Shown here: in pieces, positions 1-64,000 of the stretch
Position numbering within the stretch: the first letter of the stretch is position 1
How the letters are laid out: each line of letters starts with the position of its first letter
Assembly (NCBI GenBank): GCA_965651925.1
Contig: CBFGUK010000001.1
Location: 3,396-67,395 of the forward strand
Origin: an uncultured bacterium
GTDB lineage: Bacteria > Desulfobacterota > Binatia > HRBIN30 > CADEER01
Direction of reading: 5' to 3'
Length of the DNA: 64,000 nt
Program-made: the position numbers and the translations under genes
Notes under the pieces: model-generated
What the model saw: the letters and a program-made list of their open reading frames with translations, nothing else
What the model was told of the DNA's origin: nothing
The model's database searches: none

Positions 1-425
1 GTCCCGGTGAACGCCGGCTTCGCGCCGGTCTGCCACGTCTGCCAGATCGCGCGCAGGGTCGCGATGTACTCGCGCATGCGGGCCACCGGCGCCGACCACG
101 GCACCGAAAAGCGCTCCTCGTTGTGCTTGCGCACCTGGCTGCCGAGGCCGAGCCCGAAGCGGCCGCGCGAGAAGCGCTGCAGATCCCAGGCGAGCTGCGC
201 GACGATCATCGGCGCGCGCGGGAAGGCGATGGCCACCGAGGTGCCGAGGCCGATGCGCGTGCTGTGCTCGGCGGCGAGCAGCAGCGGCAGGAACGCATCG
301 TGGTTGATCTCCGGTGCGATCGCCGTCGAGTAGCCGAGCGCCTCGAGCCGCCGCACGCGCGCCGGCACCGTCCAGAGATCGTCGGCGGCGACGCCGCCCT
401 CGACGAGAAAGCGGGGGGTCGACAT
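1..425 (-). CDS. LLM-class (luciferase-like) flavin/F420-dependent oxidoreductase, N-terminal part (C-terminus lies beyond window start)
   Basis: Reverse-strand translation from ATG(423-425): MSTPRFLVEGGVAADDLW...GLGLGSQVRKHNEERF, typical LLM TIM-barrel N-terminus; ORF runs off window edge. Confidence 0.75.
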   Translation of the reverse strand, partial: MSTPRFLVEGGVAADDLWTVPARVRRLEALGYSTAIAPEINHDAFLPLLLAAEHSTRIGLGTSVAIAFPRAPMIVAQLAWDLQRFSRGRFGLGLGSQVRKHNEERFSVPWSAPVARMREYIATLRAIWQTWQTGAKPAFTG

Positions 426-514
426 GCGGCGCTCCTTACCCGGACCGCGGCGCACCTGCCAGCCGCCACCGCTTCTCCTCGAATCATTTCGCGCGGGGCG
501 CTAGGGTGCGCGGA

Positions 515-2458
515 ATGTTCCCGTGTCCGCTGCGCGGCCTGCTGCTCGCGCTCCTGCTCGTCGCCCTGCCGGCGGCCGCGCAGACGACACCCGTGTCGCC
601 GTCGCGCACGCCGACCATCACGCGCACGCCGACGCGCACGGCCACGCCGCCGAACACGCCGGTGCCGACCCGCACGCAGACGGCGACGCGCACGGCGAGT
701 GCGACCCGCACCCCCTCGGCGCCGCCGACACCGACGCGCACCGGGACGCCGACGCGCACCGCCACCGCCTCGCGGACGCCGACCTGGACGCGCACGCCGA
801 CGCCGCCGGACACGCCGACACGCACCGCGACGCGCACCGGGACGGTCACGGCGACGCGCACGCCGACGAGCTCGCGCACCCCGACGCCGCCCGCGACCAG
901 CACCGCGACGCCCACCGGCACGGTCACCTTCACCCGCACGCGGACGCCGACCGCGACGCGCACACGCACCCCGTCGATCACCCCCACCGGCACGACCACC
1001 GCGACCGCGACGCCGGGCGCGGCCTTTCTCAGCGTCGACCTGTTCGCCGACCGGCTCGGCGACAACAACGACGGCACGTTCACGACCATCCTCACCGCGC
1101 TGGTCTCGGATGCGAGCGGCAATCCGGTCGGCGACGGCATCGCCGTGTCCTTCTCGCTCGCCCCGCCGCAGGCCGGGGTGCTCATCACGCCGACCGGCGC
1201 GACGAACGAGCCGCCGGCCTGCGACGTCACCAATTATGAGCTCGCGACGGGACGGCCCGTGAACCCGCAGCCGGGGTCCGCGCTCACCTGCCTGCGCTAC
1301 GCGCAGAGCCGTCAGGGCGAGGACGTCGTCGTGCGGGCCGAGGTCGTCACCGCCGACGGCGTCGTCGCGGCGCATCGCACCATCCGGCTGCCGATGGCGC
1401 CGCCGCCGTCGCCGAGCGCCACCGGCACGGCGACGGCGACCGGCACCGTGACCCAGACGGGGACGGTGACGCCGACCGGCACCGAGACCGCGACGCCGAC
1501 GATCACCGGCACGCCGACCGATACCGGCACACCGGAGAACACGGCGACGCCGACGCCGACGGCCACCGCGACGATCACCGCGACGCCCACCGAAACGCCG
1601 ACCGTGCCGATCCGCGTCGCCGCCATCGCCGGCGCGGCGCGCCCGGGCGGCGAGGCGGAAATCGCCTTCGAGCTCGCCGACGACGACGGGCTCGTGCATG
1701 GCCTGTCGTTCGACCTGCTGATCGACGAGCCGGTCTTCGACATCTTCCAGATCAGCCGCTGCCGCACCGACGCGACGCTCACCACCCATCAACTGTCGGT
1801 GTCGCTCGCGTTCGATCCGTTCGTGCCGGTCGGCAAGCGCCGCTTCCGCTTCGTGCTCGTGCAGACGGTCGGTCAGGATACCCGCGTGCGCCCCGGCCCG
1901 ATCGTGCAGTGCACGCTGCCGATCGCGGAGGACGCGCCGCTCGGCCCGACGCTGCTGCAGCTCGACCGCCTGCTCGCCGGCGATCGCGACGGCAATCTGC
2001 TCACCGGGGCGCTGATCGTGAACGACACGCTGCTCATCGATCCCGATGCGCCGCTGCCTACCGCGACGCCGACCATCACCGCGACACCGACGGCGAGCGC
2101 GACCCCGACGGCGACCGCCACGCCCACCGCCACGACCACGCCGACGGCGACCGCGACGCTGGTGCCGTCGCCGACGCCGCCACCGACCGCGACGGTGACG
2201 CACACGCTGGTGCCGTCACCGACCGCCTCGCCGACCGAAACGCCGGAACCGTCGCCGACCGCCACCCCGCCGCGCTGCGCCGGGGACTGCAACGGCGACG
2301 CGACGGTGACGATCAACGAGCTCATCACCGCGGTGAACATCGGCGCCGGCCTGCTGCCGGCCACCGCCTGCCCTGCCGCCGATCGCAACGCCGACGGCGC
2401 GGTGACGATCGACGAGCTGATTGCCGCCGTCGGCGCCGCCGCCAACGGCTGCGGCTGA
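515..2458 (+). CDS. Secreted modular protein: signal peptide, three Thr/Pro-rich linkers, cohesin-like domain and C-terminal dockerin-like (two EF-hand-like DxNxDG loops) module
   Basis: ATG 515 gives MFPCPLRGLLLALLLVALPAAAQ signal. The cohesin-like beta domain lies at aa ~370-510 (IRVAAIAGAARPGGEAEIAFELADDDGLVHGLSFDLLID). The C-terminal DCNGDATVTINELITAVN...DRNADGAVTIDELIAAV matches dockerin repeats. Upstream in-frame Met codons lack a signal peptide. Confidence 0.7.
   Translation: MFPCPLRGLLLALLLVALPAAAQTTPVSPSRTPTITRTPTRTATPPNTPVPTRTQTATRTASATRTPSAPPTPTRTGTPTRTATASRTPTWTRTPTPPDTPTRTATRTGTVTATRTPTSSRTPTPPATSTATPTGTVTFTRTRTPTATRTRTPSITPTGTTTATATPGAAFLSVDLFADRLGDNNDGTFTTILTALVSDASGNPVGDGIAVSFSLAPPQAGVLITPTGATNEPPACDVTNYELATGRPVNPQPGSALTCLRYAQSRQGEDVVVRAEVVTADGVVAAHRTIRLPMAPPPSPSATGTATATGTVTQTGTVTPTGTETATPTITGTPTDTGTPENTATPTPTATATITATPTETPTVPIRVAAIAGAARPGGEAEIAFELADDDGLVHGLSFDLLIDEPVFDIFQISRCRTDATLTTHQLSVSLAFDPFVPVGKRRFRFVLVQTVGQDTRVRPGPIVQCTLPIAEDAPLGPTLLQLDRLLAGDRDGNLLTGALIVNDTLLIDPDAPLPTATPTITATPTASATPTATATPTATTTPTATATLVPSPTPPPTATVTHTLVPSPTASPTETPEPSPTATPPRCAGDCNGDATVTINELITAVNIGAGLLPATACPAADRNADGAVTIDELIAAVGAAANGCG
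590..1015 (+). repeat. Coding low-complexity repeat: (ACG/CGC/ACS/CCG)n encoding TPTRTATP-type Thr/Pro linker 1
   Basis: Visible nucleotide-level tandem repetition (acgcgcacgccgac...) translating to TRTPTRTATPP repeats. Confidence 0.7.
1395..1612 (+). repeat. Coding Thr/Pro-linker repeat 2 (GTATATGTVTQTGTVTPTGTET...)
   Basis: Repetitive acc/acg/ccg codons; low-complexity TP-rich translation. Confidence 0.65.
2050..2275 (+). repeat. Coding Thr/Pro-linker repeat 3 (TATPTITATPTASATPTATATPTATTTPTATAT...)
   Basis: Repetitive acc/gcg/ccg codons preceding the dockerin-like module. Confidence 0.65.
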
Positions 2459-2527
2459 TCCGCGGCGCGCCGATGACGCGGAGCGGCGGCACGCGCCGGC
2501 TGCTCCGTGTCATCGGCGGCGCATCCG

Positions 2528-3370
2528 TCACGCCTTCCAGGTCGCCTTCGATTGCGACAGGACGGTGTTGCCCTTCTGGGTCTCGGCGCGAACGATGCCC
2601 TCGCCCGGGCCGGTCACCCAGATCTTCGTGATCACGTCGTCGCCGTAGTACACCTGATCGGCGAAGCGCGCCGAGAACGACGCGAGCCGCGCCGGATCGC
2701 CGCCGCACACCGTGGCGAGCAGGGCGCGGCCGACGATGCCGTACGTGCACAGGCCGTGCAGGAACGGCTGCTCGAAGCCCGCCATCTTCGCGAAGTCGGG
2801 ATCGATGTGGATCGGGTTCGGGTCGCCGGAAAGGCGGTAGATCGCGCCCTGTTCGGGCTGCACGTGATCGGTGACGACGTGATCGGGCGCGCGGTCGGGC
2901 GGCTCGTTGACGCCGGTGGTCGACGGACCGCGCTCGCCGCCGAAGCCGCCGGCGCCGCGGATGAACAGCGTCGCGGTGGTCGTGGCGAGCGGCCCGTTGT
3001 GATCGCGCACCAGCCCCTCGGTTTCGATCACCGCCGCCTTGCCCTTGTCCCACACCGCCGTGATCTTGCCGACCACCTCGACCTTCGCGTCGGGCGGCAG
3101 CTCGCGGTGCAGCGTGATCGCCTGTTCACCGTGCAGCAGCATCGCGAGGTTGATCTCGACACTGCCGATCAGGCCGCCCATCGACAGCATGCCGGGGATC
3201 ACCGCGAAGGTCGGCAGCACGCGCGGCCCCTTGCCCTCGAAGACGTAGTCGAGCTCGCGCTCCGGCTTCGCCCCGACGCCGAGCGCGTAGAGGATGACGT
3301 CCTTCGACTTCCACTCGTACGGCACCGGATCGAAGGTCTTGCCGACGAGGCTGCTCGAGATCTTCTCCAT
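2528..3370 (-). CDS. MaoC-like (R)-specific enoyl-CoA hydratase / double hot-dog dehydratase
   Basis: Translation MEKISSSLVGKTFDPVPYEWKSKDVILYALGVGA... is hot-dog fold hydratase-2-like. ATG at 3368-3370 is preceded by a GGGGGA RBS. The longer ORF to 3436 adds a non-conserved N-terminus. Confidence 0.7.
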   Translation of the reverse strand: MEKISSSLVGKTFDPVPYEWKSKDVILYALGVGAKPERELDYVFEGKGPRVLPTFAVIPGMLSMGGLIGSVEINLAMLLHGEQAITLHRELPPDAKVEVVGKITAVWDKGKAAVIETEGLVRDHNGPLATTTATLFIRGAGGFGGERGPSTTGVNEPPDRAPDHVVTDHVQPEQGAIYRLSGDPNPIHIDPDFAKMAGFEQPFLHGLCTYGIVGRALLATVCGGDPARLASFSARFADQVYYGDDVITKIWVTGPGEGIVRAETQKGNTVLSQSKATWKA

Positions 3371-3467
3371 GGCGGAGTCCCCCTGACGTGTTGGTGTGAA
3401 GCGCCGACTCTCGGTCGAAGGGAATCGCGGAGTCAAGTACAGGCCGTCCCGCGGCGCCCTGCGGCGG

Positions 3468-5591
3468 TCAGCCGTCCCCCTGATTGCCGTCGCGTCGCTC
3501 CGCCGGTCCGGCGGTGACGGCCTGATAGATCACCGCCTCCACCGGATCACTGTCGTACGACAGGTGCCGCGAGCTCGGAATGGCCGGGAACGTCGCCCGC
3601 GCCACCGGCGCGAGCGAGAGCTGCCCGGCGATCGCATCGCAGAGCTCGCGCCCTTCCGGGCTGGCGCACAGCGAGGGGCGGATGTGGATGTGACAGTCGG
3701 CGGGTGCGAGCGCGGCCTCGATCGTGTGCGGGGCGCGCGGATCGATCAGCACCGCCGAGCGCTCCGGGCCGACGTAGGTCGGCAGCACGAGGCTGCGCTC
3801 GCCGGCGAGCGCGACGTACGAGATCCGGCACCCGGCCGGCACGGACTGGAGCTGCCGGCGCATCCAGCGGTACTCGTAGTGATCGGTGGTGCGCGCCGTG
3901 ATGATCGGCAGGCCGGCGTACAGCCAGACGCCAGCCAGCGCGACGGCCGCCGTGGCGAGCAGCACGCGGGCGCGCGCCAGGGCAGCCGGCAGGAGCGCCG
4001 CCAGCGCGAGCAGCGGCATCAGCAGGTACAGCCGGTCGTAAGCCTGCTGCCAGATCCAGCTCTGCGCGTAGCCGTGACGGGTGAGCAGCAGCGCGGCAAG
4101 CGCACATCCCGCCGGCACGACGAGCCGGCGATGACGTGCGAGCAGCGCGTAGGCCGCGGCACCGACAGCCAGCCATGCGAGGGGCTGCAGCGCCGGGGGT
4201 GCCTGCGGGCGCATGATCGTGCCGGCGCGGATGTTCCCGAACACGTCGAGCAGCACGCCGCCGCTGGTGGCGACGATCACGCCGGCGCAGCACAGTGCGG
4301 CGGCGGCGGCCTGCGCGAGCGCACGCGACCAGGGCCGCGCGCCGGCGAGCAGCACCGCCGGCACGGTCGCCGCCACGCCCCACGCCGAGGGATGCGTGCG
4401 CACCGCCTGCGCGAGCAGCAGCCCCGCGGCGAGCCACGCGCCGGCACCGCGCCACGGCGCGCGGTCGTCGAGCGCGCGCGCGCCGAGCAGCAGACACGCC
4501 GCGGCCGCGGCACACAGGAGGATGAGCACCGGCAGGTACGACGGGGTGACCGCCATGCGGATGGCGACGGGATCGAGCGCCACCAGCACGCCGGCCGCCG
4601 CGGCGACGATGCGCGGCAGCCCGAGCAGGCGGGCGAGTCCGTAGGCGAGCGGCGCGAGCAGCGCCGAGAGCAGCGCGTTGGTGACGAACACCGCGCGGTC
4701 GGGCTGCTGCGGCAGCAGCGCCGCCACCGGCGCGAACAGCTCGAGGTAGCCGGGACCGTAATGGGCGATGCGCTCCGGCTCGCGCGCCGCGGCGAGAATG
4801 AACAGCGGGCCGTAGCCGTTGACGTGCAGCGGCCCCCAGGCGCCGAACGCGAGGCGCAGGAGCAGCGCGCCGGCGCCGAGCACGAGCGCGCCGCGCCGAT
4901 CGAGCGGGTCGAGCGGGCGGCGCTCGCGGCCCGCGACCAGCACCAGGACGGCGGCGAGCGGCACGAGCCAGGGGCCGCCGGGGTCGATGCCGGCGCCCAG
5001 CGGACCGATGGCGCCTGCCGCCACGAGCGCCAACGCCAGGAGCACCGCCGCCCACGGCAGCGCCGGATGCGGGACGAGCGCGAGCGCGGCGAGCAGCACG
5101 GCGGCGATGCCGACGAGCATGCCGCGCACGCCGCGCAGCATCTCGGCCGCGCGCGGCATGGCCGTCGCATCGGCATCGCCGAGCGGAATGGCGTCCGGCG
5201 CGGGCAGGCCGCCCGGGTCGCGGGCCCGGACCGCGTTGGCGAGCGCCTCGGTGACCAGCTCCCGTTCACGCGCCGGCGAGCGCGGCGTCTCGTACCCGAT
5301 GCCGAAGCTCGCCGATTCGCGGATGCCCGGCCAGCGGCCGCGCGGCAGCAGGTGCACCTCGACCGCGGCGCCATCGGCCGGCCGGCGCACGTCGAGCACG
5401 ACGTCGTTGCCACCGCCGCGCCGTATCGCATCGATGCGGAAGCCGGCTGGCAGCGGCGCGCCGCTGCTGTACGGCGCGAGCAGCGCGTGCCACGTCGGCG
5501 CGTCGCGGGGGAGAAGGACCTGGACCGCGACGGCGGCGACGAGGGCAGTCGCCGCGGCGACGCGCAGGCGGCAGGCAGCGCGCGCGCTCAC
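3468..5591 (-). CDS. Large polytopic integral membrane protein (~13 TM plus N- and C-terminal soluble domains); possible GT-C-fold glycosyltransferase
   Basis: 707-aa ORF with many hydrophobic helices (LLALALVAAGAIGPLGAG..., LLSALLAPLAYGLARLLGLP...). GTG start overlaps the stop of the upstream LLM gene (GTGA), implying translational coupling. Function is inferred from topology only. Confidence 0.5.
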   Translation of the reverse strand: MSARAACRLRVAAATALVAAVAVQVLLPRDAPTWHALLAPYSSGAPLPAGFRIDAIRRGGGNDVVLDVRRPADGAAVEVHLLPRGRWPGIRESASFGIGYETPRSPARERELVTEALANAVRARDPGGLPAPDAIPLGDADATAMPRAAEMLRGVRGMLVGIAAVLLAALALVPHPALPWAAVLLALALVAAGAIGPLGAGIDPGGPWLVPLAAVLVLVAGRERRPLDPLDRRGALVLGAGALLLRLAFGAWGPLHVNGYGPLFILAAAREPERIAHYGPGYLELFAPVAALLPQQPDRAVFVTNALLSALLAPLAYGLARLLGLPRIVAAAAGVLVALDPVAIRMAVTPSYLPVLILLCAAAAACLLLGARALDDRAPWRGAGAWLAAGLLLAQAVRTHPSAWGVAATVPAVLLAGARPWSRALAQAAAAALCCAGVIVATSGGVLLDVFGNIRAGTIMRPQAPPALQPLAWLAVGAAAYALLARHRRLVVPAGCALAALLLTRHGYAQSWIWQQAYDRLYLLMPLLALAALLPAALARARVLLATAAVALAGVWLYAGLPIITARTTDHYEYRWMRRQLQSVPAGCRISYVALAGERSLVLPTYVGPERSAVLIDPRAPHTIEAALAPADCHIHIRPSLCASPEGRELCDAIAGQLSLAPVARATFPAIPSSRHLSYDSDPVEAVIYQAVTAGPAERRDGNQGDG

Positions 5592-6838
5592 CTGCCCGGC
5601 GTGTCGGTTCCCGCGGGCGCGCGCACGGGGCGTGCGCTGCCCGCATCGACGATGTTGCGCCCGTAGGCGTTGAAGACGGCGATCGCGTCGTCATCCGGCG
5701 CCGGCATGAACGGTTTGCGCGCGATCGCTGCCTCGATCGCCGGGGCGAGCCGCTCGGCCTTGGCGCGCGCGCGCTCGTCCTCGCGCTCCTTGAATTCCGG
5801 CATCACCTCGGCGGCGAACAGCTCGAGCGCCTCGCAGATATGCTCGTGGCGGTTGCGGCCGCCCTGCTGGATGAAGATCACCTGGTCGACGCCGACGTCC
5901 TGGAACTTGCGCAGGTGCGCGCGCAGGTCGTCCGGCGTGCCGATGCCACCGGCCGGGACATCGGGCATCATGTCGCGCACGCCCTCGAAGTTCTTCCAGA
6001 TGTCGGTGCGGCCGGGGCGGTGCGTACCGAACAGGTAGTAGTGCCCGAGCGCGAAGCCGAAGAAGCGGAAGCCGTCGAGGCCGCGCCGGCGTGCTTCCTC
6101 GGCATCGCGATGGCAGGAGAAGCCGGTGACCATGGCGACGTTCGGGTTCGGCACCCAGCCGATCGGCACGCATTCGCGTTCGAACGTCCGGTAGTAGTCG
6201 TCGACCCAGTGACGCGCCTCGTCGGGATCGACGAAGGCGAACGTCAGGGCGCCGAGACCGAGCTGCGCGGCAATGTGGATCGTCTCGCGGTTCGAGCACG
6301 CGAGCCACATCGGCGGGTGTGGCTTCTGGACCGGCTTGGGCACGAGGTTGCGGCACGGCATCGAGAAGTACTTGCCCTCGAAGCCGGGGTAGGGATCCAT
6401 GGCCAGCAGGTTGGCGCACTGTTCGGTCGCCTCGCGCCACATCGCGCGCTTCTCGGCCGGATCGATGCCGAACCCTTCGAGCTCGGCGCGCGAGGCGGAC
6501 TCGCCGGTGCCGAACTCGACGCGCCCGTTCGAGACGAGGTCGAGGGTCGCGATGCGCGCCGCCACCTTCGCCGGGTGGTTGTACTTCGGCGGCATCAGCA
6601 CGATGCCGTGACCGAGGCGGATGCGCCGCGTGCGCTGCGAACAGGCGGCGAGGAACACCTCCGGCGCCGGCGAGTGCGAGTATTCCTCGAGGAAGTGGTG
6701 CTCGACCTCCCAGGCGTAGTCGATGCCCAGCCGGTCGGCGAGCTCCACCTGGTCGAGCGCCTCCTGGTACAGGCGCAGCTCGTCCCCTTCCCCCCACGGC
6801 CGCGGCAGCTGGTGCTCGTAGAAGATGCCGAACTTCAT
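5588..6838 (-). CDS. LLM-class flavin/F420-dependent oxidoreductase (luciferase-like monooxygenase family)
   Basis: MKFGIFYEHQLPRPWGEGDELRLYQEALDQVELADRLGIDYAWEVEHHFLEEYS... The ATG at 6836-6838 has an AGGAGG RBS. The annotated longer ORF to 6976 is an N-terminal artefact. Confidence 0.8.
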   Translation of the reverse strand: MKFGIFYEHQLPRPWGEGDELRLYQEALDQVELADRLGIDYAWEVEHHFLEEYSHSPAPEVFLAACSQRTRRIRLGHGIVLMPPKYNHPAKVAARIATLDLVSNGRVEFGTGESASRAELEGFGIDPAEKRAMWREATEQCANLLAMDPYPGFEGKYFSMPCRNLVPKPVQKPHPPMWLACSNRETIHIAAQLGLGALTFAFVDPDEARHWVDDYYRTFERECVPIGWVPNPNVAMVTGFSCHRDAEEARRRGLDGFRFFGFALGHYYLFGTHRPGRTDIWKNFEGVRDMMPDVPAGGIGTPDDLRAHLRKFQDVGVDQVIFIQQGGRNRHEHICEALELFAAEVMPEFKEREDERARAKAERLAPAIEAAIARKPFMPAPDDDAIAVFNAYGRNIVDAGSARPVRAPAGTDTPGR

Positions 6839-6870
6839 GCGGTCCTCCTGCGTCGGGAGCAGATGAGTAG

Positions 6871-6957
6871 CCACCGCGGCTGCGGGGACACCGAGTCGAA
6901 CCCTCGGTTCACGAGACCTGACCGACTCTCGACTCGGTGTCCTCCCAGCCGCGGTGG
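6871..6957. repeat. Conserved intergenic hairpin element, copy A (outer stem CCACCGCGGCTG/CAGCCGCGGTGG, inner stem GACACCGAGTCGA/TCGACTCGGTGTC)
   Basis: Perfect nested inverted repeats seen directly. Related copies occur at 23251-23348, 24048-24135 and (right arm only) 19246-19290. Confidence 0.7.
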
Positions 6958-6968
6958 CCAGATTCCGA

Positions 6969-6996
6969 CCGGTCACCGGTCACTGGTCACCGGTCA
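6969..6996. repeat. Tandem heptanucleotide array (CCGGTCA/CTGGTCA)x4, 8 nt downstream of the trx-TPR gene stop
   Basis: ccggtca ccggtca ctggtca ccggtca read directly; period 7. Confidence 0.8.
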
Positions 6997-7004
6997 CGCT
7001 TTTC

Positions 7005-7859
7005 CTACCGGAAGAGGACTTTTGCCAGCTCGGAACGGAAGCGGTCAGCGAGCGGATCGCCGGGACCGAGGAGATCGAAGATGTCGATCATCGCCTTGCG
7101 GGCGCCGTCGTCGCGGAAGGCGCGATCGCGCTGCACGATGGCGAGATAGTGCTCGAGCGCCTCCTCGTGGTTGCCGGCGGCGGCGAGCGCCTGGGCGAGC
7201 GTGAAGCGCGCCTCGAGGTCGTCGGGATTGGCATCCACCTGCGCGCGCAGCCCGGCCTCGTCGCCGGCGCCGGACTGGCGGATGCGGATCGCCGCCGCGA
7301 GGCGATCGGCGGCCTGACGATGCGGGCCGGGGGCGACGCGGTCGAGCAGCTCGAGCGCGGCGCTGTCCTCGTCGCGGCCCGCGAGGACCGTGGCGAGGCC
7401 GACCAGCGCCGGCTCGCAGCGCGGCTCGAGCTCGAGTGCGCGGCGGAACTCGCTTTCCGCCCCGGCGACGTCGCCGGCGGCGAGCAGCGCCTCGCCGGCG
7501 GCCGCGGTCTGTTCACCGACACTCGGCAACAGCCGGGCGAGGAACTCGCGCACCGCCGGCTCGGGCTGCGCACCGACGAACTGTGCGGCGAGCTGGCCGT
7601 CGCGCAGGCCGACGACGAACGGGATGCTCTGGACGCGGAAGACGCTGGCGAGCGCCGGATTCTCGTCGATGTTCACCTTGGCGAGCACGAAGGCACCGCC
7701 GTGTTCGTCGGCCAGGCGCTCGAGCAGCGGCCCGAGCGCGCGGCATGGTCCGCACCACGGCGCCCAGAAGTCGACCACCACCGGGACCTGCCTGGACCGT
7801 TCGATGACTTGGGCTTCGAAATCCGCGTCGGTAACGTCGATGACGTGCTGTCCGGGCAT
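7005..7859 (-). CDS. Thioredoxin domain protein with C-terminal TPR repeats (YbbN/CnoX-like co-chaperone)
   Basis: WAPWCGPC thioredoxin active site near N-terminus; C-terminal TPR-like helical repeats (EALEHYLAIVQRDRAF...). Confidence 0.8.
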   Translation of the reverse strand: MPGQHVIDVTDADFEAQVIERSRQVPVVVDFWAPWCGPCRALGPLLERLADEHGGAFVLAKVNIDENPALASVFRVQSIPFVVGLRDGQLAAQFVGAQPEPAVREFLARLLPSVGEQTAAAGEALLAAGDVAGAESEFRRALELEPRCEPALVGLATVLAGRDEDSAALELLDRVAPGPHRQAADRLAAAIRIRQSGAGDEAGLRAQVDANPDDLEARFTLAQALAAAGNHEEALEHYLAIVQRDRAFRDDGARKAMIDIFDLLGPGDPLADRFRSELAKVLFR

Positions 7860-7887
7860 GGAAGTCAGGATGCCAGATGCAGGTGAA

Positions 7888-7915
7888 GCTGTCAGCGGTC
7901 AGCCGTCGGCGGTCA
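7888..7915. repeat. Tandem heptanucleotide array (GCTGTCA GCGGTCA GCCGTCG GCGGTCA), left arm of element E, 29 nt upstream of trx-TPR start
   Basis: Direct reading; period 7; inverted relative to the 8021-8062 array. Confidence 0.75.
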
Positions 7916-8020
7916 GTCGGAAGCTGGACCGGCGCGGCGCGAAGCCCGGAATGAGGACGCCCCATGCACCCGGACCTGCTTCCGAACTTCGCGATCTTCG
8001 TCTTTGGGTTGGCTTCCCAG

Positions 8021-8062
8021 GCTGACAGCTGACTGCTGATGGCTGACAGCTGACCGCTGACA
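8021..8062. repeat. Tandem heptanucleotide array (GCTGACA)x6, right arm of element E, abutting the stop codon of the Hsp15-like gene
   Basis: gctgaca gctgact gctgatg gctgaca gctgacc gctgaca; reverse complement of the left-arm unit. Confidence 0.8.
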
Positions 8063-8063
8063 G

Positions 8064-8435
8064 CTATCCGAAGAACCGCTTCATCTGCCGCCGGTCCTTC
8101 TTCGTCGGGCGGCCGCCGCCGCGTTCGGGGTGGGGCGCGGCGGGGTCGGGTGGTGGGGGTGGCGGACTGCGATCCTCGTACAGGGCGCGTGCCGCCGTCG
8201 CCGGGCCGCGACGCTCGGCGATATCGATGACCTTCCAAATGCGTTTGCCGCCGGGGGTGGTGAACGTCACCTCGTCGCCGGGGCGGATCAGCTTGTGCGG
8301 CTTGGCGGTGGCGCCGTTCACCGTCACCTTCCCGCCGTCGCAGGCCTCGGCAGCCAGCGAGCGTGATTTGAAGGCGCGCGCCGCCCAGAGCCATCGGTCG
8401 GCGCGCGTTGCAGGGGACTGGGTCTGGTCCGTCAT
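8064..8435 (-). CDS. hslR: Ribosome-associated heat shock protein Hsp15 (S4 RNA-binding domain)
   Basis: RADRWLWAARAFKSRSLAAEACDGGKVTVNGATAKPHKLIRPGDEV matches the Hsp15 S4 domain; basic C-terminal tail. Confidence 0.7.
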   Translation of the reverse strand: MTDQTQSPATRADRWLWAARAFKSRSLAAEACDGGKVTVNGATAKPHKLIRPGDEVTFTTPGGKRIWKVIDIAERRGPATAARALYEDRSPPPPPPDPAAPHPERGGGRPTKKDRRQMKRFFG

Positions 8436-8492
8436 GTCGTCCCGGCAGAGGCGGCGGGGAGGGGGGAGCTCCCCGCCGCCGTGCCGGATCAC

Positions 8493-8711
8493 TCATGCGG
8501 CAGCGTGCTTCACCACGCCCTCCTCGTCCAGAGGGAGCGGTTCGAACGGCACCGACACGGTGTCCACGGCCGCCGGACGCTGGGCTTGCAGCACCAGCAC
8601 CAGCGTCCGCACCGCGGCGAGGAGCGCCGCGATGGCCAGACCGGTGAGGAACATGCCGCCGGACCAGGTCAGCGTCACGGGAATCACGCCCGTGTACGGA
8701 TACCAGAACAT
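8493..8711 (-). CDS. Small hypothetical membrane protein (72 aa, one TM helix)
   Basis: MFWYPYTGVIPVTLTWSGGMFLTGLAIAALLAAVRTLVLVL...; start chosen at internal ATG; no family recognised. Confidence 0.35.
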   Translation of the reverse strand: MFWYPYTGVIPVTLTWSGGMFLTGLAIAALLAAVRTLVLVLQAQRPAAVDTVSVPFEPLPLDEEGVVKHAAA

Positions 8712-8760
8712 GGAACACCTTCCTTTCAGGGTGACACTCCAGGTGCGGAACGTGCCGCGC

Positions 8761-9027
8761 CTAGGCCGCAACCGCGCGGATGCCGGTGCCGCCATTGACG
8801 CTGCTCCGCTCGACGCCGTCCGCCTCGACGGGTCCGAGGAACCACTCCATCGGCCGGCCGGTGTGGCGGGCGATGCGGAACAGAACCTCGGTCGAGGGGA
8901 TGCGGCCGTTCATGTAGTTGTAGACGGCCGACAGGCTCACGCCGATGTCGTACGCAAACGCCTTCGGCTCGTCTGCCACCACTTCGCGCAGCCGCTCAGC
9001 CACAAAATTCGCATCGAGCCCTTCCAT
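8761..9027 (-). CDS. XRE/Cro-C1-type helix-turn-helix transcriptional regulator (88 aa)
   Basis: KAFAYDIGVSLSAVYNYMNGRIPSTEVLFRIARHTG HTH motif; AGGAGG RBS 7 nt upstream of ATG. Confidence 0.7.
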   Translation of the reverse strand: MEGLDANFVAERLREVVADEPKAFAYDIGVSLSAVYNYMNGRIPSTEVLFRIARHTGRPMEWFLGPVEADGVERSSVNGGTGIRAVAA

Positions 9028-9143
9028 CGTCGAATCCTCCTTTCACAGTCGTTCGTGCTGCTCCCGCGCGCCGCGTGAGCTGACGGCTTCTCCGCCGGCC
9101 GGCCGGATCGCTCGCCGCCCTGGTCCTTCCGCGCCGAAGGGCC

Positions 9144-9187
9144 AAAAAAAAGGGCCACCGGTTTTCACCGGTGGCCCTTTGGGTTTG
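9144..9187. terminator. Strong bidirectional Rho-independent terminator (A-run, GGGCCACCGG-TTTTCA-CCGGTGGCCC hairpin, T-rich tail)
   Basis: Perfect 11-bp GC-rich stem flanked by AAAAAAAA and TTTGGGTTTG; reads as hairpin plus U8 on the minus strand, downstream of ddl. Confidence 0.85.
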
Positions 9188-9209
9188 AGATTCCTGGGGT
9201 GTGTTGCTG

Positions 9210-9380
9210 CTAGGAGACCCCTCCCGCGGGACCACCGGACGGTACCGGTCGAATGGCGATGCGCGCCTTCTTGGCGGCCGTCGCCACCGAACCCGTGTCC
9301 GTCTGCGCGCACGCGAACCACATCGCGCCGCCGTCGGCGATTAGATGATTGGTCGTGTGCGTGAACATGATCTGCATGGG
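9210..9380 (-). CDS. Possible small ORF (55 aa) between terminator and ddl; could instead be non-coding
   Basis: MQIMFTHTTNHLIADGGAMWFACAQTDTG...; no recognisable family, weak RBS. Confidence 0.2.
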   Translation of the reverse strand, partial: PMQIMFTHTTNHLIADGGAMWFACAQTDTGSVATAAKKARIAIRPVPSGGPAGGVS

Positions 9381-9539
9381 TCCCTGGATGAATTCCGTTG
9401 TGCGAATTTCCCTACACCCGCGATCGCGTCGGGCGCAAGGCATTTTCTCTCACGGTCGTGGAAGAAGGGCTTGCGGACCGCGGCGCCCGCGCTATGGGCG
9501 CGCGCCGCCCCGCCCGCGCAACGGACGGGCGTCCGGCGC

Positions 9540-10643
9540 TCAGCCCGCCGCCGCCCGCTCGCGACGCGCCGTGCAGCGCCCGATGGCGAGCTCGAGCAGA
9601 CGGCTGACGAGCGCCGGGCCGTCGATGCCGGCGGCAGCCCACATCTTCGGGTACATGCTGATCGAGGTGAACCCGGGAATGGTGTTGAGCTCGTTGACGT
9701 ACAGCGCACCGCTGTCGCGCTCGAGAAAGAAGTCGACGCGCGCCATGCCGGTACACTCGAGCGCCGCGTAGGCGCGCACGGCGAGCGCGCGCACCTGCTC
9801 GCGCGTCGCCTCGTCGAGCTCGGCGGGGACGCGCGTCTGCGCGTGGCTGTCGGCGGCGTACTTGTCCGCGTACGAGTAGAACGCCTCGCCGGGCACGATC
9901 TCGCCGGGAACGGCGGCCTGCGGGGCATCGTTGCCGAGCACGGCGCATTCGATTTCGCGCCCGTCGATGCCGCGCTCGATCAGCACCTTGGCGTCGAGCG
10001 CCAGCGCCGCCTCGATCGCCGCATCGAGCGTGGCGGCCGCGTCGGCGGCCACGCGCGTCACGCCGAGCGACGAGCCGAGGCTTGCCGGCTTGACGAACAG
10101 CGGGAAGCCGAGCGCGTCGATCGCGGCGCGCAGCGCCTCGCGCTCGGCCCGCCAGGAATGGGCGGTGACGGTGACGTACGGGACGATCGCGATGCCGGCA
10201 TCGCGCAGCAGGCGTTTGCAGACGTCCTTGTCCATGCACACCGCCGCCGCGAGCACGCCGACGCCGACGTACGGAACGTCGAACGTATCGAGCAGCCCCT
10301 GGATCGTGCCGTCCTCGCCGTACGGGCCGTGCAGCACCGGGAAGACGACGTCGACCGCCGGCAGCTCGTCGAGCGGGTGCTCGGGATCGATGAACCCGAG
10401 CCGCCCGTCGCGCGCCAGCGGCACCACCAGGCGGCCGGCGCCGGGCGCGACCTCATCCTCGAGCGCGTCGTACGCCTCCTCGTCGAGGAGATGCCAGCCG
10501 CCGCGGCGGTCGATGCCGATCAGGACCGGAGTCTGACGCTCCCGGTCGAGCGATTCGACGACGAAGCGCGACGAACGAATCGAGATCGGGTGTTCACCCG
10601 AGCGGCCGCCGAACAGGATCCCCACGCGGTCAACCGACGTCAT
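9540..10643 (-). CDS. ddl: D-alanine--D-alanine ligase
   Basis: RVGILFGGRSGEHPISIRSS... ATP-grasp Ddl hallmarks including GEDGTIQGLL and C-terminal NELNTIPGFT. Confidence 0.9.
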   Translation of the reverse strand: MTSVDRVGILFGGRSGEHPISIRSSRFVVESLDRERQTPVLIGIDRRGGWHLLDEEAYDALEDEVAPGAGRLVVPLARDGRLGFIDPEHPLDELPAVDVVFPVLHGPYGEDGTIQGLLDTFDVPYVGVGVLAAAVCMDKDVCKRLLRDAGIAIVPYVTVTAHSWRAEREALRAAIDALGFPLFVKPASLGSSLGVTRVAADAAATLDAAIEAALALDAKVLIERGIDGREIECAVLGNDAPQAAVPGEIVPGEAFYSYADKYAADSHAQTRVPAELDEATREQVRALAVRAYAALECTGMARVDFFLERDSGALYVNELNTIPGFTSISMYPKMWAAAGIDGPALVSRLLELAIGRCTARRERAAAG

Positions 10644-10674
10644 GTGCCGCCGGTTCTAGCGCCGGGGCAGCGGC

Positions 10675-10874
10675 GTGACCAGTGACCGCGTCGCGCAACG
10701 ATCCGGGAGCTGAACCGCCTTCCGGACATGGCGCTGTAGGCGGTCCTGGTTTCCGGGGCGCGAGAACGAACGGCCGGGCAAAGCCCAGCTGCCGTGACCA
10801 GTGACGAACCGAACGCTGCGGTGAAATGAGCGGAGACGACCGGTGACGGGTCACTGGTTACCAGTCACCGGTCA
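10675..10874. repeat. Composite intergenic element D: GTGACCA-type heptamer units at 10675-10688 and 10794-10807, and an inverted (CYGGTCA)x5 array at 10840-10874
   Basis: Heptamer units read directly; left and right arrays are reverse complements; lies between the ddl start and the stop of the small secreted-protein gene. Confidence 0.7.
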
Positions 10875-10882
10875 CCGCCAAC

Positions 10883-11167
10883 TCACATGTGCTCGCCCAT
10901 GCGATCGTAGGTGCCTTCCTCGCCGATCGGCTCGTAGCCGAAGATCTCGTCGAGGCCGGGGCGGGACACAATGTAGTGCAGCGGGCGCATCACCAGCCAT
11001 TCGACGGTGTAGCCCACCGGATGGATCAGGTAGTACGCGAGGCGAAGCGGGTGGCTGAACGCGTCCTCGTACTGTTCCTCGTCCGGGTAGCGATCGGCGG
11101 CGCCGGCCGTGCCGGTCCCGAGCGCAAGCATCGCCGTCATCATCGCAATCGCCAGCAGTCGCTTCAT
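10883..11167 (-). CDS. Small secreted hypothetical protein (94 aa, signal peptide)
   Basis: MKRLLAIAMMTAMLALGTGTAGAADRYPDEEQYED...; GGAG RBS; the upstream part of the 221-aa ORF is Arg-rich artefact. Confidence 0.5.
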   Translation of the reverse strand: MKRLLAIAMMTAMLALGTGTAGAADRYPDEEQYEDAFSHPLRLAYYLIHPVGYTVEWLVMRPLHYIVSRPGLDEIFGYEPIGEEGTYDRMGEHM

Positions 11168-11232
11168 CGAAGAGCTCCTTCCGCGTCGGCAGCGTAGCGG
11201 GCACCGGTGCCCCCGGCAACCGCGAACTGTAC

Positions 11233-12036
11233 TCAAAATTTGCCGTCGGGCTGACGATAGCCGATCAGGCTGACCTGACGGCCCGCCTGGCCGCCGCTGG
11301 CGCGATGCGAGAAGTACGCCCCGGCGGCACAGCGCGTACACGGACCGACGCTGGCGATCGCCTCGCCGCGGGCGCCGGCGGCGACGAGGATGGCGCGGTT
11401 CGCGGCGCGCAGATCGAGCTGCCCAAGGCGCCCGGCGGGCTGCCAGGCATCGGGCAACGCCCCCCAGCGGTCGGTCAGGCGCGCCCCGATCTCCGCTTCG
11501 ACCTCGTAGCAGCAGCCGCCGATCGAGGGGCCGAGCGCGAGCTGCCACGCCTCAAGCGGAATGCCGAGTGCCGTGCGGGCCTCCGTCAGGGCTGCTGCGG
11601 CGATGCCGGCGAGCGTTCCGCGCCAGCCGGCGTGCACGGCAAGCACGGCCCCGTGTGCCGGTGCCACGCCGAGCAGCGGCACGCAGTCGGCGGTCAGGAC
11701 AGCGAGCCCGACGCCATGGCTGGCGGCGAGCATCGCGTCCGCCTCGCCGACCGGCTCGTCCGGCGCCGAGACGTGCACGACGCGCGCGCCATGCACCTGG
11801 TGCATGCGCACGATGCGCAGCCCCGGCGCGGCGCGCGCCACGCGGCGCCAGTTCGCATCAACCGCCGCCGGCTCGTCGCCGACCGCCGCCGAGACGTTGA
11901 GCGACGCAAACGGCCCGGTGCTGTGGCCGCCGTGGCGACCGAAAAAGCCGTGCGTCAGGCCCGCGATGTCCGCCCAGGCCTCGACCCGCACGGCGGGCGG
12001 CGGGGTGGCATCGGGGACGCCCGGGACGGCAGCCAT
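11233..12036 (-). CDS. pgeF: Peptidoglycan editing factor PgeF / YfiH (polyphenol oxidase-like purine nucleoside phosphorylase family)
   Basis: GLTHGFFGRHGG...ADCVPLLG...HAGWRG motifs of the YfiH/DUF152 family. Confidence 0.8.
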   Translation of the reverse strand: MAAVPGVPDATPPPAVRVEAWADIAGLTHGFFGRHGGHSTGPFASLNVSAAVGDEPAAVDANWRRVARAAPGLRIVRMHQVHGARVVHVSAPDEPVGEADAMLAASHGVGLAVLTADCVPLLGVAPAHGAVLAVHAGWRGTLAGIAAAALTEARTALGIPLEAWQLALGPSIGGCCYEVEAEIGARLTDRWGALPDAWQPAGRLGQLDLRAANRAILVAAGARGEAIASVGPCTRCAAGAYFSHRASGGQAGRQVSLIGYRQPDGKF

Positions 12037-12039
12037 CGC

Positions 12040-12252
12040 TCAGCGCAATTCGCGCTTCACCAGCACCTGACCGTCGAGCGGCTCGCCCTTCGGCCCGGTG
12101 CGTCGTCCGCCGCGCTTCCCGAGTGTCGCCAGCGTGTCCGGGTTCACCCACGGCACGCCGTAGACACACGGCTTCGCCTGCCCGTCCTCGTCGATCGCCT
12201 CCTGGCTCGGAAACTCCGCGCGCGAGAAGTTGCTGACCAGTCGCTTGCCCAT
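12040..12252 (-). CDS. Hypothetical small protein (70 aa); start uncertain (alternative ATG at 12384)
   Basis: MGKRLVSNFSRAEFPSQEAIDEDGQAKPCVYGVPWVNPDTL...; stop is 4 nt from the pgeF start; no family recognised. Confidence 0.3.
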   Translation of the reverse strand: MGKRLVSNFSRAEFPSQEAIDEDGQAKPCVYGVPWVNPDTLATLGKRGGRRTGPKGEPLDGQVLVKRELR

Positions 12253-12506
12253 AACAGCCGACCGATATCGGAAGCGATGCGCGGAGCCAATGCCCCCCGG
12301 AGTCGCCGCTCGCTGCTCGAGCGCTCGTGGAATCAACACCGCCAGGGCGCCCGGGACGCCAAGTCCGGAATGAGTCGTTCCCATGGCGTCCTGGCGGTTC
12401 AACTTCGGATTGTTGCTGGGCGTACGGAAGCCCGCCCGCTCCGGTCGCAACCAGGCCGCGTTGAATCGCCCATGGGCGGTTGGTAGACGAACCGTTCGGC
12501 GCGCGG

Positions 12507-15344
12507 ATGGAATACAAGCACACTCTGAACCTGCCGCAGACGGACTTTCCGATGCGCGGCAACCTCCCGGCACGCGAACCCGAGATCCTGCAGCGGTGGC
12601 GCGACGGACGGCTCTACCAGCGGCTGCTCGACCAGACCGCCGGCGGCGAGCGCTACGTGCTGCACGACGGTCCGCCGTACGCGAACGGCAACGTGCACCT
12701 CGGCACGGCGCTGAACAAGATCATCAAGGACATCATCGTCAAGCATCAGCTCATGTGCGGACGGCACGCGCCGTACGTGCCGGGGTGGGACTGCCACGGC
12801 ATGCCGATCGAGCATCAGGTGCTGCGCGATCTCGGCGCCCAGGCGCGCGCCCTGCCCCGCCTCGAGATCCGCCGGCGCTGCCGCGCGTTCGCCGAGAAGT
12901 TCGTCGGCGTGCAGCGCGAACAGTTCCAGCGCCTCGGCGTGCTCGGCGACTGGGAACACCCGTACCTGACGATGACGCCGGAGTACGAGGCGGCGATCGT
13001 CCGCGTGTTCCGCCGCCTCGTCGAGCGCGGCTTCATCTACCGCGGCCTGCGCCCGGTGCACTGGTGCGCGGTGTGTTCGACGGCGCTCGCCGAGGCGGAG
13101 GTCGAGTACACCGACCACGTCTCGCCCTCGATCTACGTACGTTTTCCGTTCACCGGCACGGCCGACGACGCCGCCGCGCTCGCGCGTCGCCCGGACGATG
13201 CGGCGCGCCTTCGCGACGCGGCCGCGGCGGGCCGGCTGTCGGTGGTGATCTGGACCACGACGCCGTGGACGCTGCCGGCGAATCTCGCAGTCTGCTTCAA
13301 CCCGGCGCTCGACTACGTCGCGCTCGATCTCGGCGACGAGACGGTGATCGTCGCTGCGCGCCTCGCCGAGGCGTTCCTCGCCGCCACCGGCCTCGCCGCG
13401 CAGGAAGGGCGGCGCATGCCGATCGACGTCCTGCCGCTCGACGGGCGCGACGTGTTCCGCCATCCCCTGTTCGACCGTGCCTCGCGTGCCGTGTTCGAGT
13501 CGCACGTCACCGCCGACACCGGCACGGGCTGCGTGCACACCGCACCCGGCCACGGCTACGAGGACTTCCAGGTCGGGCAGAAGTACGGCCTGCCGACGCT
13601 GACGCCGGTCGATGCGCACGGCCGCTTCACCGACGAGGCCGGCCCGTACGCCGGCGGCAAGGTGTTCGAGAGCAATGCGCGCATCGTCGACGACCTGCGC
13701 GCCGCCGGCCGCCTCGTGCACGGCGAGTCGCACGCGCATGCGTACCCGCACTGCTGGCGCTGCAAGAACCCGCTGATCTTCCGCGCCACCGAGCAGTGGT
13801 TCCTGCGCGTCGATCACGCCGGCCTGCGCGAGACCGCGCGCGCCGAGATCGACACCGTGCGCTGGGTGCCGCAGTGGGGCCATGACCGCATCAGCAACAT
13901 GATGCAGACGCGCCCCGACTGGTGCCTGTCGCGCCAGCGCGCCTGGGGCGTGCCGATTCCCGCCTTCGCCTGCGACGGCTGCGGCGCGTTCCACGCCGAC
14001 CCGGCCGTGATCGCGCACGTCGAGGCGATCTTCCGCGAACGCGGCGCCGATGCCTGGTACGAGCTGGCGCCGCGCGAGCTGCTGCCGGCCGGCTACCGCT
14101 GTGCGTGTGGCAGCGAGGCGTTCACGCCCGACGACAACATCCTCGACGTCTGGTTCGATTCCGGCTGCTCGCACGACGCGGTGCTGCACGAGCGCGGGCT
14201 CGGCTGGCCCGCCGATTTGTACGTCGAGGCGGTCGACCAGCACCGCGGCTGGTTCCAGGTCTCGCTGATCACCGCGGTGGCGACCGCCGGCAAGGCGCCG
14301 TACCGCGGCGTGCTGACGCACGGCCTCATCCTCGACCAGCACGCGAAGAAGATGTCGAAGTCGCTCGGCAACGTCATCGCACCCGAGGAGATCATCGCGA
14401 AGCACGGCGCCGACATCCTGCGCCTGCTGTTCGCCTCGGTCGACTTCACCGCCGACACCTGTTTCTCGCAGAACCTCGTCACGCCGCTGCTCGAGAGCTA
14501 CCGCAAGATCCGCAACACCTGCCGCTTCCTGCTCGGCAACCTCGCCGGCTTCGATCCGGCGCGCGACACCGTGCCGGTCGACGCGCTGCCGGAGCTCGAC
14601 CGCTGGATCCTGCATCGCGGCCAGCAGCTGCTCGCGCGCGCCCGCGGCGCCTACGACGAGTTCACGTTCCACCACGTCGTGCAGGGGCTGGTGAACTTCT
14701 GCGCCGTCGACCTCAGCGCGCTCTATCTCGACATCGTCAAGGACCGCCTCTACACCTCGGCGCCCGACGCCCACGGTCGGCGCGCGGCGCAGACGACGCT
14801 CTGGCACCTGCTCGACCTGCTCGTCCGCACGATGGCGCCGATCCTGTCGTACACGGCCGACGAGATCTGGACCTACGTGCCCGGGCGGCAGGCGGCGTCG
14901 GTGTTCGAGGCCGGGCTGCCGGCAGTCGATCCGGCGCTGGTCGACGACGCGCTCGCGGCGCGCTGGGAACAGATCCTCGCCGCCCGCGCCGTGGTCACGA
15001 AGGCCCTCGAGGAGGCGCGCAAGAGCGGCGCGATCGGCCATTCGCTCGATGCGCGCGTGCAGCTCGTCGCCGGTCCCGCGCTGCGGCCGATTCTCGACAG
15101 CCTGCGCGACACGCTGCCGGCACTGTTCATCGTCTCACAGGTCGAGCTCGCCGAGACGCTCGCCGACAGCCCGCACCACGCGCGCTCGGACGATCTCGCG
15201 GTCGCCGTGATGCCGGCGCGCGGCGCGAAGTGCGGCCGCTGCTGGAACTTCAGCGAGGCGGTCGGGCGCGATGCCGGGCACCCGGAGCTCTGCGAGCGCT
15301 GCCTGCCGGTGGTCCAGGCGCTGCCGGCGCAGGCGCATCCGTGA
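12507..15344 (+). CDS. ileS: Isoleucine--tRNA ligase
   Basis: MEYKHTLNLPQTDFPMRGNL N-terminus, PPYANGNVHLG (HIGH) and KMSKSLGN motifs; C-terminal zinc-binding CxxC pairs. Confidence 0.95.
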   Translation: MEYKHTLNLPQTDFPMRGNLPAREPEILQRWRDGRLYQRLLDQTAGGERYVLHDGPPYANGNVHLGTALNKIIKDIIVKHQLMCGRHAPYVPGWDCHGMPIEHQVLRDLGAQARALPRLEIRRRCRAFAEKFVGVQREQFQRLGVLGDWEHPYLTMTPEYEAAIVRVFRRLVERGFIYRGLRPVHWCAVCSTALAEAEVEYTDHVSPSIYVRFPFTGTADDAAALARRPDDAARLRDAAAAGRLSVVIWTTTPWTLPANLAVCFNPALDYVALDLGDETVIVAARLAEAFLAATGLAAQEGRRMPIDVLPLDGRDVFRHPLFDRASRAVFESHVTADTGTGCVHTAPGHGYEDFQVGQKYGLPTLTPVDAHGRFTDEAGPYAGGKVFESNARIVDDLRAAGRLVHGESHAHAYPHCWRCKNPLIFRATEQWFLRVDHAGLRETARAEIDTVRWVPQWGHDRISNMMQTRPDWCLSRQRAWGVPIPAFACDGCGAFHADPAVIAHVEAIFRERGADAWYELAPRELLPAGYRCACGSEAFTPDDNILDVWFDSGCSHDAVLHERGLGWPADLYVEAVDQHRGWFQVSLITAVATAGKAPYRGVLTHGLILDQHAKKMSKSLGNVIAPEEIIAKHGADILRLLFASVDFTADTCFSQNLVTPLLESYRKIRNTCRFLLGNLAGFDPARDTVPVDALPELDRWILHRGQQLLARARGAYDEFTFHHVVQGLVNFCAVDLSALYLDIVKDRLYTSAPDAHGRRAAQTTLWHLLDLLVRTMAPILSYTADEIWTYVPGRQAASVFEAGLPAVDPALVDDALAARWEQILAARAVVTKALEEARKSGAIGHSLDARVQLVAGPALRPILDSLRDTLPALFIVSQVELAETLADSPHHARSDDLAVAVMPARGAKCGRCWNFSEAVGRDAGHPELCERCLPVVQALPAQAHP

Positions 15345-15850
15345 CGAAGTCCGCGTTCGTCGCGCTGGTCGCCGGCAGCGTGGTCGTCGTCGACCAGCTC
15401 ACCAAGGCGCTGATCCGGGCGGAGCTCGCGTTGCACGACGGCTTCGCGGTCGTGCCCGGCTTCTTCTCGATCATCCACGCCGCGAACCGCGGCGCCGCCT
15501 TCAGCCTGTTCGCGGATGCGCACGACGGCGTGCGGCTGCCGTTCTTCTTCATCGCCGCCGCGGTGGCGATCGGCTTCCTGGTCTACTTCATCCGCCAGGT
15601 CGCCCCGTCGCAGCGCTGGCTGCTGTTCGCGCTCGCCGGCGTGCTCGGCGGTGCGATCGGCAATCTCGTCGACCGGGTGCTGTTCGGTGCCGTCACCGAC
15701 TTCCTCCTCCTCCATTACCGCGGCTGGGCGTGGCCGGCGTTCAACGTCGCCGACACGTTCATCACCATCGGCGTGATCATTCTGATCGCGCACTCGCTGT
15801 TCGGCGACGACCCCTCGCCGGCCGCGCGCACCAGCGCCGAACACGGCTGA
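15341..15850 (+). CDS. lspA: Lipoprotein signal peptidase II
   Basis: GTG start overlapping ileS stop (GTGA); NRGAAFS and FNVAD motifs, four TM helices. Confidence 0.85.
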   Translation: MTKSAFVALVAGSVVVVDQLTKALIRAELALHDGFAVVPGFFSIIHAANRGAAFSLFADAHDGVRLPFFFIAAAVAIGFLVYFIRQVAPSQRWLLFALAGVLGGAIGNLVDRVLFGAVTDFLLLHYRGWAWPAFNVADTFITIGVIILIAHSLFGDDPSPAARTSAEHG

Positions 15851-15893
15851 GCGGCGCTCGCCTCGTCGCGCCGCGCGGGCTAACACGTCGCGC

Positions 15894-16799
15894 ATGCACG
15901 CGCGACGGTGGTGGGTCGGCCTGACGGCCGCGTGCCTCGTCCTGGCGGGCACCGCCGGGGCCCAGGACGACACCCTCGACGTGCGCGTCAACTACGTCTA
16001 CGCGGCGCAGTTCGGCTTCGGCGCGTACGAGCTCGGCGGCCTGCGCGTCAACGTCTACACGCTGCCCATCCCGTACACGTGGGAGGACGTCTACCGCGAC
16101 TGGGACCTGCATCTGCGCGTGCCGATCGTCTACGGCCGCTATCGGTTCGCGACGCACTTCGAGCAGGATGGCGTACCGGTCGCCGTCCGCGCGAACACCA
16201 ACAGCATCGCCACCGCGCCGCGCCTGCAGCTCGACATCCCGCTGCTCGTCGAGGGGCTGCGCATCTCGCCGCTCGGCTCGTGGGGCGTCGGCACGACCTT
16301 CGACAGCGGCGGACACGTGCGCGTCGGCGACCAGCGCATCCCGGTCGACGACAGCGAGAGCTGGTTCTACACCTGGCAGCTCGGGCTCTCGACGCTCTAC
16401 CAGCGGCACTGGCGCGCGTGGACCGGCAACCTCGGCTCGGCGCTCATCTGGGCCGGCGACGATGCCTTCGACGACAGCGGCGACATCGAGAGTTACGGCA
16501 CCTGGCGGGTGGGCGTCGAGGCGCGCCATCCGCTCGGCTTCACGATCGTCGGCCGCGTGCCGGACGCGGGGGCGCACGTCATCTACGATCGCTTCTTTCC
16601 GAGCCTCGAGTTCAGCCGCGCGCGCCGCCGCGCGCTCGAGGTCACCGATCTCGTCGAAATCGGCCTGACCTTCGGCGCCGCCTCGCCGCTCGAGCTGCCG
16701 TGGCTCGGCGACCTGCTCGACGACCTGCAGCTCGGCGCCGCCTACCAGACCGGCGACGGCCTCGACGCGTGGAAGCTCAGCACCGGCTTTCCGTTCTGA
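15894..16799 (+). CDS. Hypothetical outer-membrane beta-barrel protein (signal peptide, C-terminal Phe)
   Basis: MHARRWWVGLTAACLVLAGTAGAQDD signal; alternating hydrophobic beta pattern; ends ...LSTGFPF. Confidence 0.55.
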   Translation: MHARRWWVGLTAACLVLAGTAGAQDDTLDVRVNYVYAAQFGFGAYELGGLRVNVYTLPIPYTWEDVYRDWDLHLRVPIVYGRYRFATHFEQDGVPVAVRANTNSIATAPRLQLDIPLLVEGLRISPLGSWGVGTTFDSGGHVRVGDQRIPVDDSESWFYTWQLGLSTLYQRHWRAWTGNLGSALIWAGDDAFDDSGDIESYGTWRVGVEARHPLGFTIVGRVPDAGAHVIYDRFFPSLEFSRARRRALEVTDLVEIGLTFGAASPLELPWLGDLLDDLQLGAAYQTGDGLDAWKLSTGFPF

Positions 16800-16856
16800 C
16801 GTGAACCGCGACGAGCGCGGACGGGGCGGCGGTTCGGAAGGGGGCACAAAACACGA

Positions 16857-16886
16857 ACGGCCGGCGCGGGAATCCGCGCCGGCCGT
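16857..16886. terminator. Bidirectional terminator hairpin between convergent OMP gene and glnA (CGGCCGGCGCGG-gaat-CCGCGCCGGCCG)
   Basis: 12-bp perfect GC stem seen directly between two convergent stops; a second small hairpin follows (GATCCCGCgaGCGGGATC). Confidence 0.6.
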
Positions 16887-16909
16887 CGTGCTCGATCCCG
16901 CGAGCGGGA

Positions 16910-18322
16910 TCAGGCGTCGTAGTAGAGGAAGAACTCGTACGGATGCGGACGCAGGCGCAGCGCGTTGACCTCGTTCGCCATCTTGTACTCGATCCAGGTC
17001 TCGATGACGTCCTCGGTGAAGACGTCGCCCTTGAGCAGGAACGCGTGGTCGTTCTTGAGGTTCAGCAGCGCCTGCTCGAGCGAGGCCGGCATGCCGGCGA
17101 CGTCCTTCAGCTCCTCCGGCGTCAGCGAGTAGATGTCCTTGTCGAGCGGATCGCCCGCCGCGAGGCGGTTCTCGATGCCGTCGAGGCCGGCCATCAGCAT
17201 CGCCGCGAACGCCATGTAGCCGTTGCTGGTCGGGTCGGGGAAGCGCACCTCGATGCGCTTCGCCTTGGGGCTCGGCGAGTACATCGGGATGCGGATCGCC
17301 GCCGAGCGGTTGCGGCTCGAGTAGGCGAGATTCACCGGCGCCTCGAAGCCCGGCACGAGGCGGCGGTAGCTGTTGTTCGTCGGGTTCGTGAACGCCGCCA
17401 GCGCCGGCGCGTGCTTGAGGATGCCGGCGATGTAGTGCATCGCGAGCTCGCTCATCCCGGCGTAGCCGCTGCCGGCGAACAGCGGCTTCTCGCCTTTCCA
17501 GATCGACTGGTGGACGTGCATACCGCTGCCGTTGTCGCCGTAGATCGGCTTCGGCATGAACGTCGCGGTCTTGCCCCATTTCCGGGCGACGTTCTTGACG
17601 ATGTATTTGTACCACATCAGGTTGTCGGCCATCTTGAGCAGCGGCGCGAAGCGCATGTCGATCTCCGCCTGGCCCGCCGTCGCGACCTCGTGGTGCTGCT
17701 TCTCCACGATGATACCGACCTGCTCCATCACCATGCACATCTCCTGACGGATGTCCTGCTGCGAATCCGTCGGCGGCACGGGGAAGTAGCCTTCCTTGTG
17801 GCGCGGCTTGTAGCCGAGGTTCGGCCCCTCCTCGCGCCCGGTGTTCCAGATGCCCTCGTTCGAGTTCAGGAAGTAGTAGCCGCTGTGCGAGTTCTGGTCG
17901 AAGCGGATGTCCTCGAGGATGAAGAACTCCGGCTCCGGCCCGAAGTAGGCGACGTCGCCGACGCCGCTGGCGCGCAGGTGCTGCTCCGCCTTCTTCGCGA
18001 TGTGGCGCGGGTCGCGCGAGTACTCTTCCTTGGTGATCGGGTCGATCACGTTGCCGATCAGGCTGAGCGTCGGCGCGGCAGTGAACGGGTCCATCACCGC
18101 GGTGGTGGGATCGGGCACGATGAGCATGTCCGACGCGTTGATCGGCTGCCAGCCGCGGATCGATGAGCCGTCGAAGCCGCTGCCCTCTTCGAACAGTCCT
18201 TCACTCAGCTCGCTCATCGGAATCGTGAAGTGCTGCCAGGTGCCGAGGAAGTCGAGGAACTTCAGATCGACACAGGCGGCCTTCTTCTCCTTGGCGAACG
18301 CGATCACCTCTTTCGGCGTCAT
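16910..18322 (-). CDS. glnA: Glutamine synthetase type I
   Basis: 470 aa with canonical GSI motifs ([35 protein letters not shown]) and adenylylation-loop Tyr region. Confidence 0.95.
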
Positions 18323-18404
18323 TGTGGCACTACCTCCTTGCGTTGTTGCGGTGCTCCCGTGCCCCGGGAGCGCGGCGGTTGAGAGATGAAAATGGAGCAG
18401 CGGA

Positions 18405-18908
<504 letters not shown>

Positions 18909-19228
18909 TCACGCGGCACTTCGGTCCATACCGACGCGCCACACTCCCGCGTCCGCACTCGTTTCGCCTTCCCGACCGGTCGGTAATGACCGGCATCACT
19001 TCTTCTGATGCTGATTTTTTCGCAAACGGACGGATGCTGTCCGTCTCCGGCTCGGTGTTGAAGCAACGGGCATGCCCGATGCGAGTTGCTGGTGGACATG
19101 GCGGTCGCGTGATCGGCTGGCTGTCGCCAGCTGCCTGCAAACTGGGCAGTGCCCATGGAGTGAGCACCTGGCGGGACGCTTTGGGCGGCGATCAGCCGCG
19201 GAGGGGTGAGGGCGAAGGAGGAATCGCA

Positions 19229-19345
19229 ATGGGCCGAGGGAACACTCGACTTCGTGTCCTCGTCACCTCGGTGGCCGATCCAGTTGAAGAACCGCCGGCG
19301 CGCACGGACGGACACAAAGAGCGTCGCCGCAGTTGGCAAGGCTGA
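19229..19345 (+). CDS. Possible small ORF (38 aa) with near-perfect SD (GAAGGAGGAATCGCAATG); may be non-coding
   Basis: MGRGNTRLRVLVTSVADPVEEPPARTDGHKERRRSWQG; overlaps a partial copy of the conserved hairpin right arm (ctcgacttcgtgtcctcg, 19246-19263). Confidence 0.2.
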   Translation: MGRGNTRLRVLVTSVADPVEEPPARTDGHKERRRSWQG

Positions 19346-19381
19346 GGGGTTGTGTTAGGCACCGGCACTTCCGGCACGGCA

Positions 19382-19458
19382 GTTCACAACGGGGTGTAGC
19401 TCAGACTGGTAGAGCGCACGGTTCGGGACCGTGAGGTCGCTGGTTCAAGTCCAGTCAC
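19382..19458 (+). tRNA. tRNA-Pro (anticodon CGG)
   Basis: Cloverleaf folded by hand: acceptor CGGGGTG/CACCCCG, D-arm GCTC...GAGC, anticodon stem CACGG/CCGTG with loop TTCGGGA, T-arm GCTGG-TTCAAGT-CCAGT, discriminator A plus encoded CCA. Confidence 0.85.
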
Positions 19459-19474
19459 CCCGACCATTTCTTCC

Positions 19475-20122
19475 ATGCTGCGGACGATGCTCGCGTGGGC
19501 CGTGCTTCTCGGCTCGGTGTTCGCCGCCGGGCGCGGCGCGGCCGAGCCGGGGCCGGCGACGGTGCATGGCGCGGCGGCCGTGAACGTGCGCCAGCAGCCC
19601 AGCGCCGACAGCCGCGCGATCGAGTCGTTGCCGCGCGGCAGCCGGGTCACGGTCGAAGACACGACGGGCGACTGGTCGCACGTGGTCCTCGACGACGGCC
19701 GGCGCGGATACATGCGCTCCAGCTTCCTCGCACCGGTTGTCACCGAAGCGGCCGAGACAGCGGCCACGGCGACGCCGACGACGGGTGTGGCCGGAACGCC
19801 GATCGAGGCGCCAGCGCCCGATGCGGCCGGGCCGGCGCCGGCAGTGGACCACGAGCTCGAGCAGCTGCACGAACGGCTGGCGGCGCTCGAGGCGGCGCTG
19901 GCGGCCACCGCACAGCCGACCGCGACGCACCTGCCGGGCGCCGGCGCGTCCCATCCCGCGATCCCGGCAGCGCCGGTGGCGACCATCGTCGTGCCCCCCG
20001 CGGCGCTGGACGTGGGTCCGGCGCTGGCACTCGCGGGCGTCGGACTGATCGTCGGCTTCCTGTTCGGCACGCTATACGGCCAGCGCCAGGAACGCAGTCG
20101 GCGCTCGCGCGTCCGCTTCTGA
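19475..20122 (+). CDS. Secreted SH3b-domain protein with Ala/Pro-rich linker and C-terminal membrane anchor
   Basis: Signal peptide MLRTMLAWAVLLGSVFAAG; SH3b-like motif AAAVNVRQQPSADSRAIESLPRGSRVTVEDTTGDWSHVVLDDGRRGYM; C-terminal ALALAGVGLIVGFLFGTLYG TM helix. Confidence 0.65.
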   Translation: MLRTMLAWAVLLGSVFAAGRGAAEPGPATVHGAAAVNVRQQPSADSRAIESLPRGSRVTVEDTTGDWSHVVLDDGRRGYMRSSFLAPVVTEAAETAATATPTTGVAGTPIEAPAPDAAGPAPAVDHELEQLHERLAALEAALAATAQPTATHLPGAGASHPAIPAAPVATIVVPPAALDVGPALALAGVGLIVGFLFGTLYGQRQERSRRSRVRF

Positions 20123-20216
20123 GCGTTGGCCGGCCGCGGCAGCGGCCGCCCCGACGATCCGCACGCCGCGCGCGCCCTCTGCCGCCGATCGGGCTGCGGC
20201 AAATCGCGGCGCGAAC

Positions 20217-20879
20217 TCACGCCGCCGGCGCGGTGAGTCGCCGGATCTCGTCGACCGTCGCCCGGTAGTCGGGGGTGTCGAAGATGCCGGTGCCGATGAC
20301 GAACACCTCGGCGCCGGCGGCGGCGATTTCGGCGACGTTGTGCGTCTTCACGCCGCCGTCCACCTCGATCAGCAGGTCGAGGCCGCGCTCGCGCTTGGTG
20401 CGCTGTGCGAGGGCGAGCTTCTCGAGCGCCGACGGGATGAACGCCTGGCCGCCGAAGCCGGGATTGACGCTCATCACCAGCACCATCTCGAGATCGGGCA
20501 GGATGCTGTCGAGCGTGTGGAACGGCGTCGCCGGATTGAGGACCGCAGCGGGCCGGCAGCCGTGGTTGCGGATGTCCTGCACGACCGCGTGCAGGTGCGG
20601 GCAGGTCTCCTGGTGCACGGAGATGTACGTTGCGCCGGCGCGCGCGTACTCGCCGATGTAGCGCTCGGGGTTGGTGATCATGAGATGGACGTCGAGCGGC
20701 AGCGACGTGCAGCGGCGGATCGCTTCGACGACCGGCGGCCCGATGGTCAGGTTGGGCACGAAGTGCCCGTCCATGACGTCGACGTGGATCCAGTCCGCGC
20801 CGGCATCCTCGACGGCCTTCACCTCCTCGCCCAGCCGGGCGAAGTCGGCGGCGAGAATCGATGCGGCTATCCGCGTCAC
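20217..20879 (-). CDS. rpe: Ribulose-phosphate 3-epimerase
   Basis: IAASILAADFARLGEEV...HVDVMDGHFVPNLTIG...MSVNPGFGGQ; GTG start inferred 10 nt after the rsmB stop. Confidence 0.85.
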   Translation of the reverse strand: MTRIAASILAADFARLGEEVKAVEDAGADWIHVDVMDGHFVPNLTIGPPVVEAIRRCTSLPLDVHLMITNPERYIGEYARAGATYISVHQETCPHLHAVVQDIRNHGCRPAAVLNPATPFHTLDSILPDLEMVLVMSVNPGFGGQAFIPSALEKLALAQRTKRERGLDLLIEVDGGVKTHNVAEIAAAGAEVFVIGTGIFDTPDYRATVDEIRRLTAPAA

Positions 20880-20889
20880 GCTGCGGACG

Positions 20890-22299
20890 CTATCGCGGAT
20901 CGCCACCGGAAGCGAGGCGCAGGCGCGCGGCGAAGAAGCCGTCGAGCCCGTGCCGGTGCGGCGCGGTGCGCAAGATGCCGCGGGCATCGAGCAGCGCATG
21001 CGCGGCAGCGGGCAGCAGCGGTCGCGGATCTTCGATCCGGAAGGCCGGATGCGCGGCGAGGAAGCGGTCGAGCACGTCGTCGTTCTCGATGCGGGCGATC
21101 GTGCAGGTGGCGTACACCAGCACGCCGCCGGGGCGCACGGCGCTGCTCACGGCTGCCAGCAGGTTCGCCTGCAGGTCGGCGAGCGCGGCGAGGTCGTCGG
21201 GCGTGCGCCGCCAGCGGATCTCCGGGTGCTGGCGCAGCGTGCCGAGCCCCGAACACGGGGCGTCGACGAGCACCGCGTCGAACTGCTGCCCGGCGCGAAA
21301 CGGCGGCGTGGCCGCATCGGCCTGCAGCGCCGCGACCCGCACGCCGAGCCGCACCGCCTCGCGCTGCGCGCGCGCCAGCCCCGCGCCGTGCAGGTCGCCG
21401 GCGACGACGAGGCCGCGCTCGCCGACCGCGCACGCGAGCGCGAGCGACTTGCCGCCCGGCGCGGCGCACGCGTCGAGCACGCGATCGCCAGGCCCGGCAC
21501 CGACGAGCAGGCCGACGAGCTGCGAGGCTTCGCCCTGCACGGCAAACCAGCCCGCGGCATGGCCGGGCAGCTGCGCGGGATCGAGCGGCGCCTCGAGCAC
21601 CACGCCGTCTGGCGCATAGGTGGTGGGCCGGGCCGTGAGGTCGGCGGCGGCGAACGCCTCGAGCAGCGCCGCGCGCGAGATGCGCGCGGCGTGGACGCGC
21701 AGCACCGTCGGCGCCGGCTCGTTGTCGGCGGCGAGCAGCGCCTCGGTCTCGGCCGCACCGAGCTCGGCGAGCCAGCGCTCGACCAGCCACTGCGGATGCG
21801 AATACTCGCTCGCCAGCACCGCGGCGCGGTCGGCGCCGGGCGGCGCCCCGAGCGCGGGCTGCTCGCGCAGGAAGCGGCGCAGCAGCGCGTTGACGAGGCC
21901 GCTCGGCGCACCGCCCTTGATCGTCCGGGCGAGCTCGACCGCGGTATCGACGGCGGCGAACTCCGGCACGCGGTCGAGCTTGATCAGCTGGAACAGCGCC
22001 ATTCGCAACAGCGTCCGCACCGCGGCGTCGAGCTGCTCGGGCGGCCGTCCGAGCCGCGTCAGTGCCTGATCGAGCAACCCCTGCCAGGCGAGCGTGCCGT
22101 AGACGAGCCGCGTCGCCAGCGCGCGGTCGCGCGGCGCGAGCGCGGCGCCGGCGAGCGCACTGCCGAGCACGGCATCGGCGTACGCGCCGTCCTCGACCGC
22201 ATTCAGCACGCGCCAGGCGAGCTGGCGCGCCTCACTCGTGCGCGGCCGGCGCGCCAAGGCGGTCTCCGACGGCCAGCGCGCCACCGCGCGCGAACTCAC
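20890..22299 (-). CDS. rsmB: 16S rRNA (cytosine967-C5)-methyltransferase RsmB/Sun; true start probably internal, near the fmt stop at ~22230
   Basis: NusB-like N-domain plus SAM-MTase motifs (DACAAPGGKS, DAPCSGLGT). The annotated ATG overlaps fmt by 68 nt, so a downstream non-ATG start is likely. Confidence 0.8.
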   Translation of the reverse strand: MSSRAVARWPSETALARRPRTSEARQLAWRVLNAVEDGAYADAVLGSALAGAALAPRDRALATRLVYGTLAWQGLLDQALTRLGRPPEQLDAAVRTLLRMALFQLIKLDRVPEFAAVDTAVELARTIKGGAPSGLVNALLRRFLREQPALGAPPGADRAAVLASEYSHPQWLVERWLAELGAAETEALLAADNEPAPTVLRVHAARISRAALLEAFAAADLTARPTTYAPDGVVLEAPLDPAQLPGHAAGWFAVQGEASQLVGLLVGAGPGDRVLDACAAPGGKSLALACAVGERGLVVAGDLHGAGLARAQREAVRLGVRVAALQADAATPPFRAGQQFDAVLVDAPCSGLGTLRQHPEIRWRRTPDDLAALADLQANLLAAVSSAVRPGGVLVYATCTIARIENDDVLDRFLAAHPAFRIEDPRPLLPAAAHALLDARGILRTAPHRHGLDGFFAARLRLASGGDPR

Positions 22300-23182
22300 G
22301 CGCCGGAAGCGGCTTGCGGCCCTCGAGCTGCAGCGTCGCGATCGCCAGCGTGCCGTCGCCGGTGGCGACGCGGATCACGTCGTCGATGCCGGTCACCGTG
22401 CCCGGCGGCGCCGCGCCGCCCGCCGGCTCGGCCCGCGCCGCGTGCACCTTGAGCCGCCGGTCACCGAGCGTGGTGTACGCGGATGGCCAGGGATGGAAGC
22501 CGCGCACCCGGCGCGCGAGCTCGGTCGCCGGCCGTTGCCAGTCGATCACCCCCTGCTCGCGCGCAATCATCGGCGCCAGCGTCGCCTGCTGGTGATCCTG
22601 CGGCGTCGCGGTCAGCGTGCCGGCGTGCAGGGCCGCCAGGGCGTCCATCAGCGCCTCCGCACCGAGCGTCGCGAGGCGTGTCTGCAAGGCGCCGTAGGTC
22701 TCGTCTGGACCGATCGGGGTCGCCCGCTGCAGCAGGATGTCGCCCTCGTCCATGCGCTCGTTCATGCGCATGATCGTCACGCCGGTTTCGCGGTCGCCGG
22801 CGAGAATGGCCCACTGAATCGGCGCCGCGCCACGCCAACGCGGCAGCAGCGAGGCATGCACGTTGATGCAGCCCAGCCGCGGCAGCTCGAGGATGCGCGA
22901 CGGCAGGATGCGGCCATAGGCGGCGACGACCGCGAGATCGGGCGCCCACGCGGCCAGCTGCGCCGGCAGCTCGTCGGTCTTCACCCGCAGCGGTTGCGCG
23001 ACCGCGATTCCGTGCTGCTCGGCGAGCTGCTTCACCGGCGGCGCCTGCAGGCGCTGTCCGCGCCCGGCGGGCCGGTCGGGCTGGCTGACGACGCCGACCA
23101 CCTGATCGGGGCCGTCGAGCAGCGCATGCAGACTTGGCACCGCGAAGTCCGGCGTGCCGAAGAAAACGATGCGGTAGCGCAT
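22232..23182 (-). CDS. fmt: Methionyl-tRNA formyltransferase
   Basis: MRYRIVFFGTPDFAVPSL...INVHASLLPRWRGAAPIQ; ATG at 23180-23182. The longer ORF N-terminus merely translates heptamer array B. Confidence 0.9.
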   Translation of the reverse strand: MRYRIVFFGTPDFAVPSLHALLDGPDQVVGVVSQPDRPAGRGQRLQAPPVKQLAEQHGIAVAQPLRVKTDELPAQLAAWAPDLAVVAAYGRILPSRILELPRLGCINVHASLLPRWRGAAPIQWAILAGDRETGVTIMRMNERMDEGDILLQRATPIGPDETYGALQTRLATLGAEALMDALAALHAGTLTATPQDHQQATLAPMIAREQGVIDWQRPATELARRVRGFHPWPSAYTTLGDRRLKVHAARAEPAGGAAPPGTVTGIDDVIRVATGDGTLAIATLQLEGRKPLPAREFARGGALAVGDRLGAPAAHE

Positions 23183-23186
23183 GGGA

Positions 23187-23221
23187 GCGGTCAGCAGTCG
23201 GCCGTCAGCGGTCAGCCGACC
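23187..23221. repeat. Tandem heptanucleotide array B (GCGGTCA GCAGTCG GCCGTCA GCGGTCA GCCGACC), starting 5 nt upstream of the fmt start codon
   Basis: Period-7 units read directly; replaces any Shine-Dalgarno sequence for fmt. Confidence 0.75.
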
Positions 23222-23250
23222 GATTCGAGAATCCGCCACCGAGGGCAGCG

Positions 23251-23348
23251 AGGACACCGGGTCGAGTCATCAGAACCACCACCGGGAACAGAGCGAGTCG
23301 ACCATCAGCACCGAGGGGACGGAACCAGTTCGACGTCGTGTCCTCCCG
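23251..23348. repeat. Conserved intergenic hairpin element copy B (GGACACCGGGTCGAG ... TTCGACGTCGTGTCCTCCC), degenerate
   Basis: Arms match copy A at 6887-6944; the downstream conserved tail GTGGCCAATCGGTCCGG matches A (GTGGCCAGATTCCGACCGG). Confidence 0.65.
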
Positions 23349-23395
23349 ACTTCCGTGGCCAATCGGTCCGGCAACGGAGAGGTCCGGGAAACACG

Positions 23396-23956
23396 TCAGA
23401 TGCCGGGCTCGTCGGGGTGCTCGGGCGCGCGCTTGAAGGTGTCGAGATCGACGCCGTCGCGGATCATCTTGCGCAGCTTGCGCCGGTAGGAGTCGCGCTT
23501 GAGCGGGCTGATCCGGTCGATGAACAGCTTGCCGTCGAGATGGTCGAGCTCGTGCTGCAGCGCCACGGCGAGCAGCCCCTCGGCCTCGAGCGCGACCTCC
23601 TGCTGCTCGGGCGTCCACGCCTTGAGCAGGATCCGCGCGCTGCGCTTCACCTCGGCGCTGTAGTCGACCACCGACAGGCAGCCCTCTTCCCAGAGGATCG
23701 TGCCCTCGCGCTCGGCGATCACCGGATTGATCAGCTTCAGCAGGTGCTTGCCGGGATTCTCGCCGTCGACGTCGACGACGATCATGCGCTCGCTGATGCC
23801 GATCTGCGGCGCGGCGAGCCCGACCCCCGGCGCCGCGTACATCGTCTCGGCCATGTCGCGCAGCACCTCGTCGGTGGTGCCGTCGATGTTCGCGACCTCG
23901 ACCGCCGTCTCCTTCAGCACCGGCTCGGGGTACTTGAGAATGCGACGCAGCGCCAT
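23396..23956 (-). CDS. def: Peptide deformylase
   Basis: MALRRILKYPEPVLKE...GVGLAAPQIG...EGCLSV...HELDHLDG motifs 1-3; ATG at 23954-23956. Confidence 0.9.
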   Translation of the reverse strand: MALRRILKYPEPVLKETAVEVANIDGTTDEVLRDMAETMYAAPGVGLAAPQIGISERMIVVDVDGENPGKHLLKLINPVIAEREGTILWEEGCLSVVDYSAEVKRSARILLKAWTPEQQEVALEAEGLLAVALQHELDHLDGKLFIDRISPLKRDSYRRKLRKMIRDGVDLDTFKRAPEHPDEPGI

Positions 23957-24047
23957 CGCCGTACCGTAGCCGAATCCCGCCGGCGATGCAGCAGGCCCCA
24001 CCGGCCGCCGGTGTCCCGTCGAACGCTGCCCCCGCTGAGGTCCCTCT

Positions 24048-24135
24048 GAGGCGCTGACACGAAGTCGAGCAATTCCTTCGACTCCGCGTCCTCTGCGCCT
24101 CGCTGGCACACCCGCTCGCCAAACCGTCAGAGTTG
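24048..24135. repeat. Conserved intergenic hairpin element copy C (GAGGCGC-TGACACGAAGTCGAG...TTCGACTCCGCGTCCTCTGCGCCTC plus conserved tail GCTGGCACAC)
   Basis: Outer 7-bp stem GAGGCGC/GCGCCTC and inner GTCGA/TCGAC palindrome; homologous to copies A and B. Confidence 0.6.
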
Positions 24136-24160
24136 CCGGCCTTGTGACCGGGCCCGGTCT

Positions 24161-24203
24161 CTGGTCACCGGGTCACCGGTCACTGGTCACCGGTCACCGG
24201 TCA
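24161..24203. repeat. Tandem heptanucleotide array C (CYGGTCA)x6, ending 4 nt from the priA stop codon
   Basis: ctggtca ccgggtca ccggtca ctggtca ccggtca ccggtca read directly; an inverted GTGACCG unit lies at 24144-24150. Confidence 0.8.
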
Positions 24204-24207
24204 CCCC

Positions 24208-26640
24208 TCACAACATGTGCTGCGGGTCGACGTCGACGATGACTCGAATGTCCTTCGGCCGGGCGGCGGCGCGCAGGTCCGGCAGCGTGGCGCCGACGAT
24301 CTCGCGCAGGACGGCCCCGCTCGCGCCGCGCACCATGATCTGCTGGCGAAACCGCTGGCGCAGCCGTTCGAGCGGCGCCGGAGCCGGGCCGAGGACGCCG
24401 CAGCGGCCGGCGGCACGCTCGCGCAGCTGGCGCGCCGCATCGCGCGCCAGCTTGGCGACCGCTGCGCCGTCCACGCCCTCGATGCGCAGCAGGATGATGC
24501 GGGAAAACGGCGGATACCCGAGCTCGCGGCGCGCGGCGAGCTCGGCTTCGGCGAACGCCGCATAGTCGTGCGTCGCCGCCGCACGCAGGCTGTCGTGCTC
24601 GGGCTGCAGGGTCTGCACGAGCACCTGGCCGCGCTTCTCGCCGCGACCGGCGCGGCCGGCCACCTGGGCGAGGAGCTGGAAGGTACGCTCGCCGGCGCGG
24701 AAGTCGGGGAAGTTGAGCGCCGCGTCGGCGAGAATGACGCCGACGAGCGTCACGCCGGGCACGTCGTGGCCCTTGGTGATCATCTGCGTGCCGATCAGGA
24801 TGTCGAACCGCCCGGCGCGCCAGTCACCGAGCAGCGTCTGCTGGCTCCCCTTGCGGCGAACGGTATCGCGGTCCATGCGCGCGACGCGCGCGCCGGCAAA
24901 GCGCGCGCGCAGCAGCGCCTCGAGCTGCTCGGTCCCGACCCCCCACTCGATCAGCGCCGGCTCGTGGCATTCGCGGCACGCGGCCGGCGGCGGCAGGGTG
25001 TGGTCGCAGTAATGGCAGCGCACGGCGCGCCAGCGGCGGTGCACGGTCATCGCGACGCTGCAGTTCGGACACATCAGCGGCTCGCCGCAGGCGCGGCACT
25101 GCAGGAAATTCGCGAAGCCGCGGCGGTTGAGGAACACGAGGCTCTGCCCGCCGGCGGCGAGGTTGGCGGCCAGTGCCGCGTCGAGCTCGGGGGTGAGCAC
25201 CGGCGGCTGCGCGGCGGCATGCGCGCGCAGATCGATCAACCGCACCGGCGGGAGCGGGCGGGCGGCGACGCGTTCCGGCAGCTCGAGCAGCCGGTACCGG
25301 CCACGGCGTGCGTTCCACAGCGACTCGAGTGACGGCGTCGCCGAGCCGAGGATGATCGGACAGCCGCCGAGCTTGGCGCGCATCACCGCGACGTCGCGTC
25401 CATGGTAGTGCACGCCGTCGGCCTGCTTGTAGGAGGCGTCGTGCTCCTCGTCGACGATGATCAGGCCGAGCCGGCGCAGCGGTGCGAACACCGCCGAGCG
25501 CGCCCCGATGACGATGCGCGCCGCGCCGCGGGCGATGCGCCGCCACTCGTCCCAGCGCTCGCCGACCGAGAGCTGGCTGTGCAGCACCGCGACCGCATCG
25601 CCGAAGCGCGCCCGCACGCGCTCGACGAGCTGGTGGGTGAGCGAGATCTCCGGGACGAGCACGAGGGCCGACGCCCCGGCGGGCTGCGCCGCGATGGCGC
25701 GCAGATACACTTCCGTCTTGCCGCTGCCGGTGACCCCGTGCAGGAGCCAGGCGACGAACCCCTCCGCGCGTGCCGCGACGATGGCCTCGACGGCGGCCTC
25801 CTGCGCCGCGGTGAGCGCGACGGCGACGTCACGCGCCACGACCGGCGGCAGGACCGGCCGGTACTGCTCCTCCTCGCGCACGCGCACGAGGCCCGCCGCA
25901 ACGAGCGCGCGCAGCTTCGCCGCGGCATCGGCGAACGAATGCCGCAGCTCGTGGTCGGGCGCGCGGCGCAGCGGATGCTCGCGCAGATACGCGTAGAGCG
26001 CGCGCAGGGCCGGCCGGCGGGCGAGCGCGGCCGGCAGGGGGTCGCGGGGCACGGCCTCGTAGAACCGCTGCCGGCGCGTCGGCGCCGTCTCGCGGCGGAC
26101 GCGCTCGCGCACGACGGCGACGCCGCGGCGCACGAGCGCCGCGAGCGCGCGCCGGCCCGGCGGGCCGAGGCGCGCGACGAGCGGTGCCACCTCGCACTCG
26201 CCGCGCTCGGCGAGCGCGCGCGCGACGGCGGCCTCGCCGGCGGGCAGGTCGTCCGGCGGCGGTCCGGTCAGCGCCGCGACGCGCGTCGTCTCGACGCGCA
26301 GCGCGCCGGGCAGCGCCGTACTCAGCACCTCGCCGAGCGAGGCGAGATAGTAGTCCGCCATCCACGCCGCGAGGGCGAGCAGCGGCGCGTCGAGCACCGG
26401 CTCGTCGTCGAGCACGGCGGCGAGATCGCGCAGTCCGTCGCGCGGCTCACCGGGCGCGAGCACGATGCCCATGGCGCGCCGGGCGCCGAGCGGCACGAGG
26501 ACGCGCGTACCGGGCGCGAGCGGACCCGGCGCGCGGTAGTCGAGCGGCGCGATGCGCCCCGGCGCCGGCACGAGCGCGACGCGCACCACCGCCGCGGGCG
26601 CGGCGGCCGTTCCTGCCGGTGGCTCGGATCCTCGCTCCAC
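24208..26640 (-). CDS. priA: Primosomal protein N' (replication restart helicase PriA); start approximate (likely GTG ~26638-26640)
   Basis: Walker A GVTGSGKTEVYL, DEEH box, PriA-type Cys4 zinc fingers (CRACGEPLMCPNC...CHYCDHTLP...CRECHEP). The annotated ATG at 26718 would overlap the upstream gene by 65 nt. Confidence 0.85.
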   Translation of the reverse strand: MERGSEPPAGTAAAPAAVVRVALVPAPGRIAPLDYRAPGPLAPGTRVLVPLGARRAMGIVLAPGEPRDGLRDLAAVLDDEPVLDAPLLALAAWMADYYLASLGEVLSTALPGALRVETTRVAALTGPPPDDLPAGEAAVARALAERGECEVAPLVARLGPPGRRALAALVRRGVAVVRERVRRETAPTRRQRFYEAVPRDPLPAALARRPALRALYAYLREHPLRRAPDHELRHSFADAAAKLRALVAAGLVRVREEEQYRPVLPPVVARDVAVALTAAQEAAVEAIVAARAEGFVAWLLHGVTGSGKTEVYLRAIAAQPAGASALVLVPEISLTHQLVERVRARFGDAVAVLHSQLSVGERWDEWRRIARGAARIVIGARSAVFAPLRRLGLIIVDEEHDASYKQADGVHYHGRDVAVMRAKLGGCPIILGSATPSLESLWNARRGRYRLLELPERVAARPLPPVRLIDLRAHAAAQPPVLTPELDAALAANLAAGGQSLVFLNRRGFANFLQCRACGEPLMCPNCSVAMTVHRRWRAVRCHYCDHTLPPPAACRECHEPALIEWGVGTEQLEALLRARFAGARVARMDRDTVRRKGSQQTLLGDWRAGRFDILIGTQMITKGHDVPGVTLVGVILADAALNFPDFRAGERTFQLLAQVAGRAGRGEKRGQVLVQTLQPEHDSLRAAATHDYAAFAEAELAARRELGYPPFSRIILLRIEGVDGAAVAKLARDAARQLRERAAGRCGVLGPAPAPLERLRQRFRQQIMVRGASGAVLREIVGATLPDLRAAARPKDIRVIVDVDPQHML

Positions 26641-26653
26641 GGCGTGGATCGGC

Positions 26654-29600
26654 TCAGGCGCGGACGACGCGCTGGTAGATCTTCGGCAGCTCGCGCGGCA
26701 GCGCGGTGATGTCTTCAATGACCATGTACCGCGTCTCGTCGCACATCTGCCGCAGGTAGTCGTGCCCGGCCTTGTCGACGGTGATGCAGAACGGGGTGAC
26801 GCCCGCCGCCTCCGCCTCGCGCAGCGCGACCGCCGTGTCGCGGATGCCGTAGACGTTGCTGCGCCGGTCCTGGCCGTAGTCGTAGTCCTGCGGGAACCCG
26901 TCGCTGAGCAGGAACAGATGCTTCACGCGCGCCGTCACGGCGCCGAGCTTCTCGATCGCGTGCCGCAACGCCGTGCCCATGCGCGTGCTGCGCTTGGGCT
27001 CGATGCCGCCGAGGCGCCCCTTGACCGTCGCGCTCAGGGATTCGCTGAACGACTTGACGCGGTAGACCTCGACGCGGTCGCGGCCGTGCCCGGAAAAACC
27101 GTAGATCGCATACGCATCGCCGATCTCCTCCAGCGCCTCGGCCATGATCACCAGCGTTTCCTTGGTGACGTCGATGATGCGCCGCGCCCGGCCGCCGCCG
27201 CCACGCGGCGCCCCGGTCGTCGCGGGTGACTCGAAGGGCTCGTCGGTCGAGGCGCTCATGTCGACCAGGAACAGCGTCGCGACGTCGCGCTCCTCGCGCT
27301 TGCGCGCCACGTACACGCGGCTCGACGGCGCCTGGCCGGCGCGGCGGTCGATGCGCGCCGCGATCGCCGCATTGAGATCGAAGTCCTCGCCGTCCTCGAG
27401 GCCGCGGACGGTGCGGTACATCTCCGGGCGGACGCGCTGGAACTGGCGGCGCACCTCGGGAATCAGACGCGCGTAATCGCCCAACGCCCGGTTGAAGAAC
27501 TCGCCCGAGTCGCCGGCGACGCTGAGCTCGTAGAGTCGGCACCAGCCGCTGCGATAGTCGCCGATGTGGTAGTCCCACTCGTCGTACGCGAAGTGCTCGC
27601 CGGCGCTGTCCTCGGCCCGCAGGCGGCGCGCGATGCGGCGACCGCCCGCATCGCCGTCGCCGAGCAGCTCGCGCAGGGCATCGAGCTGTTCGCTCGGCAG
27701 CTTGCCGATGAGATCGGTGATGAAGAGCCCGAGCCCCTCGACCTCCTGGCCGGTGCCCTGGGTGATCTTCAGGTTGCCGCTCTCGAGCAGGCGCTGGATC
27801 TCCTCCGCCGACAGCGGCTGCGCGCCGCCGGCGCCCTCGAGCTCGTCCGGTGACAGCTGCAGCGACGGACGGTCCGCCTCGTCAGCGATCGGTTCGCCGC
27901 CGGGCGGCGCCGCCTCGGTGTGCGGCGCCGTCCCGGCCAGGGCCGGTCCTTCGTCGTCGCCGTACATGTCGAGCAGCGCATCGCCGGTGAGCCGGTCGAG
28001 CGCGAAGCCATCGAGATCGCGATCGCTTTCGACATAGGCGGGCTGCGCAGCGGCGAGCGCGCCGGCGAGTGACTCGGCGACGCGCAGGGCATCCCCGACG
28101 GTCGCCTCGGGCGCCGCCAGCGGCGCGACGCAGCGCGCGATCAGCCGCGCGCCGGGCTCGTCGAGCCAGCGCGGCAGCGGGCCGGGCGCGGCGCCGCGCA
28201 GCACGAGGCAGAACACGGCATCGAGCCGGCCGGTGCGCGGCGGTGCGGGCTGCATCGCCCAGCGCTCGAGCAGGCGCTCCGCGACCCAGCGTCCCTCGGC
28301 GGCCAGCCCGCGATACTCGGCACACAGCCGATGATGGACGCGCACGCCTTCGGCGAGCAGGAACAGCTCCTCGAGGGCCTCCGGCCGGTCGGGATCGGTG
28401 ACGAAGCGGAACAGATCGCCGCCCGGCGGCAGCTCGGGATCGGCGGGTGCGGCGGGGTCGGTGAACGCGTAGGTGCCGAACTCGCGCCGGCCGGCGAGCT
28501 GCGCGGCAAGGAACCGGTAGAGACGCAGGTTGTCCTCGTGGGTACCGAGCCAGTCGATGCGCAGCGGCAGCGCGATCTCGTTCTCGCCCGGGAACTCCTC
28601 GAGCGGCGGGCGCAATCGCATGACGTCGAAGGCGCGGATGCTCGCCGACGCGCCGCTCAGCATCTGCACGTACTTGCGCAGCAGGCCCTGCGCTTCCTCG
28701 AGCGTCGCGGCGATCGAGGAGGCGCGCAGCGTCTTGCGGCTGGTCCGCGATTCGAGCGCAAAGAAGGCGAGCCCGGCGTCGGGGTTGTCCGCCGCGAGCG
28801 TGAGCCCGACGTCGAACCACTCGCGCACGCGCGGCGGATCGGCATCCTCGTAGACGCGCGGCAGCGAGCGCAGTGCCGCGACGACGGCGGCCGGACAGGC
28901 GGCGGCGACGCGGGCGAGCTCGCCCAGCCCTTCGAGGCGATGCGCGGACGGCACCTGCAGCAGGAGCGCGCCGGCGACCGGCGCCACCTCGGCGACCGGA
29001 CCCGCCACGCGCCGCGCGGCCTGGTGCAGCACGTCGAGCAGGGCGCCGCGCTCCGCACCGTCGAGCGGCGCCAGCGCATCGGGCAGCGCGCGGTAGAGCG
29101 CGAGCGCGTCGCGCGGGGCCGCGGGGGCGAGCGCGATGACCGTGCGCAGCAGCGCGCACTGTTCGTCGGCGGTCCAGCCCTGCACGCTGCGCGGCAGCGC
29201 GCCGAAGAACTCGCGTTCCTTGACCGCCGGCAGCAGCGCCGCGCCGGCGCCGGCCCACAGCCGATAGGCCGCCGGGGCGAGCGCGAGCACCGCGTGCGGG
29301 GCGGCGGCGAAGTAGGACTGGGCCAGGAACTCGCCCTGCCAGCCGCGCTGGCCGTAGAGGTCGCCGCCGATCGCCACCCAGTCGCGCAGCCGGGCGAGGC
29401 CGTCGGCGCGGCGCAGCAGGGAGGACGTCGAGCGGAAGAAGATCGCGGCCAGCTTGCCCGAGGTCGCGGCGAGCTCGCGGCCGAGCGCGCACCAGGCGGC
29501 GGCCGTCTCGAGACCGCCGCGGCCGAAGGCGGCGGGCGACACCGTGAAGAACGCGACGGCCCCGTCGCGGCACAGCGGCTCGTCGGTCGCCAGACGCTCG

Positions 29601-29875
29601 CCGAGGGCCAGCCAGCGCTCGAAGCCGTCCGTGCCGAAGGCCGTCCAGACCTGGGCGGCGCGCCGGTAGAAGCGCTGCGCGAGCACCGCCGAGACGGCCG
29701 CGAGGCGATCGCCGTCGGCGAGCAGCCGGGCATGCACCGCCGGGCCGAGCGCCTGCGCGGCGGCGTGCGCGGCGGCGCCGTCGGGATCGTCGAGCAGGTG
29801 GCTGCCGAGCCACACGCCGCGCAGCGCGTCCGGCTTGCGGTCAGCCATGGTGCGGCGGGCGTGCCGTGCCGGCAC
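26654..29875 (-). CDS. CbbO/NorD-like protein: long helical N-terminal region plus C-terminal von Willebrand factor A domain (MIDAS DMSASTDE); 1073 aa
   Basis: C-terminal ~230 aa matches the NorD/CbbO vWA domain (LFLVDMSAS...LLSDGFPQDYDYG...CITVDKAGHDYL). Start is either GTG 29873-75 or ATG 29836-38. Confidence 0.75.
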   Translation of the reverse strand: MPARHARRTMADRKPDALRGVWLGSHLLDDPDGAAAHAAAQALGPAVHARLLADGDRLAAVSAVLAQRFYRRAAQVWTAFGTDGFERWLALGERLATDEPLCRDGAVAFFTVSPAAFGRGGLETAAAWCALGRELAATSGKLAAIFFRSTSSLLRRADGLARLRDWVAIGGDLYGQRGWQGEFLAQSYFAAAPHAVLALAPAAYRLWAGAGAALLPAVKEREFFGALPRSVQGWTADEQCALLRTVIALAPAAPRDALALYRALPDALAPLDGAERGALLDVLHQAARRVAGPVAEVAPVAGALLLQVPSAHRLEGLGELARVAAACPAAVVAALRSLPRVYEDADPPRVREWFDVGLTLAADNPDAGLAFFALESRTSRKTLRASSIAATLEEAQGLLRKYVQMLSGASASIRAFDVMRLRPPLEEFPGENEIALPLRIDWLGTHEDNLRLYRFLAAQLAGRREFGTYAFTDPAAPADPELPPGGDLFRFVTDPDRPEALEELFLLAEGVRVHHRLCAEYRGLAAEGRWVAERLLERWAMQPAPPRTGRLDAVFCLVLRGAAPGPLPRWLDEPGARLIARCVAPLAAPEATVGDALRVAESLAGALAAAQPAYVESDRDLDGFALDRLTGDALLDMYGDDEGPALAGTAPHTEAAPPGGEPIADEADRPSLQLSPDELEGAGGAQPLSAEEIQRLLESGNLKITQGTGQEVEGLGLFITDLIGKLPSEQLDALRELLGDGDAGGRRIARRLRAEDSAGEHFAYDEWDYHIGDYRSGWCRLYELSVAGDSGEFFNRALGDYARLIPEVRRQFQRVRPEMYRTVRGLEDGEDFDLNAAIAARIDRRAGQAPSSRVYVARKREERDVATLFLVDMSASTDEPFESPATTGAPRGGGGRARRIIDVTKETLVIMAEALEEIGDAYAIYGFSGHGRDRVEVYRVKSFSESLSATVKGRLGGIEPKRSTRMGTALRHAIEKLGAVTARVKHLFLLSDGFPQDYDYGQDRRSNVYGIRDTAVALREAEAAGVTPFCITVDKAGHDYLRQMCDETRYMVIEDITALPRELPKIYQRVVRA

Positions 29876-29923
29876 GCGGCGACCAGCGGGCGGCGTGCGG
29901 GCCCCCTGCCGCGCGCCGGCGCA

Positions 29924-30733
29924 TCAGCCCCCGAAGATCGAGCCGACGAGCTCGTCGATCGCGCGCTGACTCTCGAGATCGTCGGTGAGCGACTTCGCCA
30001 CCGAGACCTGGCAGGCGCGGCGCGCCGGCACGCCGCGCGCGATGAGCTGCCCGGCATAGACGAGCAGGCGCGTGCTGACCCCTTCCTCGAGCCCGCTCGC
30101 CTTCAGGTGGCGCACCTTCTCGCCGAGCTTGGCGAGATCCATCGCCACCTCGAGCGGCGCGCCGCTCTCGTGCGCGATGACCTGCGCCTCCTTGTCGCGC
30201 GGCGGGTAGTCGAAGTCGATGGTGACGAACCGCTGCCGCGTCGAGTGCTTCAGGTCCTTGAGCACGCTCTGGTAGCCGGGGTTGTAGGAGATCACGAGCA
30301 GGAAATCGGGGTGCGCCTCGATGATCTCGCCGCGCTTGTCGATCGGCAGGATGCGGCGGTGGTCGGTGAGCGGGTGGATGAGCACCGTCGTGTCCTTACG
30401 CGCCTCGACGATCTCGTCGAGGTAGCAGAACGTCCCGGCGCGCACCGCCTGGGTGAGCGGCCCGTCGACCCAGACGGTCTCGTCGCCCTTGATCAGGTAG
30501 CGGCCGACGAGATCGCTGCCGGTGAGGTCCTCGTGGCAGGCGACGGTGATCAGGTTGCCGGCGATGCCGTGTTCGCCGCGCCCGCGCAGCGTGTGCGCCA
30601 TGTACTCGACGAAGCGCGTCTTGCCGCAGCCGGTCGGACCCTTGAGCAGGATCGGCAGGCGGCAGGCATAGGCGGCCTCGAAGATCGCCACCTCGTCGCC
30701 GATCGGCAGGTAATACGGCTGCGGCTCGCTCAC
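29924..30733 (-). CDS. CbbQ/NorQ/NirQ/GvpN-family MoxR-type AAA+ ATPase
   Basis: [46 protein letters not shown] (Walker A) and [13 protein letters not shown] (Walker B); start overlaps the stop of the upstream gene (ATGA). Confidence 0.85.
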
Positions 30734-31857
30734 GGCGTGATCGTCTCCATGGTCTCCCCCGACTGGGCGTCGACCAGCACGACGGTGATCGCCGTGCCGC
30801 CGCCGTGCAGCGCCGCCGCGTCGCGCACGCCGCCACGCAGGCGGTCGATGAACTTGTCGCGTACCGGTCCCGGCATGCTCTGCATCGGGAACTCGCGCAG
30901 CACGACGCGCACCGCGTCCTCGGCGGGCCAGTCGATGCGCTCGATGCGCGAGCCGGCGATCGGATGGCCGCGGAAGACCTTCTCGACGTCGCCGCGCAGC
31001 GTGCTGCCCGGCGTCGGGGCACCCGCGTCACCGGGAGCGGCCGGCGCGCTCAGCCGGGCGAGCAGGGCATCGATCCGCCGGCGCGTCGGATCGTCCGGGG
31101 CGATCTCGCGCGCCCGGCGCAGCGCCGCGAGCGCCGCGGCATCATCGCCTTTGGCGCGCTGGGCGAGCGCGAGATTGAACTGCGCCTGGAAGAAATCGGG
31201 GTCGCTGCGCAGCACGGCCTGATAGGCCTCGAGCGCCTCGTCGACCTGGCGGTCGGCGAGCAGCATCGTCGCGAGGTCGGTCTGCACGCTGAGGTCGTCG
31301 GGCTTCACGGCCAGATAGCGGCGGTAGAACTCCATCGCGCGCTTCGGCTCGTTGCGGTCGTAGGCGATGTTCCCCAAGCCCCGCAGCGCATCGGGATCCT
31401 CGGGCGCCGCGTCGAGGATGTGCGTGTAGGTCGCGGTCGCGTCGGTGAGATAGGCGGGATCGACCTGCCCGGCGCGATACTGCACGAAGCCGAGCTGGCG
31501 CCAGGCCTCGAGATCCTGCGGCTTTTCCTTCGCAGTCTCGACCATCTTCGCGATCACGTTGCGGACGTCGGCCGGCACCTCGAGCGGCGGGTGATCGGCC
31601 GGCATCGGCGCGCCCGACCCCGCGGTCCGCGGCGGGGGAACGTTCGGCGGATTCGCGTTCAGGCGGCCGACGGCGACCGCCACCGCCCCGACGACGAGCA
31701 CGCTCGCGACGACGAACAGCGGTGCGGCGCGGACGGCGAATCGCGGGCGACGGGCCGGTGCGCCGGTCCCGCCACCGACCGGGCGGCCGCACGCCGTGCA
31801 GAAGCGCGCGCTGGCCGGCAAGGCGGTGCCGCACTCGGTACAGAATCGATCAGCCAT
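30730..31857 (-). CDS. Zinc-ribbon / TM / TPR-repeat protein (375 aa), first gene of the operon ahead of the CbbQ-like and CbbO-like genes
   Basis: [28 protein letters not shown] (double CxxC zinc ribbon), hydrophobic segment [24 protein letters not shown], then TPR-like repeats ([33 protein letters not shown]...). Confidence 0.6.
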
Positions 31858-31974
31858 GAACGATCGGGTCACGCTACCAAGTCGGTCCGGGGCTGCCAAT
31901 CGGGGCGCGCATTGGACGAGCGCAGGCATCCGTGTACAGTCGGGCGTTGCGAGTTCAGGGAGGACGAGGAACCA

Positions 31975-32535
31975 ATGCGTCGAGGATGGTCGTTGGCCGG
32001 GGTTCTGCTGGCCCTGTGTTTCAGCTCGTGCACGTGCAGCAGCAGCACCCCGGAAGTGCCGAAACCGACCCCCGTGGCACGCGGCGGCTGGATGGGGAAG
32101 CCCTCGCCGCGCTCGCTGCCCGATCGCGGCCCGGGCATGGCCGTGACCCCGGGTGATGTCGAGGCGCGCGAGGCACCGACGCCGCCACCGACGCCCGAGC
32201 AGGCGGTCCTTCCCGACGACTTCCCGTCCGACGTGCCGGTCTTCGAGGGCGCCGAGGTCGCGGCCGTGCAGAAGCTCGCCAATGGCGCCAGCAACGTCGT
32301 CTTCACCGTCGAGGATGCCGACGCGCCGCAGGTGTTCAGCTTCTACAAGAACGACATGCGCGGCAACGGCTGGGACGTGGAGCAGGAGTACGAGGGCAAG
32401 GAACAGTCGTTCCTCTCGTTCAAGAAGGGCAACACGATCACCAACGTCAGCGTGACGAAGGACCCGAAATCCGGGAAGCGGGTCGTCGCGGTGATGTACT
32501 ACGACGAGCAGCCGCTGCCGTTCGACGAGTTCTGA
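31975..32535 (+). CDS. Putative lipoprotein / secreted protein (186 aa)
   Basis: RBS GGGAGGACGAGGAACCAATG; signal MRRGWSLAGVLLALCFSSC (Cys for possible lipidation); Pro-rich linker then a small globular domain. Confidence 0.55.
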   Translation: MRRGWSLAGVLLALCFSSCTCSSSTPEVPKPTPVARGGWMGKPSPRSLPDRGPGMAVTPGDVEAREAPTPPPTPEQAVLPDDFPSDVPVFEGAEVAAVQKLANGASNVVFTVEDADAPQVFSFYKNDMRGNGWDVEQEYEGKEQSFLSFKKGNTITNVSVTKDPKSGKRVVAVMYYDEQPLPFDEF

Positions 32536-32548
32536 GGACGGCACCGGG

Positions 32549-34123
32549 GTGCGGCCCCTCGCGCCGGGCCTCTGTGCCCTGCTGCTGATCCTGGTGCCGG
32601 TCGCGGCACCGGTCGGCGCCACGACGGTGGTGCCGATGCGCGTCCCGGAGCTGACCGCGGCCTCGATCGGCGCGGTGCGCGGCCAGGTGCTGCGCATCGC
32701 CTCCGCCGCCGCCCCCGTTTCGGGGGCGATCTCGACCTACATCACCCTGCTCGTCGACGAGGTACTGTTCGGCCCGTTCGCGCCCGGCGAGCTCGTGCTG
32801 CGCGAGCTCGGCGGGCGCGTCGGCGGGCGCGCCGAGCGGGTCTTCGGCCAGCCGGAGTATTCCGTCGGCGAACGCGTGCTCGTCTTCCTCAGCCGCCACG
32901 CCGACGGCACGCTGCGCACCACCGAGATGAGCCTCGGCAAGCTCAGGCTGCGCGACGCATTCGGCGGCACGCGCGCGCAGCGCACGCGCGTCCCCGGCGT
33001 GCGCACCCTCGTGTCCAAGTCGGTGGCCATCGATCTGCCGTATGCCACCCTGCGCGAGCGCATCCGCCGCGCCGCCCCATCCGCGGGCACGCGGCTGCCG
33101 ATCGTCCAGCGCCCGGAGCTCGGCGGTCTGCGCCTCGAGGTGCAGCCGGCGTTCCGGCTGCTGCAGCCGTTCTCCCGCTGGTTCGAGCCCGACGCGGGCA
33201 TGCCGGTCGGTTTCCTCGTCGACACCACCGGCGACGCGACGCTCGGCGCCGCGGTGTCCCGCGCGGCCGTCGGCGCCGGCCTCGCGGCCTGGAGCGGACT
33301 GCCGTTCTCGCCGCTCTCCCTGTACGACGCCGGCGACACCGATCCGGCGCCGTTCCCCAACTGCCCGAGCGCGAGCCGCATCGTGTTCAACGATCCGTTC
33401 GAGGAGATGGGCGATCCGCACAACTGCCGCGGCACGCTGGCGATCGGCGGCTTCTGCGAGAACCCCGAGGACACCATCGTCGTCGGGCCGCGCACGTTCC
33501 AGCGCATCACCGCGGGCAAGGTGACGTTCAACGACGGCTGGGGCGGCTGCCCGATCTGGACGCCGTGCAACCTCGCCGAGATCGCCACCCACGAAATCGG
33601 CCATACCCTGGGCTTCAACCACTCCGAGGATCCCACCGCCACGATGGCGGAGGTGGCGCATTTCGACGGCCGCTGCTCCTCCCTCGCCGAGGACGACCGC
33701 GACGCCGTGCTGGCGGTGTATCCCTTCCCGCCCTCGCCGAGCGCCACGCCGACGGTCACCGACACGCCGGCGCCGACCACCACGCCGAGCGTGACCGCCA
33801 CGCCCTCGCGCACCGGCACGATCACGCGCACGCCGTCGCGCACGCTCACGCCGACGCGTACGGCATCGCGGACGCGGACGGCGACGCCGACCCGTACCCC
33901 CCCGCCGACGCGCACGGCGACCGGCCCGACCCGCACGCCGACGGCGACGGCGACCGTCACCGCACCACCGACGGGCACCCCCAGCGCCACCGCCACGCGG
34001 ACACCATCTCCCCCGGCCTCACCGACAGCCACCGTCACCGTCACGCCGCGTCCGCCACGGCCCTGGATCGCCGTGGTGGCCGAGGCGTTGCGCCGGACGC
34101 TCGAGCGCTCGGACGCGCCGTGA
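32549..34123 (+). CDS. Secreted metzincin (matrixin/M10-like) zinc metalloprotease with C-terminal Thr/Pro-rich linker
   Basis: GTG start, signal peptide. HEIGHTLGFNHS (HExxHxxGxxH) is followed by the TMA Met-turn. Paralogous to 34440..37055. Confidence 0.75.
   Translation: MRPLAPGLCALLLILVPVAAPVGATTVVPMRVPELTAASIGAVRGQVLRIASAAAPVSGAISTYITLLVDEVLFGPFAPGELVLRELGGRVGGRAERVFGQPEYSVGERVLVFLSRHADGTLRTTEMSLGKLRLRDAFGGTRAQRTRVPGVRTLVSKSVAIDLPYATLRERIRRAAPSAGTRLPIVQRPELGGLRLEVQPAFRLLQPFSRWFEPDAGMPVGFLVDTTGDATLGAAVSRAAVGAGLAAWSGLPFSPLSLYDAGDTDPAPFPNCPSASRIVFNDPFEEMGDPHNCRGTLAIGGFCENPEDTIVVGPRTFQRITAGKVTFNDGWGGCPIWTPCNLAEIATHEIGHTLGFNHSEDPTATMAEVAHFDGRCSSLAEDDRDAVLAVYPFPPSPSATPTVTDTPAPTTTPSVTATPSRTGTITRTPSRTLTPTRTASRTRTATPTRTPPPTRTATGPTRTPTATATVTAPPTGTPSATATRTPSPPASPTATVTVTPRPPRPWIAVVAEALRRTLERSDAP
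33735..34050 (+). repeat. Coding Thr/Pro-linker repeat (PTVTDTPAPTTTPSVTATPSRTGTITRTPSRTLTPTRTASRTRTATPTRTPPPTRT...)
   Basis: Nucleotide-level acg/ccg/acc tandem repetition. Confidence 0.65.
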
Positions 34124-34439
34124 AGCGGCCAGCCGCGGTGTCGATCCGCGGCCGCGAAGCCCGTGCAGGCGGGTCGGCAACCGACAGCGGAACTGCGCCG
34201 TCTACGCCTTTTTCAGATGACGCCGGGCGCGCATGCGAGCCCGCACGGCGCGGCACCGCGTTTCGCATCGCATCCCGCACAGCATCCTCGCAGGACGCAC
34301 AGCACCCGCCACGGACGAAAATTGTCCCCATAACGGTTGGATGATTTTGTGACGCACCGCGGCAGAGCCGACGAGCGAACGGATGTTCACCCGCTGCGCG
34401 TGCAGCGTGTGGCACATCGCTCGCTCTACCGGGCGGCAT

Positions 34440-37055
34440 ATGACCCGGATCACAGAAGGCAAAGGGCGCGTCGGGTGGGCCGTAGTGGCGCTGGTGCTCC
34501 TCGCCTTCGGCCGTGTCGAGGCGAGCACGTTCGTGCTCATGGACGAAGCCGATCTCGCCGCGCGATCGGTCGCGGCGGTCCGGGGCACGGTGACCGAGAT
34601 CACCTCCGGGATCGACGGCGCCGGCGACGGCGTGCACACCTACGTGCGCATCGCGCCGCAGCAGGTCGTCCTCGGCGCGCTGCCCGCCGGCGACATCGTC
34701 CTGCGCGAAACCGGCGGCCGCGTCGACGGCCTCAGCGAGTGGGTCTTCGGCAGCCCGGAGTATCACGTCGGCGAGGAGGTGCTGGTCTTCGTCAGCGCCA
34801 CCGGCGACGGCACGCTGCACACCACCGGCCTGGCGATGGGCAAGTTCTCCGTCAGCCGCGACGCGACCGGCCGCATCCGGGCGATTCGCCGCCTCGGCGA
34901 GGGCGTCTCCGTCTGGGATCCGCAGACCGGAACGTTCGAGGAGGCGCCCGGCGATGAGGAATACGATCTCGACGCGATGCAGCGCGCGCTGCGCGACGCG
35001 GCCGGGCGGCTGACGACCAAGTCGCGGCGCCAGGCGACCGCGGTGCGCGCGCTGCCGGTGGAGATGACCCGGCTGCGGATGCGCGAGCAGCACGCGGCGT
35101 TCACGTACCTCAGCACGCCCTCGCGCTGGTTCGAGCCCGACGAGGCGCAGCCGATCGCCTTTCTGATCGACGGCACGGGAGACGTCGGGCTCGGTCCGGT
35201 CACGTCGCGGCAGGCGATCACCGACGCGTTCGCCGCCTGGACCAACGTGCCGAATTCCGACCTGACGCTGATCGACGGCGGCACGCTCGCCGCGCCGGTC
35301 ACGTTCGCGGGGTGCAGCGGCGGCAACCGCGTCATGTTCAACGACCCGTTCAACGAAATCGCGGACCCGAGCGGCTGCAGCGGCGTACTCGCCATCGGCG
35401 GCTTCTGCGCGTCATCGGAGACGCGGGTCATCAACGGGACGAACTTCCGCCGCATCCGCGTCGGCAAGGTCACCTTCAACAACGGCTGGTCGAAGTGCGG
35501 CGGCTGGGGCCGCTGCAGCGTCGCCGAGGTGGCGACGCACGAGCTCGGCCACACGCTCGGCTTCGGCCACTCGCCCGATCCCGGCGCGACGATGTACGCC
35601 AGCGCGCACTTCGACGGCCGCTGCGCTGCGCTGCGCCAGGATGATCTCAACGCCGTCGCCTTCGTCTATCCGAGCCTCGCCAGCCCGACGCCGACGCGCA
35701 CGTTCACGCCACTGCCGCCGACGCCGACCGCGACGCGCACCCGCACCGCCACGGCGACGGTGCCGACGCCGACCGTTCCGCCACCGACCGCGACCCGCAC
35801 GGCCACCCGCACGGCGACCGCGACCATCCCGCCGGCGACGGCGACGGTCACGCCGACCGTCCCGACACCGACCGCCACGGCGACCCGCACGCCGACCGCA
35901 ACCGTTCCCACCGCCACCGCGACCGCCACCCGCACGGTGCCGCCGACGGCGACCACGACCCCGACCCGCAGCATGACCGCGACGCGGACGGCGACGCGCA
36001 CGCGCACGGCTACCCGGACCGCGACGATCCCGCCGACGGCGACCCGCACCGCGACGGCGACCCACACCGCGGTGCCGCCGACCGCGACGGCCACGCCGCT
36101 GCGCATCTCGGTGCGCGGGCGCGTGCGGTACTACGCCGGCGGCCAGGGGGTGCCGGGCGTGACCATGACCCTGCGCGGCCAGATGGTCGCCGCGGTGGAT
36201 ACAGGGATCACGGGCGAGTACGCGTTCGACGCCGTGCCGGCCGGCAGGTTCTGCGAGGTCGCGGCGAACAAGGCGCGCGACTTCGGCAACGCCGTCTCAC
36301 CGCTCGATGCCGCGTTCGTCCTGCAGCACGTCGCCCGGCTGCGTGCGCTCGATAGCGATCAGCAGCTCGCCTGCGACGTCACCGGCGACGGCACGGTGAG
36401 CACGCTCGATGCGGCACGGCTGCTCGAGTTCAGCGTCGGCGCAATGGCGCGCATGCCGCTCGCCGAGCTGTGCGACGGCGACTGGCTGTTCGTCCCCGAT
36501 CCGGAACCGGCAGTGCAGCCACTCGCCATCTCGCCGTCGATCGACGGCGGCCACTGCGAGGCCGGCAAGATCATGCTCGAGGATCTGCTCACTGAAGCCG
36601 AGGAGCAGAACTTCCGCGCGCTGCTGATCGGTGATTGCACCGGCAACTGGCAGACCGGCGCCGGGGCTGCGCTGCGCGCACGCGCCGGTCGCGGAACCCC
36701 GGTCGTGCGGCTCGGCCGTGTCGTCGTCCGCGACGGCGTGGCGAGAGTCCCTGTCCACGTACGTGCGCGCGGCGGCTTCACCGCCCTCGACCTGCACCTG
36801 CGCTACGATGCCGCCGCCCTCACACCGGCCGCGGCGCAGCTGCGCCGCCCGGCGGACAGCGCCATCATCAGCATGCACGCCCCGGAGCCCGGCACGCTGC
36901 GGGTCGCGCTCGCGAGCGGCACGGTGCTCGACCGGCGCCGCGGTTCGCCGCTGCTGATCGAGTTTGCCGTCGCCGGCTCCCCCGCGAACACGGCGGTGCA
37001 GCTCGATGCGGCGTTCGTCGACGAGGCGCCCGCGACCCTCCGCGCGGTGCGCTGA
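34440..37055 (+). CDS. Secreted multidomain metzincin protease: M10-like catalytic domain, Thr/Pro linker, CarbopepD-reg-like beta domain, dockerin-like EF-hand loop and C-terminal cohesin-like domain
   Basis: Signal peptide MTRITEGKGRVGWAVVALVLLAFG; HELGHTLGFGHS with Met-turn ATMYAS; DVTGDGTVSTLDAARLLEF dockerin-like loop; C-terminal VVRLGRVVVRDGVARVPVHVRARGGFTALDLHLRYDAAAL cohesin-like. Confidence 0.7.
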   Translation: MTRITEGKGRVGWAVVALVLLAFGRVEASTFVLMDEADLAARSVAAVRGTVTEITSGIDGAGDGVHTYVRIAPQQVVLGALPAGDIVLRETGGRVDGLSEWVFGSPEYHVGEEVLVFVSATGDGTLHTTGLAMGKFSVSRDATGRIRAIRRLGEGVSVWDPQTGTFEEAPGDEEYDLDAMQRALRDAAGRLTTKSRRQATAVRALPVEMTRLRMREQHAAFTYLSTPSRWFEPDEAQPIAFLIDGTGDVGLGPVTSRQAITDAFAAWTNVPNSDLTLIDGGTLAAPVTFAGCSGGNRVMFNDPFNEIADPSGCSGVLAIGGFCASSETRVINGTNFRRIRVGKVTFNNGWSKCGGWGRCSVAEVATHELGHTLGFGHSPDPGATMYASAHFDGRCAALRQDDLNAVAFVYPSLASPTPTRTFTPLPPTPTATRTRTATATVPTPTVPPPTATRTATRTATATIPPATATVTPTVPTPTATATRTPTATVPTATATATRTVPPTATTTPTRSMTATRTATRTRTATRTATIPPTATRTATATHTAVPPTATATPLRISVRGRVRYYAGGQGVPGVTMTLRGQMVAAVDTGITGEYAFDAVPAGRFCEVAANKARDFGNAVSPLDAAFVLQHVARLRALDSDQQLACDVTGDGTVSTLDAARLLEFSVGAMARMPLAELCDGDWLFVPDPEPAVQPLAISPSIDGGHCEAGKIMLEDLLTEAEEQNFRALLIGDCTGNWQTGAGAALRARAGRGTPVVRLGRVVVRDGVARVPVHVRARGGFTALDLHLRYDAAALTPAAAQLRRPADSAIISMHAPEPGTLRVALASGTVLDRRRGSPLLIEFAVAGSPANTAVQLDAAFVDEAPATLRAVR
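35690..36100 (+). repeat. Coding Thr/Pro/Ala-linker repeat (PTPTRTFTPLPPTPTATRTRTATATVPTPTVPPPTATRTATRTATATIPPATATVTPTVPTPTATATRTPTAT...)
   Basis: Long run of acg/ccg/gcg codon repeats; the opposite strands yield Arg-rich artefact ORFs. Confidence 0.65.
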
Positions 37056-37072
37056 GCGCGCACGCTTCCCCG

Positions 37073-37468
37073 TCAGCGCACGGTCACGAGGACACCGCGC
37101 TGGCGGGGGCCGTCGAGCTCGACGAGCATCACCGCCTGCCAGCGACCGAGCTGCAGACGACCCGCCCGCACCGGGATGGTCTCGCCCGGGCCGAGCAGCG
37201 CCGCCTTGATGTGCGCCGCGCCGTTCCCGTCGATCCGGTCATGACGCCACTGCCCCTCGGGAACGAGGCGCGCCAGGGCATCGAGCAGATCGTCGCACAG
37301 GTTCGGATCGTCGTTCTCGTTGATCACCACCGCCGCGGTCGCGTGCGGGACGTAGACCGAGCAGAGTCCCTCGGCGAGCCCGGCCTCGGTGACCACCCGT
37401 GCGACCTCGGCCGTGAGGTCGACGACTTCGTACTGGCGTTGCGTCCGGATACTCAGCTCGCGCTGCAT
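37073..37468 (-). CDS. YjbQ-family (UPF0047) secondary thiamine-phosphate synthase-like protein
   Basis: 131 aa, VVDLTAEV...CSVYVPHATAAVVINENDDP...DGNGAAHIKAALLGPGETIPV, typical YjbQ. Confidence 0.75.
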   Translation of the reverse strand: MQRELSIRTQRQYEVVDLTAEVARVVTEAGLAEGLCSVYVPHATAAVVINENDDPNLCDDLLDALARLVPEGQWRHDRIDGNGAAHIKAALLGPGETIPVRAGRLQLGRWQAVMLVELDGPRQRGVLVTVR

Positions 37469-37481
37469 CGGCCGCGCCCGC

Positions 37482-38222
37482 TCACATCCACGCGCCCCCG
37501 TCGACGCGCAGGATCTTGCCGGTCACGAAGCCCGCATCGTCGCTCGCCAGGTACACCGCGGCGCGGCCGACATCCTCGGGCTGCCCGGCACGGCCGAGCG
37601 GGATGCCGCTGAGCAGCGCGTCGCCGTAGTGCTTGAGCAGGCGCGAGCCCATGTCCGTCTCGATCAGCCCGGGTGCGATGCAGTTCACCCGCACGCCCGC
37701 CGGCGCACACTCGCGGGCGAGCGACTTCGTCAGCGCATTCACGCCGGCCTTGGCCACGTAGTACGGCGCCCCGAGCGGGCCGCAGGCGTCGGCACCGATG
37801 GACGAGACGAGGATGATGGTGCCGCGGCGCTGATCGACGAGGTGCTTCGCGGTTGCCTTGCAGGTGTGGAACACGCCGTTGAGGTTGACGTCGAGCACGC
37901 GGTGCCAGTGCTCGAGGTCCATGTCCCACACCGTCTGTGTCCGCGAGGCGATGCCGGAGTTGGCGACGACGATGTCGAGGCCGCCGAGGACTTCGAGCGT
38001 CTCGGCCACCAGGCGCTCGACCTGTGGCCATTCCGCGACGTCCGCCTGCACGGCGATCGCCCGACACCCGAGGCGCTCGATCTCGCCGACCGTCGCCCGT
38101 GCGGCGTCGGCGTCGCGCCGGTAATTGACGGCGACGTCGGCCCCCTCGCGCGCGAGCTCGATCGCAATGCCGCGGCCGATACCTCGCGATGCCCCGGTTA
38201 CCAGCGCGATCCGCCCCGCGAG
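37482..38222 (-). CDS. SDR-family NAD(P)-dependent oxidoreductase (3-oxoacyl-ACP reductase-like)
   Basis: MGRLAGRIALVTGASRGIGRGIA (TGxxxGxG), NSGI, YxxxK (YYVAKAG). The longer annotated N-terminus is non-conserved. Confidence 0.8.
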   Translation of the reverse strand, partial: LAGRIALVTGASRGIGRGIAIELAREGADVAVNYRRDADAARATVGEIERLGCRAIAVQADVAEWPQVERLVAETLEVLGGLDIVVANSGIASRTQTVWDMDLEHWHRVLDVNLNGVFHTCKATAKHLVDQRRGTIILVSSIGADACGPLGAPYYVAKAGVNALTKSLARECAPAGVRVNCIAPGLIETDMGSRLLKHYGDALLSGIPLGRAGQPEDVGRAAVYLASDDAGFVTGKILRVDGGAWM

Positions 38223-38342
38223 ACGACCCATGGGCGCGACCCTACTGGGCGTTCCACGGGCAGACAAGCCGTCGCGCGCGCACCGCACACCGCTCTGGAG
38301 GGCGCCGACTGCCACCGGCGCCCCCCTGACGCACGTCTTGCC

Positions 38343-39158
38343 TCAGCGCAGATCCTCGATGCCGCCCAGACCGCGGCGCGCGGCGTGGCGCTGCATGCGG
38401 CGGATCAGACGGTTTGCGTCGACCAGGATCGCGCGGCGCAGCGACGCCTTGGCGGTCCGTGCGTACCAGTCGCGCAGCGCCTGCAGGTCGCGCCCGAGCT
38501 GCGCGAGCTCGGCCCGTTCGCGGGCGTTGCGCGCCGGCTCGCGTTCGAGCAGCACCCGCCAGCGTTCGAGCTGCGCGTCGATGGCGTTCAGCGACAGATC
38601 GAGCGTGTCCGCATCCGCCGGCGTCGGCCGTGCGGGACGCGGCGTCGCGACCGCGCGCACGGCCGTACTCGCGGACGGCGCAGCGGCGGCCGGCCTTGCC
38701 GGGGCGCTGCGCGCCGGGCGCCGGGCAGCTGGCGCGGGCGGTGCGAAGCCATACTTGCGCAGCACGCCGACGACGGTGCCACGGATGCGCACCTGATCGC
38801 CGCCGATGATGAGCGGCAGCATCTCGGGGTTGGCGGGCTGCAGGCGCACCTGGCCACCCGGAGCGCGAAACAGTTTCTTGACCGTCACGTGACCGTCGAT
38901 CTCCGCGACGACCGTCCGACCGTCATCCGCGGTCTCGCCCGGTGCGACGATCAGGTAGTCGCCGTCGCGGATGCCGGCGTCGACCATCGACTGGCCGCGC
39001 ACGCGCAGCGCGAACACCGTGCGTCCGTGCCAGAGCGACTCGGGAACCTCGAGCGTCTCCTCGACGCTGAACATCTCGAGCGGCTGTCCCGCGGCGACTT
39101 CGCCAAGCAGCGGGATCGCCACCGTGCCTTCCATCACCCACGCCTCGCTCGCCAGCAT
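38343..39158 (-). CDS. UmuD/LexA C-domain-like S24 peptidase (Ala-Gly site, Ser-Lys dyad) with no DNA-binding domain, fused to Ala/Pro/Arg-rich linker and C-terminal helical domain
   Basis: IPLLGEVAAG|QPLEM...LRVRGQSMVDAGIRDGDYLIV...VTVKKL matches LexA/UmuD catalytic-domain motifs. AGGAG RBS lies 8 nt upstream of the ATG. Only 22 aa precede the AG site. Confidence 0.65.
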   Translation of the reverse strand: MLASEAWVMEGTVAIPLLGEVAAGQPLEMFSVEETLEVPESLWHGRTVFALRVRGQSMVDAGIRDGDYLIVAPGETADDGRTVVAEIDGHVTVKKLFRAPGGQVRLQPANPEMLPLIIGGDQVRIRGTVVGVLRKYGFAPPAPAARRPARSAPARPAAAAPSASTAVRAVATPRPARPTPADADTLDLSLNAIDAQLERWRVLLEREPARNARERAELAQLGRDLQALRDWYARTAKASLRRAILVDANRLIRRMQRHAARRGLGGIEDLR

Positions 39159-39287
39159 GCTTTCGCTCCTTCTTCGCTGGCTGCCGATTAGGCGAAAGTC
39201 GGGCGAAGGTCAAGCCGTGAGATCGCCCGCCATCCTCGCGGACCGGTGCCCGCCCGCGGCACCGAGGAAGCGAACGTGGTCGCGAGA

Positions 39288-39686
39288 TTACTTGCGCGTG
39301 ACCAGCTCGATGAGCGCGCCGTGTGCGGCGTCGGGATGCAGATACTGGATGCGCATGTCGGCGCCGCTCCGGGTGGGTCCGGCGAGCGGGAGGCCGGCCT
39401 GCGCCAGCTCGCTGGCCGCGGCGTCGACGTCGGCGACGCGCAGGCCGACGTGGTACACGCCGGGCGCGCGGTGCGGCAGCAGGCGCATCATCGTCTGCTC
39501 GGGATCGGCGGCTTCGATGAGCTCGAGCTCGACGTCGCCGACGCGCAGGCAGCAGCGACGGATGGGCGGCGCATCGTGCGTCTGAATCGGCCCCGCGGTC
39601 AGCCCGAGCGTCCCGGTGTAGAACGCGAGCGCCTGGTCGAGGTCGGGGACGAGGATGCCGATGTGGTCGATGCCGAGGACCTTCAT
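39288..39686 (-). CDS. VOC-family protein (glyoxalase/bleomycin resistance/methylmalonyl-CoA epimerase-like)
   Basis: MKVLGIDHIGILVPDLDQALAFYTGTLGL...HVGLRVADVDAA, paired beta-alpha-beta-beta-beta modules with metal-binding H/E. Confidence 0.7.
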   Translation of the reverse strand: MKVLGIDHIGILVPDLDQALAFYTGTLGLTAGPIQTHDAPPIRRCCLRVGDVELELIEAADPEQTMMRLLPHRAPGVYHVGLRVADVDAAASELAQAGLPLAGPTRSGADMRIQYLHPDAAHGALIELVTRK

Positions 39687-39967
39687 TCGTCCTCCAGACG
39701 GCGGGCGAGGCGGCCGATCAGAATCAGCGTGTAGCCGTTCAGCGCCAGCAGGCCGCCGGCGAACGCACCGCCGACGAGCAGGGCGAATTGCGAGCTGGCG
39801 ACGAGGAAGCGCAGATCGACGAGCGCATTCGCCGCATGCTCGCGTCGGGCGGCGAGCGCGGCGTGGAACGTGTCGGCGTTCTGCGTGGCGGCGACGGCGA
39901 ACGAGACCAGGACGGCGAGGCCGGCGCCCGCGAGGATGATGCCGAGCGTGCGCGCCGTCCGCTCCAT
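39683..39967 (-). CDS. Small hypothetical membrane protein (94 aa, 2 TM)
   Basis: MERTARTLGIILAGAGLAVLVSFAVAA...LLVGGAFAGGLLALNGYTLILIG. Start overlaps the argA-like stop (ATGA) and the stop overlaps the VOC start, indicating an operon. Confidence 0.45.
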   Translation of the reverse strand: MERTARTLGIILAGAGLAVLVSFAVAATQNADTFHAALAARREHAANALVDLRFLVASSQFALLVGGAFAGGLLALNGYTLILIGRLARRLEDE

Positions 39968-41184
39968 CACATCAGGTCGCGGCGCAGGACCTTGAGTCGC
40001 GCCCGGCGCTGCGGGTCGTAGCCCACCCACTTCACTGCCGGCACGTCCGCCGGCGTCACGCGGCGGAAGCCGTGGCGCAGGAAGAACTGCTCGGCGCGCG
40101 GATCGAGCGTGCAGGCAAAGACGTACGTCAGCCCGAGCGCCGTCGCCTCCTCGAGCGCGCGCGCGATCAGCCGCCCGCCGACACCTTCGCCCTTGAAGCG
40201 CGTGATGGTGTACAGGCCGACGATCTCGCCGACCGGCTCGGGGGCGAACGTCGCCGTCTCGAGGCCGCAGACGCCGGCGAAGTGATGCGAGCCGATCGCG
40301 GCGCCGAACCCGTTCAGCAGGATGCGGGCGACATCGCCGGGATCGCGCGGCTTGAGATACCCTTCGCGGTGCCCGCGCGCGATCAGTCGCTCGACGGCTT
40401 CGAAGTCATCGATGCCGAGGCGCTCGATCCGGCAGTAGTCTTCCAGGGTGAACAGCGTGCCGGAGCCCTCGTACGTGTAGAGCTCGCGCGCCAGGCCATC
40501 GAGCGCGCAGAGGTTCACCGACTGCACCCCGGCGCGCAGGGCCGCGCGGATCGCATCGAGCAGGGCGCGGCGTGAGGCGAGCCCCGCCCACTCGGCCTGG
40601 CCGGGCTGCAGGACGGTGGTGAGCAGGTCGTCGTCCATGAACGACAGCTGCATGCCGTCCGGCGCGCGGATGCCGCCCTCGGGGTGCGTGATGACCAGCT
40701 TGTGCACACGCAGGCGCCCCGCCAGCCGCTGTGCGGTGTCGATGAGCGCGTCGGCTTCGAGCAGGCCGACGAGCAGCGGGCGGCGGCGCAGCGTGAGCCA
40801 CGTCGTCGCGAGCGCCGGCTCGATCGACGCGCCGTGCCCGCTCAGGTCGACGAACGACTCCGCCGCACTGCGCCGCCCGCGCACGAGCGGGAAGCGGCGC
40901 GCGGCGTCGTCCGCGAGCACCCAGCGCTGCAGCCGGCGGCGTACGCGCCGCACCTCGGCGGCGATGTCGCGACCGGCCGGCACGCCCAGCAGCACGATGG
41001 CGCGCGTCTCGTTGGCGATCAGCTCACGCAGCACGCGACCGAGCGATTCGAAGCCGCCCGGCCGCTCGCAGTCGCGCAGCATCGCCGCGATGCACAGCGT
41101 GCGCGAGTGGAACTCGTCGAGATAGAATTCCTTCTCGCCGAACTCGTCGTCCGGCAGGGTCGCCGGCTGCACGCGGTTCGCCAT
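39967..41184 (-). CDS. Amino-acid N-acetyltransferase-like two-domain protein (amino-acid-kinase-like N-domain plus C-terminal GNAT)
   Basis: 405 aa; C-terminal GNAT motifs (IVGLYTITRFKGEGVGGRLIARALEEATALGLTYVFACT); N-domain ...LYTYEGSGTLFT is AAK-like. Part of a 1343-aa artefact ORF. Confidence 0.55.
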   Translation of the reverse strand: MANRVQPATLPDDEFGEKEFYLDEFHSRTLCIAAMLRDCERPGGFESLGRVLRELIANETRAIVLLGVPAGRDIAAEVRRVRRRLQRWVLADDAARRFPLVRGRRSAAESFVDLSGHGASIEPALATTWLTLRRRPLLVGLLEADALIDTAQRLAGRLRVHKLVITHPEGGIRAPDGMQLSFMDDDLLTTVLQPGQAEWAGLASRRALLDAIRAALRAGVQSVNLCALDGLARELYTYEGSGTLFTLEDYCRIERLGIDDFEAVERLIARGHREGYLKPRDPGDVARILLNGFGAAIGSHHFAGVCGLETATFAPEPVGEIVGLYTITRFKGEGVGGRLIARALEEATALGLTYVFACTLDPRAEQFFLRHGFRRVTPADVPAVKWVGYDPQRRARLKVLRRDLM

Positions 41185-41337
41185 CCGGCGCGCGACGCTA
41201 GCACAGCGCTGACGGGGGCGAAACGCGGCGTTGCTTGCGGCGCACTCCACGTCCGTTTTACGGTCGTCCGAGCGGCCGGAGACGCGTAGGCGCTCATCGG
41301 CGGGTCGGCAGCCCGCCTGCCGTTCCGATCTCACCCG

Positions 41338-43056
41338 ATGATTCGCACGCGCACGACACGCCCTCTCACCGATCCCGACGCCCGCCGCCCGCATGGCCTG
41401 CGAGCGCTCGCCGCGGCGGCGGCGCTGCTGCTCGCCGCACCGACGGCGGCGCTGACGGGCACGCGCGGCATGGTCGCCGCCGAGCATCGGCTCGCGTCGG
41501 AAGCCGGCCTGCGCATCCTGCAGCAGGGCGGCAATGCGGTCGACGCCGCGGTGGCGACGGCGCTGGCCGTCGGCGTCGTCAATCCGACCTCGTGCGGACT
41601 CGGCGGCGGCGGCTTCATGCTGCTCTATGATCAGCGCAGCGGGCGTGTCGAAGCGCTCGACTACCGCGAAACGGCACCGGCTGGCGCCACGCGCGACATG
41701 TTCGTACGCGACGGCCGCGCCGTGCCCGAGCTCAGCCGCTTCGGCGGCCTGGCGGTGGCGACGCCGGGCGAGGTCGCCGGGCTCCATGCCGCGCTCACGC
41801 GGCGCGGCACCCTGCCCTTCGCCGTCGTCGCCGCGCCGGCGATCGCGTACGCACGCGACGGCTTCGCCATCGAGGCCCATCTCGCCGAGTCGATCGCCCG
41901 CAACCTCGAGCGCATCCGTGCCTTCCCCGCCCTCGCGCAACTGCTGCTGCACGCCGACCAGACCCCGCTGCGCGAGGGCGAGGTGCTGCGCCAGCCGGCG
42001 CTCGCGCGCACGCTGGAGGCGGTCGCGCGCGACGGGCCGCGCGCGTTCTACGAGGGGCCGGTGGCGGAGGCGATCGCCACCAGCGTCGCGGCGGCCGGCG
42101 GCATCCTGACGACCGCCGATCTCGCCGGCTACCGCCCGCGCTGGCGCCCGCCGCTCGCGGCCGGATTCGCGGGCTACACGTTCTACGGCATGCCGCCGCC
42201 GAGCTCGGGCGGCGGCGTGATGCTCACCGTGCTCGCAACGCTGCGCCGCGACGACCTGCGCGCGCTCGGGCACAACTCGCCGACCTATCTGCACCTGCTC
42301 GCCGAGGCGCTGCAGTTCGGCTTCGCCGACCGCGCCACCGCGTATGGCGATCCGGCGTTCGCGCCGTTTCCCGCCGACGCGCTGCTCGCACCGCAGCGTG
42401 GACGGCGCCTGCGGGCGCGGATCAGCGCGCCGACGACGTTCTCGCCGCGCTGGTACGGTGCTATGAGCGTCGGCGACGATGCCGGCACCTCGCACCTCTC
42501 GGTCGTCGACGGCGCCGGCAATGCCGTCGCGTGCACGACGAGCATCAACACCGCGTTCGGCTCCATGGTCGTTGCCGAGGGCACGGGCGTGATGCTCAAC
42601 AACACCATGGACGATTTTTCGGCGCAGCCGGGCGCGCCGAATGCGTTCGGCCTGGTCGGCTCGGCGGCGAACGCCATCGCGCCCGGCAAGCGGCCGCTGA
42701 GCAGCATGAGCCCGACGATCGTGACGCACGCGCACCGCCTCGCAGCGGTCGCCGGCGGCTCGGGCGGGCCGCTGATCATCACCGGCACGCTGCAGGTGCT
42801 GCTGAACGCGCTCCTGTTCGATCTGCCCGCCTCGGACGCCGTCGCGGCGCCGCGGCTGCACCATCAGTGGCTGCCGCCGACACTGGTGCTCGAGCAGGGC
42901 CTCGACGCCGGCGCGGCCGGCGCGCTGCGCCGGCTCGGCCATCAGGTCGTCGAGACGCCGCTGCCAGGCGCCGTCCAGCTGATCCGCCGCCACGCCGACG
43001 GCACGCTCGACGGCGCCTCGGATCCGCGCAAGGGCGGGCAGCCGGCCGGCTGGTGA
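41338..43056 (+). CDS. ggt: Gamma-glutamyltranspeptidase (Ntn-hydrolase, catalytic Thr in TSHLSVVD)
   Basis: Signal peptide; GGNAVDAAVATALAVGVVNPTSCGLGGGGFMLLY...; autoprocessing site ...GT|TSHLSVVD; C-terminal GSGGPLII. Confidence 0.9.
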   Translation: MIRTRTTRPLTDPDARRPHGLRALAAAAALLLAAPTAALTGTRGMVAAEHRLASEAGLRILQQGGNAVDAAVATALAVGVVNPTSCGLGGGGFMLLYDQRSGRVEALDYRETAPAGATRDMFVRDGRAVPELSRFGGLAVATPGEVAGLHAALTRRGTLPFAVVAAPAIAYARDGFAIEAHLAESIARNLERIRAFPALAQLLLHADQTPLREGEVLRQPALARTLEAVARDGPRAFYEGPVAEAIATSVAAAGGILTTADLAGYRPRWRPPLAAGFAGYTFYGMPPPSSGGGVMLTVLATLRRDDLRALGHNSPTYLHLLAEALQFGFADRATAYGDPAFAPFPADALLAPQRGRRLRARISAPTTFSPRWYGAMSVGDDAGTSHLSVVDGAGNAVACTTSINTAFGSMVVAEGTGVMLNNTMDDFSAQPGAPNAFGLVGSAANAIAPGKRPLSSMSPTIVTHAHRLAAVAGGSGGPLIITGTLQVLLNALLFDLPASDAVAAPRLHHQWLPPTLVLEQGLDAGAAGALRRLGHQVVETPLPGAVQLIRRHADGTLDGASDPRKGGQPAGW

Positions 43057-43059
43057 GGC

Positions 43060-44013
43060 GTGCGCCGCCTGCGGACCGCTCTCGCGTCGCCGTGGCTCAA
43101 GCTCGTCCTGAGCGGGGCGGTGCTCGCGGTGCTGCTCGCGGAGATCGACACCGGCGAGACGCGCGCCGCGCTCGCCGCCGCCGACTGGCGGTGGCTGGCG
43201 CTCGCCCTGGCCGTCAATCTCGCCAGCCAGACGATCTCGGCGGCACGCTGGTGGCTGTTGACGCGCGCCGTCGGCTTCGAGGAGCCGCTGCGCCGCGTCA
43301 TGGCGTACTACTTCAGCGGCATGTACCTGAACGTCTTCGGTCCCGGCACGGTGACCGGCGACGTGGGCCGCGGGCTCTTTCTCGCCGCCGGGCAGCGGCG
43401 GGCGCTGGCGCTGACCACCGTGGTGGCGCACCGGCTGATCGGCTTCATGGCGCTCATCCTCGTCGTCACGCTCGGCGTGCTCAGCCTGCGCGCGCTGCCG
43501 CTGCCCGTCGAAGCGCGCTGGCTCGCGGCGCTCGCCGTGCCGATCCTGCTCGTCGCCTGGGTCGTCGGGCCGCGCACGCTGGCGCGGCTCCTGCCGGCGG
43601 GCAGCCGCTGGCGGACGTTGATCGATCGCGACCTGGCGCCCTACTGGCGCGACCGCCGGCTGCTGGTCATCTCGCTGCTGCTGGCGGCGACCGTGCACGG
43701 TCTGCAGATCAGCGCCCAGATGGCCGTCGCACACGCGCTCGGACTCGCGCCGCCGTGGGCGTACTTCTGGGTGATCGTGCCGCTGATCAACGCCGCGGCC
43801 ACCCTGCCGGTGACCTTCAGCGGGGTCGGCGTGCGCGAGGCGGGCTATCTCTACGCGCTGTCGTGGAGCGGGCTGACCGCCGCCGCCGCAATCAGCGTCG
43901 GGCTGCTGTCGAGCGCCGTCGTCCTGCTCACCGGCCTCTGCGGTCTGCCGGCAATCCTGCTCACGCGCCTCGGTGCGCCGCCGCCGGCGCCATCCCATCC
44001 TGGCGGCACGTGA
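43060..44013 (+). CDS. Flippase-like integral membrane protein (lysylphosphatidylglycerol-synthase TM-region family, UPF0104)
   Basis: GTG start 4 nt after ggt stop; 8 predicted TM helices; RWWLLTRAVGFEEPLRRVMAYYFSGMYLNVFGPGTVTGDVGRGLFL pattern of TIGR00374. Confidence 0.6.
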   Translation: MRRLRTALASPWLKLVLSGAVLAVLLAEIDTGETRAALAAADWRWLALALAVNLASQTISAARWWLLTRAVGFEEPLRRVMAYYFSGMYLNVFGPGTVTGDVGRGLFLAAGQRRALALTTVVAHRLIGFMALILVVTLGVLSLRALPLPVEARWLAALAVPILLVAWVVGPRTLARLLPAGSRWRTLIDRDLAPYWRDRRLLVISLLLAATVHGLQISAQMAVAHALGLAPPWAYFWVIVPLINAAATLPVTFSGVGVREAGYLYALSWSGLTAAAAISVGLLSSAVVLLTGLCGLPAILLTRLGAPPPAPSHPGGT

Positions 44014-44052
44014 GGCGTCGCGGGTGCGGCGCCGCCGCGCCGCACGGGCACC

Positions 44053-46978
<2,926 letters not shown>

Positions 46979-46986
46979 GGCGGACC

Positions 46987-48135
46987 TCACGCCGGCAGCG
47001 CGGACATCAGCTCGGCCTGGGCCGCGCCGACGCCGCGGCCGAGCTCGACCGGGTGCCCGAAGTGCTTGAGCGCCATCTCGAGCGCCGCGATCGCCGTGAT
47101 CGTATCGAACGCCCCGATGTAGCCGAGGTGGGCGATGCGGATGATGCGCCCCTTGAGCTGATCCTGGCCGCCGGCAAAGACGACCTGCATCTTGTCGCGC
47201 AGATAGGCGAACAGCTTGCTGCCGTCGACGCCCTCGGGAACGTAGATGCCGGTGACCGCGGGACTCGGATTGTCCGGCGCCACCAGCCGCAGATCGAGCG
47301 CGACAGCCGCGGCCCGCGTCGCGCGCGCGAGCCGCTCGTGCCGCGCGAAGACGTTCGGGAAGCCCTCTTCCTGCATCATGCGCAGCGCCTCGTGCAGGCC
47401 GATGACCAGCGAGATCGCCGGCGTGTACGCGGTCGTGTTCTTCGCCTGGTTGCTGCGCTCGCGGGTCAGGTCGAAGTAGAAGCGCGGCTGGCGCACGGCC
47501 TCGACGCGCTGCCAGGCGCGTTCGCTCAGCGCCAGCACCGCCAGCCCGGGAGGCAGCATGAGCGCCTTCTGCGATCCGGTGATCAGGACGTCGACGCCCC
47601 ACGCATCCATCGGGATGTCGTACACGCCGACCGCGGTGATGCCGTCGACGACGAGCAACGCGTCCGTGCGCCGCGTGATCGCCGCCAGCTCGCGGATCGG
47701 GTGCACGGCGGTCGTCGAGGTCTCGCTCGCCTGGACGAGCACGCCCCGGACGCGCGGATGCTCCGCGAGCGCCTGCTCGACCTGCTCGGGGCGCACCGCG
47801 CGGCCCCATTCGACGCGGATCTCGATCGGCTCGATGCCGAACGTGGTGGCGAGCTTGCCCCAGCGTTCGCCGAACTTCCCGCCGTTGACGACCACGACCT
47901 GGTCGCCCGGCGCGAAGCAGTTGTTCACCGCGGCTTCCATCGCGCCGGTGCCGGAGGCGGCGAGCATCAGCACGTCCTGCTCCGTCTGGAACAGCTCGCG
48001 CAGCTGCGTCCGCACCTCGCCGAACAAGGCGCTGAACTGCGGCGTGCGATGGTGGAACATCGGCTGTGCCATCGCCAGACGGACGCGCGACGGCACAGGG
48101 GTCGGACCGGGGGCGAGCAGCAGTTGCTTGATCAC
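46987..48135 (-). CDS. serC: Class-V aminotransferase, probable phosphoserine aminotransferase (AGXT/archaeal-type SerC)
   Basis: LLAPGPTPVPSRVRLAM...SGTGAMEAAVNN...ITGSQKALMLPPGLA (PLP Lys); lies immediately upstream of serA. Confidence 0.75.
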   Translation of the reverse strand: MIKQLLLAPGPTPVPSRVRLAMAQPMFHHRTPQFSALFGEVRTQLRELFQTEQDVLMLAASGTGAMEAAVNNCFAPGDQVVVVNGGKFGERWGKLATTFGIEPIEIRVEWGRAVRPEQVEQALAEHPRVRGVLVQASETSTTAVHPIRELAAITRRTDALLVVDGITAVGVYDIPMDAWGVDVLITGSQKALMLPPGLAVLALSERAWQRVEAVRQPRFYFDLTRERSNQAKNTTAYTPAISLVIGLHEALRMMQEEGFPNVFARHERLARATRAAAVALDLRLVAPDNPSPAVTGIYVPEGVDGSKLFAYLRDKMQVVFAGGQDQLKGRIIRIAHLGYIGAFDTITAIAALEMALKHFGHPVELGRGVGAAQAELMSALPA

Positions 48136-48332
48136 GGTATCCTCACGAGTTCGAGGCGACGGAGCCCGAACCTCTCCATTTCAGAGGCCCAGGCGTACGG
48201 CCTACTGCCGGTCAGCACTCCCCCGTGGTCGATTCCACGCAGCGCCAGTCGTGCAGGGATAGTTTTGAAGCAGACTGTGCGGTGCTACCGGATCGATCCT
48301 GCAGAGTCAACGCGGGCCGGACGCCGCGCGGG

Positions 48333-48902
48333 TCACCGCGCGAGGCCGTTGGCGACCAGACTCATGAACTCCTGTCGGGTCTCCTGATGCGAGCGGAACA
48401 CGCCGAGCATCGCACTCGTCATCACCACCGAGTTCTGCTTCTCGACGCCACGCATGCGCATGCAGAGATGCTCGGCCTGCAGCACCACGCCGACCCCCTG
48501 GGGGTCGAGCTCTTCCATCAGCGTGTTCGCGATCTGCGTCGTCATCCGCTCCTGCACCTGCAGCCGGCGGGCGAACACTTCGACCAGCCGGGCGAGCTTG
48601 CTGATGCCGACGATCTTGCGCTTCGGGATGTACGCGACGTGCGCTTTGCCGAAGAACGGCAGCAGGTGGTGCTCGCAGAGGGAGAAGTAGTCGAGGTCCT
48701 TGAGGACGATCATCTCCTGATAGTCCTCGGTGAACAGGGCCCCGTTGATCACCGACTTCGGATCCTCGGCGTAGCCTTTGGTGAGGAAGCGCAGCGCGCG
48801 CGCAACGCGGTCGGGCGTCTTGAGGAGTCCCTCACGCTGCGCGTCCTCGCCGAGCTCGGCGAGCATGCCGCGCACGTGTTCGGTCAGTGTATCGGTGGCC
48901 AT
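48333..48902 (-). CDS. folE: GTP cyclohydrolase I
   Basis: 189 aa; GLLKTPDRVARAL...EMIVLKDLDYFSLCEHHLLPFFGKAHVAYIP...HLCMRMRGV motifs. Confidence 0.9.
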   Translation of the reverse strand: MATDTLTEHVRGMLAELGEDAQREGLLKTPDRVARALRFLTKGYAEDPKSVINGALFTEDYQEMIVLKDLDYFSLCEHHLLPFFGKAHVAYIPKRKIVGISKLARLVEVFARRLQVQERMTTQIANTLMEELDPQGVGVVLQAEHLCMRMRGVEKQNSVVMTSAMLGVFRSHQETRQEFMSLVANGLAR

Positions 48903-48982
48903 CGCGAGATCCTAGCGCTCGCGTGGTCGGGGGCCAAGCACACCGCGACAGCCGGTGCGCGCGACGTGCTCGGCGCTCGTGG

Positions 48983-50035
48983 TCAACGGCTGCGGCGCTC
49001 GACCGCCTTCACCTTCTGGTACTTGCGGTAGTCGTAGCCGGTCGCCATCGCCATCAGCATGGCTTCCATGCCGCCGTCCTTCTCGCGCCGCAGGATCAGC
49101 AACCGCTCGTAGAAGTCCTGGAAATCCTTGTTGGCGCGGCGCCGCTCGTCGACCGGATTGAGGAAGAAGTCGCGCAGGCGCGTGACGGTGAAGCGGAACG
49201 CCGAGAACCGCAGCTCGTTCGGGAAGGCATCCCACTCGGCGAGCGACAAGGTCCGCAGCGTCTCGTAACCGGCGATCAGCGACTGGAACTTCTCCAGCGC
49301 GTAACGACCCTTGTCGAAGCAGAGCGCATTCACCGCCGTGGCGAGATCGAAGATGAACTTGCCGCGGCCGGCGGCCTCGAAGTCGAGCAGCGCGACGACC
49401 TTCTCGCCCTTGAGCATCAGATGGTCGGGGAAGACGTCGCCGTGGATCATGCCCTTGGGCAGCTTGTTCTCGAGGTAGTTCTGCAGGTACTCGAGCTCCT
49501 CGTCGAGCGTGCGCACGATCTTCTTCAGGTAGACCGGCAGGCGGCCGCGCACACTGGCGTAAATCTCGGCGACGCGGTCGAAGCTGAAGCGCGAGTCGAC
49601 GCCTTTCTTGTACGCCTTGGTCACGAGGTGAAGATCGGCCATCACGCGGCCGATGTTCTCGAGCTGCGGCGCCGAGAGGTCCTCGGGATCGACGGCGTGG
49701 CCGTCGATGTAGCGGTAGACCGACAGTTGATCGCCGGTCCAGTCGCGGCAGTGGCGCCCGCGACGATCCGCCAGGGGCGCCGGACAGGGGAACCCGTGCT
49801 TGCGCAGGAAGAGCAGCAGATCGAGCTCGCGCTTCACCTCGATCTCGCTCTTCACCTCGTCGATCTTGACGACGAACTTTCCGCGGCCGGTCTCCAGCAG
49901 GTAGTGCGAATTGACCGAGCCTTCGCGAACGGTGCGGACGCTCAATACTTTTGGCAGCCCATATTCGGCCGCCAGCATGTTGGCGTCCCTCTTGGTCAGG
50001 TTCGTTTGTGCCGCCATGCCCTCGACACGGAGCAT
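48983..50035 (-). CDS. thrB: Homoserine kinase type II (APH-like fold); start may be the internal ATG at 50017
   Basis: ...GSVNSHYLLETGRGKFVVKIDE...GMIHGDVFPDHLML...LLDFEAAGRGKFIFDLA motifs of ThrB-II; slightly lower GC than neighbours. Confidence 0.75.
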   Translation of the reverse strand: MLRVEGMAAQTNLTKRDANMLAAEYGLPKVLSVRTVREGSVNSHYLLETGRGKFVVKIDEVKSEIEVKRELDLLLFLRKHGFPCPAPLADRRGRHCRDWTGDQLSVYRYIDGHAVDPEDLSAPQLENIGRVMADLHLVTKAYKKGVDSRFSFDRVAEIYASVRGRLPVYLKKIVRTLDEELEYLQNYLENKLPKGMIHGDVFPDHLMLKGEKVVALLDFEAAGRGKFIFDLATAVNALCFDKGRYALEKFQSLIAGYETLRTLSLAEWDAFPNELRFSAFRFTVTRLRDFFLNPVDERRRANKDFQDFYERLLILRREKDGGMEAMLMAMATGYDYRKYQKVKAVERRSR

Positions 50036-50102
50036 GCGACCAGCGCCGACGCCCCGTAACCTCTCAATTTTAGAACGAGATAACGAGGGGGATACATCAC
50101 GG

Positions 50103-50118
50103 GTGTCAAAGGTGTCAA
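50103..50118 (-). promoter_or_regulatory. Direct repeat TTGACAC-ct-TTGACAC (minus-strand reading) 68-83 nt upstream of thrB; -35-like/operator candidate
   Basis: gtgtcaaaggtgtcaa on plus strand within a locally AT-richer 170-bp intergenic region. Confidence 0.35.
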
Positions 50119-50209
50119 TGAGAATCTCCGGACCGGTGCACGATTTGCAGCCGGCTGCCTCTTTCCTGAGCAGTCGAATCGGTCACGGGGGCTGCGCCAA
50201 AAGGGGCGT

Positions 50210-51220
50210 TCAGAGTGAGTCGCAGATGGCAGCGGCCATCTCGCTCGTACCGGCCCGGCCACCGAGGTCGCGCGTGAGAATCTTCTTCGTTTTCAGGGTC
50301 TTGTTGATCGCGCGGCGGATGCGCTGGGCGGCGTCCGGGTACCCGAGGTGTTCGACCATGAGCGCCGCCGAGAGGGTCGCGGCAATCGGATTGGCGACGT
50401 TCTGCCCGGCGATGTCCGGTGCCGTGCCGTGCACAGCCTCGAAGATCGCGACCCGGTCACCGAGGTTCGCCCCAGGCACCACGCCAAGGCCGCCGACCAG
50501 CCCGGCACAGAGGTCCGAGACGATGTCTCCGTACAGATTTTCGAGCAGCAGCACGTCGAAACGGTGCGGTCGCAGCACGAGCTGCATGCACGCGTTGTCG
50601 ACGATCATCTCCTCGTACGCGATCTCGGGATAGCGCCGGGCGACCTTGCGGGCGCAGGAGAGGAACAGGCCGTCGGCGAGCTTCATGATGTTCGCCTTGT
50701 GGATGGCGGTGACGCGCTTCCGACCGGAGCGTTTGGCGTGCTCGAAGGCGAACGCCGCGATGCGGCGCGACGCGCGCGCGGTGATGACCTTCACCGCCTC
50801 GACCACACCCGGAGCGATCTCATGCTCGATGCCGGCGTACACGTCTTCGGTGTTTTCGCGGACGACGACGAGGTCGACGTTCTCGAACGCCGAGCGAATG
50901 CCGGGAAGGTTACTGACCGGGCGCAGGTTCGCGTAGAGATCGAACGCCTTGCGCAACGCGACGTTGACGCTGCGAAAGCCGATGCCGACCTGGGTCTCGA
51001 GGGGGCCCTTCAGCGCCACGCGGTTGCGGCGAATCGATGTGAGCAGCGCCTCTGGGATCGGCGTGCCCTGCTGCGCGAGCGCCGCGGCACCGGCGAGCTG
51101 GCTGTCCCAGACGACGGGCACGCCGCTCGCCTCGACGACCTGCGTCGCCGCGGCGATCACTTCCGGTCCGACACCATCGCCCGGAATCAGGGTAATCCGG
51201 TGCGGCTTCCGGTCGCTCAC
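50210..51220 (-). CDS. Isocitrate/isopropylmalate dehydrogenase-family NAD(P)-dependent decarboxylating dehydrogenase
   Basis: HRITLIPGDGVGPEV...NLRP...NLYGDIVSDL...; GTG start overlaps queE stop (GTGA). Family is clear; substrate (icd vs leuB vs tartrate) cannot be resolved. Confidence 0.75.
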   Translation of the reverse strand: MSDRKPHRITLIPGDGVGPEVIAAATQVVEASGVPVVWDSQLAGAAALAQQGTPIPEALLTSIRRNRVALKGPLETQVGIGFRSVNVALRKAFDLYANLRPVSNLPGIRSAFENVDLVVVRENTEDVYAGIEHEIAPGVVEAVKVITARASRRIAAFAFEHAKRSGRKRVTAIHKANIMKLADGLFLSCARKVARRYPEIAYEEMIVDNACMQLVLRPHRFDVLLLENLYGDIVSDLCAGLVGGLGVVPGANLGDRVAIFEAVHGTAPDIAGQNVANPIAATLSAALMVEHLGYPDAAQRIRRAINKTLKTKKILTRDLGGRAGTSEMAAAICDSL

Positions 51221-51954
51221 GGAATACCCAGCATCTTGTGCGTCTGGGGCAGGACGCGCACGTCGCGAACATGCTGCCGGACCGTGGCGAAGTGACGTGC
51301 GAGCGCCGCGGCACCGATGTCGGTCCGACCCTCCGGTGTCGTGATCGGCTGCAGGAAACACGGCACCTGGGTGGCGAGCTCCTCGAGCAGCTCCGCGGCG
51401 CGCTCGACGTCGTCCTCGCTGGTTGCCGCGTCGACCAGCACCTTCACGTACGCCTTCGAGCCCGCCACCGCGAGAAATCGCGCATGCTGCTCCCAGAGCG
51501 CCCGCTCGCCGCTGTTCGACGGCAGCTTGATGTCCATGCTGACCACGTCGATGACCGGCAGGACGCGCCGCAGGGCGTCCGGCAGCATCCCGTTGGTCTC
51601 GAGCAGGCGGGGATGGGGCAGCCGCTCATCGTCGAGCAGGGCGAGCAGAAACTCCGGCTGCAGGAGCGGCTCGCCGCCAGTGATCGCAACGCCGTCGACC
51701 GGCGGTCCGCCGGCGAGCGCATCGAGTGCCAGCTCCCGCGCCGCGTCGGGTGCGACCGGATTGGCATACGTCCGGCTCTCCCCCGCCGCGAGACTGACAT
51801 GGAACGACGGCACGCGTTCGAGGCTGTCCGGGGTGTCACAGTAGCGGCAGCGGAGATTGCAGCCGGCAAGGCGGATGAAGAGCTGCCGGCGCCCGGCATG
51901 GACCCCCTCGCCCTGAAACGAGGAGAAAATCTCGGAAAGATACCCGTCCGCCAC
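51217..51954 (-). CDS. queE: 7-carboxy-7-deazaguanine synthase (radical SAM)
   Basis: MADGYLSEIFSSFQGEGVHAGRRQLFIRLAGCNLRCRYCDT...ITGGEPLLQ. Confidence 0.8.
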   Translation of the reverse strand: MADGYLSEIFSSFQGEGVHAGRRQLFIRLAGCNLRCRYCDTPDSLERVPSFHVSLAAGESRTYANPVAPDAARELALDALAGGPPVDGVAITGGEPLLQPEFLLALLDDERLPHPRLLETNGMLPDALRRVLPVIDVVSMDIKLPSNSGERALWEQHARFLAVAGSKAYVKVLVDAATSEDDVERAAELLEELATQVPCFLQPITTPEGRTDIGAAALARHFATVRQHVRDVRVLPQTHKMLGIP

Positions 51955-51977
51955 GCCCGGGAGGTATCACACGCCCT

Positions 51978-53297
51978 TCAAGGGGCGGAACCCACCCGCA
52001 GCGCCACCTTGATGTCCATGACATTGGTTCCGGTCGGGCCGCAGCGATGCAGGTCGCCGAGCGCGGCAAAGAACGAATGCGAGTCGTTCGCCGCCAGCGC
52101 GCCGGCAGGGTCGAGACCCGCCTGCCGCGCGCGCTCGCACGTTCGGCCATCAACGAAGGCGCCGGCCGCATCGGTCGGTCCATCGATGCCGTCGGTACCG
52201 GCGCTGAGCGCCGCAACCGGGCGGCCGGCGAGGCGTCCCGCGGCTGCCAGCGCAAACTCCTGATTGCGGCCGCCCCGCCCGCGACCGCGAACCATGACGG
52301 TCGTTTCGCCGCCGGCGAGAAGGCACCATCTCGCGCTCGCAGCCCCGGATTGCGCGCGTACACGCTCCGCCCAGGCCTGTGCGGCACGCGTCGTGTCGCC
52401 GACCAGCGGCGCCTCTTCGACCACCGGCTGGTACCCGAGCTGCTTCGCGGCGCACGCCGCCGCGCGCAGCGCGACACGGTTGCTGCCGATCACTGCCGCT
52501 GGCGCCGCGGCGGCAAGAGGATCGTCGGGTTTGACGGTCTCGTCGATCTCGCCGCGGGCGCCGCGATGAAGCAGCTCGATGACGGATTTCGGGACGCGCC
52601 CGGTAAGCCCGTGGCGCGCGAGAATGGCAAGCGCGTCGCCGTAGGTGGTGGGATCGGGCACGGTGGGCCCCGACCCGATCACGGCGGGATCGTCGCCGAC
52701 GACATCCGACAGGAGCAACGTCTGCATCGCATGTCCGGCGGCAGCGCGCAGCAGCCCGCCGCCCTTGACCGTCGACAGGTGCTTGCGAACGGCATTGACG
52801 TCATCGATTGCGACGCCCGAACGAAGCAGCAGGTCGTGGACCGCGAGCTTGTCTGCGAGGGTCAGCGGCGGGCGCGGCTCGACGAGCAGGCTGGATGCGC
52901 CGCCGCTGATGAGCCAGAGCAGTGGCGTTTCCGCCGGTGTAGCGGCAAGGAACGCTGCTACCTCTCCGGCCGCGGCACACGAGCGCTCGTCGGGCAACGG
53001 GTGACTGCCATGAACGACGCGAATGGCGCGAAGTGGCGTCGTGTCACCCGGCGGCACGACGGCGATGCCGGTCAGGGTGGTTGGGCCGAGCGTCGCTTCG
53101 ACGCCTGCGGCCATGCGCGCGGCGGCCTTGCCGGCGCCAACCACGGCCACTGCCGGCGCACCGCCCAGCCACGCGGGACGCGCCGGGCCGACGAGGAATT
53201 CGCCGACCAGCCGCGCGGGATCGACCGCGGCGATGGCGGCGGTGAAGATCGCGGCCAGGTCGCGCCGGGCTGCCTGCCAGTCAGCGTCGGCCGGCAC
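51978..53297 (-). CDS. Glycerate 2-kinase (MOFRL family, DUF4147 plus MOFRL domains)
   Basis: 439 aa; VVGAGKAAARMAAGVE...LISGGASSLL...GSGPTVPDPTT...GGETTVMVRGRGRGGRNQEFALAAA...GTDGIDGPTDAAGA. Confidence 0.8.
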   Translation of the reverse strand: MPADADWQAARRDLAAIFTAAIAAVDPARLVGEFLVGPARPAWLGGAPAVAVVGAGKAAARMAAGVEATLGPTTLTGIAVVPPGDTTPLRAIRVVHGSHPLPDERSCAAAGEVAAFLAATPAETPLLWLISGGASSLLVEPRPPLTLADKLAVHDLLLRSGVAIDDVNAVRKHLSTVKGGGLLRAAAGHAMQTLLLSDVVGDDPAVIGSGPTVPDPTTYGDALAILARHGLTGRVPKSVIELLHRGARGEIDETVKPDDPLAAAAPAAVIGSNRVALRAAACAAKQLGYQPVVEEAPLVGDTTRAAQAWAERVRAQSGAASARWCLLAGGETTVMVRGRGRGGRNQEFALAAAGRLAGRPVAALSAGTDGIDGPTDAAGAFVDGRTCERARQAGLDPAGALAANDSHSFFAALGDLHRCGPTGTNVMDIKVALRVGSAP

Positions 53298-53323
53298 GTC
53301 GCTGCGTCGCGCTTACGTGTGGA

Positions 53324-53749
53324 TCAGCCGTTCTCTTCGTCGACGTCGGCGGAGGCGAGCCGGCGGTAGGCCCGTTCGTCCTCGAACCGGCGCTGCTGCT
53401 TCGCTTCCTTCTCGCGCTCGGCCTGACAGCTGACACACAGACGGCTGAACGGCATGGCCTCGAGCCGGCCCGCCGCAATCTCGGATTCGCAGCTTTCGCA
53501 GATGCCGTACGTGCCCTCGTCAATCCGCTCGAGCGCCTCTTCGATCGCCTGCAGCTTCTCGCGCTCGCGGTCGTTCAGGATGAAGTTGATCTCGCGATCG
53601 CGCTCCTCGCTCGCCAGATCGTAGGTGTCCATCCCGTCGTCCTTGGCACCTTCACGACCGTGCCGCAGATCCTCGTTGATCTCGCGCAGGATCGTCCGTT
53701 TCATGTCGAGCAACAGCTGCTTCGCATTCTTGAGCGTCGTCTTGCGCAT
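53324..53749 (-). CDS. dksA: DksA/TraR-family RNA-polymerase-binding C4 zinc-finger protein
   Basis: Coiled-coil N-half, C-terminal CESCESEIAAGRLEAMPFSRLCVSCQ zinc finger; GGAGA RBS. Confidence 0.85.
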   Translation of the reverse strand: MRKTTLKNAKQLLLDMKRTILREINEDLRHGREGAKDDGMDTYDLASEERDREINFILNDREREKLQAIEEALERIDEGTYGICESCESEIAAGRLEAMPFSRLCVSCQAEREKEAKQQRRFEDERAYRRLASADVDEENG

Positions 53750-53958
53750 TGTCTCCTTCCAGGCCCGTGCAACGGGCGGCGGAGCTTAAACGCGGCCCTA
53801 TGGAGTGTCAATGCCCCTCCGAACGGGCGCCATGCAAGAAAATGATTGCCACTGAAATACCTGCGCAGTATACGTTTTTTCACGGGCTATCCCCTGACGG
53901 GGTGGTGGGATTCACGGAGCGGGTGGGCTCGGGACTGGACAGGCCCGCATGGACTCCG

Positions 53959-54432
53959 ATGAATCGTCAGTCGAAGCACCAGAAGGCCCGGTCCGCCGTT
54001 GCCGCCAAGCTTGGCTCGATGGGCTTTGGCGTCGAGGATGTGCCCCGCACCAAGGGCTACGACCTCCTCGTAAACGGCGAAATCCGCGTCGCCCTCCGGG
54101 TGGCTTTTCCCGGGCGCTACGCACACACGGTCACGGTGGGCGGCAAGCGGTACACGTACAATTACCGCAGCTGGAGCTTCAACTTCCACCGTCACGGACG
54201 GTGGGATCGCAAGTACTGCGACGTCTTCGTCTGTATCGCCAAGCGCCGCAGCGGCGCCGACGAGGTGTTCGTGATCCCCGCCAGCGCGGTCTCGGGGCCG
54301 ACGTTCAGTCTGCACGGAGCGGGCACGAAGCCCTACCGCGGGCGGTATGCTCCGTTTCGGGATCGCTGGTCGGTGTTCACCGAAAGCGAGCTGCTGCAGG
54401 CGCCGCAGACGCCGCAGCCCGCCGTCGCCTGA
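53959..54432 (+). CDS. Hypothetical protein (157 aa), possibly PD-(D/E)xK nuclease-like fold; start uncertain
   Basis: MNRQSKHQKARSAVAAKLGSMGFGVEDVPRTKGYDLLVNGEIRVALRV...CDVFVCIA...EVFVIP resembles Hjc/restriction-endonuclease core (helix, D, ExR/K); GC ~62%, lower than flanks. Confidence 0.35.
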   Translation: MNRQSKHQKARSAVAAKLGSMGFGVEDVPRTKGYDLLVNGEIRVALRVAFPGRYAHTVTVGGKRYTYNYRSWSFNFHRHGRWDRKYCDVFVCIAKRRSGADEVFVIPASAVSGPTFSLHGAGTKPYRGRYAPFRDRWSVFTESELLQAPQTPQPAVA

Positions 54433-54439
54433 GCGGCTC

Positions 54440-55258
54440 TCAACGCTCGAGCTCGCGGCGCAGGCTGCGCGCCATCAGCCGTTCGTAAAGTCCGGGCGCG
54501 ATTCGGGAAATCCACCAGCTCGCCTTGCCAGCGCTGGTGAGGACGAGCAGGGAGCGACGCCGCCGGACCGCGTCGACGACGGCGCACGCGACGTCATCCG
54601 GGTCGGCAACGCGGCCGATGGTGGACTGCGGGTGCAGGGTGCGACGCCCGTCGGCGTCGAGTGCCGCGGCACCGATGCCGGTGGCGGTGAAGCCGGGGCA
54701 GACGATCATCACGTCGACCCCGGTGGCCGCAAGCTCGCAGCGCAGCGAACCGAACAGCCCGTGGAGCGCATGCTTGCTGGCGGCATACCCTGAGCGTCCG
54801 AGCAGGGGCGCGAAGCCGGCCACCGAACTGATCGCGACGATCATCCCGCGACGCTCGCGCAGGGTGGGCAGCGCGGCCTGCGTGCAGTACAACGCACCGA
54901 AGAAGTTCACCGCCATCACCCGGCGGTAGACCTCGCTCGTCGTGTCGGCGAACGCGCTGCGATGTGTGATCCCGGCGTTGTTGATGAGGACGTCGATGCC
55001 GCCGGTGCGCGTGGTGACGGCCGTGATCGCAGCCCGACACTGCGACTCGTCGGACACATCACACCCAAGGCTCCAGGCCTGCCCCCCGGCGGCGCCGATC
55101 TCCGCCGCGCGCGCTGCGGCCGCCTCCTCATCGACGTCGAGCAACGCCACCGTCGCTCCCGCCGCCGCGAACGCCCGGGCGTACGCGGCCCCGAGCCCGC
55201 CACCGGACCCGGTGATCGCCACCACTCGCCCGGCGATCTCCCGCCGCCCGCGGCGCAT
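54440..55258 (-). CDS. SDR-family oxidoreductase
   Basis: VVAITGSGGGLGAAYARAF (TGxxxGxG), NNAGI, SSVAG...YAASKHAL (YxxxK). Confidence 0.8.
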   Translation of the reverse strand: MRRGRREIAGRVVAITGSGGGLGAAYARAFAAAGATVALLDVDEEAAAARAAEIGAAGGQAWSLGCDVSDESQCRAAITAVTTRTGGIDVLINNAGITHRSAFADTTSEVYRRVMAVNFFGALYCTQAALPTLRERRGMIVAISSVAGFAPLLGRSGYAASKHALHGLFGSLRCELAATGVDVMIVCPGFTATGIGAAALDADGRRTLHPQSTIGRVADPDDVACAVVDAVRRRRSLLVLTSAGKASWWISRIAPGLYERLMARSLRRELER

Positions 55259-55333
55259 GGCGTTCAGTCGCGCGCGGGATGGCGACGATCGCGGCGGAGA
55301 TTCCTGGATCGGGGGATCATCCGCTCACACGCA

Positions 55334-55819
55334 TCAATCGCGCAGATTGGTGAACTGCAGCGGCAGGTCGAGATCCTCGCCGCGGAGCAGCTGCATCGCG
55401 CGCTGCAGCTCGTCGCGCTGCTTCCCGGACACCCGCACCTGATCGTTCTGGATCTGGGCCTGCACCTTCAGCTTCGCGTCCTTCAGGAGCTTGACGATCG
55501 TGCGCGCCTTCTCGGTCGCGATGCCCTGCTGAACGGTGACCACCTGCCGCGCGCGGCCCCCGGCGGCCGGCTCGATCTTGCCGTACACGAATGCCTTCAG
55601 CGGGATCTGCCGCTTTGCCGCCTTGCCCTGCAGGACCTCGACGACCGCCTTCACCTTGAACTCGTCCGCGGAGACGATGCGGATCTGGTTGCCCTCAACC
55701 TCGATCTCCGTGTCGGTGCCCTTGAAGTCGTAGCGCTGCGCGACTTCCTTCCGCGCCTGGTTGACGGCGTTGTCGATCTCCTGCGCGTCGACCTCCGACA
55801 CGACGTCGAACGACGCCAT
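55334..55819 (-). CDS. yajQ: YajQ-family (UPF0234) nucleotide/c-di-GMP-binding protein
   Basis: MASFDVVSEVDAQEIDNAVNQARKEVAQRYDFKGTDTEIE... typical YajQ, 161 aa. Confidence 0.85.
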   Translation of the reverse strand: MASFDVVSEVDAQEIDNAVNQARKEVAQRYDFKGTDTEIEVEGNQIRIVSADEFKVKAVVEVLQGKAAKRQIPLKAFVYGKIEPAAGGRARQVVTVQQGIATEKARTIVKLLKDAKLKVQAQIQNDQVRVSGKQRDELQRAMQLLRGEDLDLPLQFTNLRD

Positions 55820-55840
55820 TGCGGACCTCCTTCTCTGGAT

Positions 55841-56494
55841 TCAGCTGCCGATCGGCGCCTCGACGACGTCGACGTCCGACGGGATCTCGAAGCGGAACAC
55901 CTCGCTGTCGATGCCGGCATTCCGCACGAGATCCGAGAAGCGCAGCCGCGTCACATTCCCGACCGGATCCGTTATTTCCGCGCCGACGATGTCGTAGCTC
56001 GATCGGTCGACGCTCAGGATCAGCGTCCCGAGCTCGCCATCCCGACGCGGGGTCAGCACGAGCCGCAGCGGCGCATCCGCCGGACGTTCGACCCGGACGG
56101 TGAAATCGTCACGCAGGCGGCCGACGCCGGTCAGGAACGAGATCGGCGTCGTCGAGCGGAACGCCGCCTCGAACGGCGCCTTCAGGACCTGTTTCGCATC
56201 CGGCTCGTAGAACCAGAGCGTCGTCCCGTCTGCGACGATCACCTGCGCGACGCCCTCGGTCAGTGTCCAGCGCATCCGACCGGGCTTCTGAAACGCGAGC
56301 GTTCCGCTGGCCACCACCGGCTTGCCGCCGCTCGCGGGCACGAGCTCCTGCCGGACACGGGCGGTGAAGTCGCGGGTCGCATCGTAGCGCGCCTGCACCT
56401 GATCGACGACCGCATCATCGTCCGCCACGGCTCCCGTCACGGCGGATGCCCAGAACAGGCAGGCAGCGACGCATACAATTAGACGCAGGCGCAT
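55841..56494 (-). CDS. lolA: Outer-membrane lipoprotein carrier protein LolA
   Basis: Signal peptide then YDATRDFTARVRQELVPASGGKPVVASGTLAFQKPGRMRW...LWFYEPD LolA motifs. Confidence 0.8.
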   Translation of the reverse strand: MRLRLIVCVAACLFWASAVTGAVADDDAVVDQVQARYDATRDFTARVRQELVPASGGKPVVASGTLAFQKPGRMRWTLTEGVAQVIVADGTTLWFYEPDAKQVLKAPFEAAFRSTTPISFLTGVGRLRDDFTVRVERPADAPLRLVLTPRRDGELGTLILSVDRSSYDIVGAEITDPVGNVTRLRFSDLVRNAGIDSEVFRFEIPSDVDVVEAPIGS

Positions 56495-56547
56495 TCGACG
56501 TGGCTAGCGTGTCTCGCAGCCGAGGTCCACGACGCTTCGGGCGCGGA

Positions 56548-58794
56548 TCACTCGTCGACCGGCGGCGGAGCGAGCACCTCGCGCGGTCGGCCGCCCTCGC
56601 TGGCCGACACGACCCCATCGCGCTCCATCCGCTCGATCATCCGCGCGGCACGGTTGTAGCCGACGCGCAGGCGGCGCTGCACCCAGGAAATCGACGCCTG
56701 GCGGCTGCTGGTCACCAGCGCCACCGCCTGGTCGTACAGCTCGTCGCTGAGATCGTCGTCCGCGGCGCCGCCCTCCTCCTCGCCTTCCGGCGCCTCGAGC
56801 AGCGCGAACGCGTACTGCGGCTTGCCCTGTTTCTTGATGAACGCGACGGCGCGATGGATCTCCTCTTCGGTCACCAGCGGCCCGTGCAGGCGCTGCACGC
56901 GCGCGCTGCCCGAGGACATGTACAGCATGTCGCCGCGGCCGAGCAGGCGTTCGGCGCCGATGTGGTCGAGGATGGTTCGCGAATCGACGCGCGCGGTCAC
57001 CTGAAACGAGATGCGCGACGGGAAGTTCGCCTTGATCAGGCCGGTGATGACGTCGACCGACGGGCGCTGGGTGGCGACGATCAGATGGATGCCGGCGGCG
57101 CGCGCCTTCTGCGCCAGGCGCGTGATCGGCTCCTCGACCTTGCGCCCCATCGTCATCATCAGGTCGGCGAGCTCGTCGATGATCACCACCAGCTTCGGCA
57201 GCCGCTCGGGCAGTGCCGTCGCGGTGACGACCTCGTCGTCGTCGGCATCGTCGGCCACCTCGGCGAGCTCGATCACGCCGCCGCCGATCTCGGCACGCTC
57301 CTCGTCGATCAGCTTGTTGTAGCCGTCGATGTTGCGCACGCCGCGCTTCTTCATCAGCCGGTAGCGCTCTTCCATCAGCTCGACGATGTTGTTGAGCACG
57401 TACACCGCCTGCTTGGGATCGGTGACCACCGGCACGAGCAGATGCGGAATGTCCTCGTAGACCGACAGCTCGAGCATCTTGAGGTCGATCATCACGAAGC
57501 GCACCTCGCGCGGCGGCGCCTTGAAGAGGATGCTCATGATCATCGCGTTGATCGCCACCGACTTGCCGCTGCCGGTGGCGCCCGCGATCATCAAATGCGG
57601 CATTTTCGTCAGGTCGCCGATGACGCACTGCCCGGCCGTATCCTTGCCGAGCGCCAGGGCGAGCGGTGAGGACGACTGCTGGAACTCGTCGACCTCGAGG
57701 AGCTCGCGCAGGGCGACCTCCTCGCGACGCGGGTTCGCCACCTCGATGCCGACCACCGCCTTGCCGGGCACCGGCGCGAGGATGCGGACGCCGGGCACGC
57801 GCAGCGCCATCGCCAGGTCGTCGCCGAGGCTGGTGATGCGGTTCACCTTCACGCCCGGCGCGGGCTCGATGTCGAAGGTCGTGATGACCGGACCGGGTCG
57901 CACCTCGACGACCCGTCCCGTGATGCCGAAGTCGGCGAGCTTCGCCTCGAGGATCTGCGAGCTGCGACGCAGCGCGTCCTCGTCGATCCGCGGCCCGTCG
58001 TGCTGCGGCGCGTGCAGCAGTCGCGTCGGCGGGCTCTGATACCGATCATCGCCGAACGGCAGCTCTTCCTGGATCACGCGCGGCTTCTTCGCCGCCGCCG
58101 CCGGGCGGCGATCGAGCACGATGACCGGCGCGGGTTCCTCGCTGGCTGCCGGTCGTTTCACGTTCGCCTTCGGCTTGCGCAGGAGCTGCGGGGCCGCCGG
58201 CTCGGTGCGTTCGGCCACGGTCTTCGCCCGGCGCAGCGAACCAACGAGCGTCAGCCCCGCCGCGCGTCCGAGGCCGATCAGCGACAGGCGCGTCGCGGCG
58301 ATGAACGCGAGAATGGCGACGCCACCGACGACGATGATCGACCCGCCGGCACCGAACGGCTCGGCGAGCAGCTCGGCGAGGAAGCCGCCGAGCCAGCCCC
58401 CGGCGCGCGCGACCGGCGTCGCCTCCGGAAGGGCGAGCGCGACGAGAATCGCGATGCAGGGAATCAGCACGATCGCCGCCGCGCAGCGCGGCAGCGTCAG
58501 CTCGTGCGCGCGATGCCGGAAGAGCTGCAGCGCGGCGATCGCCGCGTAGCCGGGCAGCAAATAGGCAGCGAATCCGATCGCCTGCACGGTGAGGTCGGCG
58601 AGCCCGCGCCCGACCCGGCCGGCGAGGTTCAGGCTCGGCAGCTCGTTCTGATACGCAACGAAGCTCAACGCGAGAAAGGCCGCCGCCGCGAGGCACACGA
58701 CCGCCGCCACCTCATCGAGCAATCCGGCCTCGCGCGGCGTGTCCTCGTTCGCCGCCGCTGCTGCTGCCGCCTCCGCCGCCCGCCCGCGCGCCAT
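56548..58794 (-). CDS. ftsK: DNA translocase FtsK
   Basis: N-terminal TM segments, Pro/Ala linker, motor domain with HLMIAGATGSGKSVAINAMI (Walker A), VVIIDELADLMM (Walker B) and C-terminal gamma winged helix (SISWVQRRLRVGYNRAARMIERME). Confidence 0.95.
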   Translation of the reverse strand: MARGRAAEAAAAAAANEDTPREAGLLDEVAAVVCLAAAAFLALSFVAYQNELPSLNLAGRVGRGLADLTVQAIGFAAYLLPGYAAIAALQLFRHRAHELTLPRCAAAIVLIPCIAILVALALPEATPVARAGGWLGGFLAELLAEPFGAGGSIIVVGGVAILAFIAATRLSLIGLGRAAGLTLVGSLRRAKTVAERTEPAAPQLLRKPKANVKRPAASEEPAPVIVLDRRPAAAAKKPRVIQEELPFGDDRYQSPPTRLLHAPQHDGPRIDEDALRRSSQILEAKLADFGITGRVVEVRPGPVITTFDIEPAPGVKVNRITSLGDDLAMALRVPGVRILAPVPGKAVVGIEVANPRREEVALRELLEVDEFQQSSSPLALALGKDTAGQCVIGDLTKMPHLMIAGATGSGKSVAINAMIMSILFKAPPREVRFVMIDLKMLELSVYEDIPHLLVPVVTDPKQAVYVLNNIVELMEERYRLMKKRGVRNIDGYNKLIDEERAEIGGGVIELAEVADDADDDEVVTATALPERLPKLVVIIDELADLMMTMGRKVEEPITRLAQKARAAGIHLIVATQRPSVDVITGLIKANFPSRISFQVTARVDSRTILDHIGAERLLGRGDMLYMSSGSARVQRLHGPLVTEEEIHRAVAFIKKQGKPQYAFALLEAPEGEEEGGAADDDLSDELYDQAVALVTSSRQASISWVQRRLRVGYNRAARMIERMERDGVVSASEGGRPREVLAPPPVDE

Positions 58795-60450
58795 TCACAT
58801 CTCCATGACGAACGGGACGACGACCGGACGACGATCGAGCGTGCGGCTCAGATAGCGGCGCAGGGCCTTGCGGACTTCCTCGGTCACCTCGATCGCATCG
58901 GTGCGCGACTCGGGCGCCAGATCGTTCAGCGCGGCGAGCACCACGTCGCGCGCTTCATCGAACATGCGGGACTGATCGCTCTCGGCGACGACGCCGCGCG
59001 CCGAAAAATCGGGTCCGGCGATCAGATCGCCGGTGTGCTGGTCGAGCGCCAGCACCGCGAGCAGCAGGCCGTCCTGCGAGAGATGGCGCCGGTCGCGCAG
59101 CACGATGTCGCTGATGTCGCCGATGCCCTTGCCGTCGACGAGCACGCGGCCGGCAGTGACCGGCTCGGCGCGCCGCGCGTCGCCGGCGGTGATCTCGAGA
59201 ACCTGCCCGTCTTCGAGCAGGTGGACCGCATCCTGCGCCAGGCCGATGCCGTGCGCGAGGCGCACGTGCTCGGCGAGATGCCGGAACTCCCCATGCACCG
59301 GGACGAAGTAGCGCGGGCGCACGAGGTTCAGCATGAGCGCCAGCTCGTCCTGGCTCGCGTGCCCCGACACGTGCACGTCGGCATTGCGCGAGGTGAACAC
59401 CTGGGCGCCGCGACGGTACATGTGGTTGATCATGTTGCCGATCAGCCGCTCGTTGCCGGGGATGATGCGCGACGAGAGCACGACGGTGTCGCCCGGTTCC
59501 ATCCGGACGTTGCGGTGATCGCCCATGGCGATGCGCGTCAGCGCCGACATCGGTTCGCCCTGACTGCCGGACGTGAGCACGGTGACGCGATCGCGCGGCA
59601 GGCTGGCGAGCTCGGCGACATCCGCATAGCGGGTCAGCGGGGCGCGCAGATACCCGAGCTCGGTCGCGATGCGCACGCTGTTGACGAGACTGCGGCCGAC
59701 GATCACGACCTGCCGGTCGGTCACCTCGGACAGGTCGATCACCTGCTGCAGCCGGTGTACGTGCGATGAAAACGTCGAGAAGAAGATGCGCCCCGCGGAG
59801 CCCTGGAAGACGCTCTCCAGCCCGTGCCGCACGGTGCGCTCGGAGCCGGTTGCGCCGGCGCGCTCGACGTTGGTCGAATCGGACAGCAGCAGGAGCACAC
59901 CGCGCCTGCCGTATTCCGCGAACGTCTGGATGTCGGGACCGCGACCGTCGATCGGCGTGTGGTCGATCTTGAAATCGCCGGTGTGGATCACGACCCCGAG
60001 CGGCGTCGTGATCGCGAGCCCGACGGCGTCGACGATCGAGTGCGTGACGTGAATCGGGTCGATCGCGAACGGGCCGGCTTCCCAGCGTTCGCGCGGGCGA
60101 TAGGTACGCAGGTCGGCATCGACCCCGTGCTCGCGCAGTCGCGATCCGATCAGCCCCGCGGCCATGGGCGTCGCCCAGACCGGAACCGGGAAGTCGCGCA
60201 GCGCGTAGGGCAGCGCGCCGATGTGGTCTTCGTGGCCGTGCGTGATCACGAAGCCGCGGAAGCGATCGCCGAGCTGCCGCAGATAGTCGAATTCGGGAAT
60301 GACCAGATCCACGCCGAGCAGCGTCGGATCCGGGAACATCACGCCGCAGTCGATCGCGATCGCCTCGCCTTCGTACTCGAGTACGAGACAATTGAGGCCG
60401 ATCTCCCCGAGACCGCCGAGGGGAACGACACGCAGGGTACCGTCATTCAT
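58795..60450 (-). CDS. rnj: Ribonuclease J (metallo-beta-lactamase / beta-CASP)
   Basis: MNDGTLRVVPLGGLGEIGLNC...ITHGHEDHIGALP...; ATG at 60448-60450; the longer annotated N-terminus is not conserved. Confidence 0.85.
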   Translation of the reverse strand: MNDGTLRVVPLGGLGEIGLNCLVLEYEGEAIAIDCGVMFPDPTLLGVDLVIPEFDYLRQLGDRFRGFVITHGHEDHIGALPYALRDFPVPVWATPMAAGLIGSRLREHGVDADLRTYRPRERWEAGPFAIDPIHVTHSIVDAVGLAITTPLGVVIHTGDFKIDHTPIDGRGPDIQTFAEYGRRGVLLLLSDSTNVERAGATGSERTVRHGLESVFQGSAGRIFFSTFSSHVHRLQQVIDLSEVTDRQVVIVGRSLVNSVRIATELGYLRAPLTRYADVAELASLPRDRVTVLTSGSQGEPMSALTRIAMGDHRNVRMEPGDTVVLSSRIIPGNERLIGNMINHMYRRGAQVFTSRNADVHVSGHASQDELALMLNLVRPRYFVPVHGEFRHLAEHVRLAHGIGLAQDAVHLLEDGQVLEITAGDARRAEPVTAGRVLVDGKGIGDISDIVLRDRRHLSQDGLLLAVLALDQHTGDLIAGPDFSARGVVAESDQSRMFDEARDVVLAALNDLAPESRTDAIEVTEEVRKALRRYLSRTLDRRPVVVPFVMEM

Positions 60451-60706
60451 GGCGCGACGCGCCGGCGCCGGGGACTCACGTCCCGCCGCGCGAGACTGTC
60501 TTTCCACATCACCCCAGCACCACCCATGGTCGAGATTAGGCCGCACCGGATAGCGAGTCAACGCGCGCAGTGTGCCGCGCACTGCATGCACGGCATCGCT
60601 GGGTCGCAGCCTTGACGCTTCCCAAGAGCCGGTCTAGCGTCCGGCGCACTTTACAGCATTCCCGCGACCGCGCGCAGCGCGGCCGCCGCACCGAAACGAG
60701 GGCGCC

Positions 60707-61129
60707 GTGGTCAACAAGGCCATCATCATCGGCAATCTGGGACGCGATCCCGAAGTACGCTTCACCCCCAGCGGACGCGCGATGGCGAAGTTCTCCGTCG
60801 CCACCACCGAGCGGTGGACGGATCAGAACGGCCAGAAGCAGGAAAAGACCGAGTGGCACAATATCGTCGTCTGGGGGAAGCAGGCGGAGCACTGCGGTCA
60901 GTACCTCACCAAGGGTCGCCAGGTGTACGTCGAGGGCCGGATCACGAACCGCAGCTACGACGACAAGGACGGGAACAAGCGGTACATCACCGAGATCGTC
61001 GCGCGTGATGTGCGGTTCCTCGGCGGCGGTGGTCAGGGCGGCGGCATGCGCGACAGCGGCTTCACACCGCCGCCGGGCGAGGACGTCCCGTCGGGCCCCG
61101 ATCACGGCGACGACGACATCCCGTTCTGA
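60707..61129 (+). CDS. ssb: Single-stranded DNA-binding protein
   Basis: GTG start; [36 protein letters not shown]...[15 protein letters not shown]-fold; Gly-rich tail ending DDDIPF. Confidence 0.9.
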
Positions 61130-61992
61130 TCGGTCGGCGAGACGGACTCCGTGAGGAGACCGTCGGCGGGGCAGACGAGCACAGGCGTCGCGCGGCACTG
61201 ACGCGCCGCCTGCCGTGCCGCCTGTAACGCCGCGAGCCGGTCCGCGAGTATAGCGCGCGTCATCGCGCCTCCCTCCTCGCCACGCCGCAGCGGTGCACCG
61301 GCGACGCCGCGCGCCAGCACCACCGCGAGATTGCCGTAGACCAGGCGCCAGGCCGCCTCGCGCTGAATGATGTCGGGCTGCGCCGGCCACGCGCCGAGTG
61401 CGCGCTCGGCGTAGTGGAGCAGCCGGTCGATTTCGTCGTCCTGGAACTGCGTCGCGTCGGGGCCGGTTGGCGGCAACCCGCTCGGGTAGGCGGCGAGCAG
61501 CTCGACGGTGAGCTCGGCGGGCGGATCCTCGACCAGCATCGTGCCGGACGCGGTGTCGATGATGCGGCGCCAACCGAGTCGCACGGCGTGAGGTCCCGAG
61601 GTCCAGACGATCTCGGCGCGGTGCCCGCGCTGCACGGCGAGCACGGTCTGACCGAGCAGCGCGCGCCGTCCGTACGCGCACGACATGGTCGCCTCGCCGA
61701 CGCAGGTGCCGCGGCGGCGGGCATACGCTTCGACCTCGTGCACGAGCCAGGTCGCATCCTGCACCACCTCGAGATCGACGTAGGCGGCAAGGCCCGCAGC
61801 GGTGCCGGCGCGACGCCGTGGTTCCCGCCGATCGCCGGGCGCGTCCGCCCGACCGGGGGTGCCGATGATGAACGGGGCACGATCGCCGCGGGCCGCGTGT
61901 GCGAGGGGCCCCGCGTGCGCCGGCGCCGCGGCGCATACGAGCACGGGGAATCCGGTCAGAAGCACACCGAGCGTCCAGGAGCGTGATGCCAT
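61102..61992 (-). CDS. Hypothetical secreted protein (signal peptide)
   Basis: GGAGG RBS 5 nt before ATG; [27 protein letters not shown] signal; no recognised domain; 28-bp convergent overlap with ssb. Confidence 0.4.
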
Positions 61993-62193
61993 GTCGCCTC
62001 CGCTGGCGACGCGCACGGCGCCGGAGCATTCGCCGGGCGGGCGCGTCGCGCCTGCGCCTCATTCGCGCGCAGCGCCGGCGGAGCGGCAAGACCGCGAAAC
62101 ATCGACGCCTCGACCACATACGCCGGCAGTCAGCCGGCGTGAACGCGATGCCCTGTTGCCTTCAGCGCCCGCCTGTGGCGCTGTGCGGCGCGA

Positions 62194-62450
62194 TGGATGC
62201 GATCACCGCGCTCGGGCTGTCGGCAGCGACACTCACCACGTGTTCGTTCGTTCCGCAGCTCACGAAGGTGTGGCGGTCGAAGTCGGCCGACGATCTCTCC
62301 TACGGCATGTTCGGAGCGTTCAGCCTCGGCATTCTGCTCTGGTTCGCATACGGGCTGCTGCGCGCCGACCTGCCGGTGATCGTCGCCAACGGCGTTACGC
62401 TGGTGCTCAGCACGGCGATCCTGCTGCTGAAGTTCCGCTATCGCCGCTGA
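62194..62450 (+). CDS. SemiSWEET / PQ-loop (MtN3-saliva) small sugar transporter, 85 aa
   Basis: MDAITALGLSAATLTTCSFVPQLTKVWRSKSADDLSYGMFGAFSLGILLWFAYGLL, three TM helices with PQ motif. Confidence 0.7.
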
Positions 62451-62472
62451 GTGCGCGGCGCCGGCGGTCGCG

Positions 62473-63666
62473 TCAGGTGAGAATGGCGCGGACGCCGCGC
62501 CCGAAGACCGCCGTCCGCCAGGCGCGTTCGATCTCGCGCTGCGTGAGTCGCGCGATGATCCGCTCCGCCTCCTGCGGCGTGGGGAAGCTCCACAACGCGC
62601 TCTCGGCCAGGGCGACGGCGAGATCGAGGCGGCTGTCGGCGAGAATCGCGTAGCGATAGCGCAGCTTCTTGCGGGCGCGATCGAGCTCGTCGGCAGCGAA
62701 GCCCTCGCTGGCGGCACGGCGGCAGATCTCCTCGACGGCGCGCGCCAGGCGGGCGGCGCGACTGCGCGCGGCACTGGCGCCGATCACCGCGCAGGCCCAG
62801 TCCGGCCCCCATTCGAGATGCGCGCCGACCTCGTAGCTGAGCCCGAGGCGTTCCCGCAGCTCCTGGAAGAGACGGCTGTCGGGATCGGAGCCGACGATGT
62901 CGACGGCGACGCCGCTGGCGAGCAGTGTCCGCGGTTGCGACCGCACCGGCATGAGCAGCGTCAGATACGCCTGGCTGCTGTCGCGGTCGTGCACCCGGAC
63001 GCTGCCGCCGACCCCATGCCGAACCGGTGGTACCGGCGTCGGCGGTCCCGGTTGCCCATGACGGAAATGCCGCGACACGGCGGCGCGCACGCGGGGGAGC
63101 GTCGCACCGCCAACGATCGCCAGGACCGCATTGGCATGCGTCAGGCGGCGTCGCAGAAAGCGGGCGACATCCGCGGCGCGGATGCGCGACACGCTGGCGA
63201 TGGTGCCGGCGACCGGATGCGCGATGGCGCCGCCGAACATGCGCCCCCAGGCGCGCCGGTACACGCGGTCGGCGGGATCGTCGAGACGGCCCCGGATCTC
63301 TTCGATCACCACGCGCTGCTCCTTGCGCAGGCGGCGCGGCTCGACGGCGGTGCGGTAGAACTGCTCGGCGAGCAGCGCGAGCGCTTCGTCGAGATCCTCG
63401 TTGAACACCTCGAAGGTGAGCGAGATGTCCTCGTAGCCCGTGTCCGCGTTGTGCTCACCGCCGAGCTCGGCGGCGCGGCGGTTGAGCGCCACCTGGTCGT
63501 ACGTCGTCGTGCCCTGAAACAGCATGTGCTCGGCCAGGTGTGCGAGCCCGGCATGACGACCGTCGCAGCGGGCGCCGGCGCGGATGGTGAGGGCGATGGC
63601 GGTCAGCCGGCCAGCCTGATGCTGGTGGACGACGCGCAGCCCCCGCGTGCGGAAACGCGTGATCAT
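62473..63666 (-). CDS. M16-family (insulinase/pitrilysin-like) zinc peptidase
   Basis: Inverted zinc motif HLAEHMLFQGT (HxxEH) near N-terminus, downstream Glu (EIRGRLDDP region); 397 aa. Confidence 0.8.
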   Translation of the reverse strand: MITRFRTRGLRVVHQHQAGRLTAIALTIRAGARCDGRHAGLAHLAEHMLFQGTTTYDQVALNRRAAELGGEHNADTGYEDISLTFEVFNEDLDEALALLAEQFYRTAVEPRRLRKEQRVVIEEIRGRLDDPADRVYRRAWGRMFGGAIAHPVAGTIASVSRIRAADVARFLRRRLTHANAVLAIVGGATLPRVRAAVSRHFRHGQPGPPTPVPPVRHGVGGSVRVHDRDSSQAYLTLLMPVRSQPRTLLASGVAVDIVGSDPDSRLFQELRERLGLSYEVGAHLEWGPDWACAVIGASAARSRAARLARAVEEICRRAASEGFAADELDRARKKLRYRYAILADSRLDLAVALAESALWSFPTPQEAERIIARLTQREIERAWRTAVFGRGVRAILT

Positions 63667-63674
63667 GCCGAGGA

Positions 63675-64000
63675 TCAGCGCGCCGGTCCGGCGACGAAGG
63701 CCATCGCGCGCTCGACGTCGGACGACGGCACCAGACCGCTCGCGCCCAGCTGCGCGAGCAGCGCCCGCACGTGCAGCACGCTGTGCAGCCGCAGGCCGGC
63801 GGCGGCGAGCGCGGCGGCGGCATCCTCGCTGCGATCGACGATGACCAGCACGTCCTCGACGATCAGCCCCGCATCGCGGAACGGCTCCGCCGCTTCGAGC
63901 TTCGCCCCGCCACTGGTCACGACGTCGTCGATCATCAGCACGCGTTCGCCGGGCGCGAACATCCCCTCGATGCGCTGCGCCGTGCCGTAGGTCTTGGCTT
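63675..64000 (-). CDS. pyrE: Orotate phosphoribosyltransferase, C-terminal part (N-terminus beyond window end)
   Basis: ...AKTYGTAQRIEGMFAPGERVLMIDDVVTSGGAKLEA (PRPP-binding loop) ... ORF runs off the window. Confidence 0.8.
   Translation of the reverse strand, partial: AKTYGTAQRIEGMFAPGERVLMIDDVVTSGGAKLEAAEPFRDAGLIVEDVLVIVDRSEDAAAALAAAGLRLHSVLHVRALLAQLGASGLVPSSDVERAMAFVAGPAR

Follow-up and report, generated by a model that had tools for sequence, protein, structure and literature searches.

Two separate loci with modular secreted proteins in a Candidatus Binatia genome from an uncultured soil bacterium are most likely to be read as part of a cohesin-dockerin system that assembles secreted proteins outside the cellulosomal setting. 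The window (the whole stretch of DNA analysed, 64 kb) encodes three such proteins on its plus strand, here called A (515..2458), B (32549..34123), and C (34440..37055). The modules of A and C are true cohesin folds, accompanied by a dockerin in C and by an EF-hand pair of dockerin topology in A; the cohesin-like and dockerin-like segments that an initial annotation had named in both proteins proved to be real domains in structure models, fold searches, and Pfam. A is non-catalytic: an Ig-like domain and a cohesin are followed, at the C-terminus, by a disulfide-stapled module with two Ca2+ EF-hand loops. B and C are tandem paralogous Sec-exported matrixin (M10) zinc endopeptidases. As a whole, A would best be explained as an adaptor scaffoldin for tagged exoproteins and C as a protein with its own dockerin-cohesin unit, a view for which we put the balance of probability at about even. 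The cohesin-dockerin pair is a known assembly principle, established outside cellulosomes in Archaeoglobus fulgidus, Clostridium perfringens, and Cloacimonadota and so far undescribed for the Binatia lineage; our literature search found nothing on Binatia or Binatota with cohesin or dockerin, and the pairing here is putative.

All three proteins start with Sec-type signal peptides with AxA-type sites, judged from the translations; together with numerous conserved Cys, these speak for export. The long Thr/Pro linkers reported in the initial annotation were likewise found, three in A and one each in B and C, with T/P-rich stretches spanning aa 16-175, 291-375, and 503-592 of A, aa 384-511 of B, and aa 405-559 of C. 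The linker DNA consists of degenerate 6/12/18-nt repeats. The linkers probably serve as extended spacers and may be O-glycosylated, and their composition is the sole thing that A has in common with B and C. A PMT-like gene lies at 3468..5591. No further copies of the A, B, or C modules were found in the window, which holds no CAZymes and only single cohesins.

The signal peptide of A (515..580, aa 1-22; MFPCPLRGLLLALLLVALPAAAQ) was recognised by eye: its n-region is charged, its h-region is rich in Leu, and the cleavage site, read as ...LPAAAQ/TT, resembles AxA. It is followed by Thr/Pro linker 1 (581..1024, about aa 23-170), in which T+P reaches at least 50% per 30-aa window, GC3 is 0.96, and the DNA is made of degenerate 12/18/48-nt tandem repeats. 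The Ig-like globular domain (1025..1402, aa 171-296) has two conserved Cys, is kept in about 20 orthologues, and shows a weak Pfam Big_1 match (aa 186-232, 18.1 bits, under cutoff). Linker 2 (1403..1597, about aa 297-361) leads to the cohesin (1598..2044, aa 362-510), and linker 3 (2045..2269, about aa 511-585), modelled with pLDDT below 50 over aa 533-581 and more confidently at its ends, leads to the C-terminal EF-hand pair (2270..2455, aa 586-647). This architecture is syntenically conserved in other genomes, in a context unrelated to and separate from the B/C locus, which lies 30 kb away.

The cohesin of A was assigned by an AF2 model, Foldseek, and transitive homology. The model (pLDDT about 83-96, mostly above 90; 9-10 strands) contains a nine-stranded beta jelly-roll superimposable on solved cohesins. 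Against the PDB, the top 45 Foldseek matches were all cohesins (best E 7.5e-9, TM up to 0.79), and type I cohesins were the closest. The Pfam Cohesin model (PF00963, cutoff 24.1 bits) did not match A itself, but it recognised relatives: 2 of 25 aligned A-family sequences match it directly (best E 4.1e-6), and the A cohesin profile (A3) reaches P0300 (E 2e-23) and P0386 (E 2.3e-8), whose matched regions pass PF00963 with 65 and 57 bits. Through this chain, the A cohesin is homologous to recognised cohesins. Sequence searches of the PDB with the cohesin-like domains were tried and set aside, as single sequences returned nothing and profiles gave cohesins as weak top matches (E 0.03-0.1); fold searches and transitive homology replaced them.

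In the C-terminal tag of A, the canonical loops DCNGDATVTINE and DRNADGAVTIDE are spaced by 32 residues, and a helix comes after each of them (pLDDT >90). In the AF2 model these form two loop-helix units of about 60 aa without an entering helix, which is dockerin topology. Loop position 12 is Glu, and four conserved Cys are predicted to form two disulfides. Pfam EF-hand_1 scores the tag at 16.7-20.1 bits, below its cutoff; Dockerin_1 (PF00404, cutoff 22.9 bits) gives no match to A and matches just 4 of 25 aligned A-family sequences, with E 1.4e-3 or weaker; and no NCBIfam sorting-signal model matches. A PDB profile search retrieved calmodulin-type EF-hands, with no dockerin among the 60 matches listed. 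Because the tag profile returns calmodulin-like EF-hands, the tag is not taken as a sequence-recognised dockerin, and Dockerin_1 membership is not claimed for A. When the A cohesin and tag were modelled as one AF2 chain, no confident docking was seen (pTM 0.53) and the linker was disordered.

Tags of the A type occur in 7-9 or more copies per genome in Binatia MAGs, on unrelated secreted proteins. The carriers are FG-GAP, beta-propeller, beta-helix, cytochrome P460, lipase, and protease proteins, among which beta-propeller, FG-GAP, and beta-helix proteins predominate. In 52 of 79 loci the stop codon lies at most 13 aa from the tag, and seven matrixin relatives end in one. Relatives of the A cohesin number 280; among the 146 that were newly retrieved, 81 bear an A-type tag, which makes cohesin plus dockerin-type module in one polypeptide a recurrent, conserved architecture. 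Some relatives carry 3-5 tandem cohesins, including one with five cohesins and a C-terminal tag and several with four, and one is arranged Doc-Coh-Doc-Coh; the multi-cohesin relatives are metagenome entries annotated only as 'hypothetical protein'.

We propose that A acts as a scaffoldin of the small adaptor kind. The Cys-stapled tag of many secreted Binatia proteins, some matrixin paralogues elsewhere included, would bind to the cohesin of A, and the tag of A itself would plug into another cohesin. Exoproteins could thereby be assembled non-covalently, outside the cytoplasm, and in a Ca2+-dependent manner. A wider version of this proposal, which we put forward only tentatively, is a Binatia-wide undescribed extracellular assembly, built from the stapled EF-hand tag and divergent cohesins ranging from single-cohesin adaptors to five-cohesin scaffoldins, with a second, orthogonal, fused Doc-Coh unit on matrixins such as C. 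Against assembly, no anchoring protein or secretion system was identified, and Peer et al. 2009 reportedly noted that many non-cellulosomal organisms have more dockerin-like modules than cohesins.

As for the proteases, the initial annotation had treated all three proteins as paralogues, and this stands for B and C (BLASTP, 44% identity over 401 aa, E 6e-99) but not for A, for which BLASTP found nothing beyond the low-complexity linkers (best E 2.3). The two matrixin cores are confirmed by Pfam Peptidase_M10 (PF00413, cutoff 24 bits), with 37.4 bits for B and 41.5 bits for C, and by HExxHxxGxxH motifs and Met-turns. C matches MMP-1 in the PDB (E 1.1e-8), B also aligns to MMP-1, and in the B/C family more than 421 proteins go by the name of matrixin metalloprotease. 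The conserved N-terminal domain, put at ~250 aa in the initial annotation, does have a conserved core (aa 29-165), followed by a variable stretch, but its length is about 200 aa. It aligns between B and C and has no match in Pfam or, by profile search, in the PDB; the mature protein begins with TTFV/STFV in nearly all family members. A cysteine-switch propeptide (PRCGxPD) is absent, and no Cys occurs between the signal peptide and the catalytic domain of B or C; the cysteine switch marks MMP latency, not Pfam M10 membership. A TIMP-like latency domain was also considered for this region but found no support: the PDB profile search was empty, a faint Pfam NtA match involved 2 of 24 sequences (E 0.14), and hhalign gave a probability of 0.3% against a TIMP-2 sequence.

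B comprises a signal peptide (32549..32620, aa 1-24; site ...APVGA/TTVV, read by eye), the family-specific N-terminal domain with its variable stretch (32621..33148, aa 25-200; N-domain HMM E 1.7e-47), the matrixin (M10) catalytic domain (33149..33724, aa 201-392), a Thr/Pro linker (33725..34057, about aa 393-503), and a conserved amphipathic C-terminal tail (34058..34120; PRPWIAVVAEALRRTLERSDAP). The zinc motif HEIGHTLGFNHS (HEIGHTLGFNH, 33590..33622) is followed by Ser, and the Met-turn is ATMAE. The tail motif, P..W[LIV]..[LV][LV].A[LV]R, was found at most 30 aa from the C-terminus in 29 of 120 matrixin relatives and also in the syntenic orthologue of B. B has neither cohesin nor dockerin. 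Directly 5' of B lies a gene for a 186-aa putative lipoprotein (31975..32535). The initial annotation had a lipoprotein gene preceding the proteases; the gene does adjoin B, its orthologue holds the equivalent place in a second genome (L004), and the lipoprotein-B-C order is syntenic there, but the lipobox is non-canonical. Its N-terminus MRRGWSLAGVLLALCFSSCTCSSS offers the candidates LALC and FSSC, both off the consensus [LVI][ASTVI][GAS]C, with FSSC kept in the orthologue, and searches of Pfam, NCBIfam, and PDB gave no informative match.

C shares the same N-terminal layout: a signal peptide (34440..34523, aa 1-28; site ...GRVEA/STFV, read by eye), the N-terminal domain and variable stretch (34524..35099, aa 29-220; N-domain HMM E 4e-57), the matrixin (M10) catalytic domain (35100..35675, aa 221-412; Peptidase_M10 over aa 251-410) with the zinc motif HELGHTLGFGHS (HELGHTLGFGH, 35538..35570), Ser next to it, and the Met-turn ATMYA, and a Thr/Pro linker (35676..36098, about aa 413-553). 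Beyond the linker, the C-terminus is modelled as one compact unit of four parts (AF2, pLDDT 92, pTM 0.90). A transthyretin-like (CarboxypepD_reg-like) beta-sandwich (36099..36275, aa 554-612) comes first; the CarboxypepD_reg family (PF13620), which the initial annotation had brought up, was not confirmed by Pfam, as the 32.3-bit threshold was not reached. The atypical dockerin (36276..36473, aa 613-678) exceeds the Dockerin_1 cutoff with 26.3 bits for the full protein and 28.2 bits for the module, so that Dockerin_1 detects C but not A; it matches PDB 8x39 in sequence and structure, and 29 of 30 aligned sequences of its family match Dockerin_1. Next is a Cys-rich beta subdomain with a connecting loop (36474..36698, aa 679-753), nearly invariant at C..DW.FVP, C..G, and GDCTGNW (strands pLDDT 84-97, loop 69-73). 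The cohesin (36699..37052, aa 754-871) scores 13.8 bits against Pfam Cohesin, under the cutoff, and 8 of 19 aligned sequences of the C-terminal-domain family, C included, match that model, sub-threshold, with a best E of 2.2e-5. The dockerin-cohesin pair of C most likely packs in cis as a rigid C-terminal unit, which would either stabilise the protein or present the cohesin face to a partner.

A possible kinship between the A and C cohesins was dismissed, as hhalign gave a probability of 1.9%, which makes them independent families. The dockerin-type modules of A and C have no mutual sequence relationship either, and A and C are therefore not obviously one system. A link of A to the B/C proteases is likewise unsupported, given the unrelated module types, the 30-kb gap, and the absence of both modules from B.

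One alternative is that high GC content has merely produced the three ORFs as artefacts, long frames that arose by chance in low-complexity DNA and hold no real domains. The window has 72% GC, long spurious ORFs overlap on all its strands, and the linker antisense frames also have high GC3. However, A, B, and C are coding where the initial annotation had placed them, with GC3 of 0.92-0.94 over their full length, globular parts included; dozens to hundreds of homologues have matching architecture; the structure predictions are confident; and independent gene calls are present on other assemblies (for C, an 871-aa call on an ENA contig). The homologues and models refute the artefact reading, to which we assign a negligible probability. 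A more serious alternative is that the modules are structural only, the cohesin folds acting as spacer or adhesion domains (cf. fibrillar adhesins, TMEM132) and the tag as a Ca2+-dependent stabilising, sorting, or envelope-binding element, with no pairing. The calmodulin-like matches of the tag profile, the failure of A to match Pfam Cohesin or Dockerin_1, the CLIPPER adhesin domain (9ifr) among the cohesin-fold matches, the mainly C-terminal position of the tag, as in sorting domains, and the A model without docking all fit this explanation. It is harder to reconcile with the strong enrichment of the tag on A-type cohesin proteins, with 3-5 tandem cohesins, which are hard to account for without a ligand, with the loop-helix units lacking an entering helix, and with the lack of any fitting NCBIfam sorting-signal model. 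We consider it possible, though on the unlikely side.

The initial annotation had instead suggested that cohesin plus dockerin in one polypeptide could make a protease scaffold self-assemble at the cell surface, which would mean A and C polymerising head to tail. Each of the two does hold both modules in one chain, the long flexible linker of A would permit binding in trans, and Doc-Coh-Doc-Coh relatives exist. In C, however, a loop of only ~15-20 aa separates the cohesin from the Cys-rich subdomain and the whole unit is predicted to be rigid, so that a cis arrangement is favoured; at the very least, the modelled compact unit would suit cis as well as polymerisation. Moreover, A lacks a protease, the modules of A and C are unrelated, and no anchor to membrane or cell wall came to light in any of the three proteins. 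In characterised cellulosomes, scaffoldins do not usually pair their own dockerin with their own cohesins. Self-polymerisation thus seems improbable to us, and the adaptor scaffoldin with a separate unit in C is the reading we retain.

Cohesin-dockerin pairs are among the strongest non-covalent protein interactions known; cellulosomes are built on them, as are many scaffolds in synthetic biology. Should the Binatia modules pair, protein engineering would gain two further orthogonal pairs, of which one is stabilised by disulfides. It would also follow that scaffoldins can organise a non-cellulolytic exoproteome of great breadth, in a phylum that is widespread in soil and sediment yet accessible only through metagenomes, and each genome would yield functional clues for dozens of secreted proteins now labelled 'hypothetical'. 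The lineage-wide version, if true, would mean that an uncultured and presumably Gram-negative phylum organises its exoproteome in a cellulosome-like manner for a purpose other than degrading plant cell walls. Should the modules not pair, the proteins are matrixin-type proteases of an ordinary secreted kind and a surface protein of modular build, with domain assignments that are now correct.

Compared with known systems, B and C share with matrixins and MMP-1 the HExxHxxGxxHS motif, the Met-turn, and a C-terminal DD..Y segment, and hundreds of their relatives bear the bacterial annotation 'matrixin family metalloprotease'. They differ from MMPs in having a Cys-free N-domain in place of a cysteine-switch propeptide, and the NCBIfam MXAN_2677_2678 model, which covers MXAN_2677/2678, gives them only 30-37 bits against a cutoff of 250. 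Dockerin-bearing peptidases are known from cellulosomes and cellulosome-like systems (PMC12484212, PMC8542988). The S8 double-dockerin protease of C. thermocellum (8x39) and the R. flavefaciens cysteine peptidase with X-Doc resemble C in that a protease is linked to a dockerin with an Ig-like X-type module in front of it; unlike these serine and cysteine peptidases, C is a metzincin and has a cohesin in the same chain.

The cellulosomal adaptor scaffoldins (ScaA/ScaB of Acetivibrio cellulolyticus and ScaA of Ruminococcus flavefaciens) are, like A, non-catalytic and secreted, with cohesin(s), Pro/Thr linkers, and a C-terminal dockerin. The relatives of A with 3-5 tandem cohesins and a tag resemble cellulosomal scaffoldins further, and A itself best fits type I cohesins. 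By contrast, A has a single cohesin, no CBM, and no CAZymes nearby; its host is an uncultured Binatia bacterium and not a clostridial Firmicute; and its tag, in which loop position 12 is Glu and two disulfides are predicted, does not pass Dockerin_1. The window holds no cellulosome in the strict sense, that is, a multi-cohesin scaffoldin with dockerin-bearing CAZymes, and the multi-cohesin relatives lie elsewhere.

Known non-cellulosomal cases are the pair of A. fulgidus, encoded by the adjacent genes ORF2375/2376 and proven to bind tightly (PMC9705933), and the glycosidase/toxin complexes of C. perfringens (2xdh, 2jh2, 2vo8, and 2w1n for these systems), which likewise place cohesin and dockerin on secreted non-cellulolytic proteins. 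In C, however, the catalytic part is an M10 protease, and a transthyretin-like domain is joined to dockerin and cohesin in a predicted compact unit. In Ca. Stygibacter (Cloacimonadota, PMC8542988), from an uncultured non-Firmicute phylum as here, and in the Limousia 'mucinolysome' (PMC12997984), dockerin-tagged peptidases and hydrolases have been inferred to sit on cohesin scaffolds, which in Stygibacter include a giant multi-cohesin scaffoldin. Those modules were found by standard domain annotation (InterProScan in PMC8542988), whereas the modules of A are too divergent for it, and the clients of the A-type tag are mostly beta-propeller, FG-GAP, and beta-helix proteins.

Genes A (515..2458, 647 aa), B (32549..34123, 524 aa) and C (34440..37055, 871 aa), all on the forward strand, were found where the initial annotation had placed them and as it described them, and every motif it quoted was located. 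Because the window has a G+C content of about 72%, spurious long ORFs occur on every strand. The GC3 of the A, B and C frames was 0.92-0.94 over the full length, globular parts included, and an independent gene call for C on an ENA contig with the same locus likewise gave 871 aa. As previously described, each N-terminus, read from the translation, has a Sec-type signal peptide (basic n-region, hydrophobic core, AxA-like site), and each protein contains Thr/Pro-rich stretches of 70-160 aa; the linker DNA consists of degenerate 6/12/18-nt repeats. One candidate O-glycosyltransferase of these linkers is a 707-aa polytopic membrane protein (3468..5591, reverse strand), encoded 1 kb downstream of A, which matched Pfam PMT (dolichyl-phosphate-mannose protein mannosyltransferase, GT-C) with 24.7 bits against a cutoff of 22.7. 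Its position beside the A orthologue was not kept in L005, a locus of another genome.

Both B and C are Cys-rich zinc endopeptidases of the matrixin type that are exported and have long flexible linkers. Their metzincin cores were confirmed by Pfam Peptidase_M10 (37.4 bits for B and 41.5 for C, cutoff 24), and the alignment of both with MMP-1 covers HExxHxxGxxHS, the Met-turn and the DD..Y segment (E 1e-8). The pair shows 44% identity over 401 aa (E 6e-99), and they are therefore tandem paralogues; A, which had been named as a third paralogue, shares nothing with them beyond linker composition. For the combination of N-domain and catalytic core there are more than 421 relatives; where the source names them, they are matrixin family metalloproteases from Binatia, Deltaproteobacteria or Myxococcales MAGs. 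The N-domains lie at 32621..33030 in B and 34524..34934 in C. The whole stretch ahead of the catalytic domain measures about 200 aa rather than the 250 aa proposed and has a conserved Cys-free core at aa 29-165. It matched neither Pfam families nor PDB sequences, and B and C lack a cysteine switch. The family hardly varies at the predicted mature N-terminus, T-T-F-V right behind the AxA site, which recalls inhibitors whose N-terminus enters a metzincin active site. Hints of a TIMP-like fold were faint: Pfam NtA was reached by two of 24 sequences (E 0.14), and hhalign against an approximate TIMP-2 query sequence gave a probability of 0.3%.

The C-terminus of the matrixin relatives is modular, and the observed tails are TSP3 repeats, a PPC-like domain, a Thr/Pro linker with a conserved amphipathic tail (P..WLD.LL.ALR; 29 of 120 among the relatives listed), a Thr/Pro linker with the Cys-stapled EF-hand module (seven proteins) and, rarely, the C-type module. 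B carries the amphipathic tail (34058..34120, aa 504-524; motif P..W[LIV]..[LV][LV].A[LV]R) directly after its linker, as does its syntenic orthologue; it could serve as a docking peptide or sorting signal, or act on membranes as a helix.

The C-type module (aa 554-871) is a conserved unit with 29 homologues and four nearly invariant cysteines, joining a transthyretin-like domain, a dockerin, a Cys-rich subdomain and a cohesin. Its AlphaFold2 model, built with the homologue alignment, reached a mean pLDDT of 92.2 and a pTM of 0.90 and is thus a compact multi-domain body, not beads on a string. The top 47 Foldseek PDB matches were almost all cohesins (best E 2.6e-6), which bears out the cohesin fold proposed for C. 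The last domain alone scored 13.8 bits against Pfam Cohesin, below threshold; eight of 19 aligned sequences, C among them, gave a Cohesin match, and Cohesin was the sole recurring Pfam family. The dockerin of C was established by Pfam Dockerin_1 (26-28 bits, threshold 22.9), which also matched 29 of 30 aligned sequences of the module family; it is atypical, with a canonical loop 2 (DVTGDGTVSTLD) and a degenerate loop 1. Catalytic domains of other kinds also precede the module (DUF4082, alpha/beta hydrolase, apparently a beta-helix enzyme), and in some homologues a linker and other domains replace the cohesin; it is thus a mobile unit. At L087, in another genome, a Pel9A-like beta-helix ORF is followed at once by a 290-aa C-type module with dockerin and cohesin (4595..6873). 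The two are probably one gene, in which case the module decorates non-protease enzymes too.

A consists of signal peptide, linker, Ig-like domain, linker, cohesin-like domain, linker and C-terminal module. About 24 orthologues share this architecture, and several of them come from MAGs that bear the name Candidatus Binatia. In the AlphaFold2 model of aa 362-647, the middle domain had a pLDDT of about 83-96, mostly above 90, and its top 45 Foldseek matches were all cohesins (best E 7.5e-9, TM up to 0.79), as the fold assignment had anticipated. Pfam Cohesin did not match A itself. A profile of the domain searched against 1.84 billion representatives returned 280 relatives (85 with E <=1e-10), several of which exceed the Pfam Cohesin threshold exactly in the matched region (P0300, 65 bits; P0386, 57 bits). 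Therefore, the domain is a divergent true cohesin despite its own null result.

The last 60 aa of A were modelled as two loop-helix units (pLDDT above 90) after a disordered linker, and with a pTM of 0.53 the model of aa 362-647 showed no docking. This C-terminal tag, a Ca2+ module with the consensus C.GDCNGDG.V.INELI..VNIALG......C...D.NGDG.VTIDELIAAV..AL.GC, contains two 12-residue EF loops of canonical form with Glu at position 12; four cysteines are conserved in 99 of 120 copies. In the model, its topology is dockerin-like (loop-helix, short helix, loop-helix, about 60 aa): an entering helix is missing, and the termini are held close to each other. By sequence, it is nearer to calmodulin-type EF-hands (E 3e-7) than to dockerins, and Dockerin_1 was weakly reached by four of 25 aligned A-family sequences. 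The dockerin-like EF-hand claimed for A thus stands in topology but not in PF00404 membership, and we name it dockerin-like without filing it there.

Across the proteome of this lineage the module recurs as a tag, and about 100 further proteins bear it. Its carriers include FG-GAP, Ig-like, lactonase-type propeller, beta-helix, BNR and cytochrome P460 proteins, among others. When GTDB was scanned with one peptide pattern, 139 loci were confirmed; almost all belong to Binatia-type MAGs, and individual genomes hold 7-9 of them. In 52 of 79 loci the tag lies <=13 aa from the stop codon. Five loci (L019, L024, L072, L020 and L018) carry a Binatia-type tag (54-64% identity) under Mycobacterium sp., Terriglobales, Myxococcales or Thermodesulfobacteriota titles, and the MAGs concerned have probably been binned or named wrongly. 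At L005 (8507..9181) and L006 (916..1590), in other genomes, a DsbA-family gene is located two genes upstream of the A orthologue, and a thioredoxin-TPR protein is encoded close to A (7005..7898, reverse strand). These genes fit disulfide formation in the Cys-stapled modules; their nearness may be coincidence.

Tag and A-type cohesin occur in one protein in 81 of 146 newly retrieved A-type-cohesin representatives, the strongest indirect evidence that both modules may belong together. Among the database relatives, P0302 has five cohesins and a C-terminal tag, P0304, P0305 and P0324 have four cohesins, P0317 has three, and P0300 is arranged Doc-Coh-Doc-Coh; elsewhere the tag immediately precedes the cohesin. 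These architectures follow an adaptor-scaffoldin logic.

A lies 30 kb from B and C in a separately conserved order (luciferase-like gene, A, MaoC-type dehydratase). B and C belong to a gene order (Zn-ribbon/TPR protein, putative lipoprotein, B, C, YjbQ, SDR, LexA-like S24 peptidase) that is repeated in a second genome, on the 328-kb ENA contig L004. The lipoprotein gene reported before B and C (31975..32535) keeps its place there, and the trio is therefore a conserved cluster. The lipobox of the lipoprotein is non-canonical, no family was detectable in Pfam, NCBIfam or PDB, and a role as periplasmic inhibitor or chaperone of B and C is at most conceivable. The C orthologue on L004 (8961..11431) lies in two frames (8961..10211 and 9707..11431), probably through indel errors of long-read assembly; these frameshifts leave the database protein P0005 (476 aa) truncated. 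Upstream of the cluster, 24208..31027 (reverse strand) encodes a PriA helicase, a 1089-aa VWA/DUF58 protein and a MoxR/CbbQ-type AAA_5 ATPase, and these families also precede it in L004, where the VWA region comprises two gene calls.

The self-polymerising cell-surface protease scaffold of A, B and C suggested in the initial annotation was not supported. The A-type tag is absent from B and C, neither the cohesins nor the dockerins of the A and C types are related in sequence, and no further copy of any module was found within the 64-kb window. A may be an adaptor whose cohesin would bind the lineage-wide tag and whose own tag would insert it into another cohesin, and the dockerin and cohesin of C would form a separate, orthogonal pair that packs in cis; we rate this arrangement at roughly even chances. 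Since the tag forms the C-terminal end of seven matrixin relatives, members of this protease family could plausibly be clients in other genomes. The domain identities of the A, B and C modules are solid, and their combinations are conserved; binding and biological role are putative.

Cohesins and dockerins outside cellulosomes are already well known and were reportedly described by Peer et al. 2009, to whom PMC8542988 and PMC6487960 refer. The top structural matches here were non-cellulosomal complexes of C. perfringens. A non-cellulosomal pair is formed by A. fulgidus ORF2375/2376 (PMC9705933), and peptidases with dockerins have been described, as have cellulosome-like systems for polypeptides or mucin (PMC12484212, PMC8542988, PMC12997984). 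We found no literature in which cohesins or dockerins are linked to Binatia or Binatota, none of 10 papers listed by a wider search refers to Binatia, and the multi-cohesin relatives looked up are 'hypothetical' or without a protein name in their sources. Compared with these systems, the new elements are the disulfide-stapled Glu-12 EF-hand tag together with its cohesin family, and the fusion of transthyretin-like domain, dockerin, Cys-rich subdomain and cohesin as a unit on a matrixin.

Follow-up and report, generated by a model that had tools for sequence, protein, structure and literature searches.

Among the described intergenic repeats, the Correia/NEMIS elements of Neisseria and the ERIC/IRU elements of enterobacteria are MITE-type palindromes of ~70-150 bp, with long terminal inverted repeats and a less conserved interior. 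They lie between genes and are co-transcribed with their neighbours, giving rise to an RNA hairpin, and their presence or absence varies between related genomes; Correia elements are also bordered by a TA target-site duplication (TSD). Roles in the protection, processing or uncoupled expression of transcripts have been reported for Correia elements and for the REP/BIME sequences of E. coli. Integron attC sites are imperfect inverted repeats of ~57-141 bp, with conserved ends, a variable centre and RYYYAAC/GTTRRRY cores.

REPINs consist of an inverted REP doublet and a spacer, are predicted to form a hairpin in single-stranded DNA or mRNA, and leave decayed remnants (Bertels & Rainey 2011, PMC3116915). 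The length of their spacers is characteristic (segments of 71 or 110 bp in SBW25), and they occur in hundreds of copies, accompanied by a RAYT gene (PMC3116915). Period-7 microsatellites are also found between genes, as in the cyanobacterial STRR heptanucleotides and the GGGAATC repeats of Xanthomonas (Rehm et al. 2015, PMC4692102), the arrays of the latter lying on average 28 nt from the end of the upstream ORF (PMC4692102).

A 64-kb stretch of DNA from an uncultured Candidatus Binatia bacterium, referred to here as the window, contains a repeat that had been presented in a preliminary description as a fixed element of ~90-130 nt. The repeated entity is instead a unit of ~31-45 nt, with the consensus TCGAC-N3-GTGTCCTC-N8/9-GGTGGCC-(A)GATTC. 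Seven units occur in the window, forming three inverted pairs (A, B and C) and a pair with a shortened left arm (D), and the spacers between paired units differ widely (29 nt in A, 64 nt in B and 9 nt in C). The alignment of the units is block-wise, the blocks TCGAC, GTGTCCTC and GGTGGCC being constant and the N3 and N8 blocks variable, and it reveals no internal dyad common to the seven. Internally, the unit is made up of three degenerate tandem copies of CTCGGTG(N1-2) (compare the L028 arm), capped by TCGA at its inner side and by GGCC(A)GATTC at its outer side. The resulting terminal inverted repeats have arms of 30-31 nt, or up to ~45 nt with their tails. Arms of one pair resemble each other more than the arms of other copies, and a GCGCCTC block is common to both C arms, as against CAGCCGC in A.

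Chance similarity of GC-rich intergenic sequence can be put aside as practically negligible. The genome of this organism has a G+C content of 71%, and parts of the motif often have low-level matches (right arm of copy A, A_R, as query, threshold 20), which is what such an explanation would call upon. However, the core 16-mer TCGACTCGGTGTCCTC has eight matches with no more than three mismatches, against 1.55 expected, and none of 100 shuffles reaches eight. Moreover, A_R alone, used as a 31-nt query in a non-circular test, retrieves six sites with at least 22/31 identity, against 0.29 expected and a maximum of three sites in 100 dinucleotide shuffles. These six sites are exactly the known arms, and all matches are intergenic and arranged as inverted pairs. 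The copies reported in the preliminary description are present at their positions, and the units are far above chance in number.

Copy A (6870-6959) is located between the genes for LLM oxidoreductase and trx. Its left arm, GCCACCGCGGCTGCGGGGACACCGAGTCGA (6870..6899, plus strand), has its outer end 31 nt from the LLM oxidoreductase ATG (6838, minus strand); its 29-nt loop (6900..6928) bears no relation to the B and C spacers; and its right arm, TCGACTCGGTGTCCTCCCAGCCGCGGTGGCC, bears a tail, AGATTCCGACCGG (6929..6972, plus strand), that continues into a heptamer array. This copy is the best local inverted repeat of the entire window (30-nt arms, 93% complementary, 29-nt loop), with Watson-Crick pairs in 28 of 31 aligned columns of its arms. 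Copy B (23235-23360), between fmt and def, comprises a left tail, CCGATTCGAGAATCC, and a left arm, GCCACCGAGGGCAGCGAGGACACCGGGTCGA (23220..23265, plus strand), a 64-nt interior (23266..23329) with a weak additional left-arm-like stretch, CCACCACCGGGAACAGAGCGAGTCGA, at 23277-23304, and a right arm, TCGACGTCGTGTCCTCCCGACTTCCGTGGCC, whose tail, AATCGGTCCGG (23330..23371, plus strand), comes to within 24 nt of the def stop codon (23396-23398). Copy C (24040-24110) lies between def and priA. Its left arm (24040..24068, plus strand), which is degenerate and has a 3-nt deletion with respect to the right arm, has its outer end 83 nt from the def ATG (23956), and its right arm, TCGACTCCGCGTCCTCTGCGCCTCGCTGGCAC, occupies 24078..24110 (plus strand). 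The identities previously given to these flanking genes were confirmed. Copy D (19231..19281, plus strand) is found in the 650 nt of non-coding sequence that separate glnB/P-II (minus strand) from a tRNA-Pro gene (plus strand, 19390). It had been taken for a solitary right arm; it retains a shortened left arm, GGGCCGAGGGAACAC (GGGCC-GAGGGAACAC at 19231-19245, abutting TCGA), directly joined to a full right unit, TCGACTTCGTGTCCTCGTCACCTCGGTGGCCGATCC. All four loci are extragenic, within spacers between called genes, and no gene is disrupted. The conserved 3' tail that had been ascribed to the element, GGCC-A-GATTC-CGA-CGGTC, is common to A_R and both B arms (B_L and B_R) and partial in D, and it is missing from the left arm of A (A_L) and both C arms in the unit alignment.

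The copies differ greatly in their folding. Copy A is very stable (-75 kcal/mol, z -8.2 versus shuffles), copy C is moderately so (z -3.4), the whole region of copy B is no more stable than its shuffles (z +0.65) and the D unit, folded alone, has no structure of its own (z +0.18 and +0.99). The second, nested stem of the preliminary description is intact in A, and only there; in B the arms have 22/31 Watson-Crick pairs and their variable blocks do not pair with each other. Due to G-U pairs, the mRNA-sense fold of copy C exceeds that of the opposite strand in stability by ~10 kcal/mol.

These folds might indicate selected RNA structures that protect upstream mRNA from 3'-exonucleases, serve for RNase III/E processing or uncouple the expression of neighbouring genes, an explanation that we judge unlikely. 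It is consistent with A and C hairpins far more stable than shuffles, with the strand preference of C, with the location of every full copy between co-directional genes, and with the trx-LLM spacer of close relatives, where inverted GTGACCG arrays form a hairpin even though its sequence differs from that of the element. The variable blocks also covary within A and within C, although the compensatory differences seen when A and C are compared do not allow selection for pairing to be told apart from past inverted duplication. However, B has no excess structure and D has none, the relatives' orthologous spacers (74-79% identity) are short or unstructured, and the constant blocks keep their sequence in the two arms, whether or not they pair. 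This conservation, block-wise, strand-symmetric and independent of arm pairing in copy B, would rather suit DNA-level half-sites (TCGAC / GTGTCCTC / GGTGGCC) for a putative nucleoid-associated protein, recombinase or regulator, as would the housekeeping genes adjoining the copies. Nevertheless, this proposal is very improbable, given that a half-site spacing of 9 to 64 nt is incompatible with a fixed dimer operator, that the sites are absent from the same promoters or spacers in relatives, that no candidate binding protein is linked to them and that no sigma-70-like promoter was found in the element region.

The lack of a match to a described family, noted from the outset, was borne out by Rfam. 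A scan of the window at gathering thresholds returned only tRNA and ZTP, and an E-value scan only generic long-hairpin miRNA-precursor matches of 23-35 bits, against thresholds of 100-128. A terminator scan of 6500-24500 gave nine terminator-like sites, none of them at an element, and no T-run or U-tract follows the stem of any copy. Taking into account that the window has canonical stem-plus-U-tract terminators elsewhere (9149-9180 and 16856-16887), the copies were rejected as intrinsic terminators. A conserved cis-regulatory leader, attenuator or sRNA is likewise unsupported, as the unit is absent at orthologous spacers and copy B has no excess fold. Integron attC sites were also discarded, since the element ends in GCCACC...GGTGGC, with inner ends GTCGA...TCGAC, and has no RYYYAAC/GTTRRRY core sites. 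The genes recognised in the window and in the relatives' syntenic loci are housekeeping or hypothetical, and no integrase was noticed among these gene identities.

With regard to mobility, the search for target-site duplications suggested previously gave none, as inspection of the outer flanks of A, B, C and D revealed no common direct repeat. No motif of RAYT (Y1 HUH transposase) or IS200 type (YxxxNP, WQxxYW-type) appeared in a six-frame regular-expression search of the 64-kb window, which is a weak test, and the window contains no parent IS with the same inverted repeats; nor were promoter-like or IHF-like features detected in the elements. The preliminary description had regarded a lack of additional copies as counting against the element, and this has come about in part: no further copy was found in 69 kb of the source organism, and a profile of the unit (nhmmer) has no match in ~130 kb of the relatives' syntenic loci. 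When 185,579 species genomes and JGI metagenomes were scanned for the exact pattern, only chance-type singletons and no multi-copy genome emerged, which would mean that few further copies exist if the remainder of the source genome is among the genomes scanned.

Comparison with relatives at 74-94% protein identity indicates that the element is missing from the same spacers. The def-fmt spacer, of 213 nt here, measures 23 nt in L092 (Fmt 79% identical), and those of L096 and L098 are unrelated to it and lack the element. At the trx-LLM site, L116 (LLM 94% identical) has a heptamer array, then 57 nt, and then the ATG, without the element, and L114 (Trx 77% identical, same gene order) has an unrelated, unstructured spacer of 324 nt. 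As these relatives reach at most 94% protein identity, no clean empty site is definable. The heptamer array at this site is also found in relatives at 86-92% Trx identity, and in a relative at 92% a different repeat, CGCCAAG, builds a hairpin there. Among relatives at 86-94% identity, structures keep their place and change their sequence.

The adjacency of heptamer arrays to the copies, as first described, agrees with the array mapping. ACCGGTC x4.3 (GTGACCG in the mRNA sense; 6968..6997) lies 7 nt after the trx-TPR stop codon (7005-7007), AGCGGTC x4.4 (23186..23216) lies immediately upstream of the fmt ATG (23182) and immediately beyond the left-arm tail of copy B on its outer side, and CCGGTCA x7.3 (24154..24205) is 2 nt from the priA stop codon (24208-24210). 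Such arrays lie 0-10 nt from the end of the upstream ORF. In other spacers of the region, heptamer arrays in inverted orientation make up the arms of hairpins (7887-7926/8026-8065, z -5.4 and -6.0). It has to be noted that a single 17-kb housekeeping region is dense in both period-7 arrays and hairpins with arms of short tandem repeats. All four element loci and all six heptamer arrays fall within 6.9-24.2 kb, with none elsewhere in the window, so that the loci span 17.3 kb of the ~69 kb of this organism examined and the other ~52 kb is empty. This clustering is unlike that of a randomly dispersed mobile family, with a probability of roughly 0.02 under uniform placement, (17.3/69)^3.

An alternative that we regard as somewhat unlikely, and that this clustering supports, is that the copies are scars of repeat-driven rearrangement in one unstable 17-kb region instead of members of a mobile family present throughout the genome. 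Slippage would expand the tandem arrays, both the heptamers and the 8-9-mer CTCGGTG, fold-back or template-switch repair at breakpoints would give rise to inverted copies, and gene conversion or templated repair would carry the ~35-nt unit to a small number of spacers in the vicinity. In line with this, three of the four element loci coincide with synteny breaks with respect to L092, L096 and L098: priA and def are adjacent only in the source organism, where amt has been lost, and an SH3 gene, with a tRNA-Pro gene directly upstream of it, is inverted relative to L092. The three tandem CTCGGTG repeats of the unit, the inverted-heptamer hairpins in nearby spacers, the CGCCAAG hairpin of the 92% relative and the fact that neither target-site duplication nor transposase was found (flank inspection; motif search of the window) point in the same direction. 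Nevertheless, the units have in common 31-45 nt that include non-repetitive caps (TCGAC, GGCC-A-GATTC); therefore, independent growth in situ is insufficient and a copying mechanism is still needed. Furthermore, the def-fmt junction of copy B is otherwise intact, without rearrangement, and the clustering may be a sampling effect, as 69 kb of the genome has been seen.

We also consider a broader proposal, decidedly unlikely, in which a single undescribed process of this Binatia lineage would generate both the CTCGGTG-unit hairpins and the heptamer-array hairpins, building inverted arrays of short tandem repeats directly downstream of stop codons. Position would be kept while sequence turns over, with GTGACCG, CAGCNGT, CGCCAAG and CTCGGTG versions at the same or equivalent spacers. 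If true, either a mechanism dedicated to the writing or repair of repeats would have to exist, or an RNA 3'-structure would be under selection irrespective of its sequence.

The reading that we prefer, to which we give about an even chance of being correct, is that the element is a small, lineage-specific, REPIN/MITE-like family of non-coding intergenic inverted repeats. Its inverted doublets, one decayed copy, extragenic location and absence at the relatives' orthologous sites make the REP/REPIN- or MITE-like option the best fit among the four identities proposed in the preliminary description; sRNA/attenuator is disfavoured by that same absence. On this reading, the element is an ordinary small repeat of the mobile type and not a conserved regulatory RNA. 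The origin and spread of the family are most likely those of a non-autonomous DNA of REPIN or MITE type, whose inverted doublet would be copied into spacers that tolerate it, between co-directional genes and next to arrays of heptamer microsatellites. The copies would then represent a series of decay after insertion, in which A has remained intact, C has been eroded, B has diverged while its interior has grown and D has lost part of an arm, as suggested by the z values of the folds of A, C and B and by the arm of D. As the copies are located within operon-like strings of genes, their transcription together with the neighbouring genes is probable. In that case, long hairpins would form in the RNA of the intact copies (A and, more weakly, C) and may incidentally serve as determinants of processing or stability. 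The copies are neither intrinsic terminators nor conserved regulators.

If the REPIN/MITE-like reading is right, the element is biologically ordinary, and it would be the first palindromic repeat family described for the uncultured class Binatia, useful for annotation, as a strain marker and in explaining breaks of short-read assemblies at spacers. The more interesting thread is the context, that is, a 17-kb region whose repeat hairpins change in sequence but not in place. Should a mechanism, or an RNA role under selection, lie behind this, it would be relevant to the excess of intergenic heptamers in high-G+C bacteria, for which there has long been no explanation.

Returning to the described systems, the element resembles attC in being an imperfect inverted repeat with a variable centre between co-oriented genes, although it is flanked by core housekeeping genes in conserved order and not by cassettes. 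With REPINs it shares an extragenic location, the inverted doublet with a spacer, intact beside decayed copies and a lineage-specific sequence. However, the classical REP unit is an imperfect palindrome and the unit described here is not; its spacers (9, 29 and 64 nt) have no characteristic length; and four loci were seen, with no RAYT found in 64 kb. In comparison with the Correia and ERIC elements, size, terminal inverted repeats, intergenic position and presence or absence between relatives are alike, whereas TSD, a parent IS in the window and promoter-like or IHF-like features were not found, and the arms are built from a tandem 8-9-mer. As for the STRR and Xanthomonas heptamers, the likeness concerns the neighbouring arrays and not the hairpin unit: those of this Binatia bacterium are period-7, intergenic, mostly between co-oriented genes and near the end of the upstream ORF, and vary in length and sequence between close relatives. 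They would differ in being present also in inverted pairs, which give long hairpins, and in abutting a dispersed unit of ~35 nt.

A repeat unit of about 31-45 nt, with the consensus TCGAC-N3-GTGTCCTC-N8/9-GGTGGCC, occurs seven times in the window, which has 71% G+C and comes from an uncultured Candidatus Binatia bacterium, and in several arms GGTGGCC is followed by a tail, (A)GATTC-CGA-CGGTC. An inverted pair of units makes one copy of the element. Copy A (arms 6870-6899 and 6929-6959, 29-nt spacer) is both the longest and the best local inverted repeat of the whole window; copy B (arms 23235-23265 and 23330-23360) has a 64-nt spacer; copy C (24040-24068 and 24078-24110, spacer of 9 nt) has a degenerate left arm; and copy D comprises a full unit at 19246-19281 with a truncated left arm just before it, at 19231-19245. 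Thus, the repeated sequence reported in a preliminary description is present where it had been placed, although copy D, taken there for a right arm only, is actually a decayed pair, since remains of its left arm precede the full unit. The 16-mer core, with up to three mismatches, gave 8 matches against 1.55 expected, a number reached in 0 of 100 shuffles. In a non-circular test, the right arm of copy A alone (31 nt) found six sites with at least 22/31 identity, where 0.29 would be expected and no more than 3 occurred in any of 100 dinucleotide shuffles; all six coincide exactly with known arms of the listed copies. That chance similarity explains the repeat is extremely improbable.

Within the unit, CTCGGTG is repeated three times in tandem, in degenerate form and with 1-2 nt between the repeats, as can be read in the left arm of copy B (CCCGGTG-TC-CTCGCTG-CC-CTCGGTG) and in copy D (CTTCGTG-TC-CTCGTCA-C-CTCGGTG). 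When arms are compared with one another, Watson-Crick pairs occupy 28/31 aligned columns in copy A and 22/31 in copy B, in which the mismatches lie mostly in the N3 and N8 blocks. In copies A and C, the variable block is particular to the copy and recurs in both of its arms (CAGCCGC and GCGCCTC, respectively); these compensatory differences, among three copies, are compatible both with selection for pairing and with an inverted duplication for each pair. In the mRNA (minus) sense, copy A folds with a minimum free energy of -75.1 kcal/mol (z -8.2) and copy C with -44.9 kcal/mol (z -3.4), the latter losing about 10 kcal/mol of stability on the opposite strand; copy B reaches -54.5 kcal/mol with z +0.65, and the D unit alone gives -15.5 on the plus strand and -13.8 on the minus strand (z +0.18 and +0.99). 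What is common to all arms is a set of conserved sequence blocks and not a shared stable fold. An RNA hairpin maintained by selection is an unlikely explanation of the family, and, by analogy, the intact hairpins might influence RNA processing or stability. That the arms are half-sites bound by a protein is very unlikely. A structural covariance model was prepared and dropped, the half-unit profile being the more sensitive search; such a model is under-determined by three sequences, and MAFFT misaligned the arms because the spacers are variable.

All copies are located in spacers of a minus-strand string of genes, priA - def - fmt - rsmB - rpe ... glnA ... ddl ... trx-TPR - LLM: copy A after the trx-TPR stop and ahead of the LLM start, copy B between def and fmt, copy C between priA and def, and copy D in a 650-nt gap from glnB to tRNA-Pro. 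This bears out the gene neighbours assigned earlier to copies A, B and C, as well as the adjacency of heptamer arrays, which at A and B immediately follow the unit tails on their outer side and at C stand 43 nt away on that side. Period-7 tracts occupy 6968-6997, 7887-7926, 8026-8065, 10676-10691, 10794-10807, 10839-10878, 23186-23216 and 24154-24205; they are of two types, GGTCACC/GGTGACC and GCTGACN/CAGCNGT, and resemble the cyanobacterial STRR heptamers and the GGGAATC intergenic repeats of Xanthomonas (PMC4692102). The arrays begin 0-10 nt past stop codons. Six heptamer arrays and the four element loci are all confined to 6.9-24.2 kb, with none in the other ~47 kb of the window or in extensions of 3.4 kb and 1.5 kb provided by further assemblies of this strain, and the GC-skew profile gives no origin or terminus signal to account for this clustering.

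Regarding known classes, the preliminary description had not assigned the element to a described family, and a comparison with Rfam gave nothing relevant at gathering and E-value thresholds. An intrinsic terminator was rejected because no T-run follows any copy, though textbook terminators exist in the same region (9149-9180 and 16856-16887, both on the minus strand, the second one after glnA). The first of these has a bidirectional stem with A-tract and T-tract flanks (AAAGGGCCACCGGTG-AAAA-CCGGTGGCCCTTTTTTTT), accounts for weak sub-threshold Rfam sRNA matches at 9137-9222, and has GGCCACCGG in common with the outer stem of the element. A promoter was also rejected, with no sigma-70-like site in 18 kb, and resemblances to sigma-54, ECF, NtrC and LexA-box sites were judged by eye and discarded. 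CRISPR, retron and attC were rejected because of the anatomy and because no partner genes were noticed; the element also lacks attC core sites.

Other features of the window have to be mentioned. A ZMP/ZTP riboswitch at 48180-48262 (minus strand) scores 55.2 bits, above the Rfam gathering threshold, between genes named by eye from their translations as folE-like (48333-48902) and class-V aminotransferase-like (46987-48135). The output of a generic repeat finder was dominated by low-complexity repeats of period 6, 12 or 18 nt (484-2445, 33700-34000 and 35700-36100), which encode Thr/Pro/Ala/Arg-rich, linker-like segments of large secreted-looking proteins; a 'tRNA-???' called by ARAGORN near one such tract (34071-34158) is probably spurious.

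The best named relatives of the Fmt, Trx-TPR and LLM proteins are 'Candidatus Binatia' and 'Deltaproteobacteria' MAGs, and comparison with relatives was made spacer by spacer. The def-fmt gap measures 23 nt in four related loci (L092-L095, Fmt 79% identical) vs 213 nt in the window, the extra DNA being copy B plus one heptamer array, and in two more distant loci (L096 and L098, 74-76%) this spacer is unrelated and unstructured. In all three relative lineages (L092, L096 and L098), 4-8 kb of other genes lie between priA and def; among the lineages compared, the two are adjacent only in the window, with copy C at the junction. Compared with L092, the window has lost amt, its SH3 gene is inverted, with the tRNA-Pro gene directly upstream, and copy D lies at this junction. 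The synteny differences from these three lineages span 18744-24207. In L092, heptamer arrays of another type (NNNTCCTG and TCCTGGA, at 13034-13062 and 13938-13963) flank the SH3-domain gene, in a stretch whose syntenic counterpart in the window holds copy D. For the trx-LLM spacer, a locus with the same gene order (L114, Trx 77%) has 324 nt of unrelated sequence without excess structure, and for close relatives the nearest data are short Logan contigs. Nine of these (L104-L112, Trx 92% or 86% identity) all break off about 32 nt past the stop codon, within the (GTGACCG)n array that the window also has, while another contig (L116, LLM 94% identical) starts in an inverted (GTCACCG)4 array at positions 1-27 and has no element in the 57 nt from this array to the LLM ATG. 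In these close relatives, two heptamer arrays in inverted orientation apparently stand at the place of the window's single array and copy A; such a pair would break a k-mer graph, which fits the ends of these contigs. A search with the unit profile (nhmmer) gave no copy in the relatives' loci, about 130 kb in all, and no new one in the window extensions. Judging by its absence from the relatives' spacers, the element is lineage-specific and insertion-like rather than a conserved leader.

It could also be considered that the copies are scars of local repair or rearrangement, built out of tandem arrays that had slipped, and that the unit spread by copying among a few spacers nearby. The tight clustering of the loci, the synteny breakpoints, and the tandem make-up of the arms speak for this explanation, which we nevertheless regard as rather unlikely. 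In its favour too, the neighbouring S4/Hsp15-trx spacer contains inverted heptamer arrays (7887-7926 and 8026-8065) forming a long hairpin with pure heptamer-array arms (z -5.4 and -6.0), and in a relative with 92% Trx identity the hairpin of this spacer is made of another repeat, CGCCAAG (L104, 440-520; z -3.0 and -3.8). The 86% relative L112 has no hairpin in that spacer. The position is kept and the sequence changes between relatives. In L112, arrays of the hexamers (GGTATC)n and (GATGCC)n are found upstream of trx (545-600) and might pair in the trx-sense RNA by means of G-U wobbles; when the 148 nt directly upstream of trx were folded (545-692, possibly short of spanning both arrays), no excess folding energy was seen (z +0.33 and -0.62). 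The most notable aspect is this surrounding phenomenon, namely hairpins made of short tandem repeats that stand immediately behind stop codons and differ in sequence from one close relative to another.

Sequence collections were scanned with the exact pattern TCGAC-N3-GTGTCCTC-N8/9-(S)GTGGC, which recovers 3-4 of the 7 arms of the window. It gave 31 singletons in species genomes, 58 in JGI metagenomes and zero matches in viral contigs; in the plasmid collection, the blastn matches were limited to the heptamer part of the query. On inspection and after a search for inverted partners, the singletons were rejected as chance matches, mostly coding, with one exception (L028). Neither collection scan returned the window's own sequence. 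It is possible that the genome of this organism is absent from those collections, or that only this region was left out and the remaining genome lacks copies with the exact pattern; the second case would weaken the explanation by a mobile family. L028, in contig CAYPHP010000078.1 of an Acidobacteriota-labelled MAG (63% G+C over the 8 kb read), is the sole match with an inverted partner: at 6550-6630, between two convergent ORFs (one cation-transporter-like by eye), a hairpin with 27-nt arms of three CACCGAG/CTCGGTG repeats each (AGC-CACCGAG-G-CACCGAG-AG-CACCGAG ... CTCGGTG-TC-CTCGGTG-C-CTCGGTG-GCT) presents the architecture of the unit in pristine form. It is possibly related to the unit or convergent with it.

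In sum, the copies constitute a real, previously uncatalogued, small and ordinary-looking family of intergenic inverted repeats. We give about even chances to its consisting of non-autonomous palindromic repeats that resemble REPINs or MITEs, because the copies are inverted doublets around an arbitrary spacer, are extragenic, show graded decay (A intact, then C, B and D), and are absent from orthologous spacers. This pattern matches the definition of REPINs (PMC3116915) and the behaviour of MITE-type elements. On the other hand, the unit on its own is no palindrome, no target-site duplication was visible at the outer ends of the copies, no transposase was found, a weak test revealed no RAYT-like motif in the window, and four loci were seen; the family is therefore filed as neither a REPIN nor a MITE, and the element would work like them.

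Follow-up and report, generated by a model that had tools for sequence, protein, structure and literature searches.

Heptameric intergenic tandem repeats beside stop and start codons in an uncultured high-GC soil bacterium

Arrays in the window

The DNA analysed here, called the window, is a single stretch of 64,000 nt with a G+C content of 71%. The closest named homologues of its proteins are from Candidatus Binatia and, judged by sequence, the host is an uncultured high-GC soil bacterium related to that group. Seven arrays of tandem 7-bp units are spread over its five intergenic repeat regions, flanked by housekeeping genes (priA, def, fmt, ddl and thioredoxin), and all seven lie outside the genes supported by GC3. 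The arrays comprise two unit families, CYGGTCA and GCNGTCA, with the corresponding sub-families in the window being GTGACCR (sense strand) and GTCAGCN. The features are as follows.

Array A, 6969..6996, minus strand: four units CCGGTCA/CTGGTCA; mRNA UGACCGG UGACCAG UGACCGG UGACCGG
Array D, 3' arm, 7888..7915, minus strand: four units GCNGTCA; mRNA CUGACNG
Spacer of element D, 7916..8020, minus strand: unique, with no match elsewhere in the window
Array D, 5' arm, 8021..8064, minus strand: six units; mRNA GCUGUCA GCGGUCA and so on
Array E-left 1, 10675..10689, minus strand: two units; mRNA GGUCACUGGUCAC
Array E-left 2, 10794..10808, minus strand: two units; a direct copy of CGTGACCAGTGAC
Array E-right, 10837..10878, minus strand: five to six units, with the orientation switching mid-array
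Array F, 23187..23221, minus strand: four to five units GCNGTCA; mRNA CUGACCG CUGACGG CCGACUG CUGACCG
Array G, 24145..24210, minus strand: six to seven units CYGGTCA (one of 8 nt); palindrome GACCGGGCCCGGTC at 24146-24159

The pattern GTCANNNGTCA (GTCA-N3-GTCA) has 16 matches in the window against 1.42 expected, a count that was reached by none of 100 shuffles. GTCA cores at spacings of 5, 6, 8 and 9 gave 0-3 matches each, so the excess is confined to period 7, and Tandem Repeats Finder called the heptamer arrays with the same period. Fifteen of the 16 matches fall within the seven arrays; the remaining one, at 53424, consists of two units within a coding region and is consistent with a chance occurrence. 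With an intergenic fraction of 0.16, the probability that five independent loci would all be intergenic is about 1e-4. Head-to-tail 7-bp units, in at least three copies and beyond chance, are what heptameric intergenic tandem repeats consist of, and this is what was found. CRISPR and codon repeats are ruled out for the period-7 arrays, as an earlier reading of this DNA from sequence alone had correctly stated. Arrays A and G have an identical 27-nt block in common; between the loci of the window the arrays alone are shared, the spacers being unique. A search of the whole window against Rfam at the gathering score returned a tRNA and a ZTP riboswitch, with no match to any array.

The sequence-only reading had described period-7 arrays of two related units, tight against stop and start codons and in part arranged as inverted pairs, and this description holds at the coordinates it gave, with some details to be amended. 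It had put the arrays 4-8 nt past stop codons, but the range is 0-8 nt, since the first unit of the D 5' arm overlaps the stop codon of the S4/Hsp15-like gene (8066-8064) by its last base. For example, array A begins 8 nt past the thioredoxin-TPR stop codon (7005-7007), and E-right starts 4 nt past the stop (10885-10883) of a 112-aa ORF, which has no Pfam match. Array G runs to 24210 rather than 24203; its first unit, degenerate in the mRNA, includes the priA stop codon (24210-24208), and the first exact UGAC comes 4 nt after that stop. Two native gene ends, CGGATAG in S4 and GTGAGGG in priA, look like a unit in register. On the start-codon side, the smallest distance is 4 nt and not 5, between array F and the fmt ATG (23182-23180), a stretch with no Shine-Dalgarno sequence. 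Between the end of the D 3' arm and the thioredoxin-TPR ATG (7859-7857) there are 28 nt, and E-left 1 precedes the ddl ATG (10643-10641) by 32 nt.

Elements D and E had both been taken as inverted pairs. Element D is a true one, with 40-nt arms that are 80% complementary and 99 nt apart; its arms (8021-8064 with 7888-7915) pair in a 21-bp perfect stem, and the folding energy of the entire element is -100.7 kcal/mol (z -4.6). Element E, however, consists of a self-contained palindrome, E-right, which forms an 18-bp hairpin (89% complementary, z -3.4), and two separate 2-unit arrays, E-left 1 and E-left 2, at a distance of 119 nt from each other. Array G also forms hairpins (z -4.6), while that of array A is weak (z -2.5). 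Folding of the window arrays on the sense strand compared with the antisense strand gave a mixed result.

Occurrence in soil metagenomes and in relatives

The exact 21-mer CCGGTCACTGGTCACCGGTCA is carried by at least 120 contigs from soil metagenomes, almost always in a different sequence context. The counts of placement, polarity and pairing given below were taken from the loci on these contigs. The same multi-unit block thus recurs at many unrelated loci, its copies typically 0-15 nt past a stop codon. By heuristic gene calls (GC3 filter plus longest ORF), of which only the distances to stop codons are reliable, 163 of 176 metagenome arrays are intergenic. Most arrays are 3-5 units long, a narrow range. 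The median distance from an upstream stop on the same strand to the array is 6 nt (41 of 66 within 10 nt). Where the stop lies outside the array, TGAC is on the sense strand in a ratio of 44:3 (p = 2.5e-10); where the stop is a TGA inside the array, the ratio is 32:0, and in these 32 cases the first, second and third TGA serves as the stop codon 21, 3 and 8 times. Between convergent genes the polarity is 15:3. Placement is non-random at this larger scale, over 120 metagenome loci. In the CYGGTCA family the mRNA reads UGAC, such that three or more units supply UGA in all three frames. The GCNGTCA family, however, reads GUCAG, without stops, after stop codons in element D, and UGA in three frames cannot therefore be a general rule.

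Many arrays have an inverted partner, from which a unique spacer of 9-136 nt separates them, and long hairpins result; the folding energies of 36 inverted pairs range from about -33 to -100 kcal/mol. The orientation of such pairs is fixed for each unit type (12:1 and 10:0; 34:0 in metagenome pairs). In the paired arrays the sense strand folded better in 8 cases and the antisense strand in 11 (p = 0.30), so that the folds carry no sign of selection for RNA structure in itself. The spacers of the 36 metagenome pairs are unique, none being conserved between copies. Among 450 flanking proteins there was no recurrent transposase or RAYT-like neighbour, the largest family being TctC receptors, and the arrays showed no conserved GTAG head, no target-site duplication and no conserved interior. 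GTCA-core arrays occur in many phyla, among them (CTGGTCA)n and (AACAGTC)n at cyanobacterial loci, and across arrays a 4-nt core is conserved while the 3-nt linker varies. Control cores searched in viral contigs also gave heptamer arrays (GCTA 59, ATGC 72, GACT at least 120).

Relatives of the host were labelled by protein identity at orthologous loci (76-92%). Unit number changes between them as slippage predicts, an expectation that the sequence-only reading had voiced. At the S4-trx junction, the D 5' arm has 6 units in the window vs 1 in the 92% relative and the D 3' arm 4 vs 3, with a spacer that can be aligned to that relative in part only; array F, before fmt, has 4 units vs 5 at the same place in the 90% relative. 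For array A, position and unit order are the same in the 92% and 86% relatives; across three lineages with proteins 86-92% identical, 25 nt or more of the array match exactly while the flanks differ. Every contig breaks within array A; the arrays interrupt short-read assemblies, so that MAGs of these lineages are fragmented. Other arrays are missing altogether. Array G is absent in the 88% relative, where GGGGC pentamers stand at that position instead, and def and fmt of the 83% relative are ~10 nt apart without a repeat. The orthologous loci of the 76% and 83% relatives have short intergenic spacers and no arrays. These alignments show whole arrays appearing and disappearing between relatives, and hence that the arrays, as far as the compared sequences go, are lineage-specific. 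Within the strain, unit copy number is identical in five independent near-identical assemblies.

Possible origins and roles

The explanation that we favour, although we give it somewhat less than an even chance, is that the arrays are dispersed, self-propagating repeats of a REP-like or STRR-like kind, tolerated at cistron boundaries and probably acting as post-stop hairpins. Such repeats would spread by copying between loci, with short TGAC homology seeding gene conversion or template switching and a TGA stop codon being a frequent seed. Local slippage of units would accompany this inter-locus copying, and the family would persist only where it is harmless. On the transcript, the arrays may act by analogy with the REP elements of E. 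coli, in that a stable structure within the post-stop ribosome footprint and between cistrons could modulate termination and the stability of the 3' end, and also how neighbouring cistrons are coupled. The 44:3 polarity at arrays with the stop outside is not explained by tolerated insertion alone. Strict polarity may mark dedicated machinery, either an enzyme working directionally at the ends of genes, where it would add or copy heptads, or a putative protein that reads heptads at cistron boundaries. We consider this improbable; its basis is the TGAC sense polarity beside stops and the fixed arm order of inverted pairs across phyla.

Purely selfish or neutral simple-sequence repeats, a less probable but still quite possible origin, would arise from seeds with a stop codon (TGAC, or TAG-C) that expand in place with no effect on expression. 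Heptamers would be the unit length most prone to slippage, and placement and polarity would reflect the seed sites and the sites where insertion does no harm. Heptanucleotide over-representation in most bacterial genomes, for which slippage has been proposed, agrees with this, as do the arrays of the control cores, which indicate that no special sequence is needed. The same holds for the preference for the first TGA of the array as stop codon over the other two frames, the S4 and priA ends that resemble a unit in register, the folding without sense/antisense asymmetry, and the slightly more distant relatives that lack arrays and have other repeat families filling those spacers. Over 100 loci, however, share an identical block of 21-27 nt in which the order CCG/CTG/CCG is kept, and independent slippage cannot account for this. 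The narrow length distribution is unlike that of free-running microsatellites, array A has been kept in three lineages despite differing flanks, and the polarity holds even when the stop is outside the array. A role as putative protein-binding sites, with one heptad per subunit organising or regulating cistron boundaries, is rather unlikely. The models would be a DNA-binding protein like the omega ribbon-helix-helix repressor on WATCACW, or an RNA-binding protein of the cold-shock, S1 or CsrA type. The conserved core with a variable linker, the direct and inverted arrangements with polarity fixed per unit type, and the strong sense-strand polarity beside stop codons would fit such sites, and array F takes the place of the fmt Shine-Dalgarno region as TAACTGA does in Beggiatoaceae; CspB, one protein of which binds each heptamer of a repeat, provides a precedent. 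Against this, neither the window nor the 120 metagenome loci show a candidate gene linked to the arrays, close relatives keep the genes but lose the arrays, leaving no conserved regulon, and many different heptamers behave alike across taxa, which argues for some general process and not for a single specific factor.

Two kinds of conventional element, Rho-independent terminators and a transposase-mobilised MITE or REPIN whose terminal inverted repeats would be the arrays, are very unlikely, even with hairpins directly 3' of genes, inverted arms around ~100 bp spacers and a size and location similar to those of REPINs and MITEs. In no case does a T-run follow an array, and none was scored as a terminator, though a canonical terminator was found at 9149-9180; several arrays also lie within operon-like strings of genes. 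The comparison with terminal inverted repeats of a mobile element, made in the sequence-only reading, fails on the unique spacers in the window and in the 36 pairs, on the missing target-site duplication, conserved interior and GTAG head, and on the absence of a RAYT or transposase recurring among the 450 flanking proteins. That reading had also proposed phase variation, with slippage at contingency loci switching neighbouring genes on and off. Unit number does differ between related lineages, and heptanucleotide repeats are reported to drive phase variation in Haemophilus. Nevertheless, the adjacent genes are essential ones with housekeeping roles, the arrays, of 3-6 units, are short and lie outside ORFs, no sigma-70-like promoter spans them, and copy number is equal in all independent assemblies of the strain. 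A unit of 7 is not a multiple of 3, but for arrays placed after stops the reading frame is irrelevant. Phase variation is accordingly the explanation to which we give hardly any weight.

The arrays add a new and abundant heptamer family in uncultured high-GC soil bacteria, and with it quantitative rules that any mechanism must meet: the median stop-to-array distance of 6 nt, the 44:3 polarity, the frequent use of the first unit as the stop, and arms of inverted pairs that keep a fixed order. They also provide orthologous before and after states, in which short operon junctions such as def-fmt are expanded by heptamer repeats. If the reading of dedicated machinery were true, it would give a specific function to bacterial heptamer repeats, which have been unexplained since 1990.

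Comparison with known repeat systems

The class of repeats to which the arrays belong has already been described in the literature, which the sequence-only reading had not recognised. The omega ribbon-helix-helix repressor of inc18 plasmids binds contiguous 7-bp WATCACW heptads, direct and inverted, with one dimer on each. These heptads may be compared with GGTCACY in the present arrays. Omega operators are, however, few, promoter-proximal and on plasmids, whereas the arrays are chromosomal, post-stop, without a linked RHH gene, and number in the hundreds.

REP, BIME and REPIN elements of Enterobacteria and Pseudomonas are likewise short extragenic imperfect palindromes, single or in inverted doublets, and REPs are often 15 nt or less past a stop codon, as are many arrays here. 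According to the account in PMC12306157, which cites Liang et al. 2015, REPs within 15 nt of the stop codon stall ribosomes and lower expression; the same account has REPs stabilising upstream mRNA (PMC12306157). Unlike REPs and REPINs, the arrays are tandem heptamers with no GTAG head, no conserved spacer and no RAYT gene among the flanking proteins.

The TAACTGA repeats of marine Beggiatoaceae (MacGregor 2015, PMC4679880) are stop-bearing heptamers a few nt before start codons, where they replace the Shine-Dalgarno sequence, and RNA binding by cold-shock, S1 or CsrA-type proteins has been proposed for them. Array F (CUGACNN x4, 4 nt, fmt AUG) has the same arrangement and a common CUGA core. 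In contrast, most of the present arrays follow stops, and inverted pairs are common, while there is one indirect repeat among 170 TAACTGA sets (PMC4679880).

The GGGAATC repeats of Xanthomonas and GGGGAYT repeats of Nostoc (Rehm et al. 2015, PMC4692102) are also intergenic heptamers in single arrays or inverted pairs. Their pairs are convergent; most of the repeats are 0-50 bp from a stop codon with the G-rich strand as the coding strand, the G-rich strand is the non-coding one upstream of starts, and the same gene junctions are occupied in related species at variable length (PMC4692102). Those units form G-quadruplexes, whereas the units here are not G-runs, and pair polarity here depends, unlike theirs, on the type of unit.

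Mazel et al. are said to have given TTGGTCA, in 1990, as one classical STRR unit, and the GGTCA core would then be common to that unit and the present arrays. STRRs in the strict sense (CCCCAGT, TTGGTCA, CAACAGT) belong to heterocystous cyanobacteria, whereas CYGGTCA and GCNGTCA are found here in a high-GC relative of Binatia, in arrays that are short (3-6 units) by comparison. STRR hairpins lie between cistrons, for instance hupS and hupL. For STRRs we found no report of the close, strand-oriented placement against stop codons that was quantified here. In most genomes the long SSRs are most often heptanucleotides, and the STRR/LSSR class (Mrazek et al. 2007) resembles the window arrays in its tandem 7-bp units, its many intergenic sites and its capacity to form hairpins. 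Heptameric intergenic repeats have been reported repeatedly (STRR 1990, LSSR 2007, Xanthomonas and Beggiatoa 2015) without a function being found. The arrays are not a new system. Dispersal over many extragenic loci and a unit number that varies at conserved sites are traits of the LSSR/STRR type, both of which are present here, and by their sequence the arrays are best classed as a new family within the known class of heptameric intergenic tandem repeats.

Heptamer arrays of the window and their gene context

The sequence-only reading had claimed tandem 7-nt units between genes, and we saw them in the sequence where it had placed them. Every array in the window was called as period 7 by Tandem Repeats Finder. 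The motif GTCANNNGTCA has 16 matches on the two strands of the window, versus 1.42 expected from dinucleotide-preserving shuffles; a count of 16 was matched by 0 of 100 shuffles, and other spacings of GTCA cores occur 0-3 times. Fifteen of these matches make up seven arrays in five intergenic regions, and the sixteenth, at 53424, consists of two units within an ORF, a match for which chance would account. With 16% of the window intergenic, p is ~1e-4 for five independent loci all being intergenic. The heptamer arrays are a real, non-random feature, and were rightly observed as such.

Genes of the window, which has a G+C content of 71%, were taken from ORFs supported by GC3, plus Pfam. The arrays fall into two unit families, CYGGTCA (UGAC on the mRNA, or GTCAC-type) and GCNGTCA (GTCAG-type).

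Genes and heptamer arrays of the window (placement of arrays on the mRNA strand)
Minus strand: luciferase-like monooxygenase
6969-6996: array A, CYGGTCA; begins 8 nt after the thioredoxin-TPR stop
7005-7859, minus: thioredoxin-TPR gene (trx)
7888-7915 and 8021-8064: array D, GCNGTCA; the 5' arm overlaps the S4 stop codon by its first base, and 28 nt separate the end of the 3' arm from the thioredoxin-TPR ATG
8064-8492, minus: S4/Hsp15-like gene (S4)
8761-9027, minus: HTH_3
9540-10643, minus: ddl
10675-10689, 10794-10808 and 10837-10878: array group E, CYGGTCA; E-left is two arrays of two units, the proximal one 32 nt upstream of the ddl ATG, and the E hairpin begins 4 nt after the stop of the 112-aa ORF
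Stop at 10883, minus: 112-aa ORF without Pfam match
Minus strand: Cu-oxidase_4
22232-23182, minus: fmt
23187-23221: array F, GCNGTCA; ends 4 nt before the fmt ATG, without a Shine-Dalgarno sequence
23396 to about 23956, minus: def
24145-24210: array G, CYGGTCA; the priA stop codon lies inside its first, degenerate unit
24208-26718, minus: priA

Arrays A and G share an identical 27-nt block; the arrays alone are common to the intergenic regions, and the spacers are unique. The D arms are complementary over 40 nt (80%), with a predicted fold that contains a 21-bp perfect stem (-100.7 kcal/mol, z -4.6). At 10837-10878 in E, units that switch orientation form an 18-bp hairpin, and G and A fold more weakly, via ACCGGT palindromes. 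The window has a canonical terminator at 9149-9180; no T-run follows any of its arrays, which failed the test for intrinsic terminators.

A second repeated element consists of long hairpins whose arms carry GAGGACRCCGRGTCGA, with an SD-like GGAGGA in the 5' arm. Each of its three copies adjoins a heptamer array:
6870-6958: GAGGACRCCGRGTCGA hairpin, 30-nt stem, 93% complementary, z -8.2
23250-23345: GAGGACRCCGRGTCGA hairpin
24048-24101: GAGGACRCCGRGTCGA hairpin

In all three copies the sense (minus) strand gives a more stable fold than the plus strand (-75.1 vs -70.4, -36.5 vs -32.2 and -35.0 vs -27.3). The def-fmt copy is retained with sequence changes in a relative with 90% protein identity, and these hairpins have no match in Rfam.

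Elsewhere in the window, we noted the following features:
48180-48262, minus: ZMP/ZTP riboswitch (pfl motif) preceding the gene at 46987-48135, scoring 55.2 bits (gathering score 39)
600-2260, 33735-34000 and 35740-36100: long imperfect period-6/12/18 repeats inside large ORFs, rich in CGCGCACGCCGA-type units; these are low-complexity repeats of coding sequence, with no relation to the heptamers
34071-34158, plus: 88-nt tRNA-like sequence with an ambiguous two-base anticodon (ARAGORN), not called by Rfam at its gathering score
19390-19466: normal tRNA-Pro(CGG)

Arrays in the same strain and in relatives

An identical thioredoxin-TPR protein is encoded on contigs of one ENA (ERZ23329302) and two Logan (SRR17295755/6) metagenome assemblies; the contigs match the window at 99.9-100% identity and have equal unit numbers. 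Among named homologues, those of Candidatus Binatia are the nearest. Relatives, named here by protein identity, differ more. For example, at S4-trx the 92% relative has one unit in the D 5' arm, where the window has six, and three in the 3' arm, where the window has four. Arrays are absent from this locus in two syntenic 76% relatives, one of which (L131) has a spacer of 68 nt vs 204 nt. Array F of the 90% relative has five units and occupies the same position, directly upstream of the fmt ATG; this relative also has a GTCAC-type array ~50 nt upstream of def, which the window does not have. In the 83% relative, def is ~10 nt from fmt. Array A keeps the unit order of the window in the 92% and 86% relatives. 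Thus, of the slippage that the comparison of unit numbers had been meant to reveal, change over short evolutionary distances was borne out, and within one strain the numbers are stable. The array-free or differing junctions indicate that the arrays are recent, lineage-specific additions to originally short junctions. The stops of trx, priA and S4 in the window are at the same position as in array-free orthologues, so the arrays do not supply a stop to a truncated gene.

Other repeats occupy the same junctions. In the 88% relative (L625-L627), GGGGC pentamers lie downstream of priA, in the priA-def spacer, and the def-fmt spacer is taken up by an inverted pair of another heptamer, GTCAGGG/GCCGGGG ... 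CCCTGAC, which extends to the fmt ATG. The S4-trx spacer of the 86% relative (L130) has hexamer runs, GGTATC/GGAATC and GATGCC. Intergenic junctions seem to be general hot spots of repeat growth in this clade. Two short sequences, ATCTGGCATC (7869-7878, 9-10 nt upstream of the thioredoxin-TPR ATG) and GCCTGCTGCATC (23995-24010, ~40 nt upstream of the def ATG), are conserved at matching positions in relatives while the spacer around them diverges, and may be promoter or translation-initiation signals. We also observed that ddl (9540-10643) is inverted relative to the syntenic 76% relatives (L131 7764-8867 and L132 6576-7667), with the order and strand of the flanking genes unchanged on both sides. 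One junction of the inversion is at array group E and the other at a canonical terminator whose stem has CCACCGGT/ACCGGTGG.

Contigs L002, L003, L123-L130 and L619-L624, which come from independent short-read assemblies of several samples, end inside A, G or their counterparts in relatives. Two of the same-strain contigs, and all contigs of the 92% and 86% relatives, stop in array A. Heptamer arrays fragment MAGs of this lineage.

Dispersal, polarity and pairing at metagenome loci

The exact 21-mer CCGGTCACTGGTCACCGGTCA was found in at least 120 JGI metagenome contigs, which, among the matches listed, have a median G+C of 0.65 and flanks that differ in nearly all. A multi-unit block alike at more than 100 loci is impossible by independent slippage, and the family must therefore be copied between loci. 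A scan for four GTCA-core units in one genome per species gave more than 119 loci among the matches listed, in Acidobacteriota, Planctomycetota, Cyanobacteria, Chloroflexota, Bacteroidota, Streptomyces and Burkholderiales. The GTCA core is not unique, since heptamer arrays built on control cores are likewise present in viral contigs (GCTA 59, ATGC 72 and GACT at least 120, with GTCA itself at least 120) and published families use other heptamer units; a universal GTCA core was accordingly rejected.

Gene calls at the metagenome loci were heuristic, and we relied on stop positions alone. Start-codon distances were left out because GTG and stop codons inside the arrays bias longest-ORF start calls. 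Among the matches listed, 163 of 176 arrays lie between genes, with 3-5 units in most. Single CYGGTCA arrays have an upstream gene ending on the TGAC-reading strand in 66 of 96 cases listed, with the stop a median of 6 nt away and within 10 nt in 41 of the 66; on the other side, only 1 of 32 has a converging stop this close. The TGA of the array is itself the stop codon in 32 listed cases (first TGA 21, second 3, third 8). Among listed arrays with the stop 2-20 nt outside them, the polarity remains, at 44:3 (p = 2.5e-10). It also holds between convergent genes (15:3 among those listed), and avoidance of Rho within operons was rejected as its cause. Outside stops showed no significant heptad register (distances of 4 or 11 in 10 of 47, vs ~7 expected). 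For GTCAG-type arrays, a crude gene caller gave 20 vs 8 and an ORF-based recount 35 vs 33, and we make no claim of polarity relative to stops for them.

Many arrays have an inverted partner; among the matches listed, the gap between the two is 9-136 nt (median 42) and the spacers are unique. Arm order is set by unit type: GTCAC-type pairs read GTGAC...GTCAC (10:0 and 34:0) and GTCAG-type pairs GTCAG...CTGAC (12:1 and 2:0), a rule that D and E of the window follow. At the array boundaries, CG precedes the first TGAC, positions -8 to -5 are A-rich and CGGT follows the last unit; no target duplication was found there.

The commonest family flanking CYGGTCA arrays (L133-L252) is the TctC/Bug tripartite tricarboxylate receptor, with 32 members at 22 loci. 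It follows that the carrier genomes have large Bug expansions, and it is probably gene abundance, not a connection with the repeat, that makes this family so frequent.

Possible mechanisms and known heptameric repeats

Dispersal of multi-unit blocks, oriented post-stop placement, hairpin potential and gain or loss of units and arrays have been demonstrated here. We tentatively favour the reading that the arrays are REP-like: self-propagating repeats tolerated at cistron boundaries, probably as post-stop hairpins. The family would spread by copying between loci and local slippage, arrays would be kept where they are harmless, directly 3' of stop codons, and they might act on the transcript as REP elements do. 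REP elements within 15 nt of a stop are described in PMC12306157 (citing Liang et al. 2015) as stalling terminating ribosomes and protecting upstream mRNA; the CYGGTCA family in sense orientation presents UGA in all three frames. A structural-RNA function is made doubtful by close relatives without arrays and by the symmetric folding energy of the pairs, sense and antisense showing no asymmetry (8 vs 11, p = 0.30), and RNA-level selection was rejected. That the repeats are purely neutral or selfish is less likely, given a polarity that persists with the stop outside the array, the narrow array length and the identity of array A across three lineages.

A heptad-binding protein acting on the arrays is improbable. 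Neither a mobilising nor a binding protein turned up in their neighbourhood, and the co-occurring protein family that had been proposed did not emerge: when 450 flanking proteins were clustered, the families obtained were all large paralogous ones (TctC, ABC ATPases), with no transposase among them. It is very improbable that the arrays are terminators, lacking as they do a T-run, or the terminal inverted repeats of a MITE, there being neither shared spacers nor target duplication. Their unique spacers also exclude a REPIN with a conserved spacer, and no Rfam family matched them in the window search. Phase variation, a further earlier suggestion, has hardly any probability left after the arrays failed the test for phase-variable loci.

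The host organism cannot be manipulated; for any mechanism, the polarity rules and the orthologues from before and after array gain set useful limits. The arrays do not demonstrate a new system; they are a new member of a known, functionally unexplained class, the heptameric intergenic repeats; heptanucleotides are the commonest long SSR in most genomes (Mrazek survey). Cyanobacterial STRR form hairpins between cistrons. The Xanthomonas GGGAATC repeats occur, as here, singly or as convergent pairs, mostly 0-50 bp from a stop codon with fixed strand, and keep the same gene neighbours across related species while varying in length (PMC4692102). In Beggiatoa, TAACTGA repeats lie just upstream of start codons and replace the Shine-Dalgarno sequence (PMC4679880), an arrangement that array F resembles.
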